Made by a program: the position numbers and the translations under genes. The notes under the pieces were generated by a model. It was not told the origin of the DNA, did not search any database, and worked only from the letters and a program-made list of their open reading frames with translations. A stretch of 58,847 bases of DNA, taken from positions 1-58,847 of IMG/VR virus record IMGVR_UViG_3300044796_000233; one strand, 5' to 3'. Source of the DNA: a virus. Lineage: Duplodnaviria > Caudoviricetes. Below are positions 1-58,847 of the stretch, piece by piece (the first letter of the stretch is position 1; every line of letters starts with the position of its first letter).

Positions 1-871
1 GATTGGTTTCGTCCCTCTGTATTTTATGATTACGCCTACGTCATTGTTATTGTGGGCGGCGTCGACCTTGGATCCGGCTTCGAGGAATACGCGAGGTACA
101 CCGACTAGCTTGATCGCTCGGCTGATGGTGTACAGAAGGCTGTTGATCTCCATCTGCGTTCCCATAAGCTGTTCTGCTAAGCCCTGAGCCCAGAAGCCCA
201 GGAGGCGGGGGCTGTAGTGGAGGAACACAAACGGGAACTTATCCTTGGTGTACTCGTCGTCGCATAGCAAGCCTTCGCTGCAGGCAATGACATGGCGTCC
301 GTCTTTAGCGTTCTTTCCAGAAGGCAAGTGCCAGCCTTCGACTACCATGACGAGGTCCGACACCGTCTTGGACGAGTCGGCGCTGTTGTCGGGGTAGGCA
401 GCGGAGGCGTTGGTGATCATCGCATCCTTGCCCTCGAACATGTCTTTCAGCACCGAGCGGTCAATGAGCTTCATTTGGTACAGTTGCCGTGGCTCACCGT
501 AGATGCCTTCGTTTGGGTCGGTGAGAAGCTCTGTGAGTAATACGCGGTCGACACCGACTCGATTGTCCGGTGTCTCGTAAATCTTTAAGCAGCCGGTGCC
601 GGTAACAAGCGCGTCGCGAAGGATGGTGGCAGCTTTGTCGTAGGACTTAGTTTGATAGAATTCACCTTGGATGAAGTTATTTAGTTGTTTAGCTAGGCGG
701 CGTTCTTTGTAGTCGCTGTTGTCGGTGAGGAACACCGGGGCTGGGCGGCTTTGACTGATACGACTCACCAGGGTGTCGGCTGCGCTTTGTACTACGTTGA
801 ACGTCGGGCGATCGGCAGGAAGACCGGTGCTTTGGTCTAGCTTCGTCATGTTGCTGCCGATGAAGTTGTAC
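1..871. repeat. Left copy of terminal direct repeat (portal 5' region); allele A
   Basis: Aligns ungapped with 57977-58847; 42 mismatches by manual count, all between positions 88 and 784. Confidence 0.95.
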
Positions 872-1086
872 AGACTTAAATTACCATAAAGCCTAGCATA
901 TATCGCAGTTTGCCTTGTTCGATACGCTTGAGTTTCCTTAAGATAAGCGGCGGTGCTTAGAACCATAGAACAGCGTTCGTTGGCGGAAGAGCCTTTCCAC
1001 CAGCTCCACTGCTGTTTAGACGTTTGTCCACCGCGTGTGCTAAAAGTAACTGATTTCGCAGGGCCTTTGCTGTTTGTTACGCGCAT
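1..1086 (-). CDS. Portal protein, N-terminal part (runs off the window edge; continues as 57140..58847)
   Basis: ATG at 1086 gives MRVTNSKGPAKS...YARLYGNLSLYNFIGSNMTKLDQ, in frame with the 561-aa ORF at the right end; full length ~640 aa. Confidence 0.85.
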   Translation of the reverse strand, partial: MRVTNSKGPAKSVTFSTRGGQTSKQQWSWWKGSSANERCSMVLSTAAYLKETQAYRTRQTAIYARLYGNLSLYNFIGSNMTKLDQSTGLPADRPTFNVVQSAADTLVSRISQSRPAPVFLTDNSDYKERRLAKQLNNFIQGEFYQTKSYDKAATILRDALVTGTGCLKIYETPDNRVGVDRVLLTELLTDPNEGIYGEPRQLYQMKLIDRSVLKDMFEGKDAMITNASAAYPDNSADSSKTVSDLVMVVEGWHLPSGKNAKDGRHVIACSEGLLCDDEYTKDKFPFVFLHYSPRLLGFWAQGLAEQLMGTQMEINSLLYTISRAIKLVGVPRVFLEAGSKVDAAHNNNDVGVIIKYRGTKPI

Positions 1087-1559
1087 TTTCTCCACCCTTC
1101 GTTATCGTAAGTACCGTCGAATTTTGCGCGCTTGCTGCAGTTTTCCGACTCAGTAAGGTATTGGAGATTGCACACTACGTGTAGCCCACACACATTCTCG
1201 CCTTGTAGCGGGATAATATGATCTACCTCCATTCCTTCCGGGCACCATGCGTAGACCTGCTTAAGTTCTTGCATCAGATCCCCGGACATCCACGGCGGGC
1301 ATGCGTTTTGTTTAGCTGCACGATGAGTAGCAGATATTGTCCTGCGCAAATCCAAATGTTCTTTTTCGTAACGTTGCTGAGATGCCCTAGCCTTTTCTTT
1401 GTTTTTGGCGTAATACGCACGTGCTCTAGCCTTAGCTTCCTCTCTGTGAGAGGCGTAATATTTAGCGCAAGACTCTTTGTCTTTTCCAGGATGAGCAGCT
1501 CGGTATTTCCTAGCGTATTCCCGGTAGTATTTTCTAGCAGCGTCTTTGCACTTAAACAT
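1077..1559 (-). CDS. HNH homing endonuclease
   Basis: EVDHIIPLQGENVCGLHVVCNLQYLTESENCSK HNH motif; basic helical N-terminus. Confidence 0.9.
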   Translation of the reverse strand: MFKCKDAARKYYREYARKYRAAHPGKDKESCAKYYASHREEAKARARAYYAKNKEKARASQQRYEKEHLDLRRTISATHRAAKQNACPPWMSGDLMQELKQVYAWCPEGMEVDHIIPLQGENVCGLHVVCNLQYLTESENCSKRAKFDGTYDNEGWRKCA

Positions 1560-1807
1560 TAGGCTTCTCCTGCGCCGGGATCGTTAGGTAAGCCTTGGGA
1601 ACTCCAGAATAAAAGTTCCTCACCAGTGGGGGTGTCGGACTCGAATTTAACATCGGCACCCAGATCGGCGGTTTGGGTAATACGCTTACGGACAACTTTA
1701 GGTGGACTTTCAGCCGTTAGCGTAAACTCTACGTCACCGTGTTTATAGTGGGCGATGCCGGCTGCGCGACAAGCTTTCGCTAGCGCCTTGAGTTCTTTGA
1801 TTGTCAT
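1559..1807 (-). CDS. Hypothetical phage protein
   Basis: 82-aa ORF coupled to neighbours in the terminase-portal interval. Confidence 0.7.
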   Translation of the reverse strand: MTIKELKALAKACRAAGIAHYKHGDVEFTLTAESPPKVVRKRITQTADLGADVKFESDTPTGEELLFWSSQGLPNDPGAGEA

Positions 1808-1816
1808 AAAGAAAAC

Positions 1817-2716
1817 TTATTTCTTTTTGGCTTTACGTTTGATTTGTCCCACGATGCTGTCGTCGTGATCGTCTTCGGCGTCCTTTTCACGTTCGTCACC
1901 GTGTTCGTTGGAGTCCATAGGTTGCTCATCCAACTGGTCTAGGTCGTACTGCTCTTTCTTCAGAGCGTCGTAGCTCAGGTCGTCCTCGGTGTTTTCGTGC
2001 TCTTCGCTGTTGGCTTCCAGATCGACCATCCCACCGTCGGCCATTTTCTTGCGCTTAATGGTTTCAAAGACGTCATAGCCGGGGCTCATATCGTCTTCTT
2101 CACCGGGGGCTAGACCGCCGGCCACGCCGCCCATGGCCATCTTGTCGCCCATGTACTCTTCCATCGAAGGGCGTGGAGCCATGTACCCAGCCGCTGCTAG
2201 TTCAGTCGCATGCCTACGGAGCATGTCCTCGGCAGTCTCACCGGTGTGCGGGGCTTCCTCATCGAGACCGGGCACTGGTCCGCCAGCTGCCATAGGTTCT
2301 GGAAGTTTCTCACCGTATGGCCCTGGTGCTAGGGCCATCAAATGCTGCTCTTTTTCGAACAGGTCACGGTCATTGACTTTATGACCAGCGATAGGAAGTG
2401 GTGCTGGGCGTTGGCCCTGCTTAATGGACATGTTCTTGCCGAACTTCTGCCAAGTATCGTCGGTCCAGTCAGCCGATTCTAGAGGTTTCTTGCCTTTGTT
2501 GTGAGCTACGGAGGCGGCGTCGTTAAACGTCTCGTCCGGCATTGGTCGCTTTTCTTCTTTGGCGGACTCTACGTTGCCTCCGGCTGCCATTTTCTTGGGT
2601 TTTTTCTTAATGCTGTAGCTAATTGCCAAAGCTTGGTCCTGCGGTTTCCCTGCAGAAATTTCCGTCTTAACGTTATGTTTAAAGGCTTTTTTTGATTTAG
2701 ACTGAAATAGCGGCAT
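1817..2716 (-). CDS. Putative virion/internal protein with MAxGG repeats and acidic tail
   Basis: N-terminus MPLFQSKSKKAFKHNVKTEISAGKPQDQALAIS resembles a common small phage motif; four MA(A/M/D)GG repeats. Confidence 0.7.
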   Translation of the reverse strand: MPLFQSKSKKAFKHNVKTEISAGKPQDQALAISYSIKKKPKKMAAGGNVESAKEEKRPMPDETFNDAASVAHNKGKKPLESADWTDDTWQKFGKNMSIKQGQRPAPLPIAGHKVNDRDLFEKEQHLMALAPGPYGEKLPEPMAAGGPVPGLDEEAPHTGETAEDMLRRHATELAAAGYMAPRPSMEEYMGDKMAMGGVAGGLAPGEEDDMSPGYDVFETIKRKKMADGGMVDLEANSEEHENTEDDLSYDALKKEQYDLDQLDEQPMDSNEHGDEREKDAEDDHDDSIVGQIKRKAKKK

Positions 2717-3206
2717 TTTGTTCCTCCAGAACTTCTCTGTAGTTCTTTAAATAAGTAATAGCACTTTGTAAAAATTCAATATTCTCGTCGAACATTCCGA
2801 TTCCTCTGTTGCATTTGCTGCAGAGTACCCCTCGGATATGTCCTAATTTATGATCATGATCCAAAGCTAGTTCTCTAATTTTATTGGATCTTTTATCGAT
2901 AATAGTTTCTGGTTTGTCACAGATAGCGCATCTGTTATTCCACAGTTTTATAAGAGCATCTTTATCGATAATAGTTTCTGGTTTGTCACAGATAGCGCAT
3001 CTGTTATTCCACAGTTTTATAAGAGCATCTTTATCCTCTCCAGTAATACCGTGTTTTTTCACTAACTTAGCGCTACGGGCTTTGACTTTACAGCAGGCTT
3101 TCTTATGACAGGACTTGCATCTACCGATAAGACCGTCTTTCGACTTCTTGCTTTTGTAGAAATCTTCCAGTGGTCTTGATTGTTTGCACACGGAGCAGGT
3201 CTTCAT
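2697..3206 (-). CDS. Endonuclease VII-family homing endonuclease with internal 23-aa duplication
   Basis: CxxC zinc motifs, CAIC, LALDHDH...RGVLCSKCNRGIGMF. Confidence 0.9.
   Translation of the reverse strand: MKTCSVCKQSRPLEDFYKSKKSKDGLIGRCKSCHKKACCKVKARSAKLVKKHGITGEDKDALIKLWNNRCAICDKPETIIDKDALIKLWNNRCAICDKPETIIDKRSNKIRELALDHDHKLGHIRGVLCSKCNRGIGMFDENIEFLQSAITYLKNYREVLEEQNAAISV
2892..3035. repeat. Perfect 69-bp tandem duplication (2892-2960, 2961-3029) with TTTATC microhomology
   Basis: Two identical units encoding KDALIKLWNNRCAICDKPETIID. Confidence 0.95.
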
Positions 3207-3207
3207 A

Positions 3208-3606
3208 TTAAATATTGGCGGTTAAAAGAAATTGGTTGATTGCCACGTCAGTCTTAATGACGTTGGCGAGGGCGTCGTTAGCCGTTGACGAGGTAAGAGC
3301 AACGACAATGGCATCGTTAGCGGCACACGTTAGCTGGAACGTAAACCGCACCGCCTTGGCATGCGTGGTCAATGCCGGTGCGGTGTAGACCGTAGTGCCG
3401 TTCTGCGTGACAATAATCGTAGCTCCAGAGGTCACACCGGGGGTCCAGCTGTAGGTGCCAACACCGGCGCCGCCACTCGAGTGCCCCGGTGTAGGAGTCA
3501 CCGTACATTCGACTTGGATATTATAGATCCCGGCACTGGCGACGGTGTTAGTAAAAGAGTTCAACCCTACGAAACTACGAACTTTACCCGTAATAGGAAT
3601 AGACAT
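3208..3606 (-). CDS. Putative structural (beta-rich, decoration-like) protein
   Basis: Thr/Ala/Val/Gly-rich 132-aa ORF downstream of the late-type motif at 4085. Confidence 0.55.
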   Translation of the reverse strand: MSIPITGKVRSFVGLNSFTNTVASAGIYNIQVECTVTPTPGHSSGGAGVGTYSWTPGVTSGATIIVTQNGTTVYTAPALTTHAKAVRFTFQLTCAANDAIVVALTSSTANDALANVIKTDVAINQFLLTANI

Positions 3607-3609
3607 TAT

Positions 3610-3810
3610 TCAGCCTGCTTTCTTTCTGTAAGCATTAGGGTTACATTTCAAGGGTATAACCGTCGCTTCTGAGTAATCTTTCTCCAAATAACAAATTGCT
3701 CTTTTTAAGTTTTCAATGTTATGTTCACTTAGTCCGTCAGAAGTGTTTTCCTTTCTTGGCGAGAACTCCTTGTTGTCTTTAGCAATTTTACATGAAAAAC
3801 AATGTTTCAT
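3610..3810 (-). pseudogene. Internally deleted endonuclease VII-type homing endonuclease remnant
   Basis: N-terminal CxxC...DGL fused directly to C-terminal EHNIENLKRAICYLE; catalytic DH..RGLLC..CN core absent. Confidence 0.7.
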
Positions 3811-4076
3811 GTCGCAGCCTTCTCATTCATAGACTCAAAAGACTCTCCGGAGGGATTAGACTCCTCATGCGGTTCAGAGTCGCAGATTGCAAACGCTGCT
3901 TTAAGCGCAGAGGCAATGCCTGCAGGGTCCTTAGCGGCGATAGCGCGCATTAGGTCTTCGGCGCAGGCGTGTAGGCCTTCGTCGGAGTCTTGTTCCTCTT
4001 CTTGGGAACCGTCGGATTTACGGGTACTTACGATAACACCGGTTTGCGGCTTAGGTTTTAACCAAGGAAGTGGCAT
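3807..4076 (-). CDS. Hypothetical acidic protein
   Basis: 89-aa ORF with GAGG RBS directly after the ACCACACT motif. Confidence 0.75.
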   Translation of the reverse strand: MPLPWLKPKPQTGVIVSTRKSDGSQEEEQDSDEGLHACAEDLMRAIAAKDPAGIASALKAAFAICDSEPHEESNPSGESFESMNEKAAT

Positions 4077-4084
4077 TTTTAGTC

Positions 4085-4099
4085 CTCACTAGTGTGGTT
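4085..4099 (-). promoter_or_regulatory. Putative late-promoter motif AACCACACTAGTGAG within an RBS-occluding hairpin
   Basis: Motif recurs at 37795, 44039, 49889 and 56363; flanked by TCCTCAC/GTGAGGA inverted repeat. Confidence 0.6.
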
Positions 4100-4161
4100 C
4101 CGTGAGGATTATGTAAATTTATGTTGCTTTATTACCGATTATTATGCTTTTTTACCCATTA

Positions 4162-5586
4162 TTAGTCGTCCCATTGCCGACTTAGCTCGGCCTCTTTCGA
4201 GAAGTGGGATTGTGCTGCCTCCCACATCTCCTGGGATTGCTGCTCAGCCCACTCCTTGGACCCATAGGCCGGAGCTTGTACCTTGGCTTGGTAAGCGAAT
4301 GCCGGGCTTTCCACGAAGGCATATAGCACCGCGTCGATGATATCGCTATGGGGTTGTTTCTTAACTACAATCTTATCCGGTGTAGATGCTTCCCAGTCTA
4401 TCTGCACAAGATACGAGTCCTGAGCAAATCGACTAGCACTCTTGGCTTTAAATCTACCGGTACGTAGGGCGTCATTGAGGAAGGCTACGTGTTCCTGTTT
4501 GCGGTGCTTGTCTGCCGCCTGCACCGGTATGCCGCGGCGTCTTCTAAGCTCTTCTGCCATCTTTTTACCGAGACCGCCTTCGTCGCATACTATCTTGTCA
4601 GGGTTATATCTTTTTATTACGTCTTCTATCTGTTCTGCCACTGCAGTAATGTCTTGTTTAGCGACTACCTTTTCTTCTACAAGATAAGTTTCTTTTGTCG
4701 TATCCGACCAAGCCAGAACAGCTATGGCATCAGCATCTTTAAAACCAAAGTCAACTCCTACTATGTAGTTCCACTTGTCCGGTGTAATCACCGGGAGTTG
4801 CGTGAAGTGATTTTTATTAGCCTCATATTGTATCCAAAGGCTTTTTTGATCTAACACCCACTCATTTCTGTATTCACGTCTAAGAGTAGGATTGTTCTCA
4901 TCCCACTCCCGCTTCTGCATAAGATCTGTGATGAATCCTTTCGGATCCGGCATGTAAGGATTGCTTAAAAGTGTCCACTTGTGGAGAGAGTATCCGTATT
5001 TTCCTTTTTGTGTCACGTCGAAGAAATAGCCATTTGGAACTGGTCCAGGAGTTCCGGTGAGAGCCAGCCAACCGTCTTCGTAGTCGGCTATTGCCGGCGT
5101 AAGTACGTCTTCCACAAGAGATTGCAAATGAACTGACATATCTTGCGCTTCATCGATTGCAACACCGGGGAATTTCCGTCCTCTCAATCTCTTAATGAAA
5201 TTCGACATATCTGCTCCGTAGAGCTTTAGCTGCGCACCGTTGGGGTGGGTCATAGTCAGGTTCGAAGGTACAAACGTGCATCCTAACTTATGCTTTTCGT
5301 TTAGCTCTTGTAAAACAGGCCATACAATGTCCCTTGCCGAATCTCGAGTAAGCGCTAGGTACACACACTGGGAGCGTGGGTACTTGGCCATAGTCTCAAA
5401 GAATCGCAGCGCTAATCCGTTAGTCTTACCGGAGCGACGAGAGCACTGGGCGGCGACGAATCTGCTGTTGTCATGAACAAATGCATTTTGTTCCGGGAAG
5501 TCAGCTCGTAATTCAAGAGGCTTTACTTCTAACGTCGCTCTTTTAATTATAGCTTTTTTGGCACCTCCCCTAGTCAGCATTGGCAA
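4162..5586 (-). CDS. terL: Terminase large subunit
   Basis: Walker A SRRSGKT, Walker B VAIDEAQ, coupling motif TGTP, nuclease GVDFG and HSDIIDA. Confidence 0.93.
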   Translation of the reverse strand: MPMLTRGGAKKAIIKRATLEVKPLELRADFPEQNAFVHDNSRFVAAQCSRRSGKTNGLALRFFETMAKYPRSQCVYLALTRDSARDIVWPVLQELNEKHKLGCTFVPSNLTMTHPNGAQLKLYGADMSNFIKRLRGRKFPGVAIDEAQDMSVHLQSLVEDVLTPAIADYEDGWLALTGTPGPVPNGYFFDVTQKGKYGYSLHKWTLLSNPYMPDPKGFITDLMQKREWDENNPTLRREYRNEWVLDQKSLWIQYEANKNHFTQLPVITPDKWNYIVGVDFGFKDADAIAVLAWSDTTKETYLVEEKVVAKQDITAVAEQIEDVIKRYNPDKIVCDEGGLGKKMAEELRRRRGIPVQAADKHRKQEHVAFLNDALRTGRFKAKSASRFAQDSYLVQIDWEASTPDKIVVKKQPHSDIIDAVLYAFVESPAFAYQAKVQAPAYGSKEWAEQQSQEMWEAAQSHFSKEAELSRQWDD

Positions 5587-5866
5587 TTTTCTCTAATTCT
5601 TCATCTGTCATCTTATTCAGGATATCGTCTTCTTTTTCCTTTAATTCCTGCAGTAGTACCATTAGGTCTTTAAGGTTCTGCACGTCTGATCGTTCTAATA
5701 CCCCGTGGACAGATCTCTCAACGATATGTCTCATGGTACGCTCTATCGCTAGAAGACCCTTATTCAAAAGGCTATCAATAGATACATCAGTACGAGATGG
5801 AACCGGCTCAGGTTTTGGGACTTCTACCTTCACGTACTGTCCTTTGGAATCTTTTATATACGTCAT
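5570..5866 (-). CDS. Putative terminase small subunit
   Basis: 98-aa helical ORF overlapping the terL start; C-terminal MTDEELEKI typical of small subunits. Confidence 0.6.
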   Translation of the reverse strand: MTYIKDSKGQYVKVEVPKPEPVPSRTDVSIDSLLNKGLLAIERTMRHIVERSVHGVLERSDVQNLKDLMVLLQELKEKEDDILNKMTDEELEKIANAD

Positions 5867-5973
5867 AATTTACGGTACCCCGGTCGGGTAGGTGTCCACA
5901 GTACACACGACTTTTGCCCATCCTCCTCGAGCCGGCGTCGACACGGCTTGCGTTCGGACGAGGTACCTTCCTG

Positions 5974-6246
5974 TTAGGCGCTCTTAACTACTTTCACCGG
6001 TGGGATCTTCTCCGGTTCCAACATAACGGATGCTACGTTAGAAGCCCCGACGATGTAGCGCTTACGAAGTCCCTCCGAATCCCAAGTGAGTAAGATCGCA
6101 CCAGAATCTAGGTAGGTCATCTCAAGATTCTTCAGAAGTGTCGATTCTGGTGGCATCGTATCCTTGGTGTTGAGACTCTTACCGGGTCCGCCGGCGTTAG
6201 GGATAAAAAGACCAGAATGAAGCTTTGCAAACGTGATCTTAGACAC
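5974..6246 (-). CDS. Hypothetical protein
   Basis: 90-aa ORF in a coupled operon. Confidence 0.7.
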   Translation of the reverse strand: MSKITFAKLHSGLFIPNAGGPGKSLNTKDTMPPESTLLKNLEMTYLDSGAILLTWDSEGLRKRYIVGASNVASVMLEPEKIPPVKVVKSA

Positions 6247-6442
6247 TGGTCACCTCCGGCGCCGCCGCTTCTGCTTTCGCCTCAGCTTGAGCCTTCAATC
6301 CCTCGGTGTTTAGGTCCCGAATTTGTTCATTCAACAGAGCGAGATCCGCCTTAAGTTGAAAAATTTGGAACTGGACATAACCAGCTTTGGTGCTGGCGTT
6401 CCGGAAGTCATTTTCGATTTCTGCTACAGTGCGTTTAGTCAC
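6239..6442 (-). CDS. Hypothetical coiled-coil protein
   Basis: 67-aa ORF with overlapping start/stop codons. Confidence 0.65.
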   Translation of the reverse strand: MTKRTVAEIENDFRNASTKAGYVQFQIFQLKADLALLNEQIRDLNTEGLKAQAEAKAEAAAPEVTSV

Positions 6443-6750
6443 TTTCTATTTCTCCAGTAATGCGGTTTATACTCTTCGTTTGTGAATTTAACTCCTGCCT
6501 TGCGAAGAGCAGCAAGACAAATAGCTATCGGTAAAGAATCATTAGCAGCCCAATAAGGGCCGCTGAATGAAAATTGTACGAACCAAGAAGGTTCGTTGTC
6601 GTAGTGAGGGTTAGAGTAGTTGATGGTGACTCCTTCTTTTTTATGAAGTAACTGCAGTAGCCCTATAGCTGCACCCACGTCCCCGGTGTAGTCCTTACTT
6701 TCACCGGTGATGGTGTCGCTTATAAGCTTGTTGATTTCGTCAGTGTTCAT
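6439..6750 (-). CDS. Phage ABA-sandwich-like domain protein
   Basis: EINKLI...DYTGDVGAA...SLPIAICLAAL pattern. Confidence 0.65.
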   Translation of the reverse strand: MNTDEINKLISDTITGESKDYTGDVGAAIGLLQLLHKKEGVTINYSNPHYDNEPSWFVQFSFSGPYWAANDSLPIAICLAALRKAGVKFTNEEYKPHYWRNRK

Positions 6751-7169
6751 AGAAGAAAAGGATTGTAGCTACAAGATTCAGGTTTTAGAGATCTGCCAAT
6801 TTTTGTCAGGTGCGTGCAGAAGGAGAAGGACAGAGGTACTAGGCTCTTAGCAATGCCGATATGTCTCCAAGCACTTTTTACGAACACGTAGTCGAGCACC
6901 GTAGTGCCTCCTGCTTCACGATAAATTACGTAACCCAAAATAGTACCTGGATCTTCCTTAAGACAGGCTACCCTCACCGTGGTGCTTGGGCATGCTAGTA
7001 GTTTCTCAACCACACCGTGGTAGTTGGACATGAAAAGTGATTTGTCCATCTCTGAGAATGCGGTTTCCCCGTAGTAGAGTCCGCGGAGCATGGTCGCTAG
7101 GATAAAGTTTTTATCATCCAGGACTCCATTGCGGATGGCGATTAAGTCCGCTTTATTTAACTGCTCCAT
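6747..7169 (-). CDS. GNAT-family acetyltransferase
   Basis: ILGYVIY...LDYVFVKSAWRHIGIAKSL acetyl-CoA-binding motif A. Confidence 0.75.
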   Translation of the reverse strand: MEQLNKADLIAIRNGVLDDKNFILATMLRGLYYGETAFSEMDKSLFMSNYHGVVEKLLACPSTTVRVACLKEDPGTILGYVIYREAGGTTVLDYVFVKSAWRHIGIAKSLVPLSFSFCTHLTKIGRSLKPESCSYNPFLL

Positions 7170-7585
7170 AGTTGTCCTATCATAATCTTAGTGAGTTTTT
7201 TTACAGTCTCATGTACTATTGAGGTTTTTACTCTGAATCCTTGTTTTGATAACCTTTTCACGATATCCGGTGAGAACAATCCTTCTGCGTGAAGTTCCCA
7301 GATTCTTCGGTCTCGCTCTACTTCGAAAGGGTAGTTATGAAGGAAGTGCCCGGCTAGGCGGTAATACTCTTCCTTCGATGTTTGACCGCCATTTTGAACA
7401 GAATGTGATTTTCTGGCGAAGTGAAAAGAGTGCCACTGCTTAAGATTTCCGTCTTCTTGTTCGATATTTTCTACGCCTGATTTCTCTAGCTTCTTATTCC
7501 ACTCTCTAGATAGCTTTTGACAGTGCTTACACCCCTTGGTGATGTTACTGTGGTTGCACTTCATTCGCTGCCTTCTGCGCCGCAA
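7157..7585 (-). CDS. Putative transcription factor with C-terminal sigma-region-4/LuxR-like HTH (likely start 7564)
   Basis: RDRRIWELHAEGLFSPDIVKRL...IVHETVKKL; N-terminal Cys/His cluster. Confidence 0.5.
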   Translation of the reverse strand: MRRRRQRMKCNHSNITKGCKHCQKLSREWNKKLEKSGVENIEQEDGNLKQWHSFHFARKSHSVQNGGQTSKEEYYRLAGHFLHNYPFEVERDRRIWELHAEGLFSPDIVKRLSKQGFRVKTSIVHETVKKLTKIMIGQLWSS

Positions 7586-7868
7586 ACTGCCGTTGCTTTA
7601 TCTCCTGGAAAGCATTACCAGCTATTTGCTTTGCAGCTACGGCACGAATAGCCCTCACCATGCGATACTTAGAGCACCGGTGTTTGAGGGGTCCAAATCT
7701 TAGGATTTCTCCGGCAATGACAAATTTAACGTCGTCTTTACTGGAGGTAGGTAGGGAGTAGGTAGACATTAAGGCGTCTACCCACTCCTCGAAGGCTGGT
7801 ACTCCTTGGGGAAGAGGAGCAGGAAACAGCCCAAGAAACTTATTTAAATAACGTGTCCAAGTGTTCAT
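7545..7868 (-). CDS. Hypothetical protein (probably leaderless)
   Basis: 107-aa ORF starting 6 nt after the -10 box of a TTGACA promoter. Confidence 0.7.
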   Translation of the reverse strand: MNTWTRYLNKFLGLFPAPLPQGVPAFEEWVDALMSTYSLPTSSKDDVKFVIAGEILRFGPLKHRCSKYRMVRAIRAVAAKQIAGNAFQEIKQRQFAAQKAANEVQPQ

Positions 7869-7874
7869 ATGTCA

Positions 7875-7902
7875 AATATGACACTTGGTTAAGAATTGTC
7901 AA
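7875..7902 (-). promoter_or_regulatory. Sigma70-like promoter TTGACA-N16-CATATT
   Basis: Consensus -35 with AT-rich upstream tract. Confidence 0.55.
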
Positions 7903-7929
7903 TACAAATTATTAATTTTTATTCCACTA

Positions 7930-8439
7930 TTATCTCCAATACTTAAGGATGATTGTTCGGATTAGTTTTTCTTGCTTGATACGGTCGGCGACGAGGGCGG
8001 CGAAGAAGGCGGCGTCGTAGGCGGCGTCGTAGGCGTTGCAGGCGGCGGCGCTGGCGGCGAGGGCGGCGGCGTTGGCGGCGTCGTAGGCGGCGTAGGAGGC
8101 GTTGCAGGCGGCGGCGCTGGCGGCGAGGGCGGCGGCGTAGGCGGTGTCCTTATCTCCTTTTCTCGCTGCTTCAATAGCTTTCCGTGGCCTGCTATCGTTA
8201 GGATAGGCATTCTCAAATACATGTAAAACGCTCTCGGCGATGTCAGCAGCTGCTAGTACTACCTTTTCCGTTGGCATCAACCGAACCGCTACCCAAATCT
8301 TATCGGCATGCGTTATATGTTTCAATCCCATGAATTGCCGATACGTAAAGCTACGGTGACCGTAGCGCTTCAGATAATTTTCCCATCGATTGCTACAAGG
8401 CTTCAGTTTCTCAATCACATTTTTATTTATCATAGTCAC
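7930..8439 (-). CDS. Imm5-like protein with Ala-rich variable core, paralog 1 (likely start 8433)
   Basis: DKIWVAVRL...AADIAESVLHVFENAYPNDSRPRKAIEAAR + (A/Y/N/D)-rich repeat + KQEKLIRTIILKYWR. Confidence 0.8.
   Translation of the reverse strand: MTMINKNVIEKLKPCSNRWENYLKRYGHRSFTYRQFMGLKHITHADKIWVAVRLMPTEKVVLAAADIAESVLHVFENAYPNDSRPRKAIEAARKGDKDTAYAAALAASAAACNASYAAYDAANAAALAASAAACNAYDAAYDAAFFAALVADRIKQEKLIRTIILKYWR
7984..8148 (-). repeat. NNC-only GCC-based variable tract, paralog 1 (55 of 55 codons end in C)
   Basis: Reads as uninterrupted GNN triplets on the + strand. Confidence 0.95.
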
Positions 8440-8442
8440 TCC

Positions 8443-8553
8443 TTAGTTATCGATATTATGTAAGATCTCTATGAACATAGCTCTCCCATACACGGTGATA
8501 AACCACGTCTCGGTGTATTCGAATATATCGTCGTAGATTTGTTCGTCAAACAT
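8443..8553 (-). CDS. Small hypothetical protein (36 aa, MFDEQIYDDIFEY...)
   Basis: ATG overlaps the upstream stop (TAATG); ends just before the RBS of paralog 1. Confidence 0.5.
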   Translation of the reverse strand: MFDEQIYDDIFEYTETWFITVYGRAMFIEILHNIDN

Positions 8554-8753
8554 TAAGCGCACTCCTTTTCGTAAGCATCTTCAGCATCTAAAAGTCTTCG
8601 TACCTCGTACGTTAAGCAGCATTCAAGGGCAAATAAATCACCGACTAGCTCTTGGGCCTGCACATTGTCGTGATCTCTCCAAGCTTTACGTGCGCGTAGT
8701 TTTACTGAGTCGATGGCATCAAGGATATCTCTAACGTTCTGTGTGTTGTACAT
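8553..8753 (-). CDS. Hypothetical protein
   Basis: 66-aa ORF using the GGAG in the end of paralog 2 as RBS. Confidence 0.7.
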   Translation of the reverse strand: MYNTQNVRDILDAIDSVKLRARKAWRDHDNVQAQELVGDLFALECCLTYEVRRLLDAEDAYEKECA

Positions 8754-8754
8754 A

Positions 8755-9246
8755 TTATCTCCAATACTTAAGGATGATTGTTCGGATTAGTTTTTCTTGC
8801 TTTTTCCGATCGTCGGCGGCGATGGCGGCGTAGTCGGCGGCCCAGGTGGCGGCGGTGGCGCAGTCGTAGGCGGCGTTGATGGCGGCGTAGGAGGCGGCGT
8901 AGGCGGCGTAGGAGGCGTTGCAGGCGGCGGCGATGGCGGCGGCGCTGGCGGCTTTCCTATCTCCACTTCTCGCTGCTTCAATAGCTTTCCGTGGCCTGCT
9001 ATCGTTAGGATAGGCGTTTTCATAGATGTGCAAAACGCTCTCAGCGATGTCAGCAGCCGCTAACACTGCCTTTTCTTTTGGAAGTAACTGAAACGCTACC
9101 CATAATTTATCCGCATGCGTTATGTGCTTCAATCCCATGAATTGCCGATGCGAAAAACTTCGATCACCGTAGTGCTTCAGATAATTTTGCCATCGATCGT
9201 TGCACGGTTTTAGTTTCTCAATCACATTTTTATTTATCATAGTCAC
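8755..9246 (-). CDS. Imm5-like protein with Ala-rich variable core, paralog 2
   Basis: Highly similar N- and C-termini to 7930..8439 and 51752..52312. Confidence 0.8.
   Translation of the reverse strand: MTMINKNVIEKLKPCNDRWQNYLKHYGDRSFSHRQFMGLKHITHADKLWVAFQLLPKEKAVLAAADIAESVLHIYENAYPNDSRPRKAIEAARSGDRKAASAAAIAAACNASYAAYAASYAAINAAYDCATAATWAADYAAIAADDRKKQEKLIRTIILKYWR
8812..8952 (-). repeat. NNC variable tract, paralog 2 (46 of 47 codons end in C; exception TGG)
   Basis: Manual codon parse. Confidence 0.95.
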
Positions 9247-9257
9247 TCCTAGAAATA

Positions 9258-9286
9258 AGTATCCTACTTCTCGACAAAAAAGTCAA
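9258..9286 (-). promoter_or_regulatory. Sigma70-like promoter TTGACT-N17-GATACT
   Basis: Directly upstream of the paralog 2 RBS. Confidence 0.55.
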
Positions 9287-9338
9287 AAGAGTTAACTATG
9301 AGAATGTACAACAAAATTTTTCAAAAGTTAAAAAACAT

Positions 9339-11405
9339 TTACTTCAAATCTCCTAAGTTCTTTGCAATCTTAGGTATAGCCACAAGATCAACACCGGGGA
9401 TGCGGCAGGTCTGCTGCATTGCGTTTTTAAGCATAGCGGATACAAGCTCCCCCTCCTCTTCTTTACACTCCACGATAATTTCATCGTGGACGCACAACAC
9501 TATTTTGCAGTCAATACCTGCTGCCTTAGCGGTGTTTTTAAATGCAATCATAGATCTATTAAGGATAGACGCCGCTGCGGACTGGTTAACAAAATTCACC
9601 GCGAGATTAAGCACAGTCTTAGCCTGGTAAGGCATGTCCATCCAGTCAACGCCCATGTAAACCTTACCGATACGTATGCCTTCCGGAAGTCGGCGTGGGC
9701 GTCCAAAAAGGCTTACCACACGTCCTTCGGTCTTTACTTGCTTATGACACCGGGTTTGGAGATATTTGACCGATGGAAAGGTCTCGAAATACGTGTCGAG
9801 AATTTCCTGCGCTTCGTTCATAGATATTCCAAGCACAGATGCGATACGAGGCGCAGTAGCTCCGTAGGTAGCGGCTAAGGCAATAGTCTTAGATATTTGG
9901 CGTTCTTTTTTGTATTTAATACCAAAGGCGTCTGGTCTTCCTTCTTTGAGTGGTACTGCGTCAGTTTTATTAAATACTTCCATTCCGATGACGGAATAGA
10001 AGTCCTCTCCATTCTTAAAACAGTTAAGCAACCGTTCGTCTCCTGACAAAGAAGCAAAGATTCTGGGTTCAATTTGCTCAAAATCTGCTCCGACAAAGAC
10101 TTTTCCAGGTCGACTAACGATGCACGACTTGATCCTCTTGTCATCTCTTGGCAAGTTCGTAAAATTTGGATCACGGCTACTGTACCTTCCACTGGTAGTT
10201 CCATGTTGAAGGAAGCTCGGTCGAATAACTCCATATTGTAATGACTCCTCTATGCCCTCTACGTAGGTGCTTAAAAGCTTGGTTAGTTTCTTGTACTGTA
10301 GCAGCTTCTGAACCCATTTGTACTTAGCTGCTACTTTCTTGAGCGCCTCTTCATCCACACTGATGTAGTTCCAGTATTCGCGAACCTTACGACCGCCAAC
10401 CACCTGCCCGGTGTACTGCTTCATCGTATGGATAAAGTTTCTCTTTGCTACGTCGGTGTAGATTTTACCAATTTGAAGGCTGTCTGCCCATTCTTTCCCG
10501 CCGTCAGTGAGACGGTAAAAGACCTCACCGAGTTGATCGTAGAGTAGCCACGCTAGTTGCGGTCCAGATCCTATATTGAAAGTAGTCTTGGCTGTATCAC
10601 CAGGGTACTTGTCCTTGATCTTATCTGCGATGTCTTTGTGGATGTCGGTGTATAGAGTAGCGATGTCTACCTCTAAGGTTTTTTTAAGTTTCCCGAGCGT
10701 TTCTACGTCGACCTTTAAACCCTCGGTGTTGAGGTCGTAAGTAGGACCGCGCAATAACGGCATGCTTTCCTCTTCGTAGAAGAACTTATCCAACCCTTCG
10801 TCCATGAGTTCTGGAAGCATTTCCCAGAACAAATTAAATGTTAGAATCGCGTCCTTGGCGCCGTACTTTGCGATAAGCTCGCTATCGGCTTTATAGAGTT
10901 CGTAGTTACCTTTTGTTACGCTTCCCCCATTTCGCTCGATCGACGACACCATTTCTTCTTTTTCCACAAGCGCTTGTTCACCGTAGAATTTGGCGCCCAG
11001 GGACTTCAGTCCTACATGTCTGTTTTCGTCAAGTAGGTGAGCCAAGATCATGGTGTCGGTGTGCACCGACGGCATCAGATCGACACCGTAGTTCACGTGG
11101 ACCTTGTCGCAGTCAAACGTAGCGTTGTGCATCAATAAGGGCTTATTGATCAAAGCTTTCATGACATCCGGTGCTGAAGAGTTGGTCTCAAGCACCGTCA
11201 TCGCCTGCTTTTCTCTGTCCCACTCCCTGGTGACTACATAGTAGGCGATATCCGATTCAGCGCACAGAGAGTACCCAATTATCTGGGATCTCTTCGCAAG
11301 GCCGTCCGTCTCGCAGTCAAAGCTGCAGTACGTCTTATCTTGTAGATAGCTTAGTAACTGTTGCACTTCTTTGTTCGTTCGTAGAATCCGCAATTCCTGG
11401 CTCAT
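9339..11405 (-). CDS. polA: Family A DNA polymerase with 3'-5' exonuclease
   Basis: ExoI DCETDG, ExoII HNATFD, ExoIII YGAKDA; TTSGRYSS, motif A DFEQIEPR, motif B RQISKTIALAATYG, motif C VHDE. Confidence 0.95.
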   Translation of the reverse strand: MSQELRILRTNKEVQQLLSYLQDKTYCSFDCETDGLAKRSQIIGYSLCAESDIAYYVVTREWDREKQAMTVLETNSSAPDVMKALINKPLLMHNATFDCDKVHVNYGVDLMPSVHTDTMILAHLLDENRHVGLKSLGAKFYGEQALVEKEEMVSSIERNGGSVTKGNYELYKADSELIAKYGAKDAILTFNLFWEMLPELMDEGLDKFFYEEESMPLLRGPTYDLNTEGLKVDVETLGKLKKTLEVDIATLYTDIHKDIADKIKDKYPGDTAKTTFNIGSGPQLAWLLYDQLGEVFYRLTDGGKEWADSLQIGKIYTDVAKRNFIHTMKQYTGQVVGGRKVREYWNYISVDEEALKKVAAKYKWVQKLLQYKKLTKLLSTYVEGIEESLQYGVIRPSFLQHGTTSGRYSSRDPNFTNLPRDDKRIKSCIVSRPGKVFVGADFEQIEPRIFASLSGDERLLNCFKNGEDFYSVIGMEVFNKTDAVPLKEGRPDAFGIKYKKERQISKTIALAATYGATAPRIASVLGISMNEAQEILDTYFETFPSVKYLQTRCHKQVKTEGRVVSLFGRPRRLPEGIRIGKVYMGVDWMDMPYQAKTVLNLAVNFVNQSAAASILNRSMIAFKNTAKAAGIDCKIVLCVHDEIIVECKEEEGELVSAMLKNAMQQTCRIPGVDLVAIPKIAKNLGDLK

Positions 11406-13221
11406 TGGTACTCCCGTTAAATGAAATCTTGGTGTAGGTTACTTGGTCTTTTTTCCGGTCTCGTCCGCGTAGCTTCCTTGCCACGTCGTCCCAGAACCTA
11501 AATGCCTCTTCCTCGTCGGTAGACATCTCTCTTAAAAGCTCTGCTTCGGAGTCAAAGTACATGTAATAAGGTACGTCTTCTTGTATGACGTCCTTACCTC
11601 GCTTTTTGTGACGTATCTTACAGAACTTGTAAGCCATCACCGTGGGGCAGCCGGGGTTGTGGTAACAGAGCTTTACAGGCTGCCACAGCGTGATTAAGAA
11701 GTCACAGTAGGATTCAAAAAATACGGTACCGTAGGCGGCATCCTTATTTAGCTCCAGATCTCCAATGCCTGCTTTTTCTCGGGGGGCCTGGGACTGCATG
11801 ATCAAAAGTGTGTTGGTGCGGATCGCAAATGCCTTCATGGCGTGGCATATGTCCATCAGCGCCTGATTCTCACCGTCCTTGCCTGATTTGCTAAGTGCGC
11901 CGATGTGGTCGATTACGACTACTCCTACTTTTTTCTTAGTTCGCATCTGGAACTGCACCAGGTATTCTTCAATGTCTGAGAGAGATAGTCTTCTGTACGA
12001 CCCATCCGGTGCGTAGTTACTCATGACATGCACTTTTTTATGTAGATGCTCGTCACCACGGCACATGTTTGCCCACCGCTCTGCTATCTCTGCGGCTGGT
12101 TGCTCTAGTGGTACGAAGAAATGTACGTAATTAGGATTATTTTGAACGATCCACTTGAACATGTTTAATGCTACGGTGGTCTTTCCCACGCCGGACCCAG
12201 CTACTAGTCCTATTACCTGTCCCAGGCGATAGCCGTATTCAGTGTTGTCCACCGATGGGTGGCATGGGATTCGGGTGCCTTTCATAGAATCACCGGCTTT
12301 CAAAATAATGTTGTCGACGCTGTCAGAAAGTTCTTCAAAAACCGAGGTCTCCTGATATTCAGGAATTTTATTAATGATGTCTTGTGCGTAGGCTTCACGG
12401 TGCTTAGGTGCTCGGGACAAGGCCTTGGGGCAGTTGGCTAGGATCGATAGTGCCTCTTCCTTAGAGAATCCGAAGGACCATAAAAGGTGCCCTAGCCTAA
12501 AATCTGATCTGCTACGATCGTCCGTGTTCCCTTGCCAAATTTCTCTTACTTCTTTACTTTCATTTAACAGTTTCTTAAACTTTCCTGACATCTTATAGTT
12601 AATCGCTATGACGTCAGATATCTCGTTATGGGTGTTATCCCAATGAGACTTGCAGTAGATTTCATCCTCCATACTGAGTTGCGGAAGAACTTGGTCCATC
12701 TGCTCAGAAGTGTATGTGTCTTCACCGGTGTAAATCTCTTCGCACGGCACCATGCGCTCCCAGGATTTCGTGTTTAGCGTGCCAGGAAGCCTCATAAGCT
12801 GACAAAGCTTACCTACTGCTAGGTCGGTATTGAGACACCGGGCTAGTCGCCTCTGGAGGCGAATGTAGGCCTTATCTGAAAGATCAGTGATTCGCCAGTA
12901 GGCGTGAACACCCCCGCCGCTATCAACTATCTTGGTGGGGCATAGAGGAAATTCACAGAGCCTATCTAAGAAAGCCTCTTTGGACGCGTAGACCTTTTCC
13001 TTTAGGTCCATGTCGACGAAAACGCACTCAAAAACGTTTATGTCTGTTCCCTGGACGCTACCGCCAGCGTAGTGACTCGGATAATTAGGAAAATAGTAAC
13101 AATTAAAACCACTCTCGTTATGTTTTTTAATTTCCTCCCACGTCAATTCGCCTTCGATGGTAGGAGGAGTTCCCGGTTTTTCCTCTCGAAGCCAGTCTGG
13201 ACTTATTAATCTAACCAGCAT
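11335..13221 (-). CDS. Primase-helicase: RepB-like AEP primase fused to an SF4 (DnaB-like) helicase
   Basis: FVDMD, SGGGVHAYW and MRLPG primase motifs; Walker A AGSGVGKT, VVIDH, MQSQ. Confidence 0.88.
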   Translation of the reverse strand: MLVRLISPDWLREEKPGTPPTIEGELTWEEIKKHNESGFNCYYFPNYPSHYAGGSVQGTDINVFECVFVDMDLKEKVYASKEAFLDRLCEFPLCPTKIVDSGGGVHAYWRITDLSDKAYIRLQRRLARCLNTDLAVGKLCQLMRLPGTLNTKSWERMVPCEEIYTGEDTYTSEQMDQVLPQLSMEDEIYCKSHWDNTHNEISDVIAINYKMSGKFKKLLNESKEVREIWQGNTDDRSRSDFRLGHLLWSFGFSKEEALSILANCPKALSRAPKHREAYAQDIINKIPEYQETSVFEELSDSVDNIILKAGDSMKGTRIPCHPSVDNTEYGYRLGQVIGLVAGSGVGKTTVALNMFKWIVQNNPNYVHFFVPLEQPAAEIAERWANMCRGDEHLHKKVHVMSNYAPDGSYRRLSLSDIEEYLVQFQMRTKKKVGVVVIDHIGALSKSGKDGENQALMDICHAMKAFAIRTNTLLIMQSQAPREKAGIGDLELNKDAAYGTVFFESYCDFLITLWQPVKLCYHNPGCPTVMAYKFCKIRHKKRGKDVIQEDVPYYMYFDSEAELLREMSTDEEEAFRFWDDVARKLRGRDRKKDQVTYTKISFNGSTNEPGIADSTNEQRSATVTKLSTR

Positions 13222-13486
13222 CGAATAGACTCCAGTGTTTTAGGTCCTTGTGCAGCACTACGTAGGTTCTAGTTTCGTAGAATATTTTATTATGCCTGTT
13301 GATTAAGTGTGCCCTGACCTTGGTGTGTGTGGTGAATTTGAGAGAATATAAAACATGTAGTGCTATGTCGTCCGTACAGTCATGCACCCACACTTCTCCG
13401 TAGTTAAACATAGTCACTCCTAATATAATTGAGCAGGATCGGATTTGATACCGACAAACGTGATCTTTTCTTGCCTTATTACTCAC
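13211..13486 (-). CDS. Hypothetical protein
   Basis: 91-aa ORF overlapping the primase start. Confidence 0.5.
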   Translation of the reverse strand: MSNKARKDHVCRYQIRSCSIILGVTMFNYGEVWVHDCTDDIALHVLYSLKFTTHTKVRAHLINRHNKIFYETRTYVVLHKDLKHWSLFDAG

Positions 13487-13636
13487 TGCCCGGGCTTTGT
13501 GACGGGGTTAATGTGTCCTTTAGAATTGCCACATCGCCTGCTCAAAACTTTTTATAAATGGGCCGGTAACCCGTTCCGTTCGTTTAACCCCCGGCTGGAT
13601 AGGGGCACCCATGGTATCTACAAGTGGGGATAGTAC

Positions 13637-14113
13637 TTATCCAGTCTTACGGTTGTTCAAACGCGCAGCAAGCTCTGCTTGACGAGCGCTAGACACCGCG
13701 GCGCCGGACGGGGCAGCCTTAGCGCGGGCCGTAGTCGCCGGGGGGGCTTCAACAACGTCCTCTTCCTGGCCGGCAAGTGCAGCTTCGATATCCGCATCGT
13801 CTGCAACGTAGCTGGTGTCTACTTCGAAGTCGAAAAGCTTAGTAGGATTACCTTGCTTAGACGGCTTAGAAGCGCTGTAGGTGATACGAACAAGCTGGCC
13901 CGGAGTCTTGGTGTCGGCCCAGTCCGAAAGCACTTTGGACGGGACGACGGCCTTAAGACCTTCCTGAGTCTTAAAGATAAGCTTAGTCGTAGGACCATAC
14001 TTACCGTTGAACGGGAAGCTGCCCAGATAAACACCGGTGAGGGAGTCACCGATGTTGGTGAACTTAAAGAACTCGCCGCTCATTTCGTTGTCTTTTTCAA
14101 ATGCCATTTTCAT
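13637..14113 (-). CDS. Putative single-stranded DNA-binding protein
   Basis: FFKFTNIGDSLTGVYLG...VRITY OB-like fold with acidic/Ala-rich tail; replication module. Confidence 0.65.
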   Translation of the reverse strand: MKMAFEKDNEMSGEFFKFTNIGDSLTGVYLGSFPFNGKYGPTTKLIFKTQEGLKAVVPSKVLSDWADTKTPGQLVRITYSASKPSKQGNPTKLFDFEVDTSYVADDADIEAALAGQEEDVVEAPPATTARAKAAPSGAAVSSARQAELAARLNNRKTG

Positions 14114-14143
14114 TTCCTTTGCTAGTTGTTGAACTGATTTGTC

Positions 14144-14401
14144 TCACTTGACAAGTTTCAGTTTTCGGGATTTTTTACGTCCCAAACTTTCAAAATCTTT
14201 ACATGCTTCGCAGTAAGCACTATCCACTAAGCATGTCTGATACTCGCCTTCGTAGCAAGCTAAATGATAGCCGCAGAGCCTCCACGGTGGATCTTTTCTT
14301 TTCGGAGCGTTTGCTACAATCACTATCCACAGCACGCAGCACGACGAGAGTAAGGACACAAAAATTAAGCTGCTATATAGCGCGTGCTCGGTGTAGTTCA
14401 T
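14144..14401 (-). CDS. Hypothetical membrane protein with Cys cluster
   Basis: N-terminal hydrophobic helix, CxxH/CxxC. Confidence 0.55.
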   Translation of the reverse strand: MNYTEHALYSSLIFVSLLSSCCVLWIVIVANAPKRKDPPWRLCGYHLACYEGEYQTCLVDSAYCEACKDFESLGRKKSRKLKLVK

Positions 14402-14625
14402 ACTTGCCTCACGATTTTACGAGGAAAAGGCATGATGCCTTCTCTCCAGTAGCAGAACACATATTCGTCGTTTTTGATGTACTTCCAGCGTTCGTCTTCC
14501 GTAACATGCTTCGGCACATAACGAGTCTCGATTGGACGAACAAATGTTCCGGCTGAAACAGTTTTTTTATCGTATCCTTCATTGTACGAGTATTCTTCTG
14601 TCAGAGCATAGTCCGGTGTCTTCAC
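14398..14625 (-). CDS. Hypothetical protein
   Basis: 75-aa coupled ORF. Confidence 0.65.
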   Translation of the reverse strand: MKTPDYALTEEYSYNEGYDKKTVSAGTFVRPIETRYVPKHVTEDERWKYIKNDEYVFCYWREGIMPFPRKIVRQV

Positions 14626-14948
14626 AGCTCGGCCTTATGCGCTAGCTGTTTGTATATATAAGCAGCATGCGTGTTCATGTTGTCCGTGTATACCGCGTGG
14701 AGTTCCGCTGATACCTCCTCCACTTGTGCCGGATCTAAATTAGCCGATGATACGCACAAGGAGGCATAGTAAGCGTGCCATAGCTCATGTTTCACTGTCT
14801 CCAAAGTAAAGTCACTGGCGTTAATCACTATCTCCTTGTTGGCGAAAATAGTTAGTCCCGCCGCGTCGTTTCCGTGAATTTTTGTAAATGCGTCGTTATC
14901 CAACACCCGTACTTTCCATTTACGGTCGAAGATTTTAAGTGTAATCAT
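14622..14948 (-). CDS. Zincin-like metallopeptidase (HExxH)
   Basis: GLT...EIVIN...TVKHELWHA...EEV. Confidence 0.75.
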   Translation of the reverse strand: MITLKIFDRKWKVRVLDNDAFTKIHGNDAAGLTIFANKEIVINASDFTLETVKHELWHAYYASLCVSSANLDPAQVEEVSAELHAVYTDNMNTHAAYIYKQLAHKAEL

Positions 14949-15379
14949 GCGCCGGTGCTCCCGTACTTTCCTACGCCGCGATCGGAGTCAGAGAGGCTGG
15001 TAACTTCGACGGGCGTGATCTGGGGGAACGGTATAATCACCAGCTGTCCTACCCGGTCCCCGATTGAGTACATACTACGAGTGTTAGCGACCTTACGGAA
15101 ACGAAAGGAAATTTCCCCTCTGTATCCAGCGTCAAGAACTCCCACAGAGTTACCGAGCATAAAATCTGTCTTAGTCACTGACGACCTTGGAAACAAGAGG
15201 CCCACGTATCCGTACGGAATCTCAACGGCTAGCCCGGTGTTGTACTCTACGTAACCGCCCTCTTCGTTAATGTTCATAGCCACTGCTGTTAAGTCAAGAC
15301 CGGCGTCTCCGTATTTTGCGTAGGTGGGAATAACAGCTTCAGAGTGCAGTTTCTTAATTTTGATAATCATGACGAACAC
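14945..15379 (-). CDS. dut: Trimeric dUTPase
   Basis: AGLDL, PRSS, GVLDAGYRGE, GQL, RGVGKYGSTG motifs. Confidence 0.95.
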   Translation of the reverse strand: MFVMIIKIKKLHSEAVIPTYAKYGDAGLDLTAVAMNINEEGGYVEYNTGLAVEIPYGYVGLLFPRSSVTKTDFMLGNSVGVLDAGYRGEISFRFRKVANTRSMYSIGDRVGQLVIIPFPQITPVEVTSLSDSDRGVGKYGSTGA

Positions 15380-16998
15380 GTGCCTCCTTTTACCAAATCA
15401 CATACATCAACAGACTCGTAGAACACCTCTCCGGTATGCTTTAGTGCAGTGCTTAGCTTCACCGGTGAAAGGGGTTGACCGCCCCTGCAGCCGTCTGGGT
15501 AGCAAGTCATGCCTCTTAAATTGGGAAGGTGCTTAATCAACATGCTACCAAACTCCTGTACCTTTGACTCGTTATTGTGCTCGCTGCCCCACGCAGGGAT
15601 GTTAAGCGTAGAAGAGATGGCATGATCAACAAACCCCTGTAGGTGTGCCTGAAACGAAACACGCCTTTCGATGTCTTCGGACAACGAGTAGGCATCTTCG
15701 ATGCTATCAGCATCCACACCGCTGTCAATAAGTCTTTTGGCGGTTGGATCTATTACGTACTCATATGCCCACGTAGTGCCTTTCAAGTAACGGCGCTTAT
15801 ACGAAACACAATAGATTGGTTCGAGTCCAGATGTCGTATTCGCGACAATCGAAATCGTTCCTGTTGGGGCGACTGCTCTAGTCTTCACCGGGGGGCTTAG
15901 ATCCCAGGCGTCAGCGTACTTGTGCGCAATCTCGGTGCTCTTAGCGTACTCTGCAAGCCATGTATCGAGCTCGGCATCTTGGCCATAGCGCTTACCTCGC
16001 TTCAGTAGCCATTCGTGGATGCCCATAAGACCCAGACCAAGCCTGCGATTCTTAGTTCTTACTTCGTCCACCTTTGCGTAGGGTACGTCTGAGTAGACGG
16101 TTCCTGCGAGAAGAAACTGAACACCAAGTTCAAGAACGCGCTTGAAATCAGTAAGAGTATCCACATTGGCAAGATTAATACTGCCCAGATTGCAAATGTC
16201 AGAATCATCCGCAGAGGTAACCTCAGTGCAAGCATTACGCAGTGTCTCCCCTTTGTTTACACCTGTGTCGATAGAAAATCCTGGTTCCGCCGTCTTAAGC
16301 ATCTGTCGCACCGTAGCCCAATAAACACCGTGGGCGAGTGAGTGGTGCGTGTGCTTTTCATCGTGGAAAGCTAAAAAAAATTCATCGTCAAGTAGCACCG
16401 AGATGTTCGTTCCGTCAAGAGTCGCTGGAAAATTAAAATCTTTTTCCTTTAATGCTCGAACCTCCGGTGACCAATTTTTCTTGGTGATGAACTCGTGAAT
16501 ATCAGGATGCTTCCAGTTCAACCCTGCCCAGATCGCTGACCGTCTCGCACCGCCCTGCATGATTTGACGCCCAAGGTCGTTTAAAATTTCTGCCAGGCTG
16601 CAGGGTCCGGTAGCTTGTCCGCCGGTCTTTCTGACTTTTGCTCCACGCGGGCGAACCTGACTGTAGTCGACTCCAATACCAGCGCCGGTCATAAGCGCCA
16701 TGGTGGCCTTCTGGACAAGTTCAGCCCATCCTTCGCGGGAATCTGTAGCGCGAAGTAAAAGACAGTTTTGGACCTGATGGAAGGGCCGACCGGCAGCGTA
16801 ACAGTAACGACCTCCTGGCATAAATTTTTTATCGTTGATGACTTCGTACACTTCCTGAGCCGTGCTAGTTTTCATGGTCAAGTTAACGGCTTTTAAAACA
16901 CTCTTCGTCACACGATGTGCGACATGCTTCCACTCGGTTTCATTGCGTTCGTCCCACAGGTACTTCTGGGCTAAAATTCTCTTGGAAAAATCATTCAC
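15367..16998 (-). CDS. nrdJ: Ribonucleotide reductase, probably class II (B12-dependent), compact form
   Basis: PGGR, NC, GGARRSA, NACTE, CNLGSINL, APTGT, C-terminal Cys pair; no beta subunit seen in the genome. Confidence 0.8.
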   Translation of the reverse strand: MNDFSKRILAQKYLWDERNETEWKHVAHRVTKSVLKAVNLTMKTSTAQEVYEVINDKKFMPGGRYCYAAGRPFHQVQNCLLLRATDSREGWAELVQKATMALMTGAGIGVDYSQVRPRGAKVRKTGGQATGPCSLAEILNDLGRQIMQGGARRSAIWAGLNWKHPDIHEFITKKNWSPEVRALKEKDFNFPATLDGTNISVLLDDEFFLAFHDEKHTHHSLAHGVYWATVRQMLKTAEPGFSIDTGVNKGETLRNACTEVTSADDSDICNLGSINLANVDTLTDFKRVLELGVQFLLAGTVYSDVPYAKVDEVRTKNRRLGLGLMGIHEWLLKRGKRYGQDAELDTWLAEYAKSTEIAHKYADAWDLSPPVKTRAVAPTGTISIVANTTSGLEPIYCVSYKRRYLKGTTWAYEYVIDPTAKRLIDSGVDADSIEDAYSLSEDIERRVSFQAHLQGFVDHAISSTLNIPAWGSEHNNESKVQEFGSMLIKHLPNLRGMTCYPDGCRGGQPLSPVKLSTALKHTGEVFYESVDVCDLVKGGTCSS

Positions 16999-17348
16999 TT
17001 CTTGGCCCCTCGCACTTCAACAAATTCAATTTCTTCAATATTATCCCCGTAAGATTCCTTACAACACGGGGGTTGAAGCCCGTAAGTGTTCCAAGAATTC
17101 TCAGTAATCCAGATTTTTCGTAAAGGTCTTACTTTAAGTTTCCTGCATTGTCGATAGTGCGCCCACTGTGAGCATGGTTGTTTGATCATTCTCCCCGTGT
17201 CGTCGCAATGCTTTTCTAGCTCTACTAACATGAGGTCACCATGAACTTCTTTAACAGTACCTTTAGATTGTTCTTTAAATTCATTGTAAGTTCCATAATA
17301 CTTTACTCTATCACCGGGGTTGAATTTGTTCATAGTCGCTCCTTCCAA
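16995..17348 (-). CDS. Hypothetical protein with SH3/KOW-like N-terminus
   Basis: KFNPGDRVKY...GTVKEV. Confidence 0.6.
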   Translation of the reverse strand: MEGATMNKFNPGDRVKYYGTYNEFKEQSKGTVKEVHGDLMLVELEKHCDDTGRMIKQPCSQWAHYRQCRKLKVRPLRKIWITENSWNTYGLQPPCCKESYGDNIEEIEFVEVRGAKK

Positions 17349-17722
17349 GCATTGAGGACTTTTCTCACGTAGTCAAGATTTTTAGTAGGGCGATATGAGC
17401 CCGCGTTGTACGCCGAAATAGCCATCATTGCGTCGTTGTCGTATCGATCGAGCTGGTGTCGCAGGTAAGCGGCTGCCCAGTAAGCGTTGATTTTTGGATT
17501 AAAAAGCAATTGTTCGTCTCCTTTGAACCCCAACATTCTAGCAGTGCTGCTGTGAAGCTGGCATAATCCTACACTATTGGAGCCGCCGTCGTCAATATGT
17601 AGCGCTTTTGCATTATGGTGACTTTCGACATAACAAACCGCTGATAACATCCCAGTCGGCAGATTAAACTGTGCGGACAGTAGTGTAAACATAACAGCTA
17701 AGTTACTCATATTTTCTCCCAT
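17330..17722 (-). CDS. Lytic transglycosylase (SLT domain)
   Basis: VES catalytic Glu, GLCQL, AYNAG, YV. Confidence 0.9.
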   Translation of the reverse strand: MGENMSNLAVMFTLLSAQFNLPTGMLSAVCYVESHHNAKALHIDDGGSNSVGLCQLHSSTARMLGFKGDEQLLFNPKINAYWAAAYLRHQLDRYDNDAMMAISAYNAGSYRPTKNLDYVRKVLNAWKERL

Positions 17723-18348
17723 CTGTAACCTTTATGTTGCTTAGCTTTAGTTCTTCTGTTTACCAACGGCTCTACGCACTCTGGATTGAATCCGTCACGT
17801 CTAACTGCATTTATATTTTCGTATTCTATGGTATTCCCAGTAATTATACATGTCCCTCGAACAGGTTTACCATATTTTCCTACGATGTAAGGACGGGATA
17901 CGCCTTTCCTTACTTCACTCATAGATTTTCTATGCTCCGGTGACTTTGGCTTACTTAAAGCCGCAGACATCCGTCTTCTTGTTTCCGCGCTAACTGCGGG
18001 ACGCCGCCGTTGCGCTTGAGACATTTTTTTACGAGTTTCTTCGCTATGTACAACTCCTGGTTTTGCGGATTCGCTTAAGTTATATCCATGAGGCATTTTA
18101 CAATTATAGAAGATCATAAAATAATCCTCTAAAACAGTAGCTGTCTCTTCTGTTGTTGCAGTGGCCAACACAATAACAGAAAAAGATTCTCTTCCATATT
18201 TAGCTACCGCTAACTGTAACGCACTTTTTGATGTGGGCCAATGAGCCAAATGCTCTTCTATTCTTCTCTCTAATCTTGTCGTCTGGCCCACATAATGCTT
18301 ATTGTTTACAGTATTTTTTATAAGGTATATGTAAAACTTACTGCCCAT
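17707..18348 (-). CDS. GIY-YIG homing endonuclease with NUMOD3 repeats
   Basis: YIY..KN...HYVGQT...R..EH, GYNL, HSEETRKKMS repeats. Confidence 0.92.
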   Translation of the reverse strand: MGSKFYIYLIKNTVNNKHYVGQTTRLERRIEEHLAHWPTSKSALQLAVAKYGRESFSVIVLATATTEETATVLEDYFMIFYNCKMPHGYNLSESAKPGVVHSEETRKKMSQAQRRRPAVSAETRRRMSAALSKPKSPEHRKSMSEVRKGVSRPYIVGKYGKPVRGTCIITGNTIEYENINAVRRDGFNPECVEPLVNRRTKAKQHKGYRWEKI

Positions 18349-18354
18349 GTATAC

Positions 18355-18383
18355 ATAGTGCCTATCTTTGAAGTAGTTGTCAA
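18355..18383 (-). promoter_or_regulatory. Sigma70-like promoter TTGACA-N17-CACTAT, leaderless start
   Basis: ATG of the GIY-YIG gene follows 6 nt after the -10 box. Confidence 0.6.
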
Positions 18384-18385
18384 CT

Positions 18386-19177
18386 CTAACGACTTGTTGA
18401 AACTCTTAGAGATTTCTTCTTTTCTTTACTGAACAGATTTTGTTTAGAGCGCGTTTCCGCCCCGCAAGCCATACACCGGTATTTCTGAAATTTACCGGAG
18501 GCAGTGTAGTAGAAACCTCGTCGTTGGAAATGTTTACCGCCGCACTTACAGGTCGTAACCTCTCCGTCGTCGTAAAGATCAAAGTTCAGCGACGTATCCC
18601 ATGCCTGTAGTTTGGTGTAAAGCTCTTCCAAAGCCAGTACGTCATGTTTGTTGTACTGCTCCATCTCTTGCCATGCTTTTTTATTGCCGGCTAAGCATTC
18701 TTTCCATAAATCAAATCCTTGAAACTGTTTCGTCTTTAGCTTTTTGTACTTAGTGCATAGCTTGTTGCTCATGTACTCAAGCTTATTTGAAGTGAAAGCA
18801 AAATATTTTTTTGCCAGTACCAGGGTGTCAATTTTCTTGTAGCTCGAAGGGGGTTGCATGCCGGACAGTACAAAACGAGCATTAAGTTTTTTAGTGTCGA
18901 ATTGATTACCATTTTGCGTCAGAACAATATCAGCTTCGTCGAGTAGCTTCCAGATCCACTTCAGCAGATCTGTGTCGTCATGAACATCCTTAGCGTTCCT
19001 TTGGTCTTTGTACATAACCTTCGACGCGGGATCTCCTAGCCATTTTGCCGCGACGCTAAGGACATTCCAATCAGTTTGGATTTGATTTAGCGCGACATTC
19101 TGGTCCCAAAGCCCCCATGTGTAGGAGATAATAGGACTAGTTTCGATATCCACGACAAGAACCTTAGGTTTACTCAT
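18386..19177 (-). CDS. RNase H-like (DnaQ-fold) exonuclease with C-terminal zinc ribbon
   Basis: DIET, QNGNQFD, IDTL, YNKHDV; CKC...CMAC. Confidence 0.85.
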   Translation of the reverse strand: MSKPKVLVVDIETSPIISYTWGLWDQNVALNQIQTDWNVLSVAAKWLGDPASKVMYKDQRNAKDVHDDTDLLKWIWKLLDEADIVLTQNGNQFDTKKLNARFVLSGMQPPSSYKKIDTLVLAKKYFAFTSNKLEYMSNKLCTKYKKLKTKQFQGFDLWKECLAGNKKAWQEMEQYNKHDVLALEELYTKLQAWDTSLNFDLYDDGEVTTCKCGGKHFQRRGFYYTASGKFQKYRCMACGAETRSKQNLFSKEKKKSLRVSTSR

Positions 19178-19179
19178 AT

Positions 19180-19413
19180 TTACTCCTTCGGCTTCGTGGC
19201 ATCCGCTATAGTGCGCATCACATACGATTCAATCTCCTTGGAACGCTTATCCAGTGCGTCCAACTTGAACCGCACCATGTTCTCGATCTGGCGCCAGCTT
19301 TCGGCATTGCGCTTATTCAGCTCGGCCACGATAGCTTTCACCGCCTCGTCGGTGAGGACTTCTGGGACTAACTGGCGGACTGCGCCGCGGAGGGCTTTTG
19401 CGTCTTTACTCAT
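19180..19413 (-). CDS. Hypothetical protein
   Basis: 77-aa coupled ORF. Confidence 0.65.
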   Translation of the reverse strand: MSKDAKALRGAVRQLVPEVLTDEAVKAIVAELNKRNAESWRQIENMVRFKLDALDKRSKEIESYVMRTIADATKPKE

Positions 19414-19826
19414 TTCTTACTCCTTTTGTGTCTGCGTCTTTCTGCGTTCTCGATCGCAGATTTTTTAGAATGACAAGGCTTACAGATTCGTTGAAGATTG
19501 CTTTCTTCACAAAACACCCTGTCGTCAAAGTACTTATCAAAACCTAGTTCATCTAGATCAGCGTCTGTTTCATGGACTCTTTGCACCGGCTCAATGTGAT
19601 CGCAGGTCATTTCCCACTTCGGTGCAGGTTTTAGACACACCGTGCAGATCTGCCACATTCGTACTTTAGGCCTTGCAGGATCGTAATGCTGTACTAACTC
19701 CCCGGCCATGGCTTTTTTCCTTAGCTCCGAACGACTGAATATACGTCGCCCTGCTTGACGAATAAGCTTTCTCTCCTCCGGTGTAATTCGCTTATTCAAG
19801 CTCCAACCTCGACACGTCGTTCTCAA
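19410..19826 (-). CDS. HNH endonuclease
   Basis: CTVC...CDHIEPV...NLQRICKPCHSKKS. Confidence 0.88.
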   Translation of the reverse strand: MRTTCRGWSLNKRITPEERKLIRQAGRRIFSRSELRKKAMAGELVQHYDPARPKVRMWQICTVCLKPAPKWEMTCDHIEPVQRVHETDADLDELGFDKYFDDRVFCEESNLQRICKPCHSKKSAIENAERRRHKRSKK

Positions 19827-21477
19827 TCGTAGCCTTGTAGCTGCGACTAAAGCAAGCTTTAGCTTCCGTACTATGCTCTACTACAAACACGGTCTCGTGC
19901 TCTAAGGCCAACTTCTCAAACAACCGCACCGCCTTTACTTTAAGTTCTGGATGTAGTCCGTCGGTTGGCTCGTCGAGCAGGAGAACGTTAAAGGTTTGTC
20001 CCAGTTGATTCGTCCTGGATTCCCTGGAAGCAAGCCAGAAGCAGAGACGTAGTAGCTGACGCTGTCCCTTGCTAAGCTGTTTGTAGCTGCAGGGGTAACT
20101 GGACTTAAACACAGAAATCTCAATGTCGTCGTCGGTCGCTTCAAACAATACACGAAGTTCACCATCGAAATACTCCTCTAGGTAGTGGTTAGTGCGCTGC
20201 TCAATTTGTTTCACCGTGGTGGTGAGTAGTGCGCCTCTTAAAGTTGCCGTAAGATCAAAGATCGTATTTAAAGAAGACAACTCCCTCATAAGATCAGCTT
20301 TTCTCTCTTCCTCCGTTTTCAGTTCGATCTCTACAGCGGCGAGATCTTGCTCAGTCGTAGCGAGAGGCTCTTCATACGGATTCTTAGCAGTTCTTTTCTC
20401 CGCCAACTGTGCATAGTAGAAGTTCTCAAGATTATGTGCTTCGGCTAAGGACACCGGGTTGGGTGTCGCCTTCATTTCTCGGATCCATTCTTCTGAAGCC
20501 TCGATCGTTTGTTTTTTATTTTCTAAAGAGAGTGCAGCTTTTTCGTACTGTATAAGTTCGCAGGTAATCCGTTCACTTAAGGCGCCACAGGTGGCACAGG
20601 TAGCTCCGCTTTTTAGCCCTTTTATAAGGGCTTCGTAGTCCGGTGCTTTCTCTACGTCGCTCTTAAGCCTTGCCAAAACACCTATCTCCTTGCTTAGTTT
20701 AACCCGGTGAGATTCGGCCCACGCTTTGTGCTTCGCTTCGACTTCTTTAATTTTTGCTTCTTTTTCTTGTTCGAAGTCTTGCGCTTTTTGTACGATGGTG
20801 CGTATGTCACGTGACACGATGGCTCCCCACGACTCAGATCGTTGTCGTAGTTGTGAGACGGTGTTAACGAGGCTAGTTTTTCGTCCTGCCATTTCTTGTA
20901 GTCGTCCGCCCACTTCGTCATAATCTTTTCTGAGTTCTCGTTTGATGTCCAGACATCTGGATCCCAATCGTTCGGGGAAGGACAGATCCGCCAGTTGTTC
21001 GAAGATTTCTCTTCGTTCTTTGGCTTTAGCCGAGAAGAAAGACGACGTACTGCTGAATTCGTGGTAGTAACAAGCTCCGACAAACCCGTCGCAATCGACT
21101 CCAAGGCGTTCCGAGAGTAATCGCTGAGTGTCGATAAGATCTTTCCCACGGATAGACACGCCATCCACACCGTGGAAAAAAAGATCGTTGTCAGCCTTTC
21201 CACCACGCTGGCGATGAATCCAAAAAAGAACCCCATCGTGTCTTTCAAGCTCGAGTCTTCCAACCGTTGCTCCGTTTGCGTTCGTCCAACTTCGTACGGC
21301 GTCAGCATTAGTGTCCTTTCCGGACTGTCCGTAGAGAGTCCAGTATATTGCATCTAAAACAGTACTTTTACCACTACCAGTCGCCCCGTGAATTAACGTT
21401 AATCCTTGCTTCGTCAAGTCTAATTCCAGTTTCTTATAAGATCCGAAATTCTCTATCGACAAGTGCTTAAGTCTCAA
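19792..21477 (-). CDS. SbcC/Rad50/T4 gp46-like ATPase
   Basis: IENFGSY, Walker A GATGSGKS, zinc hook CATC, signature LSKGQ, LDEP, H-loop VEH. Confidence 0.92.
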   Translation of the reverse strand: MRLKHLSIENFGSYKKLELDLTKQGLTLIHGATGSGKSTVLDAIYWTLYGQSGKDTNADAVRSWTNANGATVGRLELERHDGVLFWIHRQRGGKADNDLFFHGVDGVSIRGKDLIDTQRLLSERLGVDCDGFVGACYYHEFSSTSSFFSAKAKERREIFEQLADLSFPERLGSRCLDIKRELRKDYDEVGGRLQEMAGRKTSLVNTVSQLRQRSESWGAIVSRDIRTIVQKAQDFEQEKEAKIKEVEAKHKAWAESHRVKLSKEIGVLARLKSDVEKAPDYEALIKGLKSGATCATCGALSERITCELIQYEKAALSLENKKQTIEASEEWIREMKATPNPVSLAEAHNLENFYYAQLAEKRTAKNPYEEPLATTEQDLAAVEIELKTEEERKADLMRELSSLNTIFDLTATLRGALLTTTVKQIEQRTNHYLEEYFDGELRVLFEATDDDIEISVFKSSYPCSYKQLSKGQRQLLRLCFWLASRESRTNQLGQTFNVLLLDEPTDGLHPELKVKAVRLFEKLALEHETVFVVEHSTEAKACFSRSYKATIENDVSRLELE

Positions 21478-22465
21478 GGATTTGTCTCCACATCGTCTTT
21501 AGTCGTTGTTTCTCATCTACGGTGTCGCTTAGTTCATCTATAAGCTTGTCTAAGGTTTCGGCGTTAGTCAAGTTTTTTGACACCGGGGTCGTCGTTTCGT
21601 TTTCAGTAGGTAGTAGATCTAGTTTGAAGTCCTCTTTACCGATAATCACTCCTAGCTGTTTTTTAGATATAGTGCTTAGCTCACTTTTACTGCCTGTAAT
21701 CTTAAGCCATAGTAAATCTTCTGGTTTTACGTAGTAAAGAGGATGCTCCATCGCACAAGCTTGGGCGTAGCCTTTGATTTCAGCGCAGGTCATTTCTATA
21801 ACATGGTGACGACGCAGGTTAGTTAGGACACGGTCGTAGCTGCCGTCGTCGTATACGACGAGGAAACCTTTCTCAGGGTCCTTAGCCTCTGCGAAATTAA
21901 TCGTATACGGTGACCCTATACTCACCGTGGTGCCTAGTTCGTAGAACGAGTGGTAGTGGGATAAGAAAACCTTGTAGTTGCTAGCGAGTTTGTAATCGAA
22001 GGCAGACTTGTCCTGTACATATTCGCCCATATTGCCCCCCAGAGTACCTTGATGCCCTATGACCACCGAGCCTTTAGGGAATTTATTTAACGCTGTCAAA
22101 AAGTTCTCAGTATTGTTTTGATAAGGAATGATGTTTAGTCCTTGAGTGGTAGTAGGACTACTAACAACTGTGGCGTAGGGTCTCAGAAAGTTTAGAGAGC
22201 TCTCCTTACTTTCAGAATTCAACAAATCGTGGTTGCCGGTGTTGATAATTACTTCTACTGGGGTACTCTCAAGCAGCTCTATGAGGCGATTGGCAATCTC
22301 AGCACGTATGACGGCCTTGGTGTCTAAAGTGTCCCCATTCATCAGAAAAGGAACTCCTAGACTCCTGGCCTTGGATAATCCCTGACTCACTGTATCTGAG
22401 GCTAGTTCAATACTATTCAAGGTAAAATGTATATCTCCAGCAACTATGCAGATAGGTTTAGGCAT
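21467..22465 (-). CDS. SbcD/Mre11/T4 gp47-like metallophosphoesterase nuclease
   Basis: GDIH, GDTLD, GNHD, SHYH, GSP motifs; adjacent to the SbcC-like gene. Confidence 0.9.
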   Translation of the reverse strand: MPKPICIVAGDIHFTLNSIELASDTVSQGLSKARSLGVPFLMNGDTLDTKAVIRAEIANRLIELLESTPVEVIINTGNHDLLNSESKESSLNFLRPYATVVSSPTTTQGLNIIPYQNNTENFLTALNKFPKGSVVIGHQGTLGGNMGEYVQDKSAFDYKLASNYKVFLSHYHSFYELGTTVSIGSPYTINFAEAKDPEKGFLVVYDDGSYDRVLTNLRRHHVIEMTCAEIKGYAQACAMEHPLYYVKPEDLLWLKITGSKSELSTISKKQLGVIIGKEDFKLDLLPTENETTTPVSKNLTNAETLDKLIDELSDTVDEKQRLKTMWRQILET

Positions 22466-22929
22466 GCAAATTCTCCAAAATAATACTTCGCTGCTATGTC
22501 ATATGCGCGTGCAGCATCTATTTCTTTTTCAAAGGAACCTAGATATATGCCCTTACCGTTAACGTGAATTCTTGACAGCCATTTTTTACCTCCTGTCGCT
22601 TTGTGCACACCTTTAAATTTGGAAGTAGCTCCTTTTATGCGATCTTTAGGTCTGTTGGCAGCGTTCCCTTTCTTGTTCGTAAGACGTAAGTTCTCTCGTC
22701 TGTTATCAAGAGAATTGCCGTTGATGTGATCCACTGATAAGTGTTTTGGAGGAGATAAAAGGAATCTATGCATAGTCACCTGAGTTCCTCCTACTGATGC
22801 TTTAGCGTATATTTTCTGGCATCTGTCTTTATCTTTGTACTGCTGAACGCACCAGCAGTGCTTGGACACCTTCTCATAATCAGAAGCGTCAATCAAAGCA
22901 AAATAACCTTGAGTAAGTTCTATTTTCAT
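22444..22929 (-). CDS. HNH-AP2 homing endonuclease
   Basis: MHR...VDHINGNSLDNRRENLR; TSKFKGV...YLGSF...AARAYD AP2 domain. Confidence 0.93.
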   Translation of the reverse strand: MKIELTQGYFALIDASDYEKVSKHCWCVQQYKDKDRCQKIYAKASVGGTQVTMHRFLLSPPKHLSVDHINGNSLDNRRENLRLTNKKGNAANRPKDRIKGATSKFKGVHKATGGKKWLSRIHVNGKGIYLGSFEKEIDAARAYDIAAKYYFGEFACLNLSA

Positions 22930-23834
22930 TCCTCGTCGTCCTCTGAAAGTTCTCCCTCAGCAAGAAGCTTTGCGCCGTCAGCGGTGATCTGAAAATCGAG
23001 TTGATGAATAGAGGTGCTGCTTTGACTAAGATGATTTTTGGTCACCGTGGCGCGCGTAATGATGCCGTACTTCATCGTCTCACCTTTGATAACCCTGGTG
23101 AGTTTTTTAATTTGCTTTAGCATCACGATTAAAGAGCTGTGGTATTCGATCTTAGTACCTCCCGCCGCAGCGTCGCCCTTCTGCATAAATCCAATTTTGG
23201 CGTAAGTTTGGTTGGCAAGGTACACCGCGATGGAGTCCGGATAGAGATTAATAAGCGCTACCAGCGTCTTCATGACACTTCCGTTTTCCTTTGCATCCTG
23301 TCCTGGTTGTGCGTGCTTTTCGTCGTCCAGCACGCGTTCGGCGTGGGAGCGACTTTGCGAGCCGCCAACGCTGTCCCATATACAAAAAATCTTAGCGTTC
23401 TTGTCTTGTTCCTTCACCGCAGTGATGTATCGGCGCATGAGTTCTCCTCCTTTGAGAATCTCATTTGTTTTGATTAAGAGGATGTCTTTAGGACTACCCC
23501 CCATAGTCGTAAATCGCTGAGCATCAAACTTATCTTCTGAATCCCACAGAATCACTACGGCGCCACTTTGCTGAGCTGCCACCATGGCTTGGGCTGCCAG
23601 GGTACTTTTACCTGAGTCGGGCTTACCAGCAGCCTGGATTATTTTATTGAAAGGGATGCCATGCAGACCCAACAGCTTGGTGAGAGGGTGCGACACCGGG
23701 AGTGGTATGACGTCCTTCTCGGTGTAGGACACTTTGACTGAGTCGCCGGTGGTGATGATAGAGCTCACACGCTTTTCCCTGGCGTAGAGCTTACGCATAT
23801 CAGCGACAATCTTATCAAGATTAATTTTAGCCAT
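22926..23834 (-). CDS. recA: RecA/UvsX-like recombinase
   Basis: GKPDSGKST, DSE, WDSV, NQ, GG..IEYHSS, KN. Confidence 0.85.
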   Translation of the reverse strand: MAKINLDKIVADMRKLYAREKRVSSIITTGDSVKVSYTEKDVIPLPVSHPLTKLLGLHGIPFNKIIQAAGKPDSGKSTLAAQAMVAAQQSGAVVILWDSEDKFDAQRFTTMGGSPKDILLIKTNEILKGGELMRRYITAVKEQDKNAKIFCIWDSVGGSQSRSHAERVLDDEKHAQPGQDAKENGSVMKTLVALINLYPDSIAVYLANQTYAKIGFMQKGDAAAGGTKIEYHSSLIVMLKQIKKLTRVIKGETMKYGIITRATVTKNHLSQSSTSIHQLDFQITADGAKLLAEGELSEDDEE

Positions 23835-24250
23835 TATGCGGCTTTCTTAAGATAGGAAGAAAATTTTTCGGACATGGCTTCAAACCATCCGAGATTGGTG
23901 TTGCAGCGGAAGCATAGTAACCCTCTAACATAACCTGTTTTATGACAGTGATCTACAGCTAAAACGCACGGCTTTCCTTGTTGCGGATCAATTTTTACTT
24001 CTGGATTCCCACAAATAGCACATAAACCACTCTGTCTATCATGCAGTTCATTGTAAAGTTTATAAGCTTCTTCTACAGATAAATGAGGAAAGTATTTTCT
24101 CCTCAATCTTTGCTTCCTACTTTTTAACTTAAATTCTTCTTTAGAATACAGATATTTTTCTTTCTGTTTTCTAAGTACTGTCTCCTTATTTTTCTTGTAG
24201 TACTCCTTGCGATATAGCTTATCGTAATTTTTCTTGTCTTGCTTATCCAT
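23834..24250 (-). CDS. Endonuclease VII-family homing endonuclease
   Basis: QSGLCAIC...LAVDHCHKTGYVRGLLCFRCNTNLG. Confidence 0.92.
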   Translation of the reverse strand: MDKQDKKNYDKLYRKEYYKKNKETVLRKQKEKYLYSKEEFKLKSRKQRLRRKYFPHLSVEEAYKLYNELHDRQSGLCAICGNPEVKIDPQQGKPCVLAVDHCHKTGYVRGLLCFRCNTNLGWFEAMSEKFSSYLKKAA

Positions 24251-24638
24251 TATAACTACCTGATTTGCTTATACCTCTGAACCATAAATGAGCTTCATTA
24301 CAGATATCGTACTGTCTTTGTAACTCTTCTCTAATCACTTCTGCGTCGTCGTATGATGCCTCCTCCCCTCCCACTAACTCGCTTGTATTTACTAGGTCCT
24401 CAAGCTGGCCCTCTGTCGGACGCTTGTCTGATTTACTGACCGCATCTATACGTAAGGCTGATCTTATCGCTTTCACGCCACGCTTACGGAACCTACGATC
24501 TTTATCCGCTTTCGCAAGCTCCACTGAGATGGCATTCATGATGTAGAGACATTTTCCCGCCAGTAGTTCCGCCCTGTCAATTCGAACTCCGGATTCAGCT
24601 GCCTCTTGGATGTCTTTAATTAATTCCTCGTACGTCAT
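24243..24638 (-). CDS. Helical protein, possibly UvsY-like recombination mediator
   Basis: 131-aa coiled coil upstream of the RecA-like gene; function inferred from size and position only. Confidence 0.45.
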   Translation of the reverse strand: MTYEELIKDIQEAAESGVRIDRAELLAGKCLYIMNAISVELAKADKDRRFRKRGVKAIRSALRIDAVSKSDKRPTEGQLEDLVNTSELVGGEEASYDDAEVIREELQRQYDICNEAHLWFRGISKSGSYNG

Positions 24639-24925
24639 AGTTTCACCGGTCTGAAAAATTTAACGTTGTCTCCTGAATGGAACAAGTGCAGCAGCAGATA
24701 TAGGTACTGCGCTTGGGAGTAGTCCAAAGTAATTTTGTCCTCATGGATTGTTAAAACGCCAGTTACATCGAGACCATCCCCGGTGTCTACTAAGGTGGCG
24801 GCAACTTTACCTTGCGTTTGTTCAGTCCATTCGGAACCTTCGTAGTACAAAACGCTCTTGTCCTCTACTTTGACAAGTTTGAAATCAACACGTCCGTTCG
24901 ATTCGATCAGATAGGTCTTTTTCAT
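24635..24925 (-). CDS. Hypothetical protein
   Basis: 96-aa coupled ORF. Confidence 0.65.
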   Translation of the reverse strand: MKKTYLIESNGRVDFKLVKVEDKSVLYYEGSEWTEQTQGKVAATLVDTGDGLDVTGVLTIHEDKITLDYSQAQYLYLLLHLFHSGDNVKFFRPVKL

Positions 24926-25197
24926 TTACCTTTTTCCTCGAGCAGTTGGCAAATATAAGAAGTTTTCAGACGGATAGCTTTTTTCGCTTCAACATACGGA
25001 GCATTAAGATCACGCGCCGTAGCACGTGCAGCTTGTAGTCCTTCGTCCTCATCCTTGGTCTTTTCTACCTCCTCAAGGCCCTTAGCTAGCTGTACGATGC
25101 GAGCTTCTAGAGCAGTTGCGTCCAGAGACGCTACCTCATCAAAAAACTCAGGCATTTCTTTTTGGATCCGAACCGCAAGTGACTTCTTTTCTTTCAT
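24922..25197 (-). CDS. Hypothetical coiled-coil protein
   Basis: 91-aa ORF with GGAG RBS. Confidence 0.7.
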   Translation of the reverse strand: MKEKKSLAVRIQKEMPEFFDEVASLDATALEARIVQLAKGLEEVEKTKDEDEGLQAARATARDLNAPYVEAKKAIRLKTSYICQLLEEKGK

Positions 25198-25206
25198 ATA
25201 GGCTCC

Positions 25207-25686
25207 TTAGAATTGTAGACCGACACTAGCTCCGTATGTCCCGGAACTGAGACCAAATACACCGATGGTGATTGGACCGAGGACCGCCTTGGTGACTGCG
25301 CCACCGTAAACAACAGTGGCGGGACCTAGACCGTTAGTAAGATTTACACCGGAGAGGACGGAAACGGTCAAGGGTTGATTGCTTTTCGTTACTTCTTTAC
25401 TTTTGTCTGTTGTCTTACTCACGGTATCAGTGTCCATGGAATCGACATGCTTGTCAACATCCGTCGTAGTCGTAGTGGTGACTGTTTTTGAACCGTCAGG
25501 CTTTGTTTTCTCGACCTTCACCGTCTTGCGGTGAGCTTCGGTGTCAGCCTGAGTGGTATCGGTCTTTTTTTCTACCTCCACGGTTTTAATTTCAGTTTTG
25601 ATCTTGTATGGCGCTGCGTAGTAGCCGGTAGCGAACGCTGCGGCGATTAAGACTACACCTACGGTTACCTTAGTCTTCGTTGTCAT
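25207..25686 (-). CDS. Membrane-anchored protein, spanin-like
   Basis: N-terminal TM helix, Thr/Lys-rich linker, C-terminal beta strands ending in F. Confidence 0.5.
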   Translation of the reverse strand: MTTKTKVTVGVVLIAAAFATGYYAAPYKIKTEIKTVEVEKKTDTTQADTEAHRKTVKVEKTKPDGSKTVTTTTTTDVDKHVDSMDTDTVSKTTDKSKEVTKSNQPLTVSVLSGVNLTNGLGPATVVYGGAVTKAVLGPITIGVFGLSSGTYGASVGLQF

Positions 25687-25873
25687 TTTCTTCCTCAGCC
25701 GACATGCTCAAAAGCTCTATGGCTTGTTCCTTAGTTATTAAAGGGGTTCCGTGGCCGATCACAGTCACACCGTCTTCTCCTAATATCTCGGGACCTAATA
25801 ACAGCTCAGTAATAAGCTGTATTCGTCCGGCTGCTGTACTCAATGTAACTCTCCTTGTAGTTCCGCAAGCCAA
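25670..25873 (-). CDS. Hypothetical protein
   Basis: 67-aa coupled ORF. Confidence 0.5.
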   Translation of the reverse strand: MACGTTRRVTLSTAAGRIQLITELLLGPEILGEDGVTVIGHGTPLITKEQAIELLSMSAEEENDNED

Positions 25874-26034
25874 GATTCCACAGCTTCCTCAGAAGGAAAA
25901 AACTTAACCAGGGCTTGTTTCTTTTTGTAGTCCACCGCGGTGAATACTGCTATCCACTGCCCCTCCACCTGGAACGTGTCTCCTTCAACCGGTAGCTTCA
26001 TCTTGAGACCCTTTTTTGGTTTTGATGTAGTCAC
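25840..26034 (-). CDS. Hypothetical protein (likely start ~26001)
   Basis: Short coupled ORF. Confidence 0.45.
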   Translation of the reverse strand: MTTSKPKKGLKMKLPVEGDTFQVEGQWIAVFTAVDYKKKQALVKFFPSEEAVESWLAELQGELH

Positions 26035-26218
26035 GTAAATGTAGAGCTCCCAACACCGGGGTTAAGAGGGCGGCGACTGTCGCGGCGTCTATGCTACCCA
26101 TAGTCACAACATTAGCGCCTATCTTGATGCTAAGTCCAGCACAAAGTACTTTCAGAAGCACTACTGTCACCGTGGTGACGACTACGTATTCGTTAAGCTT
26201 CATGCTTACAGCCATCAC
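25985..26218 (-). CDS. Small two-TM membrane protein, holin-like (likely start 26203)
   Basis: Two hydrophobic segments and a basic C-terminus. Confidence 0.5.
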   Translation of the reverse strand: MMAVSMKLNEYVVVTTVTVVLLKVLCAGLSIKIGANVVTMGSIDAATVAALLTPVLGALHLRDYIKTKKGSQDEATG

Positions 26219-26366
26219 AACGTCTATCTATTGCATTCCAGTCGATAACACTTTTTTGGCACCTGATACAGATTCTGCGAAGGTGCAGATCCTTGATCGA
26301 CCATAGGTATGGATTTAATGCATCTCTAATTCTACTGGTATCGATAAATAGCATTGTCTGTTTCAT
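26193..26366 (-). CDS. Small zinc-finger protein (57 aa, MKQTMLFIDTSR...CIRC...CDGC), not in ORF track
   Basis: AGGAG RBS, upstream TTGACT-N18-TACAGT promoter, two CxxC. Confidence 0.6.
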   Translation of the reverse strand: MKQTMLFIDTSRIRDALNPYLWSIKDLHLRRICIRCQKSVIDWNAIDRRCDGCKHEA

Positions 26367-26379
26367 AGATTACTGCTCC

Positions 26380-26700
26380 TATTACAGTACTGTAACTAGT
26401 AGTTGTTTCAGAAGTCAAGAGCTATTAGTAACTAGTATTCTAGAATACTGTAACTAGTAACGCTTACCAAAAACCAGTAAACAACCAATCGCATACGGCT
26501 AAATCAATTTACGAGATGCCGAAGGCATCGAAGTAGAATTGATCGGGTTGTTAAGGGCGGAGCCCTTAAATTCCCCATAAACGCTAACGCCCCCAGTAAC
26601 AGATACTAGGTTATTGAAATTACTTGTCAAGTAAAATCGTATAAACACTAAAAATAATTATATTGCGCCCAAAGCCCCGGTGTAGTACTGTTTAATCATG
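26380..26700. promoter_or_regulatory. Divergent control region / candidate replication origin
   Basis: Strand switch; palindromes 26382-26395 and 26434-26449; GTAACTAGTA x3; hairpins 26503-26543 and 26545-26575; promoters on both strands. Confidence 0.55.
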
Positions 26701-27312
26701 AACGGATACAAACAACATTTTTTAGGAGATAATATGCAGTACGTTAAGCTCACCGTAGTAGCCTTGGTTCTTTGTTATCTAGCAGCTGGTTGTGCTAAAA
26801 AGCAGACCACACCCACGGTGTCAGCACCGTGTACTGTGGTTGCCATCACCAACGGCGTTGAAATTGATTGTCCCGGTAGCGCTTCCCAGTACGTTTATAA
26901 CGGAACTCCCGGTGTAGATGGCGCTACTGGCGCTACTGGCGCTACTGGCGCTACTGGCGCTACTGGCGCTACTGGCGCTACTGGCGCTACTGGCGCTACT
27001 GGTCCGCAAGGTGCGCCAGGTTCTGATGCAGAGACGTGCCATATCACCGAGATTTATGGTGGCGTTAACCTTACCTGCGGTACAACATCAGTGATTATTG
27101 CTTCGTTGTCGGTAGTGCAACTATGCCTTGGTACACCGGCTTACCCTAGTGTTTTCGTTGAGGATGCTATTTGTATCAGTAATAGCCTGTTCGCGGTGTA
27201 TTCTACTAACGGAGGTTTCTTGACTTATATTCCACCAGGAGCGTATAGTAGTGAAGGAGTAGGTAGCCGGTGTGATTTCACGGTACTGCCTAACTGTCAG
27301 ATTCAGAACTGA
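26698..27312 (+). CDS. Collagen-like lipoprotein (likely start 26734)
   Basis: AGGAG RBS before MQYVK; lipobox LAAG-C; (GAT)9 collagen run; Cys-rich C-domain. Confidence 0.8.
26920..27000 (+). repeat. Perfect 9-bp tandem repeat (GGCGCTACT)9
   Basis: Encodes Gly-Ala-Thr x9. Confidence 0.95.
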
Positions 27313-27318
27313 GGCTCT

Positions 27319-28149
27319 ATGAATACGTGGAACCAGAGAACACACGTCGTTGGGAAAGCATACGACTTAACTCAAGATAATTTTAATGCTGTAATTAGGA
27401 CAGTAGAGGAATTATTTGTGCGACTAGCGTCCTTAGACGAACAATTGTTGTGGAGCCTCAAAAATGAAGCTCAGTACAAAAAAGAGCTTCAGAATGTGTT
27501 TGCAGAAGCCACAGCAAGTAAGAAAATGGCGCTCGAGCAGCAGGAGCGGTACCGGGTTGCGATGAATGAGAGCAAGGCACTGGTCGAGCGCCTCTCCGCT
27601 ACGCAGCGCGAGCATGCCATTTGGGAGAAGTCGTCTCTTGTGCAGCTGACCCAAGAAAACGCTCGTCTTACTGAGGAGCGTCGCGAAATGGCCAAGCAAC
27701 ACCAGGAGGACGCGAGGCTATGGCAGATTGAACGTGGGCGCCTCACCGAGTGCGCCTCAGCTGAACACGAAAGATTTAGGCAGGCTCAGCTGCGGTGGGA
27801 CGAGGAGAGAAACCACCTGCGTGAGGTGCTTAGCGACTGTGAAGCGTTTTTGGCCACCGGTTGCACCGACGGTGAATCAGAGCACGTGGACCTATGGCGG
27901 CGGGTTACTGATGCGCTGATTAGGACTAAACAGCTAAATGCTGCGTCGGTGTCAGACGCGGATGGTCGCCAAGAGAAACATGCATGTAGCCCTGACGGGC
28001 TTGCGACCAAGTCGGTAGGGTGCAATCCACACGCAGCAAGTATTGAATCGACAGAGGTTCAGTTTGGCCGCTGCTTTTGTTGCGGCGGGTGGCGCGGTGT
28101 CGTGCGTCTAGCGATGGACGATTCTGAATCGGAGTCGTCAGATGGCTAA
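27319..28149 (+). CDS. Hypothetical coiled-coil protein
   Basis: 276-aa ORF with GAGG RBS; heptad-rich. Confidence 0.7.
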   Translation: MNTWNQRTHVVGKAYDLTQDNFNAVIRTVEELFVRLASLDEQLLWSLKNEAQYKKELQNVFAEATASKKMALEQQERYRVAMNESKALVERLSATQREHAIWEKSSLVQLTQENARLTEERREMAKQHQEDARLWQIERGRLTECASAEHERFRQAQLRWDEERNHLREVLSDCEAFLATGCTDGESEHVDLWRRVTDALIRTKQLNAASVSDADGRQEKHACSPDGLATKSVGCNPHAASIESTEVQFGRCFCCGGWRGVVRLAMDDSESESSDG

Positions 28150-28456
28150 ACAGACGCTTGTCATAAAAATAACCACGCCGGATGAAGGATATGGCGACAT
28201 ACACCCTGAGCTTATCTTGGCCGACTTTATGGGCAGTCCTCACGCCTTCGAGGTGGAGATTATGGAACACTCTGAACTGGACTGCGGTGACGACTGTGCG
28301 TGGACCAGGGGCGGCCAGTGCACTTGTGGCAAACAAAAGAAACGAATTCAGTCTGAGAAGGCATGTCCTGAACCCAGTCATAAAAGCTGCGGAAACGCCC
28401 TCTGCGAGACTCACTACCCAGCGCCGAAACAGTTCCGGAAGGAGAACGTCCGATGA
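28142..28456 (+). CDS. Hypothetical Cys-rich protein
   Basis: Coupled ORF with multiple Cys/His. Confidence 0.65.
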   Translation: MAKQTLVIKITTPDEGYGDIHPELILADFMGSPHAFEVEIMEHSELDCGDDCAWTRGGQCTCGKQKKRIQSEKACPEPSHKSCGNALCETHYPAPKQFRKENVR

Positions 28457-28653
28457 TTCTATTTTGTATCGCCGGTGCCATCGCTCTAGTGGTTGGCCTG
28501 GCCATCGAAAACCCTCAGCGGTCCGGAGGAGCAACCATCGGTGCGGCCCTTTGCATTTGGCTCGCGATGGTCTTCTGGGAGTTAGCGATGGAGATCTGGC
28601 GAGTGCGCGTGGCGGAATTTAAAGGTCATACCCGGAAGGAGTTGACCAAGTGA
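28453..28653 (+). CDS. Small two-TM membrane protein
   Basis: GGAG RBS; two hydrophobic helices. Confidence 0.65.
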   Translation: MILFCIAGAIALVVGLAIENPQRSGGATIGAALCIWLAMVFWELAMEIWRVRVAEFKGHTRKELTK

Positions 28654-28868
28654 CCAAGCAAGAGAGGCAGGCCCTGAACCAAGCACGAAAGGCACTGAAG
28701 TCTGTAAAGCAGTCGTTCGAGATTCTCTTCAGCCCGAGCCATTTTCCGCTCCCGCAAGATTCAATCGCGATGGGATGTGTAAAAGGAGTCTTCGTTTGTG
28801 TTCCGAACCAAGTGAATGAAGCCCTAGCCGCAATCGCAGTACTCCCCCAGAAAGGACGTGTTGAATGA
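28650..28868 (+). CDS. Hypothetical protein
   Basis: GGAG RBS, GTGA overlap. Confidence 0.65.
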   Translation: MTKQERQALNQARKALKSVKQSFEILFSPSHFPLPQDSIAMGCVKGVFVCVPNQVNEALAAIAVLPQKGRVE

Positions 28869-29110
28869 CCAATCGCGAAAGGGCGCTGAACATCGCCGAA
28901 TGCGAGCCTACGTACCTGGAGACGTTAATAGAGAACGAACTCGACGAAGCCGAGGCTCGCGGGAGAAAGGTCGGCCTCGAAGAGGCGGCTAAAGTCTGTG
29001 AATACCCATCCCAATTCGTGGACCCACTATTTGATTCTTGGAATAGAGGGCCAGAATACGTCCGCGAGGCGATTCGAAAACTCATCCCTCTCAAAGGACG
29101 TGCTGAATGA
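28865..29110 (+). CDS. Hypothetical protein (EAEARGRK / EEAAKVCE modules)
   Basis: ATGA-coupled ORF. Confidence 0.7.
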   Translation: MTNRERALNIAECEPTYLETLIENELDEAEARGRKVGLEEAAKVCEYPSQFVDPLFDSWNRGPEYVREAIRKLIPLKGRAE

Positions 29111-29517
29111 AATTCGATTACGCGTTCGTATTACGGGATACTCATGGCGATGCTGATGCAATTCAGCGCAGAGTCGACAAAGCCCTCAACGAAGCCGAGG
29201 CGCGCGGTAGGAAGGCCGAGGGTAACAGGGCGGTCGCCATTCTTAGAAATCAGGCTAAACGCGTTAGGCCGGGCACCCTTGTGAGTTATCACATTGCGGC
29301 TGAGGTCCTTGAGATCGAACTGAAAGAGACGAGTCCTCTCGGGAGTAAGTCAAATGGGGATAGGATAGAGCCATGGATGGAAGAGGTGTGGTTTATTGAG
29401 TGTCCGAAGTGCAGGCATGTCCACGACTTGGGGACCGGGGTTTGTTTTTCCAAGGAAGAGATGATGACCTGCGACGGATGCGAATATGAGTTTACGCTTG
29501 CACCACCAACGAATTAA
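29107..29517 (+). CDS. Hypothetical protein with C-terminal zinc ribbon
   Basis: CPKC...CDGC; shares EAEARGRK with the preceding gene. Confidence 0.7.
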   Translation: MKFDYAFVLRDTHGDADAIQRRVDKALNEAEARGRKAEGNRAVAILRNQAKRVRPGTLVSYHIAAEVLEIELKETSPLGSKSNGDRIEPWMEEVWFIECPKCRHVHDLGTGVCFSKEEMMTCDGCEYEFTLAPPTN

Positions 29518-29531
29518 TACCTTTCTGGGAG

Positions 29532-29747
29532 ATGCTGATGGGCAATGTCGTTCACATGAAAATCTTTGCCGAGGTTCCTACCTTCGGGAAACTGTGGGAC
29601 GTGCTTTGTGGATTTGAGGCGTGGAATGGAATTCTCATGACTGAGGACAGCGATGAAGTGACATGCCAAGAATGCACCCGGCGAGTCAAAGAGTGGCGTT
29701 GTAAACGAAAGAGTCCTATCCGGACTGAGTCGAAGGAGAAGAAATGA
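29532..29747 (+). CDS. Hypothetical protein
   Basis: H...LCG...VTCQEC metal-binding pattern. Confidence 0.6.
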   Translation: MLMGNVVHMKIFAEVPTFGKLWDVLCGFEAWNGILMTEDSDEVTCQECTRRVKEWRCKRKSPIRTESKEKK

Positions 29748-30061
29748 AAGCCTCAGACATACCCGACAAGCTGGTCTTAGAGTACCTGGCGAAACACCAA
29801 GGTTGTTGGAGCTGTTTGTTTGGGTTGCGATTTTACCCCGGTGACAGCGTTGTTGATAGGAATCTTCCGTTCGATGAACGAGGAGAGATGATCGTACCTC
29901 CTGGTACGCCGGATAAGGTCATGCACGCCAAGATGAAATCACTCTACCGTCGCGGTCTCGTCGGCGGTTGTGATTGCGGTTGTCGAGGAGATTGGGAAAT
30001 CACGGACAAGGGTCTGGCCTTAATCGGACAGCCCAGAACGAAGGAATACAGTGGTTACTAA
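29744..30061 (+). CDS. Hypothetical phage protein
   Basis: RRGLVGGCDCGCRGDWEITDKG, winged-helix-like C-terminus. Confidence 0.7.
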   Translation: MKASDIPDKLVLEYLAKHQGCWSCLFGLRFYPGDSVVDRNLPFDERGEMIVPPGTPDKVMHAKMKSLYRRGLVGGCDCGCRGDWEITDKGLALIGQPRTKEYSGY

Positions 30062-30084
30062 TACATACCTGCTTGGAGTGAATT

Positions 30085-30360
30085 ATGAGTTTTGAGGATT
30101 GGGCAGAAAGGCAACGCGGCAGTGGCGCTCTTAGGGTCCAGTGTGGTTATGAAATGCGCGCTGCCAGGGCCGCATGGGAGGCTGCAACTGAAGCTGCCGC
30201 GAAGGAATGCGACGATAGGGCGGCGGCACCGCAAACCGTCGCAAGTCCCGCCTACAAGGCAGGAGCGCGCGATTGTGCTATTTTCATACGCGGTAGCCTG
30301 AACCGGACCTATTCATCCACGCAGCAAGTCCCTCCGCAGGGAGTGCCAAAGGATGAGTGA
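30085..30360 (+). CDS. Hypothetical protein
   Basis: GGAG RBS; FEDW...AAWEAA...AAKECD. Confidence 0.65.
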   Translation: MSFEDWAERQRGSGALRVQCGYEMRAARAAWEAATEAAAKECDDRAAAPQTVASPAYKAGARDCAIFIRGSLNRTYSSTQQVPPQGVPKDE

Positions 30361-30607
30361 ACTTGAAAAGGCCGCAGAGGAATACGCGTCCCGCATCGAT
30401 AGTATGAATCAAGCTGACTGGGAAGCTGAGCGAGCATTCCTCGCCGGCGCCGCGTGGCAACGGGAAGCGGATGCGGTCCTTTGTGAAACCCTGGCTGGAA
30501 GCTGTGCCTACGATGCGAGCACGTCGAAATATCTTGCTGAGGACATCCGTAAGTCAATCGTGGCTCGGATTACTTCTCCTCGGACTGAGCCGGAGAAGAA
30601 AAAATGA
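30353..30607 (+). CDS. Hypothetical protein
   Basis: LEKAAEEYA...AFLAGAAWQ pattern common in phage small proteins. Confidence 0.7.
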   Translation: MSELEKAAEEYASRIDSMNQADWEAERAFLAGAAWQREADAVLCETLAGSCAYDASTSKYLAEDIRKSIVARITSPRTEPEKKK

Positions 30608-30900
30608 AGTTTCAGAGTCACGTTCCAAGCAGCATTGACGTTGATCCCGCCATTCCAAAGCGAGACTTTAAAGACTTGGCCGAACTTCTAAGTGACCCAT
30701 GGATAGCTGGCTGGAACAAGGGGGAAAAAGACTTTGCCTATTACTGGTCAAAGAACGACGGTAGATGGTCTAAGGCGCGCCTTATGGCGATGTGGACAAA
30801 ACCGAACGGCAAAAAAGAGTGGTGGGTTTTAGGCTATATGGACGAAATCCCGACCGAACTCGCGGAGTGGACCTTCCCCAAAGAAAATACAGACCCATGA
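30604..30900 (+). CDS. Hypothetical Trp-rich protein
   Basis: ATGA-coupled ORF. Confidence 0.65.
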   Translation: MKFQSHVPSSIDVDPAIPKRDFKDLAELLSDPWIAGWNKGEKDFAYYWSKNDGRWSKARLMAMWTKPNGKKEWWVLGYMDEIPTELAEWTFPKENTDP

Positions 30901-30959
30901 GGACTTGCCATTTTCATTTATTTCACTGTATTCGTCTTATGGACGAGTAGGAAGAAAAT

Positions 30960-31160
30960 ATGACTGTACCTAGAGAACGTAAAAACGCCATAAGCATTAC
31001 CCGTGAGTTCCTAAGGCGCCTCCTAGACCCTAAGCTTACACCGAGGGTGCCTAAGAAAATAAGAGTTGACGCCTACTGGTGCTTGAGGCATTATCCTAGT
31101 GAGCTAGATATGGAGCAGGCTAAAGAAGATTCACCGGAGATTTGGGGGGACGAGGAATGA
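30960..31160 (+). CDS. Hypothetical phage protein
   Basis: MTVPRER...TREFL...TPRVPK.IR..A..CLRHYP pattern. Confidence 0.7.
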   Translation: MTVPRERKNAISITREFLRRLLDPKLTPRVPKKIRVDAYWCLRHYPSELDMEQAKEDSPEIWGDEE

Positions 31161-31750
31161 GCGTAGGACCGGCTATTTTGTCTTCGTTGCCAAATTGGAG
31201 ATGGCAAAGGGTCAGAATATCAGATGGTCTTACTTTCATAGAGTTTAGTAACGACCAAATTTTATGGACTGTTATTCTCACACCCGACTCAAAAAAATGT
31301 AGCAGATGTAAAGAGCAAAAATCGCTTGAGATGTTCTATAATTGCAAAAATTCTCCGAAAGGCAAGCATCACCGGTGTAAGGAATGCGCTAAAAAACTTC
31401 CTCAAACTTTTTCTCCGGATCAGTTGGAGAGAAGACGAAAAACATCCGCAGCGTGGTACAGGAAAAATAAAAATAACCTTCTACCGAAGATGCGCAGTAG
31501 TTCCTTGAAAAATAATTACGGCATAACAGATGTGGAATATGAAAAAATACTAGAGGGGCAGGGGAGAGTATGTAAAATTTGTGGTAGCGATAATCCAGGG
31601 CGTGGTAAGTATTTCTGCGTTGATCATTGCCATAAAACCGGTAAAGTAAGGGGATTACTATGTGATAATTGTAACAAAGGACTAGGACACTTTAAAGACA
31701 ATATTAGTTTCTTAGAGAGGGCTATGACATATGTCCGATCCTGTCAATAA
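31142..31750 (+). CDS. Endonuclease VII-family homing endonuclease (likely start 31157)
   Basis: CSRC, CKEC, YGIT, CKIC, VDHCHKTGKVRGLLCDNCNKGLGHF. Confidence 0.92.
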   Translation: MGGRGMSVGPAILSSLPNWRWQRVRISDGLTFIEFSNDQILWTVILTPDSKKCSRCKEQKSLEMFYNCKNSPKGKHHRCKECAKKLPQTFSPDQLERRRKTSAAWYRKNKNNLLPKMRSSSLKNNYGITDVEYEKILEGQGRVCKICGSDNPGRGKYFCVDHCHKTGKVRGLLCDNCNKGLGHFKDNISFLERAMTYVRSCQ

Positions 31751-31940
31751 ACCACCTCACTACACCAACTGTGGTATAGAAGTAATAGATTTTATTGAAG
31801 CTTGGAATTTTAATTTTAACCTAGGGTGTGCAGTAAAATACATATCAAGAGCTGGTAAAAAAGATCCTTTGAAACATATAGAGGACTTAGAAAAAGCAGC
31901 GTGGTACGTTGCTAGAGAGATAAGGAGACTGAAAAAGTGA
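31731..31940 (+). CDS. DUF3310 / T7 gp1.7-like protein
   Basis: DPVNKPPHY...IEVIDFI...KYISRAGKK...EDLEKAAWY. Confidence 0.88.
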   Translation: MSDPVNKPPHYTNCGIEVIDFIEAWNFNFNLGCAVKYISRAGKKDPLKHIEDLEKAAWYVAREIRRLKK

Positions 31941-32422
31941 ACTGCCCAATCTGCGCCAGTGAGATGGTTTTGGCACAGGCTACTGACTTTGGGGACCAGT
32001 ACCACTATTGCCGAAATTGCAAAAAAGAGCTGAGCGAAATGACGGCAGTGCAGGCACCAACTCGACACACTGTTTATGTCCAGCCGCAAGGGGTCGATCC
32101 TTTCAAAGTTACTTGTAGTTTAGATTGCATTCTTCCCTACCACAAGGCCTTATACGGACAGTCCCGCTGTGCGTGCGGGAAAATGGAATTGTCCGCCGGT
32201 GTTTGGCGGGAGAAGCTGGCGACAGAACCGGAGACTAATTTGTCGCTGTTTGGACTAACGGCTTGGCTACCACCGTCAGCGCTGGGAAAAATTTTTCCCA
32301 GGACTCATGAGTATGACCCTATGACACGCGCCTGTACGTGTGGTAGTAGAGCTCTACCAGGCATCAAACTCGATGGCACCACAGGGGTGTGGTGTCACTC
32401 GTCAGGTATTGCTATTCTTTAG
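31937..32422 (+). CDS. Hypothetical multi-zinc-ribbon protein
   Basis: CPIC, CRNC, CACG, CTCG. Confidence 0.65.
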   Translation: MNCPICASEMVLAQATDFGDQYHYCRNCKKELSEMTAVQAPTRHTVYVQPQGVDPFKVTCSLDCILPYHKALYGQSRCACGKMELSAGVWREKLATEPETNLSLFGLTAWLPPSALGKIFPRTHEYDPMTRACTCGSRALPGIKLDGTTGVWCHSSGIAIL

Positions 32423-32864
32423 AGAACAACGCCGCTTCCGCCTGCCGTCTCCGTAGCAACCCCGGTACTTCCTTACCACCGGCGTGGGACCATTTCAGAA
32501 TAGCACCGGGGACGGCGTCAAAGTTACCAGCGTTACAGCATTTCACCACGAACGAGGTCTCAAGAGCGTAGGCGCCGATGTTGTACGCGAGGCAAGTAAG
32601 GGCATCTAGCTGGTTCTGGTTAAGCTCTACCTCTAGGAACCCCTTTATACGCGTTTGGAGGGCCTCTAGGCGTCTAGAAAGGTCGTCTAAGGCTTCCTGC
32701 ATGGTCCACACCGTATCGAGCGTTATAGGGCATCCTAATGCGTCTACACCGGTAGCGCCAAAACCTATCGTAATGGGCTCTCCGCCCGTTACCGGGTCGG
32801 GATAGGCTTTAAGGCGACACCCTTCGAACTGCTTCACCAAGGATAGCAGGGTATCCGTGACCAT
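32412..32864 (-). CDS. Endolysin, GH24 lysozyme
   Basis: FEGCRLKAYPD...TIGFG, AYNIG, GLLRRRQAE. Confidence 0.93.
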   Translation of the reverse strand: MVTDTLLSLVKQFEGCRLKAYPDPVTGGEPITIGFGATGVDALGCPITLDTVWTMQEALDDLSRRLEALQTRIKGFLEVELNQNQLDALTCLAYNIGAYALETSFVVKCCNAGNFDAVPGAILKWSHAGGKEVPGLLRRRQAEAALFSKE

Positions 32865-33562
32865 TACCGACTCTTAAGGAAGCGGTGGATGTCGTTCATG
32901 GTTACGAGTCCTCCAAAGTGGCCGTCCCCGGTGCTTACAACGCCGACCAGGTCACCACTAGCGTTTACCACGGGACCGCCGCTACTACCTGGAACGATCA
33001 TGGCGCTAGTGACTTCCTCCTCGACGTCCATGATACAAGCTGCTTGGTCGCCGGCACGCAGCACGGTGTTCTTAGCGGGGAACTCTTCGCACTTAGCCAG
33101 CTGCTCCGGCGTTTCAATCATATCCACAAGTGCTTTAATGCTTTGCTTACCGATGAGAAAACCATCAGTCTCGTACGTTGGGTTGCCTGCACCGTGGGTG
33201 AACGTGCGTACGCGACTGAATCTAGGGGCAGCGTGGGCAATGTCTAACCCGGTGAGGTCTGGCACTCCTCTCAAAAGAAGCAGATCCGAAGCGGGGTCCT
33301 CTTCGATGATCTCTAGTCGATAGGTCTCACCGGACTCCGTAGTGGCGGTTATGAAGCCGCCCTCGGCTGTAGACATGCAATGAGCGGCAGTAAGAACGTA
33401 ATCCCTACCAGACGGTGCTGTCACCTGCTCACCGGTGCAGGTGTATCCGTTACCCGTAAGCTTTACAACACGGTCTCGGATGTAGGAATCACTTTTAGGA
33501 CTAAGGCTGAACACCAGGATTGCGGCGATAGCACCGATTACGGCACCGAAGAACTTATTCAT
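32864..33562 (-). CDS. Trypsin-like serine protease with N-terminal signal/anchor
   Basis: LTAAHC, DLLLL, PGSSGGPV catalytic triad. Confidence 0.9.
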   Translation of the reverse strand: MNKFFGAVIGAIAAILVFSLSPKSDSYIRDRVVKLTGNGYTCTGEQVTAPSGRDYVLTAAHCMSTAEGGFITATTESGETYRLEIIEEDPASDLLLLRGVPDLTGLDIAHAAPRFSRVRTFTHGAGNPTYETDGFLIGKQSIKALVDMIETPEQLAKCEEFPAKNTVLRAGDQAACIMDVEEEVTSAMIVPGSSGGPVVNASGDLVGVVSTGDGHFGGLVTMNDIHRFLKSR

Positions 33563-33831
33563 TTGTGACCTCTAAAAAAATTAACGATATCTACGAAACC
33601 AGTTGCCCATGCACCGAGACCGGCGAGCACGAACGCCAAGAACCCGGTGACAGCCTTACCGGCGATGGCGGTGCGTCTTAGGCTATCGACCTGTGGCTTA
33701 AGTACGGCGACGTCGTCACGTACGGCACGGTCTTCTGCGATATGGGCCGCGAGTGACACCGCGAGATCGGACAACCGCTCCAGCGTCCGGTCCTGTTTCT
33801 CCTCAATTCTCTGTAAACGTTCGTCGCTCAT
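33559..33831 (-). CDS. Coiled-coil membrane protein, holin-like
   Basis: RLQRIEEK coil plus C-terminal TM helix, upstream of the endolysin. Confidence 0.55.
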   Translation of the reverse strand: MSDERLQRIEEKQDRTLERLSDLAVSLAAHIAEDRAVRDDVAVLKPQVDSLRRTAIAGKAVTGFLAFVLAGLGAWATGFVDIVNFFRGHK

Positions 33832-34205
33832 GGGGCTTTAGCATTGATCGTAGCGTTTAACACCGCGGTAGACGAACCGCTGGACCCGTCGGTGTAGACA
33901 AGACGTACCCAACTGTACATCGCGTCAGGGATGTTCCATATATAAGAGCCGGCAGCGCTAAGAGACTGGGAGCTATTAGCGATGTCGGTCCAGTTAGTGG
34001 GCTTATTAGAACCGGTGACGTTGGTCGTGGAGTTGTAGGATGTGGCAGGGTCGCAAGATGCTTGAAGCTTGATAGTGCCTGTTGGAGTACCGGTATACAC
34101 CGCCTGGATTGAGAACCCGTAGATCTGCTGCAGGTTGTAAGGATCGGAGTTGGTGTTGGCGTTCATTACAAAAGCAGTGACAATTTGTTTATTATAGACG
34201 TGCAT
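33828..34205 (-). CDS. Small tail/fibre-associated protein, paralog of 37345..37758
   Basis: SIQAVYTGTPTGTIKLQAS...WVRLVYT...LNATINAK. Confidence 0.7.
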   Translation of the reverse strand: MHVYNKQIVTAFVMNANTNSDPYNLQQIYGFSIQAVYTGTPTGTIKLQASCDPATSYNSTTNVTGSNKPTNWTDIANSSQSLSAAGSYIWNIPDAMYSWVRLVYTDGSSGSSTAVLNATINAKAP

Positions 34206-34212
34206 AAATCTC

Positions 34213-34869
34213 CTATGGGCAGTACTTCACTAGGGGGTGGTTTGGGTCGCCGAAATAAGCCGCGAAGACGGCCTTAAGACTGCCCATGTTTTTTGCAAGA
34301 CGGTATTTGTAGATTTTTGTTGCTAGGCGTTCGATCCAACCTTGGTTCCCAGACACCTCGGTGAGCAGCCACGATAGGATCCACGGGTCTTGAGAGGTCT
34401 TGGAGCCGGAAAATGCGACGGACACCGCCCAGCAAAGGCGAAGCAGAGGGTTTGGCGTCTCTAGTGCACACCACTTGATGTGGGCCATGAAGGCTGGGAA
34501 ACGGAAGAAAGCAGGCTCCCACCATTTAGCATCTTTGGAAGTCTTAAAGTACCAGTGACTACTTTCTGCATAGGAATGTATGTTTATAGCATAAACCGTG
34601 CTCCAAGCCGCTAGCCCGTAATAATCATCCGGCGCTTCCTGGTCCTGCATCCAGCCTGGGCGCCCGTAGAGACCGTCGTAGATGCGGGAGTGGTTGCTCA
34701 CCGCGGTCTTTAGCGCTAGTTCATCGTCTGCGGTCCAAGCACCGAGCTTTTTGCGCATGATCGCTGCTTCGCAGGAAAACAAAAGATCGTTACCGGTAGA
34801 TCCACCGGGTTTGTTGGAGATGAAGCCAAGAGCGTTGGTGTATTCTTTGAAGTCGGATTGGATGGTCAT
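34213..34869 (-). CDS. Hypothetical all-helical protein
   Basis: 218-aa Trp/aromatic-rich ORF coupled to the tail fibre. Confidence 0.7.
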   Translation of the reverse strand: MTIQSDFKEYTNALGFISNKPGGSTGNDLLFSCEAAIMRKKLGAWTADDELALKTAVSNHSRIYDGLYGRPGWMQDQEAPDDYYGLAAWSTVYAINIHSYAESSHWYFKTSKDAKWWEPAFFRFPAFMAHIKWCALETPNPLLRLCWAVSVAFSGSKTSQDPWILSWLLTEVSGNQGWIERLATKIYKYRLAKNMGSLKAVFAAYFGDPNHPLVKYCP

Positions 34870-37343
34870 TGGTAAAATTCTTCTACGATGATGATACCGG
34901 AACCGCCATTACCGCCCGCAGATCCACTTCCCGCCGCCGCTTGTCCAGTTCCTCCCGTCGGTACAGAGAATGTGTAGGTAGCAGACGGTGAGGTGACAAT
35001 GGCCTCGAGATAACCACCGGCACCACCGCCTGAGCCACTGAACAGACCGCTAGATGCGTTAGTGCTGCCAATACTAGCACCGCCGCCGCCCGCACCGGTG
35101 TTAGCAGCACCGTTATCGCCTGCTGTGCCTGAACTACCGGTTCCGCGACCGCCTCCGGCACCTCCACCGAAGGGGGTAGGCGCCCCCATACCCCCTGCTA
35201 TCTGCACAGCCGTTGTCGTACCGCCGTTGTAAGAGCCGGCCCCACCCACACCACCGGTGAATGCTTGTCCTAAAGCGCCCACAATGGAAGCTGTGCCGCC
35301 GGTACCACCGGGCGCGGAGTTACCGCCAGCGCCGCCGCCGTTTGCGGTTAAAAAAGACGAGCCGAACGTGGCATTACCGCCGGACGTTCCCGCAGTACCA
35401 CCACTTGTGCCTGAGTTACCACCACCACCACCACCGCCAACCATTTTTACGCGCAGGTACAAGGGTGTTGGATTAGTGGGTAGTGTGTAGGTAGGCGTAG
35501 TCACACCGCCGACGAGGACAGATGTCGGCTGGAAGCTAACGGTCCCAGTTGACCCGGTGAAGTTTTGACTCATGGTAATGGTGCCGGCACCGGAGTTGAA
35601 GCTCAGCACGTAGGTATTGTTAGGGATGCCGGTTCCGATTAATCCTACGCCATTGTAGATGCTCGTAAAGCTAGCTACCGAGCTGATAGTAGGGCTGCCG
35701 TTAACGAAGCCGCCGTTTCTAGACCCAGAGGCGTAGGTTAGTACCTGCACCGTGGGCGCAGTGTAAGTAGGTGCAGCTGGAGCCGCCCACGTAGGAACAC
35801 CGCCGGACACCGTGAGGACGTTACCTGTAGAACCGATCGGCAGGCGCGCAGGGGCGGGCGTAGCATTCTCGTACACCAGGTCGCCCTTTGTCGTCATGGG
35901 ATTGATAAACGGAGAGGACCACGTCATGGAGGTAGAGCCGCCGCCTTGAGACGTTAGTACTTGTCCCGAAGATCCAGCCGTAGTGGGTAGATTGAAAGCG
36001 TAGGCGGAGGTTGCACCGAGGTTTTGAACGGTTATTGTAGCACCGCCTGCAGTGCCGTTTGAGATACCAAGAGTCCCTGCAGTAGTGGCATCGGTACCAA
36101 GCTGTAGCAAATTAGAGGGCGACGTGTTACCGATCCCAACGTTACCGGCACCGTTGATGATCATGCGCTGCACACCGGTGTTATTCGTCTCGGTATACGT
36201 CGGCGCGGTGTAGAACGAAATATAGTTAGCGTCAGGTCGCGTCCAACCACCACCACCTAGGTACACCGTACGGGAGGAGTTGTCGTCGTACGTACCGAAC
36301 CCAGTGAAAGGGATGTTCGCATTCGTGTAGCGGGACCCAGTAATGACAGCGCCTTTTTGAGTCGTGTCTGCGTTGGTGTTGGCAAGAGAAATGGCACCGT
36401 ACCCAGGCGACGTTATCGCTAACGTGGTGTTAGGGCTCGTAGTGCCGATGCCGACGCTTCCACCGCGTGTGAAAGTGATGATAGGACCAAAATTATTCCC
36501 TGCGTCGTTCTGTGTACCGATCTCCAGCACTTGGGATCGGTTACTAATCTCAAAATTCTTGAGATCTGTCCCCTGGCTGGTATCGGTGATGAGAATATCC
36601 GAATTACCTGCTCCGGAGCCTGATATGTGGAGTAGACGCAGTGGGCTCGTTGTACCTACACCGAGGTTCCCACCGTTGAAGTAGGAGTTGCCCACGGTGC
36701 TGAAGGAGTTAGTGAGCACCCCCCCGGTGTACATATTATAGATAGCGGAGTTGGGGTTAATGAAGGATATGTTGTGGCAGGTGGTGCCGTTAGCCTGCAG
36801 GGTTATGAACCCGCTGGTGGTGTCGGTGTTATTAATTTTCATCGGGGTAGATTCCCCGGTGTTTCTTATGATGTGAAGTCTGGCAGAAGGTGTGGTAGTT
36901 CCGATACCGACGTTGCCGCTAAGAAGCGTGAACCCGGTTCCGCTGGGAGTGATGGAGACATTTTGATTTGTTCCACCGGCGACAAACGCCAGCGCACCAG
37001 ACCCTGTGATGGAACCGTTATTGCTACCGGTACCGCCAAAGGTGATAGGCAGAATTCCCGTAACCGCTGCGGCTTGGTCGAGATGAACAGCATCCCACGT
37101 TGCCGCCGAAGCTCCTTGATTCAGCACCTGGTACTGGGTACCTGTGGACAGAGTGTAGGGGGCTGTACCGCTACCGCCGCCGAGCATTACTTGACCCGCA
37201 CCGAGGAGGGCGGAGGATGCTATGGTCGTGGAGGTTTGATAAAATGGGATACCACCGGCGGTACCGGGGGGGATAGTGATACCGGTACCACCTCCGCCTC
37301 CGCCACTAAGGAATGGTGGGCTGTAGCGTACGAATAGAGACAT
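34866..37343 (-). CDS. Tail fibre protein
   Basis: Four G(N/S)(V/L)G(I/V)G(T/N)T repeats, TTKGDL, Gly-rich C-terminal domain ending GIIIVEEF. Confidence 0.85.
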   Translation of the reverse strand: MSLFVRYSPPFLSGGGGGGTGITIPPGTAGGIPFYQTSTTIASSALLGAGQVMLGGGSGTAPYTLSTGTQYQVLNQGASAATWDAVHLDQAAAVTGILPITFGGTGSNNGSITGSGALAFVAGGTNQNVSITPSGTGFTLLSGNVGIGTTTPSARLHIIRNTGESTPMKINNTDTTSGFITLQANGTTCHNISFINPNSAIYNMYTGGVLTNSFSTVGNSYFNGGNLGVGTTSPLRLLHISGSGAGNSDILITDTSQGTDLKNFEISNRSQVLEIGTQNDAGNNFGPIITFTRGGSVGIGTTSPNTTLAITSPGYGAISLANTNADTTQKGAVITGSRYTNANIPFTGFGTYDDNSSRTVYLGGGGWTRPDANYISFYTAPTYTETNNTGVQRMIINGAGNVGIGNTSPSNLLQLGTDATTAGTLGISNGTAGGATITVQNLGATSAYAFNLPTTAGSSGQVLTSQGGGSTSMTWSSPFINPMTTKGDLVYENATPAPARLPIGSTGNVLTVSGGVPTWAAPAAPTYTAPTVQVLTYASGSRNGGFVNGSPTISSVASFTSIYNGVGLIGTGIPNNTYVLSFNSGAGTITMSQNFTGSTGTVSFQPTSVLVGGVTTPTYTLPTNPTPLYLRVKMVGGGGGGGNSGTSGGTAGTSGGNATFGSSFLTANGGGAGGNSAPGGTGGTASIVGALGQAFTGGVGGAGSYNGGTTTAVQIAGGMGAPTPFGGGAGGGRGTGSSGTAGDNGAANTGAGGGGASIGSTNASSGLFSGSGGGAGGYLEAIVTSPSATYTFSVPTGGTGQAAAGSGSAGGNGGSGIIIVEEFYQ

Positions 37344-37344
37344 A

Positions 37345-37758
37345 TCAACCTACCTCTTTCGCCGTTATCGTTGCAGTGAGGGTTCCTGAACCGCTAACGT
37401 TGGTGTACTTGGCGCGGATCCACGGGGCGGACAGAAGAGTCAGGTCAATGTACACCGGGGAGCCAACGGAGGTGGGAATGGAGTTGGAGGTAGTGAACGA
37501 TGCCCCGTTCCAGTACGATAACGTTAGTGGCGTCCAGTTACCAGCATTCGCAGGACCTGAACCGACAGGACCCCCTGGTGCGTAGTCTGCGGACACTTCG
37601 ATGCTGATGTTACCGGTAGGAGATCCAGTCCATACAAACTGGTACCCGATGTCGTCCAGCCACTGTACGTCCGTCACCGAGGATGTCAGGGTGTTGGTGC
37701 CGGACATAGAGCCGGCTACGATGGAATCAAATTTTCTAAGATTATTTTTTCTCGACAT
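37345..37758 (-). CDS. Small tail/fibre-associated protein
   Basis: GYQFVWTGSPTGNISIEVS...WIRAKYT...LTATITAK. Confidence 0.7.
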   Translation of the reverse strand: MSRKNNLRKFDSIVAGSMSGTNTLTSSVTDVQWLDDIGYQFVWTGSPTGNISIEVSADYAPGGPVGSGPANAGNWTPLTLSYWNGASFTTSNSIPTSVGSPVYIDLTLLSAPWIRAKYTNVSGSGTLTATITAKEVG

Positions 37759-37794
37759 GGGCGCCTCTTATGGAGTTAAGGTGTGATTAACCTG

Positions 37795-37810
37795 CTCTAT
37801 AAGTGTGGTC
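37795..37810 (-). promoter_or_regulatory. Putative late-promoter motif GACCACACTTATAGAG
   Basis: 15 bp identical to 44039-44053; intergenic before the tail-fibre operon. Confidence 0.6.
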
Positions 37811-37818
37811 CGGTAGAG

Positions 37819-40701
37819 CTAATCTCTAGAAATCTGATCTTTTTCAGCAGCTTGGGACTTAGTTTCGTACGACTTACCCATTTTCGCTAGCTTATCGCCA
37901 CCGTGCTGGGTCACCTTCTTGCCTTGTTGGGGTGGTTGGGGAGCCTGCGTTGGCGCCGGCTGAGCGGCTACGATTGAAGCCGGTGTCATGGTCGAATCCA
38001 GAGGCGCCCCCATGAATAAACTGACGCCGATGCGGGTGCGGTACGGTACCATTTTTCCTTTATTTGTCGCGTCGATCATTTGCGCGTACACCTGCTGCTT
38101 CATCTCAGCGTACATTTTGGGGTACACCGTCTGGAGGGTCTCAATCTCCGGTGCCGTGACTGTCCCCTGACGCACTCGGTCTAGAACATGCGTAGGGTTA
38201 GACACGGTGTCGTAGTACTGCTTGAACTTAGCGATGTCAGCTTGTGAAGGGCGCAGGGAAGGCTGAAAAGGAGTAGGCGGTGGCGTCACCGGGAGTTTGG
38301 ACTGCAAGAACGACGCTGCAGTGGCCGTGCGGTTCTGTAGGGCCCCCGCGGTGTTTGGTGCCACCTTCTGCATGTGCTTTGTGCGGGCAGTAGTGTCGCC
38401 GACGGCGCTGTTGAAATCCCCGTTGTAGTTTTTGAGCAGCTTGCTTACTTTGTCGTAGTCCCATTTTGCTGCAACAGATGCAACTGCTGGACCAGAGTCC
38501 GAGAAAATACGCTTCGCACCGGAGGCAATTTTGTTAGACACGGAGGTAGCGGCGCGGCTTAGGGAACTCAGAGCACTGAGTTTACTTTGATTGTCAGCGT
38601 AGGCGTCAATGAGTTTTTTGGCGAACGCGGGTCCATTTTTGTCGATAACATGGCCTGCAGCGGCACCGGCGGCGGCACCGGCATAACCAGCTAGCGGTGA
38701 CACACCGTGGAGGAAGGACCCGATGAAAGCGCCGATGGCGCCGGCGGCGTTTACGTTACGGGATCCGTTTGTAATCCCTTTTTCAAACGCCTGCTTCACG
38801 CGTAATGCATCGAGAATCTCTGGCATGGTTTTTCCTTCCATGCCGGGGATTTGTTCCATCAGCTTCCGCGCCTCGATGCTGGATCCGGATAGGGCTTTGT
38901 TAAGTTTACTTTGCAATCCAGCTGGTGAAACGCCTTTAAGCGCAGAAGCTTTGTTCTGTGCCTCCATCAGCGCCTTAAACTCGGGCGATTCGTGAAGCTG
39001 TGCCGCCAATGCCCGCTTTGTCTCCGGGTTCTTTAGCTCTTCAGCGAAGGCGGCAGCTTCACGAGCAGCTTTGGCCTCGGGAAGGCTACTTTCCATTGCG
39101 CTACGGAGCTCAGGGTTGGCATACTTCTCGATACCCTCGGTGATAGGGCTACCTACGCGGGCTTCAAGCTGCTTCAGCGCCGGCATTTCGTATTTGTACT
39201 TCACCGGGTTGGTGAGAGACTTGATATTACGTGCCGCGTCGGCGGGATCGGTGTAGTGATCGACGCTGTCTAATAGCTGCGCGTCACGGGCTACGGGCTT
39301 CATTGCAGCCGCGTACTCGGGAACCTGTTCTTTTAGTGACGCATCTAGCGTGTGGCGGATCTGGCGGAACTGTTTAGCGAGGTTATTGGCGTCGGCACTG
39401 TTACCTACGCTCCATTGACTGATGCCGTCTAGACCCTTGATGAGGGATTTCACCGCGGGGGCGGGGGCAATGCCGCCAGGATAGGTAGCATCCATGGTGC
39501 GGATCTGAGCCTCGATGCGGTCGGCTTGGGCGTTGGCCTCAAGTGTTCCCTGTTGCCGTAGCCCGTCAGCCATCTCCTTAGCCTTCTGGTACGTGGGATT
39601 CAGGTCTACGGACCGTCCGGACTGCTCAAGGGCGTCATAGGCTTGCTGCGAGCCCTCCATAACGTGTTTACGAAGGGTTTGGACGCTGTTAGAGACGCTA
39701 GGAGCGGCTTCTAGGGCCCCGTTAAGGGTATCCCCTGCCAACTTCTCTTGCGCCTCCCGTAGGGCAGTTTTAGCGGTCCTAGAGGCAGTCTGAGCGTCAT
39801 AGCCACGCTGCCGTAGGTCCTCTTTCATACCCGATTCAAGAGCCTGATACCCTTCTTTAGCAGTGCCCAAGTCGCTATGTAACTGCTCGAGGTGGATAAG
39901 TCCGTGGTTAGACACATCTTCGTAATCTGGCACCGAGTTGACAGCCTCTCGGTTCTTTAAATAGTCGCTGATGGTGTCGGAATCGACACCGGCTACGTGA
40001 CCAACAATTTTTTTCACCGCGGTGTCTGGGCTTAGTTCTGCTTTGTCGGCTAGGGATGCAAGCTTACCGGCACCCATGCCAAGGGCGGATAGGGCAGCGC
40101 CACCGGCACCGCCGATGAGGGCGTTGAGTCCGACTGTGGGTAGGAGTTTCTCACCGAGGGCTTCATGATCGCCCAGTAAAGATTCGTTAACATTGTTACC
40201 GACACCGCACAGTACGTTCTCGGCAGCCCCTTGCACGGCGGCGGCGCCTAGCTTACCGGCTATTGACGTGGAGCGAAGGGCATCGCCAGCGGCAACGGCA
40301 CCTTTGGCAAGTTCACCGACCTTAGAGAGTAGCGCACCCTCACCGACACCGGTTAACGATGATCCCGTGAGTCCGGCTACTTCGGATAAGCCTGCTTCAC
40401 CGGGGTTGACTTCCTGACGTGCCTTGATGGCCTCCGGTGTCGTGATGCCGCTGCTGATTTCAGCCTGCGTTGCAAGAGGGCCGGCTACACCGCGGGCTAG
40501 GCCTTCGGCGACAGTTGCCGCCTGCTGCCCCACGGTGCCGTATTGTTGTTCTTGGTAGTGTTGCTGTACCTGCTCAGGCGTTGCGTGTTGGTACCCCGCA
40601 CCTAGGGCAGCGGCTACGTCGTCAGGATGGACGCCCTGAAGGCTACCATCCGGCGCTATTAAATTCGGCCAGTTGTCGGCAGGAGCTGCTTGTAGTGCCA
40701 T
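37819..40701 (-). CDS. Large internal virion / DNA ejection protein
   Basis: 960-aa Ala/Gly-rich helical ORF, third of three ORFs after the nozzle gene. Confidence 0.7.
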   Translation of the reverse strand: MALQAAPADNWPNLIAPDGSLQGVHPDDVAAALGAGYQHATPEQVQQHYQEQQYGTVGQQAATVAEGLARGVAGPLATQAEISSGITTPEAIKARQEVNPGEAGLSEVAGLTGSSLTGVGEGALLSKVGELAKGAVAAGDALRSTSIAGKLGAAAVQGAAENVLCGVGNNVNESLLGDHEALGEKLLPTVGLNALIGGAGGAALSALGMGAGKLASLADKAELSPDTAVKKIVGHVAGVDSDTISDYLKNREAVNSVPDYEDVSNHGLIHLEQLHSDLGTAKEGYQALESGMKEDLRQRGYDAQTASRTAKTALREAQEKLAGDTLNGALEAAPSVSNSVQTLRKHVMEGSQQAYDALEQSGRSVDLNPTYQKAKEMADGLRQQGTLEANAQADRIEAQIRTMDATYPGGIAPAPAVKSLIKGLDGISQWSVGNSADANNLAKQFRQIRHTLDASLKEQVPEYAAAMKPVARDAQLLDSVDHYTDPADAARNIKSLTNPVKYKYEMPALKQLEARVGSPITEGIEKYANPELRSAMESSLPEAKAAREAAAFAEELKNPETKRALAAQLHESPEFKALMEAQNKASALKGVSPAGLQSKLNKALSGSSIEARKLMEQIPGMEGKTMPEILDALRVKQAFEKGITNGSRNVNAAGAIGAFIGSFLHGVSPLAGYAGAAAGAAAGHVIDKNGPAFAKKLIDAYADNQSKLSALSSLSRAATSVSNKIASGAKRIFSDSGPAVASVAAKWDYDKVSKLLKNYNGDFNSAVGDTTARTKHMQKVAPNTAGALQNRTATAASFLQSKLPVTPPPTPFQPSLRPSQADIAKFKQYYDTVSNPTHVLDRVRQGTVTAPEIETLQTVYPKMYAEMKQQVYAQMIDATNKGKMVPYRTRIGVSLFMGAPLDSTMTPASIVAAQPAPTQAPQPPQQGKKVTQHGGDKLAKMGKSYETKSQAAEKDQISRD

Positions 40702-40707
40702 GGGGAC

Positions 40708-42744
40708 CTATCTGGGTTTAGTGCGTAATTGAGTACCACCGGGGACGCCACCGGGTGTGTTTGAAAGCTTAATGCCATAGGTGTCGAGCGTCGGGTAATG
40801 CATTGTCTGGCTAAGGATGTCGTTCAGCTTAGCGCGCTTCACACCGCGGGTCTCGTCGGTGTCGAGGCGATCTGGCTTAAGGGTCGACATCAGCGCTACG
40901 GTTTCCGGAGTCACGCGACCGCTAGTGTCCTTGGTGAGTTTGTCCATGGTCGCTCCCCACACCGCGTCAGCACGTTTGTAGGACTGTGGGTTGAGGGCGT
41001 TGCCTACACCGGAGTGGAGTTGGTTGACTTGGTCAAATGCCTTCAGAGTATCGTTGCGCAAGTTCTGTGCCGTTTGCGCTTGCGACAACTCCTTACGCGC
41101 CTGCTCCTGCTCTTTGTCAGGTACGATAGCGCGGATCACCTGCTCTGGTGGGATCTGCCCTGTCTGCATGCCGCTTAGGATGGTCTTACGCATCGCCATC
41201 TGGCCCTGAAGCTGTGCCGTGTTCATGTCTAACGCACCGGCGGCTTGTAGGGCGCGGGCACGGGCACCGAGATCGGTAGCGGAAGCGGCAGCTTTCTTAA
41301 GCTGATTTGACAAGATGTCCGTCTGCATGATGCGAGTCATGTCAGTAGCGTCCCGGAGATTGCCGAACTGGTGCATGTTCGCTGACAAAAGATTTTCTGA
41401 CTTACCGAGGTTGGCTTTCTGGGCAGCGATGTCGCGATCGATGTGGTTCTGAAGGAAACTGATCGCAGGATTTTTAGACGGGTCGCCGTTGGATCCAATG
41501 CCGCCGAGAATCAGGCTTAGAGCAGTGCGAATTCGGTCTCCAGTGCCGAGACTGTTCATGTAGTGGTTCGGATCGATGTGTTGATTATCGACATCACGCT
41601 GAAAATCTTTTCGTTCTTTATCAAGGTCGTTGAAGTGGTTTTGATACGTTAACTGTTGCAGATGCTGTTGATTAATGGCGTTATTAAGAGCAGCGCCTTG
41701 AAGTTCTGCAGCTTTTTGCTCTGCGTATTGTTGGCCAGTTATGCCTTTCTTAGTTTCATCTAGACCGGCTTGGAAGGTCTGGGACGTGGCGTTCACACCG
41801 TAGGGATCGTTTGGGGACGCTGGCGGTGCTTGTTGCGCATCAGAAGGTGCATCTTGCTGTGGGGATTGTAGTGTATCGGCAACGGTCGCAGGAGGCGGTT
41901 GCGGTAGTCCAGCCGGTGCTGACACCGCGTTGATGTCTGTGGGCTGCAGTTGCGGTTCCTGGTCCATGAGGCTTGCGCCGCCGTCACCGGTGCCCTCGTC
42001 GTAGTGGGCAACACCGCCGGCGGCCATCTTACGACGAGGCTTACCCCGGTTGCTCAGCATTTCGGCTTTATCTCTAGCCGCCATCTGCAACCTCACTTCG
42101 TCCATTGTCTGTGGCTTCATCTTTTCGAGCAGCTTACCGATTGGTGCGTTCTCGTCTAAACCGTGCTTAACCATAGCCTTTTGAATAAGACCCGGCGACG
42201 AGAGGTCGGATCCGATGGCTCCGATCTCGTTACCGGCGACAGCACCGGCGTCCTTGAGCATGGTACCGGCTAGGGGGGCGGCGCCGGCGGTCACCACGGT
42301 GTCGATAACTCCGTTACCGAGTGGATCTGGTTTCGCTTCACCGGAGTTGTATCCAGCGTCGCCGGCTTGGGGCATCTTTCCTTCGTCGGTGAGGGCAGCG
42401 ACACCGGGGACTTTGGAGATCTGGAAGTTATCCTCTTCCGTCACTTTTCCGCCATCCGCCATGCGTTTCTTATCACTCAGGACGTGTATTCCCCCTGCAC
42501 CTTTCTCGCTGTGTTGTGCAGCTTCACCGGGTAGTTTACCTGCGGGGGGAGACTTTTTAGATTCTTGAAGCTTGGGGTTACCACCTTTAAACATGGGCAA
42601 CGCCTTCATTTGTTCACGTACTTCGGGCGAAAGACCGTGGTGTGCAACCTTGATCTGGTGACCTGCAACATGTTGAAACGTGGTAGACTTACCGTCTTCG
42701 TCTACCTTGGACATTTTCTTGAGGTCTAAAAAAAGCTTGGCCAT
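40708..42744 (-). CDS. Internal virion / DNA ejection protein
   Basis: 678-aa Gln/Ala-rich ORF; MAxGG motifs. Confidence 0.7.
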   Translation of the reverse strand: MAKLFLDLKKMSKVDEDGKSTTFQHVAGHQIKVAHHGLSPEVREQMKALPMFKGGNPKLQESKKSPPAGKLPGEAAQHSEKGAGGIHVLSDKKRMADGGKVTEEDNFQISKVPGVAALTDEGKMPQAGDAGYNSGEAKPDPLGNGVIDTVVTAGAAPLAGTMLKDAGAVAGNEIGAIGSDLSSPGLIQKAMVKHGLDENAPIGKLLEKMKPQTMDEVRLQMAARDKAEMLSNRGKPRRKMAAGGVAHYDEGTGDGGASLMDQEPQLQPTDINAVSAPAGLPQPPPATVADTLQSPQQDAPSDAQQAPPASPNDPYGVNATSQTFQAGLDETKKGITGQQYAEQKAAELQGAALNNAINQQHLQQLTYQNHFNDLDKERKDFQRDVDNQHIDPNHYMNSLGTGDRIRTALSLILGGIGSNGDPSKNPAISFLQNHIDRDIAAQKANLGKSENLLSANMHQFGNLRDATDMTRIMQTDILSNQLKKAAASATDLGARARALQAAGALDMNTAQLQGQMAMRKTILSGMQTGQIPPEQVIRAIVPDKEQEQARKELSQAQTAQNLRNDTLKAFDQVNQLHSGVGNALNPQSYKRADAVWGATMDKLTKDTSGRVTPETVALMSTLKPDRLDTDETRGVKRAKLNDILSQTMHYPTLDTYGIKLSNTPGGVPGGTQLRTKPR

Positions 42745-44030
42745 TATAATTTGCCCCGTTTGGCGAAATGTGCTTTGACAAATGCTGCTGCTTCTTTAGC
42801 TGAGCCCATCTTGGAGCGTGGCACGACAATGCCACCCTCTTCTAATTTAGCAGGTACGATATCATTGGCGAGTGAGTCACCGGGGACCTTAGCCTTACCG
42901 GGCACCCTCTTACCCACCGCGGTGACCTTCTCTTTGTTCTTCGCAACTTCGCGTGCCTCAGCCGGTGTGAGATATTTCTCACCGGGGGATAGGATGGCGT
43001 CAACCTTGCCGCCTTTGTGGAACGCTGCCGATGCCATAGGCGCTGCCTTCATGGCTGCAGACATCATACCACCAGTTTGGGAGGGTTTATTAATTTGGCT
43101 ATCCGCAAATCCTTTTAGAAAGTTTGCAAGATATTTCCCCACTCCCGATGAAGGACCGTTTATAGGGGACTGTTGCATAGTAGGAGCCGTTGTCTCTCCG
43201 GACATCGGTGTGGACATCGGCGCCGTAGCGCTTACGCCACCAGGATTGAGGGCAGCATTTACAGCCGGCGATGCGTAGGCAGGATCCGTGCCAAGAGATT
43301 TGTCCCCGGACCAGCCGATGCCAGCTGAGGCATCCGAGGCTATGGAGTCCGGAGTATCTGTAGTCCCTTCTGACACGGGGGCCACACCACCATCCGGTGT
43401 GCCGTCGGCGTACATGTGAGGATTGCTACCGATCTGGGTTTTTTTAATTTTACCGCCGGTAGCAGCTGCGGCCAGGGATGCACCGCTTTGTAAAAGACCC
43501 ATGTTAGCTTTGTTCGCATTCTCCGCATTCTGCTGTGCGACGCCGGCGTTAATTTTTTCTGCGCCAAGGTTTGCTTCGTTCATTGTGGTTTGCTGTCCGA
43601 TGGCCCCCTGCTGTTGTTGCCCGTACAGGCTGCCAAGCTGACTCAGGGCGCCGAGCTGCTGCTGAGCGCTTAGGGTAGCGGCTTGGTTACCTGCTGCTTG
43701 GTTAGTTTGCACCAGATTTTGGTTAGCCATCTTGGCCGCCAGTGCTGGGTTTAGGTTACGGTTACCTGCAAGTTGAGCATTTGCTTGGCCGATGTTTTGC
43801 TGAGTGGTTGCTTGAAGCTGAGATAAGGCAGGGTTTGGACCTGTGCCGTTGGCAACGCCTTGGATCTGGTTGCCTAGGGCGTTTTGTTTGCCTTGTACCG
43901 CTTGCTGGAACGCGTACTGATCCTTTAGCTGCTGGGCCGTGTAGAATCCGGAGTTTTGATCTAGGGCGCCGTTACCCGCCTGTGCGCCGTTAGTTTGTCC
44001 GCCGAGAATGCTGGAAAGTGTGTCGCCCAT
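42744..44030 (-). CDS. Internal virion / pilot ejection protein
   Basis: Gln/Ala/Asn-rich N-terminus; xxGG motifs and LSPGE / DIVPAKL domain. Confidence 0.7.
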   Translation of the reverse strand: MGDTLSSILGGQTNGAQAGNGALDQNSGFYTAQQLKDQYAFQQAVQGKQNALGNQIQGVANGTGPNPALSQLQATTQQNIGQANAQLAGNRNLNPALAAKMANQNLVQTNQAAGNQAATLSAQQQLGALSQLGSLYGQQQQGAIGQQTTMNEANLGAEKINAGVAQQNAENANKANMGLLQSGASLAAAATGGKIKKTQIGSNPHMYADGTPDGGVAPVSEGTTDTPDSIASDASAGIGWSGDKSLGTDPAYASPAVNAALNPGGVSATAPMSTPMSGETTAPTMQQSPINGPSSGVGKYLANFLKGFADSQINKPSQTGGMMSAAMKAAPMASAAFHKGGKVDAILSPGEKYLTPAEAREVAKNKEKVTAVGKRVPGKAKVPGDSLANDIVPAKLEEGGIVVPRSKMGSAKEAAAFVKAHFAKRGKL

Positions 44031-44038
44031 TTTGACGC

Positions 44039-44054
44039 CTCTATAAGTGTGGTT
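44039..44054 (-). promoter_or_regulatory. Putative late-promoter motif AACCACACTTATAGAG
   Basis: Immediately before the GAGG RBS of 44030. Confidence 0.6.
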
Positions 44055-44479
44055 TAGATCAACTGGCGCGCTAAATTAGTCATAGATTTGTCAGCTATGA
44101 CGTAATTGTGTGAATTGACTAGTCTCTCCAACAATCTTTTATTTGACGTGGAGATGAGTATGGTTGAAAAACCTAATTCTTTCGCGCGGCTTTCTATAGT
44201 TTTTAGCACTGCATTTAATGCCTCATCTCTGATTTCAAAGGTTTTTTTAGGATTCGCTACTATCCATTCCATCCAGGCCACAGTACTGTTAGTTGTGTAT
44301 AAAAATCCCGCCGCCACACCAGGGACTATAAAACCTAAGTCTGGAAGAATTGATGGCGGAACAGGATCCCAATTTTGGTCTTTCCACCACTGCTCAAGGT
44401 CCTTGTAATCAGAAGGAGTATATGCTCTAACCAACGGACACCGCCGATCGCACTTTGTGTAGTCCTTTTTTAATTCCAC
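44054..44479 (-). CDS. GNAT-like acetyltransferase (likely start TTG ~44434)
   Basis: VAAGFLYTTNSTVAWMEWIVANP...AKELGF; typical position between nozzle and ejection genes. Confidence 0.65.
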   Translation of the reverse strand: MELKKDYTKCDRRCPLVRAYTPSDYKDLEQWWKDQNWDPVPPSILPDLGFIVPGVAAGFLYTTNSTVAWMEWIVANPKKTFEIRDEALNAVLKTIESRAKELGFSTILISTSNKRLLERLVNSHNYVIADKSMTNLARQLI

Positions 44480-47400
44480 AGTTGAAGGACAGGTTGGTTA
44501 GGTCCATGAACTCACCGGAGGCACCGGTGACGACTTCTTGGATTAGTAGCGACATAGAATCGCATTTCTGAATCGTAAGGAATTGCCGGAACTGGAACGG
44601 GGTCTGGACGAATGTGAAAGGATTATGCGCGGTGTAGGTCTCGATGAAGTTCACCGCGGTGGAGATCTGCACACCGTGAGACCCGTTAACGGTACCGTCA
44701 CCGACGACTAGGAGATGCCGAAGCCGTTCGAACCCTTGTATGCCGGCGATAGCAAGCCAGCTAGTCTTCACCGTCAAGGCGAACGGTGTGGCGTTGTCGA
44801 GATACGTAGAAGAATTTTCTTGGTAGATAGCGCCATCAGTTCGGACATAGACGTAGGCACCATTCCAGTTGTCGGAGGAGTAACCCAGGTGGTTGGTGAA
44901 TACGGACCACTTGTTGAACATGTAGTCGTAGTGGAGGGATACACCGGAGGCGCAGAGGAACCGTACCTGTGTGGTGTTGGGGATGATCTTAGAATCTTGG
45001 ATCGGGGTCGTGCTGTAGGTTTCCACAGCGGCACCGTTAAAGACTTGGTCCGAGTAGTGAGGGTTGAGACCGCGATCGAGTAGGAATATGCCCTTTGTCG
45101 TCTGATAGATGATACCAGCCGGTACCAGGGTTAGGCTTCCTAGTACGGCCAGGCCTGATCCACTAGGGATGGTCTGCGGTTGTGTGAGAGTGGAATTGTT
45201 GCCGGTATCGTTAGCGCCGTCGCCTGCGAACCACAAGATTCCTTGGTCCTTGAAGACGATCATCTTGTCGTCCATGGCTTTAAGTCCAACGGTGTTTCCT
45301 TGTGTTGGTTGAATTTGAGTTATGTTAAAGTTAGCCGGTGATAAACCGTACCCCGGTGCGAACTGTTTGCTGTACCAGAGCGTGTTGGGTGCTTCAGCGT
45401 CGACACACCAGAGGCGATTGAAGCGAGGCTCTAACACCAGGGATGGGGGTGGCGTTGAGTTTTCCGATACACCACCGTTGGTGTAGAGTGGTGGAGCGTT
45501 GCGGAGCTGGGAATCGGTGGTGTTATCGATGAAGACTTGAGAGAAAACCGTGTTGGAGAAATTTCCGACTCCGCTATTGATCTGAAAGAATTCCGTACCG
45601 CTAGCGATAGTGCGGTACAGCTGGATTGTTACACCTGTCTTACCGGTTAGAAAAGGGTCAGTAACGGTGATGGAAACCTCTGAGTTGGCAGAGGCGACGG
45701 TGATGGAAACTTCTTGGGACGGAGCGGACTGGTGTAGGTTACCGTTAGCGTCTAACCATTGATACACCGCCACGTACGCGTAGGTACCTGCAGGAATCAC
45801 GCCGCCCATCGGGGTGCTTTGGGCGATCTTGTAGATTTCGGGGTACAGGTGATATCCCCACTCAGCACAGGTCTGCCCGTCGTACGCCGACAACAATGCC
45901 CCGTTAAGGATGTTCAACTCACCGGCCTGCGTGTTCTTGTACGTGCGTAGAGTGTTGAATCCAAAACTAAATGCAACCGATCCGTAGGAACTAACTGTGT
46001 TTTGTGTGAATGTAGAGTTGTTAGTGAAGGTTACCGAGGATGCGAATTGTTTTGTAGCGCAAAAAACGTAGTTTCCTGAACTAACAGTAGCCACATGCGG
46101 CGTGAACCAAGTAGTTATAGCAAGCGCTAAGCCACTAGCAAAGCGACCGGCAACGCAAGCATTAGCCGTGTCAATAATAAAATACGTAGGTTGTACGTTT
46201 GGGACGGTTGTGGAACTCACCGAGGAGTCGTACGTGGGTCCGTTGTAGTAGGCTATAAAATAATAGGCACCGTTGAATGAGAAGACACGTGACATAACTC
46301 CCACACCGAGGAGGTATAGTGCGATCCCTGTTATGCCCCCACTGATCGTGGGAATCGCGGTGTGGATAGAATTTATGCTATTACCGTTCGTGTCCTGTGT
46401 AACGACGGTGTAGAACACCGACTGGGTCGTGCTGTTAGTGGATTGCGCTACGATGTTCAGTATCGCGTTTTGTCCTTCGCTTGTGATGATCGTACTTGTC
46501 AGAATAGGAGTTAGATTTGAATCGTACACCTCGTAGTAGATGGAGTGCGTTGTGGAGATAGTGTCAGCATAGTAGACCCATATGTTACCGTTCGTGGGAT
46601 CCACGATATTGGCGACAGGGTTAGTCACCGTAGAGGACGTAGATAGGCTGATTGCGGCACTGTTTATGGTTGCCCCGGTGTCGTCTAGTGTTCTGGTCGT
46701 TACTGTGTCAGGGGAACTAAAAACATGGGACGTAAGCACGCAGCCGGTTGAGGTGGCAGACACATCGAATGACGGGTGGGACGGTAGTGAAGGTAAGTTT
46801 GCGTTGGGTTGAACAATAACCTGTGTGCCGATAGTCGCAGTAGTGCCGGATATGGTCACCACTTTCATGGCGATAGCGCTAGCTGTTCCGCCGTTTTGAG
46901 CTAGGTAAAATATACCGGCTTTTGTTGGACTTAAATTAATTACTCTGGGCGCGCTTGTGTCGGTGGTGCCGTTACCGCCATACGGTGCGACGAGAGTGTT
47001 GGGAAGAATCTCTACACCGGAGACGTTATCAACTATGGTGGTGTACACCGCTGGTGAGACGCCCGTAGCCCTAGCGTCCTCGTAAACATAGACGGTGTAG
47101 TTACCAACTACAGCACAGTCGGCGGCACCGGATACTGAGGTCTGGTAGAATATGCCTTTCTCGCTAAAGTCTATTGACGTGTAGTTTCCTTGTTTCTCCC
47201 ACGCTGGGAGAGATGGGCTGTAGGAATAGAACTGGCCTGAATCTTGACACGTAAGCTCGGTGCCGTAGGTGTCGATCATGCGCGGGGCGACGAGATTACC
47301 ACCGCCGGCAATAGCGCTTGTCAGGGCCGTGTAGCCATTCCTTTTCTGGATGTTGTCGATCTTGGTGTAGACGCCGTCTTGTACGAGGAGGAATTCACCG

Positions 47401-47507
47401 GGGACGACCTTTTTAGAGTCAGTCTTGGTGTTGATGCCGCCGCTGAAGTCAACTGGAAAGATTTGATCCTGAAGCGGCATTAGAACACCCACAGGGACAC
47501 AGTGCAC
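44427..47507 (-). CDS. Tail nozzle / DNA stabilisation protein (P22 gp10/T7 gp12-like; likely start 47480)
   Basis: FSGGINT...KRNG N-terminus, beta-propeller-like body, NRLW...LWYS. Confidence 0.75.
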   Translation of the reverse strand: MHCVPVGVLMPLQDQIFPVDFSGGINTKTDSKKVVPGEFLLVQDGVYTKIDNIQKRNGYTALTSAIAGGGNLVAPRMIDTYGTELTCQDSGQFYSYSPSLPAWEKQGNYTSIDFSEKGIFYQTSVSGAADCAVVGNYTVYVYEDARATGVSPAVYTTIVDNVSGVEILPNTLVAPYGGNGTTDTSAPRVINLSPTKAGIFYLAQNGGTASAIAMKVVTISGTTATIGTQVIVQPNANLPSLPSHPSFDVSATSTGCVLTSHVFSSPDTVTTRTLDDTGATINSAAISLSTSSTVTNPVANIVDPTNGNIWVYYADTISTTHSIYYEVYDSNLTPILTSTIITSEGQNAILNIVAQSTNSTTQSVFYTVVTQDTNGNSINSIHTAIPTISGGITGIALYLLGVGVMSRVFSFNGAYYFIAYYNGPTYDSSVSSTTVPNVQPTYFIIDTANACVAGRFASGLALAITTWFTPHVATVSSGNYVFCATKQFASSVTFTNNSTFTQNTVSSYGSVAFSFGFNTLRTYKNTQAGELNILNGALLSAYDGQTCAEWGYHLYPEIYKIAQSTPMGGVIPAGTYAYVAVYQWLDANGNLHQSAPSQEVSITVASANSEVSITVTDPFLTGKTGVTIQLYRTIASGTEFFQINSGVGNFSNTVFSQVFIDNTTDSQLRNAPPLYTNGGVSENSTPPPSLVLEPRFNRLWCVDAEAPNTLWYSKQFAPGYGLSPANFNITQIQPTQGNTVGLKAMDDKMIVFKDQGILWFAGDGANDTGNNSTLTQPQTIPSGSGLAVLGSLTLVPAGIIYQTTKGIFLLDRGLNPHYSDQVFNGAAVETYSTTPIQDSKIIPNTTQVRFLCASGVSLHYDYMFNKWSVFTNHLGYSSDNWNGAYVYVRTDGAIYQENSSTYLDNATPFALTVKTSWLAIAGIQGFERLRHLLVVGDGTVNGSHGVQISTAVNFIETYTAHNPFTFVQTPFQFRQFLTIQKCDSMSLLIQEVVTGASGEFMDLTNLSFNCGIKKGLHKVRSAVSVG

Positions 47508-47770
47508 GGTGTCGTCGCGTAGAGAGTTAATGTTTTCGTGTTAAAAGGCTTGGAGCGGGAGATGGTTACAGGGTTAGTGTCTAGGTCAATAATGATCCAA
47601 CCCTGCTGCAGCCGCCCCAACCCGGTGTTAATCACTGTCTCAGCTGACCCAGCTAGCTGCACGTTAAATATAAAATTCCCCTGCACGGGTGGGAGGGCTA
47701 GCACAGGGTTCAGCTGCGAGGACCACATGGTCTGCATCTGGGTTAGTGGTAGCTGTAGTGGGAGGCTCAT
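47480..47770 (-). CDS. Small tail-associated protein
   Basis: INTGLGRLQQGWIII pattern; structural operon. Confidence 0.65.
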   Translation of the reverse strand: MSLPLQLPLTQMQTMWSSQLNPVLALPPVQGNFIFNVQLAGSAETVINTGLGRLQQGWIIIDLDTNPVTISRSKPFNTKTLTLYATTPCTVSLWVF

Positions 47771-47799
47771 TTGACTTTATTCTCTACGTCTGTTATTCT
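47771..47799 (+). promoter_or_regulatory. Sigma70-like promoter TTGACT-N17-TATTCT, antisense to the structural operon
   Basis: TG extension; ATG 6 nt downstream at 47806. Confidence 0.55.
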
Positions 47800-49042
47800 G
47801 GTTGTATGAAAATCTAACCCTGGTGAAAGTAATCCCGCTGCTAAACTTACTTTTGAGCAGGTACAAGAAATAAGACGCCGCTACGCCGAAGAAGACATAT
47901 CGCAGCATAAGCTGGGAGCACAGTACGGTGTGAGCCAACGAATGGTATCCCTTATAGTAAGAGGAGAGAAATGGCGGCATAAGGACAAATCCTCCCTTGC
48001 CGATACCGGAGAAGGGTGACATGGATCCATTATTGCCGAATGGATTAACATCCACGATCGTTTGTGGCATACCTGCATCTCTGTTCATTGCTGATTCTTC
48101 GATGCGTTGTTTGAGAAACAGGAGTTCCTGAGTGATGACACTGGTGTCGGACTCTTCTTTATCCAACGCGTATTTTGCGGCTCTGCAAATAACATATTGC
48201 AACCAACCGCTGATGCCTGTCGTAGTCGTGTCTGTGTCGGCTAACAGTTCTTTTAATCTTGGAATGTACCACAGCCGAATCGGTTGGTTCGCTGACGGAG
48301 TTGGGATAAATTGAATGTTGTTCCCAAGAAGGCGGTACTCTAGATTAAATACACCGTAGATTGTGGAGGCGCTGTTGGGGTACAGGTAGCGGTTACGATC
48401 AGCAAAATTAAACTGCCTTACCGTCACAAAAGCCTGGTTAGCGGTATTGAGTCCTAGATCCACACCGATTAGCTTATAGAAGGGTGGTGCTACAAAAGTT
48501 CCCTGCCCCGTGATGCCATTGGTATAAGTCTGCACACCGTCTGGCAGTGGGTACAGGAACGTACTGCCGTTGGTGAGGAACTGTACAGGGATTGGCGCTA
48601 CATATTGATCTTCGTACAACGTTATGAGCATATCATACAGCTCAAACATGGCGTTGTTTATGAAATAATTCCATTCCGGTGTAGTCACAAACAAGCTATT
48701 AAGACGATCTGCACGCTGCTGGGCACGCGTTCTGAGCTCACCGAGGGATAGCTCCCCGGTCATGGTCGGAACGACGCTCTGAGAGGCTGTAAATGCGCTA
48801 GAACCGGATCCGTTAACGGCTTGGACTTGGTACCAGTAAGCGGTACCTGAGGTCACCGTGGTGTCAACGTAACTCGACGCAAGCGGGGATCCAGACAGCG
48901 TGGTGATCGTGGTGAAAGTAACGTTATCGAGTGACCGCTGTAGGACATAAGACGTTGCACCGGATGTCTGGTCCCACTGACTAAGGACCTGTCCATTTGC
49001 CTGAGTGACGTAAAAGTTGCTTGGAGTGCTAGGGGCTGCCAT
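47777..49042 (-). CDS. Head-tail adaptor with N-terminal FN3 domain and atypical ~70-aa C-terminal extension
   Basis: APSTPSNF...YWYQVQAVN FN3; LGELRTRAQQRAD...YFINNAMFELYD adaptor pattern. Confidence 0.75.
   Translation of the reverse strand: MAAPSTPSNFYVTQANGQVLSQWDQTSGATSYVLQRSLDNVTFTTITTLSGSPLASSYVDTTVTSGTAYWYQVQAVNGSGSSAFTASQSVVPTMTGELSLGELRTRAQQRADRLNSLFVTTPEWNYFINNAMFELYDMLITLYEDQYVAPIPVQFLTNGSTFLYPLPDGVQTYTNGITGQGTFVAPPFYKLIGVDLGLNTANQAFVTVRQFNFADRNRYLYPNSASTIYGVFNLEYRLLGNNIQFIPTPSANQPIRLWYIPRLKELLADTDTTTTGISGWLQYVICRAAKYALDKEESDTSVITQELLFLKQRIEESAMNRDAGMPQTIVDVNPFGNNGSMSPFSGIGKGGFVLMPPFLSSYYKGYHSLAHTVLCSQLMLRYVFFGVAASYFLYLLKSKFSSGITFTRVRFSYNQNNRRRE
47806..48019 (+). pseudogene. HNH-endonuclease-type C-terminal HTH domain gene, frameshifted by one extra A after the ATG
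   Basis: Frame 47810-48019 reads KSNPGESNPAAKLTFEQVQEIRRRYAEEDISQHKLGAQYGVSQRMVSLIVRGEKWRH. Confidence 0.7.
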
Positions 49043-49056
49043 CTAATCCCTTCTGA

Positions 49057-49127
49057 CCCGGCAGGATCGACTGTTTGAACCTTCCTGCCGGGCGCTTGTG
49101 GTCACGCTGTGAAACCCCGTAGGGGTT
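49057..49127 (-). terminator. Two hairpins after the 49126 gene (AACCCC-TAC-GGGGTT; CCCGGCAGGA/TCCTGCCGGG)
   Basis: Inverted repeats 49113-49127 and 49057-49092; weak U-tract. Confidence 0.45.
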
Positions 49128-49785
49128 ATGAAGAGGAGCCGACTGGAACGGAGCTGTCGTTCAGATAGAACGTGAGTCCGAGCACGGAGCCGTCCGTAGG
49201 GGCAGTAACAGATCCGCCAGAGTAGCAGGTCATGATGATCTGCTTACCGGCGGTTTGTGGGTTCGTCGAGTTAGAGAGGTTAGAGTCACCAACGACTTCG
49301 ATGTGGTCGATGCCTGATCCACCGGAGTGGAGGGCCTGCACGGTGCCGCCACCAGCGACAGAGGTAGCAGCAGCGATAAACGCTACACCGACGGCGGGGG
49401 TGATGTTGGCAGACAAGCCTGCCGTCTGCCACTGCGCAGCGGTAGTCGATCCCAGGGACGTGATTACGTACGGGACGTGGGCAGTCATGCCTGACGAGAT
49501 GTTGGAGCCGCTCAGCGCCGACACCTGACCGGAGAACCCGCCGAGGTAGGCATTGAAGTTATCCGTGAGAGTAACTACAATGTAACCGGAAGCCGGGTTA
49601 GGGTTCCCGGTAGCCGGTGTCGCTGACGTGTGCATGTACACGCTCTTGACGTAGGCGCCTTTTAGGCTACGGATGCCGAGTCCGTTACCATTCGCGCTGT
49701 CGACGACAAAGTTGCAGTCGATAAGCGTCGGTTTGACGTGGGGGATGTAGATTGATTTGCCGTTAGGGTAGTTGCGATTAGCCAT
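49126..49785 (-). CDS. Putative capsid decoration / minor structural protein
   Basis: Start MANRNY with GAGG RBS; Ser/Thr/Gly-rich beta protein. Confidence 0.65.
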   Translation of the reverse strand: MANRNYPNGKSIYIPHVKPTLIDCNFVVDSANGNGLGIRSLKGAYVKSVYMHTSATPATGNPNPASGYIVVTLTDNFNAYLGGFSGQVSALSGSNISSGMTAHVPYVITSLGSTTAAQWQTAGLSANITPAVGVAFIAAATSVAGGGTVQALHSGGSGIDHIEVVGDSNLSNSTNPQTAGKQIIMTCYSGGSVTAPTDGSVLGLTFYLNDSSVPVGSSS

Positions 49786-49888
49786 GTTATCCTCGGTTTG
49801 CCTAGTATGAGTACCGGATATACCAGTACTTCTCACCGTGGCGGCCTAGGCACCGACACAGGCGGGGCTCCGAGGATATCCCGAGGCT

Positions 49889-49903
49889 CCTACTAGTGTG
49901 GTT
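49889..49903 (-). promoter_or_regulatory. Putative late-promoter motif AACCACACTAGTAGG
   Basis: Restarts structural genes after the accessory island. Confidence 0.6.
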
Positions 49904-49969
49904 TCCTTAACTATGGCTAACTTTATTCAAGGATAATCCCGGTGCCGTCCTTAGCACCGGGGCGTCTAA

Positions 49970-50173
49970 CTATCTGTGTTCTTGGGGTAAAGTCGGCTTC
50001 CTTATGACTACACCGCGGGCTTGACGGTACAGTTCTAGGTTGAATATCTCGTGCCAAGGTCGAACACCGTTCGGTAGTAAATATATTTTTGCTCCAGGAC
50101 TTTCTTTTTCTATGCACTGGCATATTTTAGCCAGGTCGCTGTCTTTTGTTGTTCGTTCTATAAAAATATTCAC
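49970..50173 (-). CDS. Hypothetical protein
   Basis: 67-aa ORF with AGGAG RBS. Confidence 0.55.
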   Translation of the reverse strand: MNIFIERTTKDSDLAKICQCIEKESPGAKIYLLPNGVRPWHEIFNLELYRQARGVVIRKPTLPQEHR

Positions 50174-50175
50174 CG

Positions 50176-50742
50176 TTATTCTCCTTTCGAGAATTTCTCC
50201 ACTAAAGCAGCGATCTCAAGCGCTGTCAAGTTTGCAGGTACCGGGATGTTGATGGGCTTGTCGCCGAGGAGGACGGTCAGGACGATACGTGCGCCGGAAG
50301 TCTGCCATGGACGTGGAGATCGGGCTGCTCGTACCTCAGGGGCGGCCTTAGGGGGCGTAGGCTGCGGCAGCGTTCCAAAGTTGGTTCGGGGACGGAAGCC
50401 CTTTAGCTCGTCTTTGACCTCACCGAGGGCAGCGGCTCCGAGGGACTGTAGCTTGATGCGGATGTCTTTTAAGGCTCGTATGCGTCCCTTATGGTCCTTA
50501 TCGATCTTTCCTACACCGAGATCGGCGAGCAGCTTAAGAACACTGATTATTTTATCGTCACTGTGGTCAAACCCTTGTGCCTTCATGTTACGGGACACTG
50601 ACACCACGGTGAGGTCTTTGCGGGCACGGTGGCGGCTCGCGCACAGTAGTGCGAAGTCTTTGAAGACTGGGTTCTTTTGGACTTCTTGGCTGAGGGCGGT
50701 GACGAGGTCTTTGGTAGTCATACTGTTACTCCTGTTTCTCAC
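50176..50742 (-). CDS. Hypothetical protein, possibly DNA-binding (likely start 50721)
   Basis: AGGAG RBS, upstream TTGACT-N17-TATACC promoter; basic. Confidence 0.7.
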   Translation of the reverse strand: MRNRSNSMTTKDLVTALSQEVQKNPVFKDFALLCASRHRARKDLTVVSVSRNMKAQGFDHSDDKIISVLKLLADLGVGKIDKDHKGRIRALKDIRIKLQSLGAAALGEVKDELKGFRPRTNFGTLPQPTPPKAAPEVRAARSPRPWQTSGARIVLTVLLGDKPINIPVPANLTALEIAALVEKFSKGE

Positions 50743-50863
50743 CGGGTTATTCCGGCTGATGCAGGGTATATTTCAAGTACGATACCAAGTCAATGCTTAT
50801 TCGTTACAGCTTATATTTGAGCTGTGTCTTTTTTGACGTCAAAGAGCTAAGCAGGTGTAAAGC

Positions 50864-51445
50864 CTACCTAGTATCACATCCTACGACGACTAGATCGTGG
50901 TCTAAATCAGGCGCGCAGTATACACGTACGGGACCGAAGGAGCAGTGGACATTGGGTGCTGACTTTACTTCCTTCCAATCTTTTGGGCTTACGAATGCGT
51001 AGGTGGGGATAACACCGGTGTCGTTAACAAACTCCTGACACTCTTTAGCAATCCGCTCTTGTACTGTTGTCTCTTCCATCACCTCCATTGCGGCGGGGCT
51101 TGTTATTCCGGCGGGTCTATAATCAACCCCGGTGCCGAATACCATTGCTTCCAGCATCGCTTTTTCGGCTTTTCTCACCGCGTTCTCAGTTAACGCAATA
51201 AATTCCTGCTGTTTATCCGGAGTAAGTGAAGGTGTATCCTTCCAGAAGCGACCTTTGCAGTTCTGAAAAATGTAGTCGTACTGACTAGTAGCTTCCTCTA
51301 GTTTTAGACTATGTTCACCGGTGCTCTTGTTCCAGTGCTCCGTTACAAGCACGGTCTCCTCCCCCTTCTTAACGTCGCACTGGGTGCAGTATTCGAAACG
51401 GTTAGTGATGCCTTCGTATAGTTTCCAAGTGTGGTTGCAGGTCAT
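50864..51445 (-). CDS. Hypothetical protein
   Basis: CNHTW...YCTQC N-terminal zinc motif. Confidence 0.7.
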   Translation of the reverse strand: MTCNHTWKLYEGITNRFEYCTQCDVKKGEETVLVTEHWNKSTGEHSLKLEEATSQYDYIFQNCKGRFWKDTPSLTPDKQQEFIALTENAVRKAEKAMLEAMVFGTGVDYRPAGITSPAAMEVMEETTVQERIAKECQEFVNDTGVIPTYAFVSPKDWKEVKSAPNVHCSFGPVRVYCAPDLDHDLVVVGCDTR

Positions 51446-51750
51446 AGATTCTCCTCGATCCAGTCGGCGATTTGTGAAAATGATTTAGGTTCTATTTGTG
51501 CGGAAAAACTACCGTCGTTCATAATAACTAATTTATCTTGAGTTGATTGGTCCAAAAAGGAATATTCAACAAAGTCAGATAACCCCTCTAATCTTGGTTG
51601 TGCTATGCCTATTTCGCATGCGACACCGAGGCAACAATAGGCGAAGCCGTCCTTGTCCTCTGTCATTAGCGTTAACCTCCCTTGGCGGTATTTTCCGCTG
51701 CGTAGTGCTTCGATCCATTGTTTTTTTACACCGAGGTTGAGTTTGTTCAT
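51442..51750 (-). CDS. Hypothetical phage protein
   Basis: WIEALRSGKYRQG...CCLGVAC...ND...SFSQIADWIE pattern. Confidence 0.75.
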   Translation of the reverse strand: MNKLNLGVKKQWIEALRSGKYRQGRLTLMTEDKDGFAYCCLGVACEIGIAQPRLEGLSDFVEYSFLDQSTQDKLVIMNDGSFSAQIEPKSFSQIADWIEENL

Positions 51751-51751
51751 A

Positions 51752-52312
51752 TTATCTCCAGTACTTAAGGATGATTGTTCGGATTAGTTTTTCTTGCTTG
51801 TTACGGTCGGCGACGGCGTTGGCGGCGCGGGCGGCGCGGGCGGCGTTGGCGGCGTAGGCGGCGGCGGCGGCGTGGGCGGCGTTGGTGGCGGCGCGGGCGG
51901 TGCCGTAGGTGGCGGCGTAGGCGTAGGCGGCGTAGGCGGCGGCGTAGGCGGCGGCGTAGGCGGCGGCGTCGGCGGCGTCGGCGGCGTCGGCGGCGTCGGC
52001 GGCGTAGCGGGCCTCGTAGGCGGCGTCCTTATCTCCACTTCTCGCTGCTTCAATAGCTTTACGTGGTCTGTCATCGTTAGGATTGGCGTTCTCGTAGATG
52101 TGTAAAACGCTTTCAGCAATGTCAGCAGCTGCTAGCACTACTTTTTCTTTTTGCATCAGCCGAAACGCTACCCATAACTTATCGTCATGCGTAATGTGTT
52201 TCAATCCCATGAATTGCCGATGCGTAAAGCTACGATCCCCGTAGTGCTTCAGGTAATTTTCCCATCTATCGTTACAAGGACTTAATGCGATGATTGTGTG
52301 CTTGTTAAGCAT
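51752..52312 (-). CDS. Imm5-like protein with Ala-rich variable core, paralog 3
   Basis: Same N/C-termini as 7930 and 8755 genes; GAGGAG RBS before MLNKH. Confidence 0.8.
   Translation of the reverse strand: MLNKHTIIALSPCNDRWENYLKHYGDRSFTHRQFMGLKHITHDDKLWVAFRLMQKEKVVLAAADIAESVLHIYENANPNDDRPRKAIEAARSGDKDAAYEARYAADAADAADAADAAAYAAAYAAAYAAYAYAATYGTARAATNAAHAAAAAYAANAARAARAANAVADRNKQEKLIRTIILKYWR
51806..52027 (-). repeat. NNC variable tract, paralog 3 (73 of 74 codons end in C; exception GAG)
   Basis: Manual codon parse. Confidence 0.95.
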
Positions 52313-52323
52313 GTTTTTACTCC

Positions 52324-52443
52324 TCAAATAAGATTACTAATAGTGGCGATAGCGATAATGACTACGATCCAAGGACCGCAGATTCGCACAAGGAGGGTTG
52401 GGATGTAAAGGGCGACTATTGCGAGAAAGATTAGTGTCTTCAT
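52324..52443 (-). CDS. Small hydrophobic protein (39 aa, MKTLIFLAIVALY...), leaderless; not in ORF track
   Basis: ATG 6 nt after TTTACA-N17-TATGCT (52450-52478). Confidence 0.55.
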   Translation of the reverse strand: MKTLIFLAIVALYIPTLLVRICGPWIVVIIAIATISNLI

Positions 52444-52483
52444 GTCTAAAGCATAGACTAGTGCATACACCGTGTAAAGTGTG

Positions 52484-52684
52484 TCATTTCTTCACTTCCC
52501 AGTTTTTGGAGAGGATGTCTACCACGGTGAGGTGGGTCACCGACAGGAACCACTCAGGGTCGAGCCAGGTATGAGGGGACACGTAGCTGAAGCTGCTGGT
52601 GTACGGATCTTTGTTACTGATACACCAGGTGCGTCCGGGGAGACGGATGGGTTTACCGGTTTTGAGGGCTTTGCGGAGGGTCAT
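52484..52684 (-). CDS. Hypothetical protein
   Basis: ALKTGKPIRLP...DILSKNWEV pattern. Confidence 0.65.
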   Translation of the reverse strand: MTLRKALKTGKPIRLPGRTWCISNKDPYTSSFSYVSPHTWLDPEWFLSVTHLTVVDILSKNWEVKK

Positions 52685-52687
52685 GGG

Positions 52688-53311
52688 TTACTTCTTAGGA
52701 ATAAGGGCTATAAAGGGGTTTGTCCCGTTAGTAAGATTCATGTGAAGAGAGCACAGCTGGTCACGTAAGTGTTTTTGATCATGACATAGCTGATAAACCA
52801 CCGGAATACCGGGTGTTAGGTTGCACATCCAGCAATCTTTCTCGTCCACTAAGCGTAGCTTGATTAAGTCAGTCATAGGTTCATCTCGATCATGTTTGGC
52901 TGCTTTCTTGTCTGTTCTAAACTTTATATAGGCACGAACGTCGTGACCCATACAACCCCAATTTATCAATGCCTTGGAGAAATCTTTTTCCTTTAAAGGC
53001 CGTCCTAGCTTAGTTTCAACGCACGATAAACAGAGATACTGGTGTTTTGTATCCTTAGTCACTTTTTTCCACAAAGAATTTAACAGCATGTAGGGTTCAT
53101 CTGGGTTGCCGCAAGAGTCACAGCCTGATCTGCTATAAGGTCGTTTAGTCTCAGACCAGTACAAATGTATTACTGCTAGTAGATTTTCCTCTTCAACACC
53201 GGCTTTGGTGGCTGTGCAGTAAATACACATATCAGAATCGTAATGCATACAGTACCTAGTCATAAAGTTAGTCCTTATCTTTAAGGTACCGGAAATGTTT
53301 ACCGCCTGCAA
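52688..53311 (-). CDS. Hypothetical Cys-rich protein (likely start 53263)
   Basis: CDSC...YMLLNSLW...LCLSCVETKLGRPL. Confidence 0.7.
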   Translation of the reverse strand: MQAVNISGTLKIRTNFMTRYCMHYDSDMCIYCTATKAGVEEENLLAVIHLYWSETKRPYSRSGCDSCGNPDEPYMLLNSLWKKVTKDTKHQYLCLSCVETKLGRPLKEKDFSKALINWGCMGHDVRAYIKFRTDKKAAKHDRDEPMTDLIKLRLVDEKDCWMCNLTPGIPVVYQLCHDQKHLRDQLCSLHMNLTNGTNPFIALIPKK

Positions 53312-54101
53312 CTTTTATTGTACCTTTTATCTGCAGATATATGCTCTGTCTATTTACACCCAGTGCCTTTGAAGCCTCTGTCAAACCTTCAAACACCTGC
53401 CCAGTCTCTATGCATTCAACTTTTTTGGTATTAGCTGGTTTCTTGCCTAACTTCGTGGCTCGCATCTTGGCTCGAACTTCGGTTGTGTATTGATCCTTGT
53501 GAGCTTCGGTCCAAGCCTCACCGGTGGGCAGTTCGCGTTTCCGGTAGGCTTTGTGTAGGTTATCTAAGGCTTCGCCGGTTCGTTTCTGACCTACGTTTGG
53601 GTTGACGTATCCAGGAACCTCGTAAGCTGCCTTACGGGCCTTCCCTACCTTGAGCTTTTGTGCTTCCGACATAGGAATGCCTTTGTTGGGAGGTGTCTTA
53701 CCTTTTAGCTTTGGATAATTTCTTGCTTGGTATTCCGGATCTTTGTGCAAAGCAACCATTGTGTCAGAGATTCGTTCTCTGACTTCCTCGGCCATTTCTC
53801 CATTCATGTGACCACCGACAGTCTGATTGTACCCATTCGGAACCATAGTCCCTAGAAGTTTGATGTAAAACCGCTCCCGTTCATTAAGATGGTCACAGTC
53901 TCTGCATTCTTCTAAAACTTCCCACACAAAATCTCCGGAACCGTACTCACTTATAGCTTTGTGAATAGGAGCTGGATAAATAACATCTGCAATATTAGCG
54001 GCGGCTCTTAGATGCTCTCCCCTCCTAGTATTTAAAGAGCGCGAAGTTTGGCCAATATAAGACTTACCAGTACTGACGTTAGTGGCTTTGTAAATAATCA
54101 T
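53268..54101 (-). CDS. GIY-YIG homing endonuclease with NUMOD repeats
   Basis: MIIYKATN...SYIGQT...R..EH, GYNQT; C-terminal KKVECIETGQVF..LTEAS HTH. Confidence 0.92.
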   Translation of the reverse strand: MIIYKATNVSTGKSYIGQTSRSLNTRRGEHLRAAANIADVIYPAPIHKAISEYGSGDFVWEVLEECRDCDHLNERERFYIKLLGTMVPNGYNQTVGGHMNGEMAEEVRERISDTMVALHKDPEYQARNYPKLKGKTPPNKGIPMSEAQKLKVGKARKAAYEVPGYVNPNVGQKRTGEALDNLHKAYRKRELPTGEAWTEAHKDQYTTEVRAKMRATKLGKKPANTKKVECIETGQVFEGLTEASKALGVNRQSIYLQIKGTIKVAGGKHFRYLKDKD

Positions 54102-54118
54102 AAATGTCTCCTATTGCC

Positions 54119-54146
54119 AGTATGATCTAGGGGACAAAAATGTCAA
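54119..54146 (-). promoter_or_regulatory. Sigma70-like promoter TTGACA-N16-CATACT
   Basis: Between the capsid terminator and the GIY-YIG RBS. Confidence 0.55.
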
Positions 54147-54157
54147 GTATCTGTAAT

Positions 54158-54188
54158 AAAAAAAGGCCAGGACTTTCGATCCTGGCCT
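54158..54188 (-). terminator. Rho-independent terminator after the major capsid gene
   Basis: AGGCCAGGA/TCCTGGCCT stem followed by a T7 run. Confidence 0.85.
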
Positions 54189-54215
54189 CAAAATCAAATG
54201 ATTTTAACTAGTTAT

Positions 54216-55499
54216 TTAGGCAGAAAGCTGGACCACACAATTCCATCCCGGGGCCGAGCAGATAAGGTTGCCATAGTAACCTATACGAATCTCTAAAGCA
54301 TCCGCATTACCAACACGCAAGCCTTCTAACCCCTCCATGCCGTAGGTCAAAATATGTGGAACTTTTCCGAGTGAACGCAATTTCCAAGTTGACATGGTCA
54401 ACAAGTAGCACGTCTGCGGAGGGCAGCTGCGATCGGCCAGCACAGTAACGCGTCCGTAAGCGCTCTGGAAGGTGATACCTTCGAAAGCAACTTCAACCTC
54501 GTCGTGCTTAACTTGCACGTACTGAACCTTCGCTCCGAGCGCATTCACCAGGGCCGCGTAGCTAGCGAAGTCCATGATCGCGAGATCAGGCTTGCCACCT
54601 TCGCGGTTGAGGAACGCAAGCGCATTCGTCATACCTTCTTCGATGGTGTACGACTGCGCATTGTACCGGAGACCTGCCAAACGAGTCGGATCTACAGAGC
54701 GGTTAACGCCCCAGAAGTTATCCGAACCACCCGGTGTAGTCGTCGGGATCCACGCCGCAAGACCGGAGAGAGCTACGTAGCTCGCTACTGCACTCGCACC
54801 GGAGATCACGTCACCATACACGCCGAGCTGGTTACCAGCCGTCGTCCAAGACGAATCGGTGGAGGTAGCCGTACCGGTAACGATACCGTTAGCGCGGTCA
54901 ACTGCTGTCACCGCGAGCTGGGTCGAGGAGACAGAGCCAATCGTTCCAGCGGTGTTAACGAAATTGACAAGAGTCATGCCAACTTCGAAGTTAACGATCT
55001 GCTGAGCGTTACTGAGCGTGATCGCATAGATCGCGCCGGATGGGTTAGTCGCAGAGCCGATTTGACCACGGGAAGCCGTACCGTCACCGAACAACTCGAA
55101 AGCGATGTTGTTGGTGATGTTGCGGAACCCGCCGTCCATCTGGAGCTTAGCGGCGTCAACGAATGCACCGGCATTCGTCTTCGTCTGTTCCATCAGGAGG
55201 TTGGTGATCGTCACCAGCTGGTAGTCTTCGATCGTGTAGACGAAGAAGGATGCCAGCTGCGTAGGCGTCTGTTGGTTCTGGGCGTTCGAGAACGTATGCG
55301 AACGACCTTGCGGCGTTCCGTACTCGAGCGGGACCGGGATGTACTTACCGGCGAAACCGTCTGGGCTTTCGTTCTTAGGAACGAGGGCGAAGAACGGATT
55401 CTCCTTGTACACCAGGTCTTTCATGTACTCCTTATCGTCGGTGTACAATTCTTTCAAGGCTGCGGTCTGATTAGAGCTATTTGCGTAAGTGGCGGCCAT
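54216..55499 (-). CDS. Major capsid protein
   Basis: 427 aa, LKELY...FAGKYIPVPL...FGDGT pattern; follows scaffold, precedes strong terminator; biased codon use. Confidence 0.85.
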   Translation of the reverse strand: MAATYANSSNQTAALKELYTDDKEYMKDLVYKENPFFALVPKNESPDGFAGKYIPVPLEYGTPQGRSHTFSNAQNQQTPTQLASFFVYTIEDYQLVTITNLLMEQTKTNAGAFVDAAKLQMDGGFRNITNNIAFELFGDGTASRGQIGSATNPSGAIYAITLSNAQQIVNFEVGMTLVNFVNTAGTIGSVSSTQLAVTAVDRANGIVTGTATSTDSSWTTAGNQLGVYGDVISGASAVASYVALSGLAAWIPTTTPGGSDNFWGVNRSVDPTRLAGLRYNAQSYTIEEGMTNALAFLNREGGKPDLAIMDFASYAALVNALGAKVQYVQVKHDEVEVAFEGITFQSAYGRVTVLADRSCPPQTCYLLTMSTWKLRSLGKVPHILTYGMEGLEGLRVGNADALEIRIGYYGNLICSAPGWNCVVQLSA

Positions 55500-55570
55500 C
55501 GGGCTACCCTTTCATGTTGCGGCTACTGGCATCGGTCGTCAGACCTATCCGGTAACAGCGAGATTGATTG

Positions 55571-56584
55571 TTAGGATTTATTAAGTTTTCCCTCGAAAGC
55601 GAGTAGTGCTCTTTCCTTCGCAGTGAGAGGCCTATTGGCGCTCATGGCGTTAGTGAGAGTTTTCGCTGGCGGTGACTGCTTAGGGGTTGCCGCAGCTGGT
55701 GCGGGTTGAAGCTTCTGGGTAATCTTCTTAGTCTTGGCGATCTTTAACGCCTCTTCGACCAGGTGATCTTCGACCATCTTTGCGGCTACTTCAATATCCA
55801 GCACGGTACCAGCAGGGTACTCGTCGCTTAGGCCTTCTTTGAAGGTACGCTCGATTAGGTCAACCACATCGCCAACGGAGCCGGTGGCATGAACTACCTC
55901 GAAGTCGGGATTGGTCTTCACCAGGGTCGCAACGTCTCGGCGGATCGTTTCCACTGCTTGTTTATAAGCGTTAGTTTGGTTTTCCTCGTAGGATCGCTTG
56001 GTCTGCTCTTGCTCGCCCTTCAGGGCTTTGATTTCGTCACGTAGCGCCTTCAACTCACCGGCCAAGGCAGCGTCCTCGATGCGGGGTTGGTTAAGAATGC
56101 GATTGGTCAGATCGTCATAATTAACACCGGCTTCGTTAAGAACAGAGAGGGGGTCTTCCGTTAGACGGGACTTGGCAATATAATCGGTCTTATATTGCGC
56201 CTCTAAGGCCTTCACAGCCTCTTCCCTAGCTTTAAAAGCAGCTTCTTGTGCTTTAATTTCTAAGGCTTTGGCTCTGATGGCTTTTTCTCTACGTGCCAGC
56301 TGCGCGTACTGAGACGAAAGCGGTTCCTCCGGTGCCTTTGTCACTGCGGGCGCTTGGGAACTCTCACTAGTGTGGTTTTCTGTGGCGGGCTCTTGAACTT
56401 GGGACGTTACCGCTCCCATTTCCTCCGGCGAAATACGGGTAGGATTGGATACAGGATTGGATATGGCGTTAGCCTCCATAGCAGCGTTTAGCTTAGCTAG
56501 CGCTCTAGCTTTACCATCCTGCATGGGTTGGGAGGTTGAGGGCGTGACTGTAGGACCAGCTTTAGGGCTTACTTGAAATGACAT
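55571..56584 (-). CDS. Capsid scaffolding protein
   Basis: Coiled-coil, Ala/Glu-rich, KTLTN...ER..LA C-terminus; directly upstream of the capsid gene. Confidence 0.75.
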   Translation of the reverse strand: MSFQVSPKAGPTVTPSTSQPMQDGKARALAKLNAAMEANAISNPVSNPTRISPEEMGAVTSQVQEPATENHTSESSQAPAVTKAPEEPLSSQYAQLARREKAIRAKALEIKAQEAAFKAREEAVKALEAQYKTDYIAKSRLTEDPLSVLNEAGVNYDDLTNRILNQPRIEDAALAGELKALRDEIKALKGEQEQTKRSYEENQTNAYKQAVETIRRDVATLVKTNPDFEVVHATGSVGDVVDLIERTFKEGLSDEYPAGTVLDIEVAAKMVEDHLVEEALKIAKTKKITQKLQPAPAAATPKQSPPAKTLTNAMSANRPLTAKERALLAFEGKLNKS

Positions 56585-56602
56585 ATAGTTGCTTTCTTTT
56601 GG

Positions 56603-57034
56603 TTATTGTTCGCTATCAAAGGCATCTCGCCATACGCGAGATAGCCGCTCCTGGCACCGTTGCCAGAAAGTCTTTTGTGTTGGGATTTCAGCGGGGTAAA
56701 AGGCGGCGTAATCTTGCTCATACCGTGCTCGTTCAAGTTTGGCCTCGGTATCCTCCAGCTGCCGTTTCCGAATCAGAGTTTGGATCTCTTCCCGCTCCTC
56801 CGGTGTGAATGACACCGTGGACATCTGCTCTTCTACCATTAAAATCGCTTTAGACCGCCTAGAAGCCTCTAGGATCGATTTGTTTGCTTGCCATAGGGTC
56901 TCCCTATGTTCTTGCTCCGATCGCCAAGCCTTGAGGCTATTAGCGTCTCCAATAGGGATTACGGTGTAGGGGACCTTTTTAGCAGCGGGGGCGACATAGG
57001 TGGCGTCGGTCTCAAGACCGTATTTGTTTCTCAT
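56603..57034 (-). CDS. Hypothetical protein
   Basis: 143-aa ORF between portal and scaffold. Confidence 0.7.
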   Translation of the reverse strand: MRNKYGLETDATYVAPAAKKVPYTVIPIGDANSLKAWRSEQEHRETLWQANKSILEASRRSKAILMVEEQMSTVSFTPEEREEIQTLIRKRQLEDTEAKLERARYEQDYAAFYPAEIPTQKTFWQRCQERLSRVWRDAFDSEQ

Positions 57035-57096
57035 AGTCGTTGCTTTCTTTTTGGTTTTAGGTGCTCGAGTTACTTTTGAGCACCGGGAGTTATAGC

Positions 57097-57142
57097 TAGT
57101 TTATGTAGATCTATTGAGTTTGCGATAGATCTACATAAACTA
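57097..57142. repeat. 18-bp perfect inverted repeat overlapping the portal stop codon
   Basis: TAGTTTATGTAGATCTAT-N10-ATAGATCTACATAAACTA. Confidence 0.85.
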
Positions 57143-58847
57143 TGCTGCGGCGGGGGCGTTCTGCAGGAGCGGGGACGAGGGAGGAGCCTCCGGTGTAGCT
57201 AAGGGTTGCGCACCGGGGGGTCCGGGCATGTTCGGTGCTGCCATGGCCGGTGCTGGAGGCGGTGTCGCCGCCTGTACGATTGCCTGTATCTGCGCAAAAA
57301 AGTCACGTAGCATCTGCATACGGTCTTCTGGAAGCTTGCACTGGCCATACTGGTTGATGTACTGCACGACGAACTTAGACGCTAGTTGCAGGTCCATGAA
57401 TGGATCCGGCGGCGTTGCAATACCGTCCTCGACGATCTGGTCCAGGATCTGAAAGATACGCTCTTCAGCGGCATTCTCCAGGGTGTCGATCTGCTCGATG
57501 TCCGGGAACCGCAGTAGGCGTCTAGCTTCACGCAGATCGATCATACCGGCTTGTGCCATCTCGGTGACTTTTTGCATACGCCCAGCTGGATCTCGTGGGA
57601 GTGACGATTCGTTAAAGCACTGGATGACAAAGGTGTCATCAAGCAGAGACGCCTCCGGTAGATCAATCTCCTTACGCCCGGTCTTGCGGTCGGGGTACAC
57701 CGTGGAGTAGGACCCGTCTCTGACTGCTATGTCTTTAGCAAGGTCAATGATCTGGTAGGCGAGATCCACAAATACGTTGTCGTAATTTCTTGCAAGGGCT
57801 GCGAATCGATCCGTTGCGATGTCGTCGTAGACTCGTTGTGCCTCACCAGAGTTGAGCCCAGCTGGTTTCTCGCCTGACGCTTGCATGTTAGATACACCGC
57901 ACTGTTGGTAGGCGTACTGTATGAGACGCTGAAGCTGTCCGTATAGCTCTTGAGGGACACAAGGTGCAACTTCATAGATTGGTTTCGTCCCTCTGTATTT
58001 TATGATTACGCCTACGTCATTGTTATTGTGGGCGGCGTCGACCTTGGATCCGGCTTCGAGGAACACGCGTGGTACACCAACCAGCTTGATAGCGCGGCTG
58101 ATGGTGTATAGGAGGCTGTTGATCTCCATCTGCGTTCCCATAAGCTGTTCTGCTAGGCCCTGAGCCCAGAAGCCTAAGAGGCGGGGGCTATAGTGGAGGA
58201 ACACAAACGGGAACTTATCCTTGGTGTACTCGTCGTCACAAAGTAAGCCTTCGCTACAGGCAATGACATGGCGTCCGTCTTTAGCGTTATTACCAGAAGG
58301 CAAGTGCCAGCCTTCGACTACCATGACGAGGTCTGACACCGTCTTGGACGAGTCGGCGCTGTTGTCGGGGTAGGCGGCGGAGGCGTTGGTGATCATCGCA
58401 TCCTTGCCTTCGAACATGTCTTTCAGCACCGAGCGGTCAATGAGCTTCATTTGGTACAGTTGCCGCGGCTCACCGTAGATGCCTTCGTTTGGGTCAGTGA
58501 GGAGCTCTGTAAGTAGTACGCGATCGACGCCGACTCGATTGTCCGGCGTCTCGTAAATCTTTAAGCAACCGGTGCCGGTAACAAGCGCGTCACGAAGGAT
58601 GGTGGCAGCTTTGTCGTAGGACTTAGTTTGATAGAACTCGCCTTGAATAAAGTTATTTAGTTGCTTAGCTAAGCGGCGTTCTTTATAGTCGCTGTTGTCG
58701 GTGAGGAACACCGGGGCTGGGCGGCTTTGGCTGATACGGCTCACCAGGGTATCGGCTGCACTTTGTACTACGTTGAACGTCGGGCGATCGGCAGGAAGAC
58801 CGGTGCTTTGGTCTAGCTTCGTCATGTTGCTGCCGATGAAGTTGTAC
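57140..58847 (-). CDS. Portal protein (N-terminus at 872..1086 on circularisation)
   Basis: NVVQSAADTLVSRI, DALVTGTG, GVSNMQASGEKPAGLNSGEA, Pro/Ala-rich tail; between terminase and scaffold. Confidence 0.88.
   Translation of the reverse strand, partial: YNFIGSNMTKLDQSTGLPADRPTFNVVQSAADTLVSRISQSRPAPVFLTDNSDYKERRLAKQLNNFIQGEFYQTKSYDKAATILRDALVTGTGCLKIYETPDNRVGVDRVLLTELLTDPNEGIYGEPRQLYQMKLIDRSVLKDMFEGKDAMITNASAAYPDNSADSSKTVSDLVMVVEGWHLPSGNNAKDGRHVIACSEGLLCDDEYTKDKFPFVFLHYSPRLLGFWAQGLAEQLMGTQMEINSLLYTISRAIKLVGVPRVFLEAGSKVDAAHNNNDVGVIIKYRGTKPIYEVAPCVPQELYGQLQRLIQYAYQQCGVSNMQASGEKPAGLNSGEAQRVYDDIATDRFAALARNYDNVFVDLAYQIIDLAKDIAVRDGSYSTVYPDRKTGRKEIDLPEASLLDDTFVIQCFNESSLPRDPAGRMQKVTEMAQAGMIDLREARRLLRFPDIEQIDTLENAAEERIFQILDQIVEDGIATPPDPFMDLQLASKFVVQYINQYGQCKLPEDRMQMLRDFFAQIQAIVQAATPPPAPAMAAPNMPGPPGAQPLATPEAPPSSPLLQNAPAAA
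57977..58847. repeat. Right copy of terminal direct repeat; allele B
   Basis: ~95% identical to 1-871. Confidence 0.95.

Follow-up and report, generated by a model that had tools for sequence, protein, structure and literature searches.

How can the first two positions of a codon vary widely while the third, synonymous position stays fixed? The question is raised by three paralogous genes (g1, g2, and g3) in the window, that is, the complete 58.8-kb phage genome (58,847 nt) analyzed here. According to a preliminary description of this DNA, the genes have cores that differ in length and sequence between conserved flanks, and this arrangement held on reanalysis. We refer to these cores as arrays, and the features concerned are as follows.

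7930..8439, minus strand: paralogue g1, ORF of 169 aa with a GTG start at 8439; Imm5_like phage gene
7984..8148, minus strand: g1 array, codons 98-152; 55 codons, 55 NNC, 30 GCC, 11 codon types
7928..7977, minus strand: constant 3' element, g1 copy; 50 nt, comprising the final 15 codons, the stop codon, and 2 nt
8755..9246, minus strand: paralogue g2, ORF of 163 aa; Imm5_like phage gene
8812..8952, minus strand: g2 array, codons 99-145; 47 codons, 46 NNC plus TGG, 26 GCC
8753..8802, minus strand: constant 3' element, g2 copy; 50 nt
51752..52312, minus strand: paralogue g3, ORF of 186 aa; Imm5_like phage gene
51806..52027, minus strand: g3 array, codons 96-169; 74 codons, 73 NNC plus GAG, 45 GCC
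51750..51799, minus strand: constant 3' element, g3 copy; 50 nt

In g1, an ATG at 8433 is at the position that matches the family start in the alignment, and a family-A DNA polymerase gene (9339-11405) lies immediately upstream of g2. The near-identical gene ends remarked on previously correspond to the 50-nt element, which has no mismatch between g1 and g2 (0/50) and one in each of the other comparisons (g1 versus g3, 1/50; third pair, 1/50). The end of the g2 copy overlaps the start of the following small ORF (8553-8753) together with its ribosome-binding site, and the end of the g3 copy overlaps the start region of the following ORF (51442-51750).

The Imm5-like N terminus proposed earlier was recognized by the Pfam profile PF21805 (Imm5_like) at 27.7 bits for g1 (E = 2.8e-06) and 26.0 bits for g3; g2, at 23.2 bits, fell below the cutoff of 25. 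The Imm5/Imm5_like match extends over the last part of the N-domain and over the array. In addition, phrog_38757 matched g1 at an E value of 1.1e-13, and g3 matched phrog_38757, phrog_21347, and phrog_18326. In the Atlas, the protein falls among viral Imm5_like clusters, and its structural neighbor is a bacterial "putative immunity protein" cluster (TM 0.79). The AlphaFold model is all-helical, with low confidence in the array part (pLDDT 37-67). The earlier idea that the arrays form helical surfaces gained support from g1 and g2, in which non-Ala residues recur with a period of 3.6-3.7 (0/1,000 shuffles each), but not from g3, in which the helical period was nonsignificant (117/1,000 shuffles). 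PADLOC gave no match, the scanned neighbors included no toxin gene, a literature search found no paper naming PF21805 or Imm5-like, and a search for fused longer forms, which is weak as evidence, found none. We suggest, with moderate confidence, that the product is a small, all-helical phage accessory protein with a conserved N-domain of ~95 aa, an Ala-rich helical array, and a conserved C-terminal helix. It may function by binding, in an antitoxin or antidefense role.

A recount of the arrays reproduced the figures given previously (55, 47, and 74 codons; 174/176 codons ending in C; 15 of the 16 NNC codons in use; all Ala codons GCC). The only exceptions to the C ending are TGG (g2) and GAG (g3), and the 17 codon types present lack CCC. 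GCC encodes Ala in 101/101 cases and makes up 57% of array codons. By comparison, Ala in the first 95 codons of g1-g3 is GCT 11 times, GCG 8, GCA 7, and GCC 5, and the third positions there are T 83, A 78, G 74, and C 50. There are no synonymous differences in the 176 array codons, whereas the N-domains of the paralogues differ at 26-31% of third positions. The codon counts thus uphold the claim that the third position is frozen while positions 1 and 2 vary. Across the whole window, the only same-base period-3 runs longer than 15 codons are the three arrays (55, 36, and 69 codons), and the remaining runs are 10-14 codons long, not counting two stretches within the arrays themselves (one of 10 codons and a period-3 C run of 15 codons). 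Neutral point mutation of a GCC tract, an explanation that the preliminary description had raised, did not reproduce 174/176 in simulation: when (GCC)176 was mutated until it had 75 non-Ala codons, NNC codons averaged 127 and peaked at 150-151, and 174 or more were reached in 0/2,000 runs.

One candidate in that description was a diversity-generating retroelement (DGR) acting in trans. A DGR, whether in this phage or in the host or another element, would rewrite the arrays by mutating adenines copied from a template that contains AAC. The arrays do have that appearance in that NNC-only variation sits upstream of a constant 3' element, NNC codons cannot give stops, and the array residue set is the NNC-encodable set; moreover, DGR templates carry AAC codons at mutable sites (PMC7826257), in accord with NNC variation. 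However, as had already been remarked, the genome lacks both a reverse transcriptase (RT) and an AAC-rich template. An RVT_1 profile search of the complete genome gave no match, the genome holds no template copy of the arrays (outside them, the best match has 17 nt), and it lacks runs of three or more AAC or GTT. One template could not serve arrays of 55, 47, and 74 codons, GCC predominates within them, the g1 and g2 arrays keep an identical run of 11 codons that includes five non-Ala codons, and the g1 array holds a 13-codon internal duplicate. Five other phage records with locked arrays likewise gave no RT above the cutoff (single weak match, 12.4 bits); three of them are at least 99% complete, including a 335-kb phage with five T-locked paralogues. 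Furthermore, close strains are separated by indels, a third-position adenine in the homologous array L080 never varies though two other positions do, and the modeled target protein is all-helical. DGR-like adenine mutagenesis is contradicted by the absent RT and template, the unequal array lengths, the common blocks, and the indel differences, and we find a DGR of either kind hardly credible. The evidence instead favors the second candidate of the preliminary description, slippage/gene conversion.

The reading that we prefer, at a probability of about 0.7, is that slippage and gene conversion have homogenized these in-frame repeat arrays, while selection retains variable residues on a helix face. 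Each array would be an in-frame mini- or microsatellite whose units have 3 or 4 codons in the pattern Ala-Ala-X(-Ala). Units would be repeatedly gained and lost via replication slippage and unequal recombination, and gene conversion probably also swaps the array, along with the adjoining flanks, between paralogues. The whole array would then descend recently from a few founder codons whose third base is inherited (C from GCC in the window), and the third base would be uniform because the array codons were recently derived from those few founders. New residues would arise by a change at position 1 or 2 of an existing codon, followed by copying, and diversity would be retained only at the X positions (a single helix face in g1 and g2), with selection on a binding surface that keeps or favors amino acid differences as the likely cause.

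The repeat structure of the window arrays fits slippage in several respects. TRF revealed nested in-frame tandem repeats with periods of 9, 12, 21, and 66 nt in g1 (66 nt × 2.5 copies, 90% matches), 9, 12, 21, and 33 nt in g2, and 6, 9, 18, 27, and 51 nt in g3, all of them multiples of 3. The 13-codon g1 duplicate is exact (0/500 shuffles reach as much), and the 11-codon run common to g1 and g2 was reached in 2/500 shuffles. The g3 array speaks against slippage and conversion insofar as its best run in common with g1 or g2 is 5 codons, no better than shuffles, so that no whole-array conversion can be seen between g3 and the other two. Within the g3 array are four GAC-GCC-GCC units and three GCC-GCC-GCC-TAC units, and the folding energy of its GGC-rich strand is −83.5 kcal/mol (z = −3.59 versus 200 shuffles), a strong hairpin potential that favors slippage. 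Among the paralogues, identity is 90-100% in the flanks adjacent to the arrays (3', 49-50/50 nt; 5', 28-30 of the last 31 nt), compared with 80-85% for whole N-domains (g1 versus g2 DNA, 85%; four-fold-site divergence K4, 0.17-0.30), which fits arrays younger than the genes. The helical period of g1 and g2 and the all-helical model also agree with selection on a helix face, although confidence in the array part of the model is low.

We then turn to the wider family. Relatives of g3 numbered at least 1,863 at E ≤ 0.001 among 8,000 scored candidates, and we analyzed codon use in 107 distinct homologous arrays, each 30 codons or longer. The top codon for each amino acid accounted for a median of 0.92 of array codons versus 0.61 of N-domain codons in those genes, and coverage of at least 0.9 was found in 56/107 arrays and 0/107 N-domains. 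In 48/107 arrays, one third base alone covered at least 0.9. The codon lock is a trait of the whole gene family; normal GCN synonymous variation, for which the preliminary description had suggested that homologues be searched, is not what the homologues show. Arrays of AT-rich phages are locked on T and those of GC-richer phages on C (50 GCT-locked arrays, median flank GC 0.38; 19 GCC-locked arrays, median flank GC 0.50), and none of the family arrays is locked on GCA or GCG at ≥0.8. Both the family-wide lock and its dependence on genome composition support slippage, as do the regular members L080, L064, L058, L042, and L046, which are plain 12-nt minisatellites with 1 or 2 variable nt per unit and with synonymous codon choice set by position within the unit. 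The L080 unit is GCC GCC NGG G[C/A]A, in which Ala is GCC, GCC, and then GCA, and all ~24 units keep A at the third position of GCA/GAA. In L042 and L046, Ala is GCT and then GCG by unit position. Arg in regular arrays is always AGG (11/11 and 12/12), one step from TGG and GGG.

Comparison of 16 independent strain pairs with N-domains at least 90% identical showed that close-strain array differences are mainly in-frame indels, again in favor of slippage. The arrays were identical in 6/16 pairs, and the other 10 had 152 gap codons versus 37 well-flanked substitutions. The sole array difference was one 5-codon unit between L096 and L099 and one 16-codon indel between L112 and L113. Array substitutions at codon positions 1/2/3 numbered 19/13/5, versus 23/21/39 in the N-domains of those pairs (Fisher p = 4e-4). 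These are differences between strains; for the window phage itself, contigs were compared, and slippage there is a probable process.

The failure of simple models to give lock and diversity together weighs against the slippage reading. Under neutral slippage and mutation with high slippage, the lock arose but the array collapsed to ~3 residue types; both properties appeared together in 0/223 equilibrium samples and, over the divergence time of the paralogues, in 0/200 runs per setting. Enforcing at least 10 residue types gave the lock in 0/192 samples, and enforcing at least 9 gave it in 0-3/150 runs per setting (5/900 over six settings). Cutting synonymous acceptance up to 100-fold gave lock plus diversity in at most 8/120 samples per setting (21/1,440 over twelve settings). 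Since the models so rarely give both, one of two further conditions is required: the arrays must be far younger than the N-domains, or residue change at the X sites must be selected and residues encoded by NNR (K, E, Q, M, and W) avoided.

Third-position purity might alternatively be kept by something beyond ordinary slippage, either second-order selection for repeat purity (mutability, in the style of contingency loci) or a hitherto undescribed mutational or conversion process that alters positions 1 and 2 but spares position 3. This would accord with the combination of the lock and 9-11 residue types in an array in only ~2% of runs or samples even when diversity was enforced or synonymous change was disfavored, with the contrast between arrays and N-domains at synonymous positions, with the 32 array substitutions at positions 1 and 2 versus 5 at position 3 in close pairs, and with the repeated occurrence of the lock (48/107 arrays). 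However, apparent substitutions at positions 1 and 2 can be unit replacements, because units differ just at those positions, and the arrays could just have arisen later than the N-domains, because their adjacent flanks are so nearly identical. At ~1% exposure, ~10 point changes suffice, and by our own estimate zero synonymous changes would have P ~0.03, which is not extreme. A Pfam scan of the ten neighboring ORFs revealed no candidate enzyme, and we consider such an additional process unlikely, if worth keeping in view.

Translational selection would explain the lock not by common descent but by use of the single best codon for each amino acid, owing to tRNA supply for a stretch that is 57% Ala. 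Among the 43 ORFs of 150 aa or more in the window, GCC, TAC, GAC, and AAC are indeed the codons used most for Ala, Tyr, Asp, and Asn, and the locked base tracks genome GC, but the N-domains of the same genes are unbiased, with GCC the rarest Ala codon there (5/31). Codon preference cannot explain Ala codons that depend on unit position (L080; L042 and L046) or Arg that is always AGG; codon optimization as the cause is thus contradicted at the family level, and we judge it improbable. Assembly artifacts, in which short metagenomic reads of low complexity are collapsed or joined into chimeras, are suggested by Logan contigs of run X1, which break within the arrays; one omits 70 nt in g2, and another links the g1 boundary to the g2 array via 23 other letters. 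Yet none of the three arrays interrupts the frame, which continues into the conserved C-terminal helix, contig pieces without any difference span 7948-8060 and 8773-8932, the architecture recurs in at least 1,863 proteins and 107 distinct arrays from many samples, and identical arrays came from different samples (e.g., L009/L010, L011/L012, and L030/L031), all of which makes an artifact very improbable.

Homogenization of in-frame repeats by slippage and gene conversion invites comparison with known systems. DGR variable regions of the Bordetella phage BPP-1 Mtd type share with the window arrays stop-free NNC-type codons with variable positions 1 and 2, a constant 3' flank, and a probable ligand-binding surface (PMC7826257). 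Unlike them, the window arrays have no RT or template, vary in length, show indel-type differences, and have blocks in common. Mtd has a C-type lectin fold, whereas the target here is helical. The Imm5 and Imm5_like putative immunity proteins (PF14423 and PF21805) are alike in HMM match and mostly helical fold, Imm5 being tabulated as "Mostly alpha; R, D" (Zhang et al. 2012, PMC3482391). Unlike those proteins, g1-g3 are phage-borne, stand alone, and lie in a replication or early region, and an immunity role is putative for this branch. In TAL-effector-type arrays and concerted repeat proteins, inter-unit recombination keeps units near-identical, including at synonymous sites, while one or two specificity positions per unit vary. 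L080, L064, L058, and the window arrays similarly consist of uniform units with few variable positions, although these units are 9-12 nt (3-4 codons) rather than the ~100 nt of TALEs, the window arrays are irregular, and there is no homology. In-frame simple-sequence contingency loci of bacteria and phages are length-unstable repeats that alter a surface protein without a dedicated enzyme, and close strains of Imm5-like arrays likewise differ by whole repeat units. The window arrays depart from such loci in having no on/off phase switch, because all of their periods are multiples of 3, and in varying in both sequence and length, with the variable residues carried in the repeat itself.

The three paralogous Imm5-like genes, g1, g2 and g3, lie on the minus strand of a virus record of 58,847 bp whose completeness was put at 100% by CheckV. 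Open reading frames and alignments give proteins of 163 to 186 aa with a common plan, consisting of an N-domain of ~95 aa, an alanine-rich core (the array) and a conserved C-terminal helix. g2 sits directly downstream of a family-A DNA polymerase gene.

The three genes and their constant 3′ element
7930-8439, minus strand: g1, core of 55 codons at 7984-8148
8755-9246, minus strand: g2, core of 47 codons at 8812-8952
51752-52312, minus strand: g3, core of 74 codons at 51806-52027
7928-7977, 8753-8802 and 51750-51799: three copies of a 50-nt constant 3′ element, with 0 or 1 difference between copies

Our recount reproduced exactly the core lengths and codon composition reported in the preliminary description. 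C ends 174 of the 176 core codons (the exceptions being one TGG and one GAG), 15 of the 16 NNC codon types occur, CCC being absent, and GCC encodes Ala at all 101 occurrences. Over codons 1 to 95 of g1 to g3, the Ala codons are GCT (11), GCG (8), GCA (7) and GCC (5), and the base at the third position is T in 83 codons, A in 78, G in 74 and C in 50. The near-identical 3′ ends described earlier correspond to the 50-nt element, and the Imm5-like N terminus was borne out by matches to PF21805 (Imm5_like) for g1 (27.7 bits) and g3 (26.0 bits), the match of g2 (23.2 bits) falling below the cutoff of 25. The pattern was not explained away by neutral point mutation of a GCC tract: when (GCC)176 was mutated to the observed 75 non-Ala codons, a mean of 127 codons were NNC and 174 was reached in none of 2,000 runs, nor was it reached in 2,000 runs in which only the observed residues were allowed.

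A scan of the whole window found that period-3 runs of one base extend to at most 14 codons outside the arrays, with none elsewhere longer than 15. A 14-codon run with G at each third base (58350-58393), close to the record end, includes a 25-nt match of 88% to the g3 array and is probably an ordinary GC-rich coding stretch. Six further ORFs cross the arrays, three on the minus strand in another frame (7962-8222, 8787-9023 and 51784-52119) and three on the plus strand (7972-8226, 8797-9063 and 51794-52105). They arise because NNC periodicity keeps the NCN, CNN and antisense GNN frames free of stops; their products (78 to 111 aa) are Pro/Thr rich and Gly/Val rich, their ends lie outside any conserved frame, and we rejected them as probably not genes.

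Within the arrays, TRF reported nested repeat periods of 6, 9, 12, 18, 21, 27, 33, 51 and 66 nt, all multiples of 3, and the GGC-rich strand of the g3 array folded far better than shuffled sequences (z = −3.59); both observations fit slippage. An 11-codon run (AAACNASYAAY) is identical in g1 and g2, which 2 of 500 codon shuffles reached, and the g1 array contains an exact 13-codon duplicate, which none of 500 shuffles reached. In the core counts, GCC and TAC were commoner than the product of the position 1 and position 2 marginal frequencies, an excess that does not separate selection from descent. The sequencing data, a single DNA run (X1), were used as Logan contigs only, with depth over the array bins inflated by unrelated GGC-rich contigs. 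These contigs break within the arrays and show a single skip, of 70 nt, and two anomalous joints. One contig (depth, 8.2) links the boundary of the g1 array to the g2 array (8143-8890) with 23 other letters between, and another (depth, 10.9) leaves out 70 nt inside the g2 array (8855-8926); the joint and the skip may reflect variant arrays, relatives present in this sample or artefacts of the graph. A blastn search of 7700-9400 against the Phage GenBank collection gave no match.

Relatives of these proteins are numerous, 1,863 of 8,000 scored candidates being found at an E value of ≤0.001. They have the same three-part plan with a core of greatly varying length, and they are mostly phage-borne, often in several copies per genome. 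DNA for relatives was drawn from viral contigs (297 of 424 pattern matches confirmed and the best 80 of the 297 used), from metagenome contigs (381 of 599 confirmed and the best 80 of the 381 used) and from a single MAG contig; of the relatives whose DNA was obtained, the best share 51 to 68% protein identity with the window genes. Retaining ORFs of >80 aa on the matched strand with the motif P-x-D-x-R-P-[RK] gave 167 genes, including the window's three, and requiring arrays of at least 30 codons and removing duplicate array sequences left 107 distinct arrays. The commonest codon for each amino acid made up a median of 0.92 of codons in these arrays versus 0.61 in the corresponding N-domains, and this share was at least 0.9 in 56 of the 107 arrays versus none of the 107 N-domains. 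A single third base covered at least 0.9 of the array in 48 of 107 cases. A T lock (GCT, TAT, GAT) was found in 50 arrays (median flank GC, 0.38) and a C lock in 19 (median flank GC, 0.50); A alone or G alone was never the locked base among the 107. As for whether fixation of C at the third position is general, a synonymous lock is family-wide, and the base is usually T and less often C.

Two of the records with relatives merit separate mention. In a jumbo phage from IMG/VR (L002; 335,169 bp, terminal repeats present), five Imm5-like paralogues stand in tandem, with near-identical flanks, T-locked arrays that are all different and a C-terminal domain that is longer and different; no reverse transcriptase (RT) was found in this 335-kb record. 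A Chitinophagales MAG contig (L083) was the sole match among 185,579 species genomes searched. Its N-domain is 66% identical and its array is GCC locked, with GCC at 26 of 28 Ala codons, and it may represent a prophage or a clue to the host.

Many of the relatives are plain 12-nt minisatellites.

Repeat units of regular arrays in homologous genes
L080: GCC GCC NGG G[C/A]A, ~24 copies
L064: GCC GCC [A/T]GG GNC
L058: GCT GCT GCT NNG
L042 and L046: GCT GCG NGG G[A/C]T

In such arrays, the synonymous base of a codon depends on its place in the unit (Ala, for instance, is GCC in the first two codons and GCA in the fourth), variation is limited to one or two nucleotides per unit, and Arg is AGG without exception (11 of 11 and 12 of 12), a codon one step from TGG and GGG. 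That the codon chosen for one and the same amino acid changes with its place in the unit speaks against codon preference as the cause of the lock. Judged from their sequences, these regular arrays look like what unit copying with a few selected variable sites would produce. Arrays rich in Tyr, Asp and Asn are locked on a pyrimidine, and arrays with Trp, Arg, Gly and Glu have G-ending codons, which fits the idea that new residues would arise by changes at positions 1 and 2 of existing array codons, the third base being inherited. A role for queuosine-modified tRNA, which would concern NAC codons (Tyr, Asp, Asn and His), was also considered; T-locked and NGG-type arrays argue against a general role.

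The window phage has a second in-frame, fully homogeneous repeat, a perfect 9-nt repeat at 26919-27002 (9.3 copies, 100% identity) within a plus-strand ORF (26698-27312). Its 204-aa product has a hydrophobic, Cys-containing N terminus and nine collagen-like Gly-Ala-Thr triplets. At 2892-3035, a 69-nt unit is tandemly duplicated without mismatch (2.1 copies, 100% identity).

Changes between close strains were followed in 16 independent gene pairs with N-domains at least 90% identical in DNA. No gene was used more than once, and each had an array no shorter than 25 codons and no fewer than 80 codons ahead of the end of the motif P-x-D-x-R-P-[RK]; a substitution was counted only where both adjacent codons aligned identically. 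The arrays were identical in 6 of the 16 pairs, some of them across different samples. The remaining 10 pairs showed 152 gap codons and 37 array substitutions, distributed 19/13/5 over codon positions 1/2/3 versus 23/21/39 in their N-domains (Fisher P = 4 × 10−4). The sole difference was one 5-codon unit in one pair (L096 and L099) and one 16-codon indel in another (L112 and L113), and a third (L111 and L117) differed by 27 gap codons and 3 first-position changes. Copy number differences between near-identical strains are therefore present among homologues of the window genes, and indels of whole-codon blocks are the main mode of array change. Some of the apparent substitutions at positions 1 and 2 may be unit replacements, because units differ at those positions only.

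These observations bear directly on the proposal that a diversity-generating retroelement (DGR), or something like it, acts on the arrays. In a DGR, as set out in one account (PMC7826257), the variable region is replaced from a near-identical template, and only template adenines are changed. No match to an RVT_1-type RT was found anywhere in the complete genome of 58,847 bp (as a control, the search detected RTs in 3 of 14 known genomes), and no RT scored above the cutoff in five other records bearing Imm5-like genes. Beyond the arrays themselves, the strongest match in the whole window to any of them was 17 nt, and no run of three or more AAC or GTT triplets was found, so that the absence of an RT and of an AAC-rich template, as initially noted, held up. 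A DGR target would be expected to keep its length and to change by substitution only; the arrays measure 55, 47 and 74 codons, and close homologues differ by gap codons far more than by substitutions. The invariant third-position A of the L080 array also argues against adenine mutagenesis. Length change, the internal duplicate in g1 and the blocks shared by g1 and g2, which include non-Ala codons, do not fit a DGR, and we rejected that part of the preliminary description. Its alternative candidate, slippage or gene conversion, now gives the best account. Slippage and gene conversion would copy in-frame units, and selection would keep the variable positions, a reading to which we assign a probability of roughly 70%. 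Periods that are multiples of 3, strain differences dominated by indels and synonymous sites more homogeneous than those of the N-domain all favor it.

The lock and the residue diversity of the arrays were seldom or never obtained together in simulation, which leaves room for a process, or selection, acting on the synonymous sites themselves to maintain third-base purity. Such maintenance, through second-order selection for slippage competence or through conversion that spares third positions, seems improbable to us. Equally doubtful is the broader proposal built on it, that Imm5-like proteins form a very large RT-free system for evolving binding surfaces, in which a codon-phased minisatellite of maintained synonymous purity writes an Ala-helix scaffold. 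If it were true, residue identity and helix length on one face could turn over far more quickly than other parts of the gene.

The simulations combined slippage of blocks of 1 to 8 codons with uniform point mutation, excluded stops and Pro and bounded length and Ala content. At neutral equilibrium, high slippage produced the lock but left about 3 residue types, low slippage retained 10 to 13 types and lost the lock, and none of 223 samples had lock and diversity together. Nor did any of 200 runs per setting in which the real arrays were carried over the divergence of the paralogues (0.10 to 0.15 proposals per site). Among the N-domains of the paralogues, 24 to 29 of 93 third positions differ and divergence at 4-fold sites (K4) is 0.17 to 0.30; the window arrays show no synonymous differences. 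With at least 10 residue types enforced, the lock was reached in none of 192 samples; with a minimum of 9 enforced and the real arrays as the starting point, it was seen in 0 to 3 of 150 runs at each setting. When the acceptance of synonymous changes was lowered by up to 100-fold, lock and diversity occurred together in at most 8 of 120 samples per setting; the gain was this small because residue-altering third-position changes were still accepted.

The account by slippage and gene conversion therefore needs either younger arrays or selection at X sites, the non-Ala positions of Ala-Ala-X(-Ala) units. The high identity of the array flanks supports an age of the arrays far below that of the N-domains: among the paralogues, 49 to 50 of 50 nt are identical on the 3′ side and 28 to 30 of the last 31 nt on the 5′ side, versus 80 to 85% DNA identity over whole N-domains (85% for g2 and g1). 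Recent transfer of the array region by gene conversion or recombination between paralogues would lead to such identity. At an exposure of ~1%, a handful of point changes would be expected, and the ~8 codon types private to one array (counted from the core codon lists), together with TGG and GAG, would suffice. Alternatively, selection may favor residue change at X sites and exclude residues encoded by NNR codons.

We also considered what the proteins might do. PHROGs 38757, 21347 and 18326, none with an annotated function, match these proteins as well. An AlphaFold2 model from a 20-sequence alignment has 11 helices and no sheet (mean pLDDT, 74; pTM, 0.70), with pLDDT values of 79 to 95 in the N-domain, 88 to 91 in the last helix and 37 to 67 in the array, whose long helices are thus of low confidence. 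Non-Ala residues recur every 3.6 to 3.7 residues in g1 and g2 (0 of 1,000 shuffles each); in g3 the peak is at 3.1 to 3.4, and the helical band is not significant (117 of 1,000 shuffles). The suggestion that non-Ala residues lie on one helix face therefore stands for two of the three arrays. A PDB fold search returned 29 matches, all with E values of >3, and no solved structure resembled the model; PADLOC assigned none of its families to the three proteins, and no longer fused form of the N-domain appeared at an E value of ≤0.001 among 129 candidates, which is weak evidence. In the Atlas, the protein falls among viral Imm5_like clusters and has a bacterial "putative immunity protein" cluster as structural neighbor (TM, 0.79). 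In Zhang et al. 2012 (PMC3482391), Imm5 is listed as an immunity protein, mostly helical, for DYW-deaminase and CdiA-CT toxins. Of ten neighboring ORFs compared with Pfam, seven had no match; the others matched a DNA polymerase, a GIY-YIG endonuclease and, weakly, GNAT, and no toxin domain was found among the ten. The GIY-YIG gene (53268-54101, minus strand), ~1 kb from g3, is homing endonuclease-like, its GIY-YIG match lying exactly at the cutoff (22.6 bits) and its NUMOD1 and I-TevI DNA-binding matches below theirs. From kinship to Imm5, the Tyr/Asp/Asn-rich face and the multiple paralogues, we infer a putative binding role toward a host or competitor protein, and the fast-changing helical face suggests an arms-race binding protein for immunity, anti-toxin or anti-defense functions. 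In the library searched, we found no paper naming PF21805 or Imm5-like, none linking Imm5 to phage alanine-rich arrays and nothing on synonymous-site concerted evolution of such phage alanine repeats; g1 to g3 belong to a family that is catalogued but unstudied. Its size and putative arms-race face make it a reasonable target for phage-host experiments.

Taken together, these results indicate that an NNC signature like that of a DGR is possible without any RT, concerted evolution of in-frame repeats freezing the synonymous sites and confining variation to those first and second positions that are under selection. Anyone screening for new diversifiers should therefore begin by asking whether the sequence is repetitive, whether its length varies and whether codon use is homogeneous across the family. 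The array pattern is striking and a useful warning for such screens, yet it is mechanistically ordinary, and the likeness of the g1 to g3 arrays to DGR targets is on the surface only. TAL-effector repeats and in-frame contingency repeats are arrays under concerted evolution with few variable positions that set specificity, and by analogy the Imm5-like arrays may work in the same way.

Follow-up and report, generated by a model that had tools for sequence, protein, structure and literature searches.

A probable homing-endonuclease relic antisense to the 3' end of a head-tail adaptor gene in a viral genome

We analysed a window of 58,847 nucleotides, the whole of IMG/VR virus record IMGVR_UViG_3300044796_000233, at the 3' end of a minus-strand gene lying downstream of those for the portal (57140-58825) and the major head protein (54216-55499). 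This gene is an ORF of 421 amino acids (47777..49042), with the motif GIGKGGF at residues 346-352 followed by 69 more residues. The features of the locus are as follows:

47777..49042, minus strand: predicted head-tail adaptor ORF, 421 aa, with a TAA stop at 47777-47779
48758-49042, minus strand: FN3 domain, adaptor residues 1-95, from FN3 profile matches
48071-48754, minus strand: T7-gp11/SU10-gp11-like adaptor core, residues 97-324, predicted from Foldseek and VIA-align
47987-48070, minus strand: Gly-rich arm, residues 325-352, with GIGKGGF at its end
47780-47986, minus strand: C-terminal extension, residues 353-421, 69 aa, hydrophobic and basic, the in-register antisense of the probable endonuclease remnant and its 5' region
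47480..47770, minus strand: next late-operon gene, 96 aa, function not assigned, with its ATG at 47770-47768
47771..47799, plus strand: promoter-like element TTGACT-N17-TATTCT (TTGACT at 47771-76, TATTCT at 47794-99), with a TG before the second hexamer
47806..47817, plus strand: putative retained endonuclease start, ATG AAA ATC and then TAA, containing a run of four A (A4, 47809-47812), with the presumed deletion junction at about 47812-47815
47813..47977, plus strand: HTH module of 55 codons, SNPGE...KWR, from tblastn, alignments, PHROGs, phmmer and AF2
47978..48019, plus strand: run-on of the HTH frame, 13 non-homologous codons (HKDKSSLADTGEG) and a TGA stop, antisense to the adaptor's native Gly-rich end

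The identification of the minus-strand gene as a head-tail adaptor is supported by its predicted fold. In the AF2 model the core has pLDDT values above 90, residues 322-378 fall below 50, and a helix is predicted at 371-397. Foldseek matched the model to tail-complex chains of SU10 (7z47_B), Pa223 (9nwi_A, TMt 0.72), KHP30 (7wmp_m) and cyanophage A4 (9k09_d) with E values from 1.8e-6 to 1.4e-5, and VIA-align aligned 198 residues of the segment 97-324 with GP4 chain 8jov_2 (Z 13.0); these chains were taken as adaptor subunits from their length and from PMC9509320, not from the PDB entries. Both methods point to the helix-bundle and beta fibre-dock fold of T7 gp11. Residues 322-352 are Gly-rich and modelled with low confidence, a state that would fit an arm ordered only on the portal. 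A 1026-aa ORF downstream of the adaptor is by its position a candidate nozzle-like tail gene, with no family match in Pfam or PHROG. Among the INPHARED phage records, neither DNA nor protein matches to the region or the adaptor were found.

An earlier note on this sequence had remarked on an odd hydrophobic tail of about 70 residues after GIGKGGF, and the 69 residues there do include a hydrophobic stretch of TM-like character (maximum of 1.67 over 19 residues on the Kyte-Doolittle scale). The note had also asked whether adaptor homologues end at GGF. Nearly all do: of 79 homologues whose ORF end could be determined, 77 terminate at the Gly-rich GG[FWY], no more than 26 codons past the core match, and lack the extension, and among 54 distinct complete adaptor proteins 52 have their stop within the Gly-rich segment, 50 of those on F, W or Y. 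From the sequences, the near-universal C-terminal aromatic residue suggests that the free C-terminus matters and that a 69-aa extension might be costly or removed. Among the homologues such an extension was found only in L001 and L068, two related viral contigs, and both have an endonuclease gene antisense to it.

The adaptor stop lies 6 nt before the ATG of the next gene in the window, and in relatives this ATG abuts or overlaps the stop. Both genes were found in 69 loci, and in 47 of these the distance between them was estimated at -3 to 17 nt (48 if L001 is counted, its gap being measured after read-through); the other 22 carry inserts of several kinds at this junction. Given that an insert is present in one and absent from the other of two near-identical adaptor loci (pairs L034/L027 and L028/L036), the elements at the junction are mobile.

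The plus-strand frame 47810-48019 translates as KSNPGESNPAAKLTFEQVQEIRRRYAEEDISQHKLGAQYGVSQRMVSLIVRGEKWRH...*. Its codons and the triplets of the minus-strand ORF both begin at coordinates equal to 2 mod 3, and the two frames are thus in register, as the earlier note had stated. The similarity to HNH homing endonucleases that it had recognized was confirmed by sequence comparison as HTH homology far beyond chance. The PHROG endonuclease family phrog_6156 matches the frame with an E value of 1.4e-7, as do several other HNH-endonuclease PHROGs, and PHROG 1468 ("transcriptional repressor", a 67-position profile) matches with 4.3e-5. A phmmer search against 1.84 billion representatives gave 8958 matches at E<=1e-3, 745 of them at E<=1e-10; five of these matches were scanned against Pfam, and two contained HNH_3, one contained GIY-YIG, and two had no nuclease domain (P0035, P0047, P0065, P0135 and P0002). 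Pfam-A itself gave only sub-threshold HTH matches to the frame, such as Sigma70_r4 (21.6 bits, cut-off 24.1). The AF2 model has three helices (15-27, 32-39 and 43-51) with a core pLDDT of about 90, and the top Foldseek rows were almost all DNA-binding proteins of the HTH or homeodomain type, at E values of 0.16 and above.

The module aligns with the C-terminal module of HNH_3 endonucleases, with 62% identity to that of L001 and 48% to that of L068 by tblastn and alignment; the similarity to L001 is comparable to that of the adaptor cores (64-71%). These comparisons support the view that the HTH module on the plus strand came from a homing endonuclease of the HNH type, here without its nuclease domain. 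A scan of the window with PF13392 matched only 22660-22749 (34.9 bits) and, weakly, 1215-1244, with no HNH_3 at 47.7-48.1 kb, and in the alignment the window has no columns for residues 2-99 of the L001 enzyme. The endonucleases of L001 and L068 stop zero to three codons past a conserved W, and the frame in the window runs on. Because the frame has no ATG, GTG or TTG ahead of the HTH, the first being a GTG at 47930, the module cannot be translated by ordinary initiation, and the element is neither an intact ORF with a start codon nor an independently translatable small ORF.

The HTH frame is still open over 69 codons and every family-typical residue is kept; this state speaks against a relic insofar as it also fits a gene under selection, and it fits a recent deletion as well. 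Window-specific substitutions number 6, 4 and 6 at codon positions 1 to 3, a flat spread that fits relaxed constraint, with too few changes (n=16, not significant) to decide. An out-of-frame TAA kept after the HTH was considered as a second lesion and dropped as too weak.

In both L001 and L068 a complete HNH_3+HTH endonuclease gene stands antisense at the same junction between the adaptor and the next gene, with the same HTH at its C-terminus. The L001 enzyme has 154 aa from its ATG and the L068 enzyme 161 aa, and their PF13392 HNH_3 domains score 33.8 and 53.3 bits (cut-off 24.8). The adaptor ORF reads through into the antisense endonuclease in these two contigs as it does into the remnant in the window. 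In a quick tree the window and L001 were nearest neighbours at an unresolved node, which fits either one shared or two separate insertions.

The earlier note had proposed that the HTH frame has its own promoter and ATG. The sequence TTGACT-N17-TATTCT is present with 6 nt between TATTCT and the ATG at 47806-08, and the frame of this ATG ends after three codons (M-K-I-stop), only 36 nt separating the ATG from that of the next gene. The site scored 9/12 in a promoter scan, and by itself it is not significant, since three sites were found in 2.4 kb and 2.1 were expected. The first hexamer is complementary to GTCAA, a native motif that closely precedes the ATG of the next gene and is also present in the empty site L027. 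Counterparts precede three of the four intact antisense endonuclease genes, each with a TTGAC -35, a spacer of 16-17 nt, a -10-like hexamer and 6-7 nt before the ATG:

L001 endonuclease: TTGACC-N17-TATATA-N6-ATG
L068 endonuclease: TTGACA-N16-TATACC-N6-ATG
L034: TTGACA-N16-TATAAT-N7-ATG, scoring 12/12 in the scan

The hexamers of L001 and L068 were missed by the scan, their -10 elements lacking the final T. The element in the window may be active. Its good state (9/12, with the TG) is an observation that does not favour a relic.

The start codon and what follows it resemble an endonuclease N-terminus. The window sequence ATGAAAATC is identical at eight of nine bases to the opening three codons, ATGAATATC, of the endonuclease of L068; for at least five of the six bases after the ATG to match by chance, P = 0.005, a comparison made with L068 alone, as L001 begins ATG ACC ACT. 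Homology to the HTH then resumes exactly at TCT AAC CCT GGT GAA, corresponding to KKV-SNPGE in L001 and AKV-ANFGE in L068. About 96 codons, those of the nuclease domain, are missing between the third codon and the HTH.

The run of four A at 47809-47812 is real. A contig from a second assembly, of the DNA run X1 (Logan contigs, depth about 14), covers 47595-48500 with no differences and no gaps, and a contig from X2, an RNA-library run of another study, covers 47643-47929 with six substitutions and no gaps; X2 is the only independent run, as X1 may be the source sample of the window. These are assembled contigs carrying no information on strand, transcription start or expression, and a plus-strand transcript can accordingly be neither claimed nor denied from them, the RNA-library contig included.

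Antisense endonuclease genes at the junction avoid TTA, CTA and TCA, the codons whose complements are stops, and the operon-strand frame over the insert is open for that reason. These codons number 0/154, 1/161, 0/131 and 1/154 in four such genes (2/600 together, with 22.7 expected from own-locus usage), against 9/143, 15/147, 10/217 and 4/142 in same-sense inserts at the same junction (38/649; Fisher p = 3e-9). The four antisense genes are just 36-47% identical to each other, and the same-sense insert of L028, which belongs to the same endonuclease family, shows no avoidance (9/143). Nor is it a matter of A-ending codons overall: in the antisense set, CTA and TCA make up 2/52 against 45/187 A-ending codons in control four-fold families (p = 6e-4), and TTA makes up 0/9 of TTR codons against 93/139 in control two-fold families (p = 9e-5). 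No such gap between TTA/CTA/TCA and control A-ending codons was found in the same-sense inserts.

The in-register operon-strand frame has zero or one stop across the insert, against 6-25 in the other frames. The ORF that covers the insert terminates at the next gene's ATG, or a few nucleotides from it, in L001, L024, L034 and the window, and where stops occur inside the covering frame they directly precede an ATG (TAG-ATG in L068, TGA-ATG in L034, where a further ORF opens with M straight after the stop at 5255-5257). At the level of sequence the avoidance suggests selection for continued translation on the operon strand, through coupling or anti-polarity. A wider sample of 80 other HNH_3 loci, of which eight were classed as antisense-embedded by a crude flank rule, showed a weaker and uneven depletion (21/1351 codons, 34.9 expected), with seven TTA/CTA/TCA codons in each of two of these eight.

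It is probable, in our judgement, that the HTH frame is the decayed relic of an HNH_3+HTH homing endonuclease, with the adaptor ORF reading through its antisense side. A free-standing HNH_3+HTH gene, with its own promoter and a leaderless ATG, would once have stood antisense between the adaptor and the next late gene of a podovirus-like phage. An internal deletion of about 96 codons, presumably a single event, would have removed the nuclease domain and joined endonuclease codon 3 to the Ser codon opening the HTH out of frame, which would explain why the present plus strand reads M-K-I-stop. The relic may represent one stage in a cycle of homing-endonuclease gain, decay and loss. Lacking a stop where the family natively ends, at GG[FWY], the adaptor ORF would be translated across the antisense side of the relic, and the extended adaptor would in fact be made. 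Ribosomes on the operon strand would need to cross the insert, the presumed reason for selection being either coupling of the next gene or avoidance of Rho-type polarity.

A bolder proposal, which we put forward tentatively and slightly short of an even chance, is that backward homing endonucleases persist in the late operon only if they lack TTA, CTA and TCA, and that the relic has been kept as a translated bridge, an exapted coding spacer that would place a TM-like tail on all twelve adaptor subunits. Host ribosomes would cross such inserts in an adaptor extension or in tiled stop-ATG ORFs, bringing translation to the next tail gene.

The earlier note held instead that a nuclease-less HTH had become fully overlapped by a virion gene, as a leaderless gene of about 70 aa, and that one A too many marked a recent mutation, a switch or a sequencing error. 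The endonuclease origin stands, given the complete genes of L001 and L068; what lies in the window now is a broken frame with no in-frame start, probably a relic. A domesticated HTH gene, for example a regulator, with a recent A insertion or an on/off switch at the A run seems unlikely to us. It is not absurd, because intact nuclease-less proteins of the same module exist (P0065, P0135 and a stand-alone 62-aa ORF in L087 with 62% identity over 45 aa), and if AAAA is read as one step, an uninterrupted 70-aa MKSNPGE... protein results, behind an intact promoter-like element and ATG and with all family residues in an open frame. This history needs two events, however, an in-frame deletion and then an insertion, where one out-of-frame deletion explains the A run and no separate later insertion is needed. 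ATG AAA ATC matches the native L068 N-terminus, so that no A is extra; the run is without indel in both X1 and X2, the latter a variant strain from another study; and a run of four A would be short for slippage-based phase variation. A closer in-frame relative was not found: scans of viral and metagenome contigs with the HTH peptide gave only distant relatives, none with the same nuclease-less junction, an exact 26-nt junction pattern had no matches in metagenome contigs, and a word-index protein search found no relative of 37-121 aa, which is not proof of absence as L087 has one.

That the HTH is made at present by slippage, as a low-level 70-aa DNA-binding protein, is very improbable. The geometry would allow a +1 shift of Lys-tRNA on A-AAA, at codon 2 of a leaderless mRNA, from AAA to the AAA one base on and then to TCT, with an in-frame stop two codons later, or transcriptional slippage could act. 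Against this, the codon after AAA is the common ATC, neither a stop nor rare, A4 is shorter than the runs known for efficient slippage, and without a second sequence bearing the same junction the idea has no comparative support. Rfam found no stimulatory element in 47300-48500 and nothing else relevant (one meaningless lncRNA match, E 0.77). Least probable, and already largely refuted, is that the A4 run and the long tail are artefacts of assembly or sequencing. The window is a metagenome-assembled virus record and homopolymer errors occur on some platforms, but the X1 and X2 contigs span the run without an indel, and the tail is independent of it, being open for 60 codons before the run is reached, with the same read-through in L001 and L068. 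With one T fewer the minus-strand ORF would indeed terminate in AAA-TGA, its stop overlapping the ATG at 47770-47768; the note's conclusion that one base would repair both genes is not supported, given that this ORF is unbroken as it stands, ends just short of the next ATG, and has relatives that read through alike.

The open minus-strand frame over the relic could also be a chance by-product of codon usage without selection, the extension being tolerated junk. Stops are generally rarest in the in-register antisense frame, and in the genome's own genes 12% of 70-codon windows (1271/10598) are open in it, so that an open minus frame alone is unremarkable; the heterogeneity of the wider antisense HNH_3 sample points the same way. 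We nonetheless give this explanation a small probability, on a par with that of the domesticated gene. Avoidance at the junction is specific to TTA, CTA and TCA, it holds across the four divergent endonuclease genes and is absent from the same-sense inserts, and the stops and ORF ends described above fall next to start codons.

A relic of this kind is by itself ordinary, as decayed homing endonucleases are to be expected. Less ordinary is an essential virion adaptor that is encoded, in three independent genomes, with 69-171 further C-terminal residues mirroring a selfish gene, in a family that otherwise ends almost invariably on a free aromatic residue, together with evidence from codon usage that endonuclease genes in antisense orientation are constrained by the strand they do not use. 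This constraint offers a handle on how far operon expression needs unbroken translation, whether for coupling or against Rho polarity, and bears on how selfish elements minimise damage to the host genome. If the bolder proposal above holds generally, selfish genes lying antisense in bacterial and phage operons would as a rule be free of stops on the opposite strand, and a stop-free opposite strand would be a signature of sites needing uninterrupted translation. For annotation there is a warning that a long "odd tail" on a structural gene may be the shadow of a mobile gene on the other strand.

Among the nearest known systems are the free-standing HNH_3 (His-Me finger) homing endonucleases with a C-terminal HTH (PF13392; PHROG 6156, 59 and 20467), to which the 55 residues of the window align. 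The window keeps the promoter-like 5' end and sits at a junction polymorphic for inserts; unlike those enzymes it lacks the nuclease domain and its frame is broken after codon 3, and as it stands it is neither an endonuclease nor a gene. The small stand-alone HTH proteins (L087, PHROG 1468) share the fold and the motif ...AKLT..QV.EIR.RY....Q..L...YGVSQ..VS.IVRG..W, whereas the window frame has no start codon of its own. The cycle of gain, degeneration and loss of homing endonucleases is reportedly linked to the names of Goddard and Burt. In PMC2988022 the cycle is given as known from endonucleases of yeast introns and is considered for phages of the T4 type. The patchy distribution in close relatives, with intact copies in some, a truncated copy in the window and mostly empty sites, resembles this cycle; the difference is that removal of the relic would not be without consequence, since its antisense strand supplies the last part of the adaptor ORF and links it to the next gene.

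The podovirus head-tail adaptors of the T7 gp11/SU10 gp11 type have a helix bundle, a fibre-dock domain and an embracing loop, according to PMC9509320. Residues 97-324 of the window protein match adaptor-sized chains of SU10, Pa223, KHP30, A4 and GP4, and its predicted Gly-rich arm would fit the embracing loop; it differs in its N-terminal FN3 domain and in the C-terminal extension derived from antisense endonuclease sequence. A parallel in arrangement is segD of T4, which lies between structural genes 23 and 24 and, alone among the homing endonuclease genes of that phage, points against the genes on either side (PMC2988022). Like the junction inserts, it is free-standing and runs antisense within an operon of late structural genes. 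The passages on segD in that paper describe neither a host ORF through it nor avoidance of stops on the opposite strand; here, in contrast, host or tiled ORFs cover the insert, and unlike segD the insert at this junction has its own consensus-like promoter.

The window, a complete virus record of roughly 58.8 kb, matches nothing in the INPHARED phage collection. Its late operon includes the following genes.

Late-operon genes of the window
57140-58825, - strand: portal gene
54216-55499, - strand: major head gene
between the head genes and the 421-aa ORF, - strand: 236-aa ORF
47777-49042, - strand: 421-aa adaptor ORF
47480-47770, - strand: 96-aa ORF (the next gene)
after the 96-aa ORF, - strand: 1026-aa ORF

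As listed, the 1026-aa ORF starts at a GTG (47507) and thereby shares 28 nt (47480-47507) with the end of the 96-aa gene; the boundary between the two is a strain-variable patch (47481-47595). In a second contig from X1, a DNA run possibly from the source sample, 114 other letters stand in place of about 113 nt that take in the 3' end of the 96-aa gene together with the first part of the 1026-aa ORF; a contig from an RNA library of another study likewise diverges at 47481. The late operon includes a second selfish gene, an intact 277-aa GIY-YIG-type homing endonuclease (53268-54101, - strand; phrog_314, E 1.4e-29) that follows the major head gene directly and in the sense orientation. The third endonuclease-type gene in the genome, a 161-aa ORF (22444-22929, - strand), has an HNH_3 domain with an above-cut-off score of 34.9 bits and lacks a copy of the HTH module.

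The 421-aa protein begins with an FN3 domain, and its core (residues 97-324) resembles podovirus portal-tail complex chains of roughly 200-230 residues. Foldseek matched the core to chains of SU10 (7z47_B), Pa223 (9nwi_A, TMt 0.72), KHP30 and cyanophage A4, and 198 residues aligned with GP4 (8jov_2) at a Z of 13.0. Judged by their size, the matched PDB chains are probably adaptor subunits. The SU10 paper describes the adaptor gp11 as a helix bundle with a fibre-dock domain and an embracing loop (PMC9509320); given this description and the structure matches, "head-tail adaptor" is a fair name for the protein. A glycine-rich arm of low model confidence ends in GIGKGGF at residue 352, and past F352 lie 69 extra residues that include a TM-like hydrophobic segment; in this extension the AF2 model has a helix at 371-397, of middling confidence.

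A scan of IMG/VR for adaptor homologues returned 138 loci; 80 were retained, 79 of them with a determinable ORF end. The earlier note had thought the tail odd and asked whether homologues end at GGF, and essentially they do: the stop falls at most 26 codons past the end of the core match in 77 of 79 loci, the exceptions being L001 and L068. Among 54 distinct complete adaptors, 52 stop inside the glycine-rich segment, and 50 of these short forms end on F, W or Y right behind a glycine-rich stretch. The near-invariant terminal aromatic suggests that a free C-terminus matters, perhaps for docking, and that extended adaptors would mask this end; such adaptors may thus undergo processing or carry a cost.

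The adaptor gene and the next gene were both identified in 69 loci. In 47 of these the distance from the adaptor stop to the start of the next gene is -3 to 17 nt, and the other 22 carry an insert.

Inserts at the adaptor/next-gene junction
HNH endonuclease gene, sense: L008/L009, L028
HNH endonuclease gene, antisense: L001, L068, L024, L034
GIY-YIG endonuclease: L039
P-loop protein: L080
small membrane protein, 61-72 aa: 11 loci
tandem Ig-like repeat proteins, 105-119 aa: L019, L065

Given this variety, the junction is a hot spot for mobile genes. Nearly identical adaptors differ in the presence or absence of an insert (L034 vs L027, L028 vs L036). L001 and L068 carry a complete antisense HNH_3 plus HTH endonuclease, whose HTH has 62% and 48% identity, respectively, to the window's HTH frame. 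The adaptor ORFs of both lack the native stop and continue on the antisense side of the endonuclease gene. The continuation in L001 is 171 codons long, up to a TAA overlapping the next gene's ATG; in L068 it is 86 codons long and stops at a TAG, right behind which an ATG begins another ORF that extends to the next gene.

In the window, the + strand frame at 47810-48019 is in register with the adaptor codons, and its proposed HTH similarity was confirmed. It matched endonuclease and HNH-endonuclease families of PHROG (best E 1.4e-7), and phmmer against 1.84 billion representatives found 8958 proteins at E<=1e-3 and 745 at E<=1e-10; among the 150 matches listed, many bear the module 2-12 times. 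A Pfam scan of five matches found HNH_3 in two, GIY-YIG in one and no nuclease domain in two, and Pfam-A matches of the frame itself to HTH families were sub-threshold only. The AF2 model has the expected three helices, and its Foldseek neighbours are nearly all HTH or homeodomain-type DNA-binding proteins, yet with E of at least 0.16. The closest relative outside this phage group is a stand-alone 62-aa ORF in L087 (362-553, + strand; MKRLARTWKHLTPEKVAEIRRRYAEEDISQ...), 62% identical over 45 aa and lacking an in-frame upstream nuclease domain.

The remaining features described by the earlier note, namely the promoter-like element, the ATG and the run of four As (47809-47812), are also as reported. 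The window's 5' layout is common to three of the four intact antisense endonuclease genes.

Promoter-like elements upstream of the antisense genes
window: -35 TTGACT, N17, -10-like TATTCT, N6, ATG
L001: -35 TTGACC, N17, -10-like TATATA, N6, ATG
L068: -35 TTGACA, N16, -10-like TATACC, N6, ATG
L034: -35 TTGACA, N16, -10-like TATAAT, N7, ATG (promoter score 12 of 12)

The fourth, L024, differs in having TTGACT-N18-TAGATT and a leader with AGGAGG. In this region (L024 5470-5500) the Shine-Dalgarno sequence is the complement of a CCTCCT found just ahead of the ATG of the next gene; 20 nt are common to the two divergent starts, and the -35 falls within the neighbour's coding sequence. Comparison of the empty and filled sites L027 and L034 places the insert between the adaptor stop and the native GGTGTCAA-ATG motif, and the -35 is a mere complement of native GTCAA.

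The ATG at 47806 is in a different frame from the HTH and reads M-K-I-stop. The bases after it, AAA ATC, resemble AAT ATC in L068 (probability of at least 5 of 6 matches by chance, 0.005), and HTH homology starts at TCT AAC CCT GGT GAA, corresponding to the S-N-P-G-E behind K-V in L001 and L068. The simplest history would be a single internal deletion of some 96 codons, in which the nuclease domain was lost and codon 3 became fused to the Ser codon out of frame. The fourth A would then not be an extra base, and the earlier note's "one A too many" becomes unnecessary. Nor does its suggestion of a sequencing error fare well: an independent assembly of the DNA run is identical to the window over 47595-48500, and the RNA-library variant contig from the other study, with six substitutions, is gap-free over 47643-47929, so that an artefact is the least probable explanation. 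These checks used contigs, with which a minor three-A allele is compatible.

We consider the HTH element probably a relic, the remnant of an antisense homing endonuclease gene. The nuclease domain is absent at the locus, the ATG frame is broken, and the HTH frame has no alternative start, with no ATG, GTG or TTG upstream of a GTG at 47930. The family's stop position is also lost, the frame extending 13 codons into the adaptor's native end. Against this, the frame is still open with all conserved residues kept, the promoter-like element is intact, and stand-alone proteins of the module exist, as in L087. The homing-endonuclease origin and the overlap with the adaptor gene proposed in the earlier note stand and the one-base repair does not; a gene one base from repair, or a switch, is unlikely, and expression of the HTH frame by slippage is less likely still. 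Substitutions specific to the window are spread evenly across the three codon positions (6, 4, 6; at n=16 too few to decide selection), those on the L001 branch being 6, 4 and 13. Scans of viral and metagenome contigs found no closer relative with the window's junction.

An open in-register antisense frame is present in 12% of the 70-codon stretches of this genome's own genes and is not unusual for the window alone. The four intact antisense genes share 36-47% identity, and their TTA, CTA and TCA codons number 0/154, 1/161, 0/131 and 1/154, vs 9/143, 15/147, 10/217 and 4/142 in four same-sense inserts (Fisher p = 3e-9; 22.7 expected in the antisense genes from the loci's own usage). The depletion is not a general avoidance of A-ending codons. 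In a set made up of the antisense genes and the window's remnant, A-ending codons make up 24% of control four-fold families vs 2/52 of CTN/TCN (p = 6e-4), and 67% of control two-fold families vs 0/9 of TTR (p = 9e-5); the same comparison in same-sense inserts gave no such gap. Among 80 other HNH_3 loci, surveyed more crudely, depletion was weaker and uneven, with 21/1351 such codons vs 34.9 expected in eight loci classed antisense and 312/8231 vs 253.6 expected in 47 sense loci.

As a result of this avoidance, the in-register operon-strand frame has 0-1 stops per insert vs 6-25 in the other two frames. It extends the adaptor in the window, in L001 and over part of L068, forms a separate ORF that begins 5 nt past the adaptor stop in L024, and is divided into ORFs tiled stop-ATG in L034 and the second part of L068. 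In L001, L024, L034 and the window, the ORF covering the insert reaches its stop at the next gene's ATG or a few nt away from it; the second ORF of L068 ends at 1613, near the estimated start of the next gene. The sole antisense stop in L068 (1329-1334) and in L034 (5255-5260) is the CTA of a conserved H-L-F motif. In L068, CAT CTA reads on the operon strand as TAG and then directly ATG, and in L034 the next ORF opens with M right behind the stop. From these codon patterns we infer selection for uninterrupted operon-strand translation. The open frame would keep translational coupling to the next gene, which abuts the adaptor stop in empty sites; alternatively, it would spare the operon Rho-type polarity, since about 0.5 kb of RNA would otherwise go untranslated.

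Free-standing endonuclease genes in phage operons, with their own promoters and their decay, are textbook matter, and the relic is a known kind of element. One published study reportedly concerns nuclease genes at recombination boundaries. Keyword searches of open-access titles and abstract beginnings found neither a host ORF running through an antisense endonuclease gene nor stop avoidance opposite one. As far as we found, the read-through arrangement with codon-level stop avoidance is new, and it is worth a focused test. According to a T4 review, an oppositely oriented inserted promoter would yield antisense transcripts, and all 15 T4 endonuclease genes except segD are oriented like their neighbours (PMC2988022); the window's relic, antisense to its own neighbours, shares the orientation of that lone exception.
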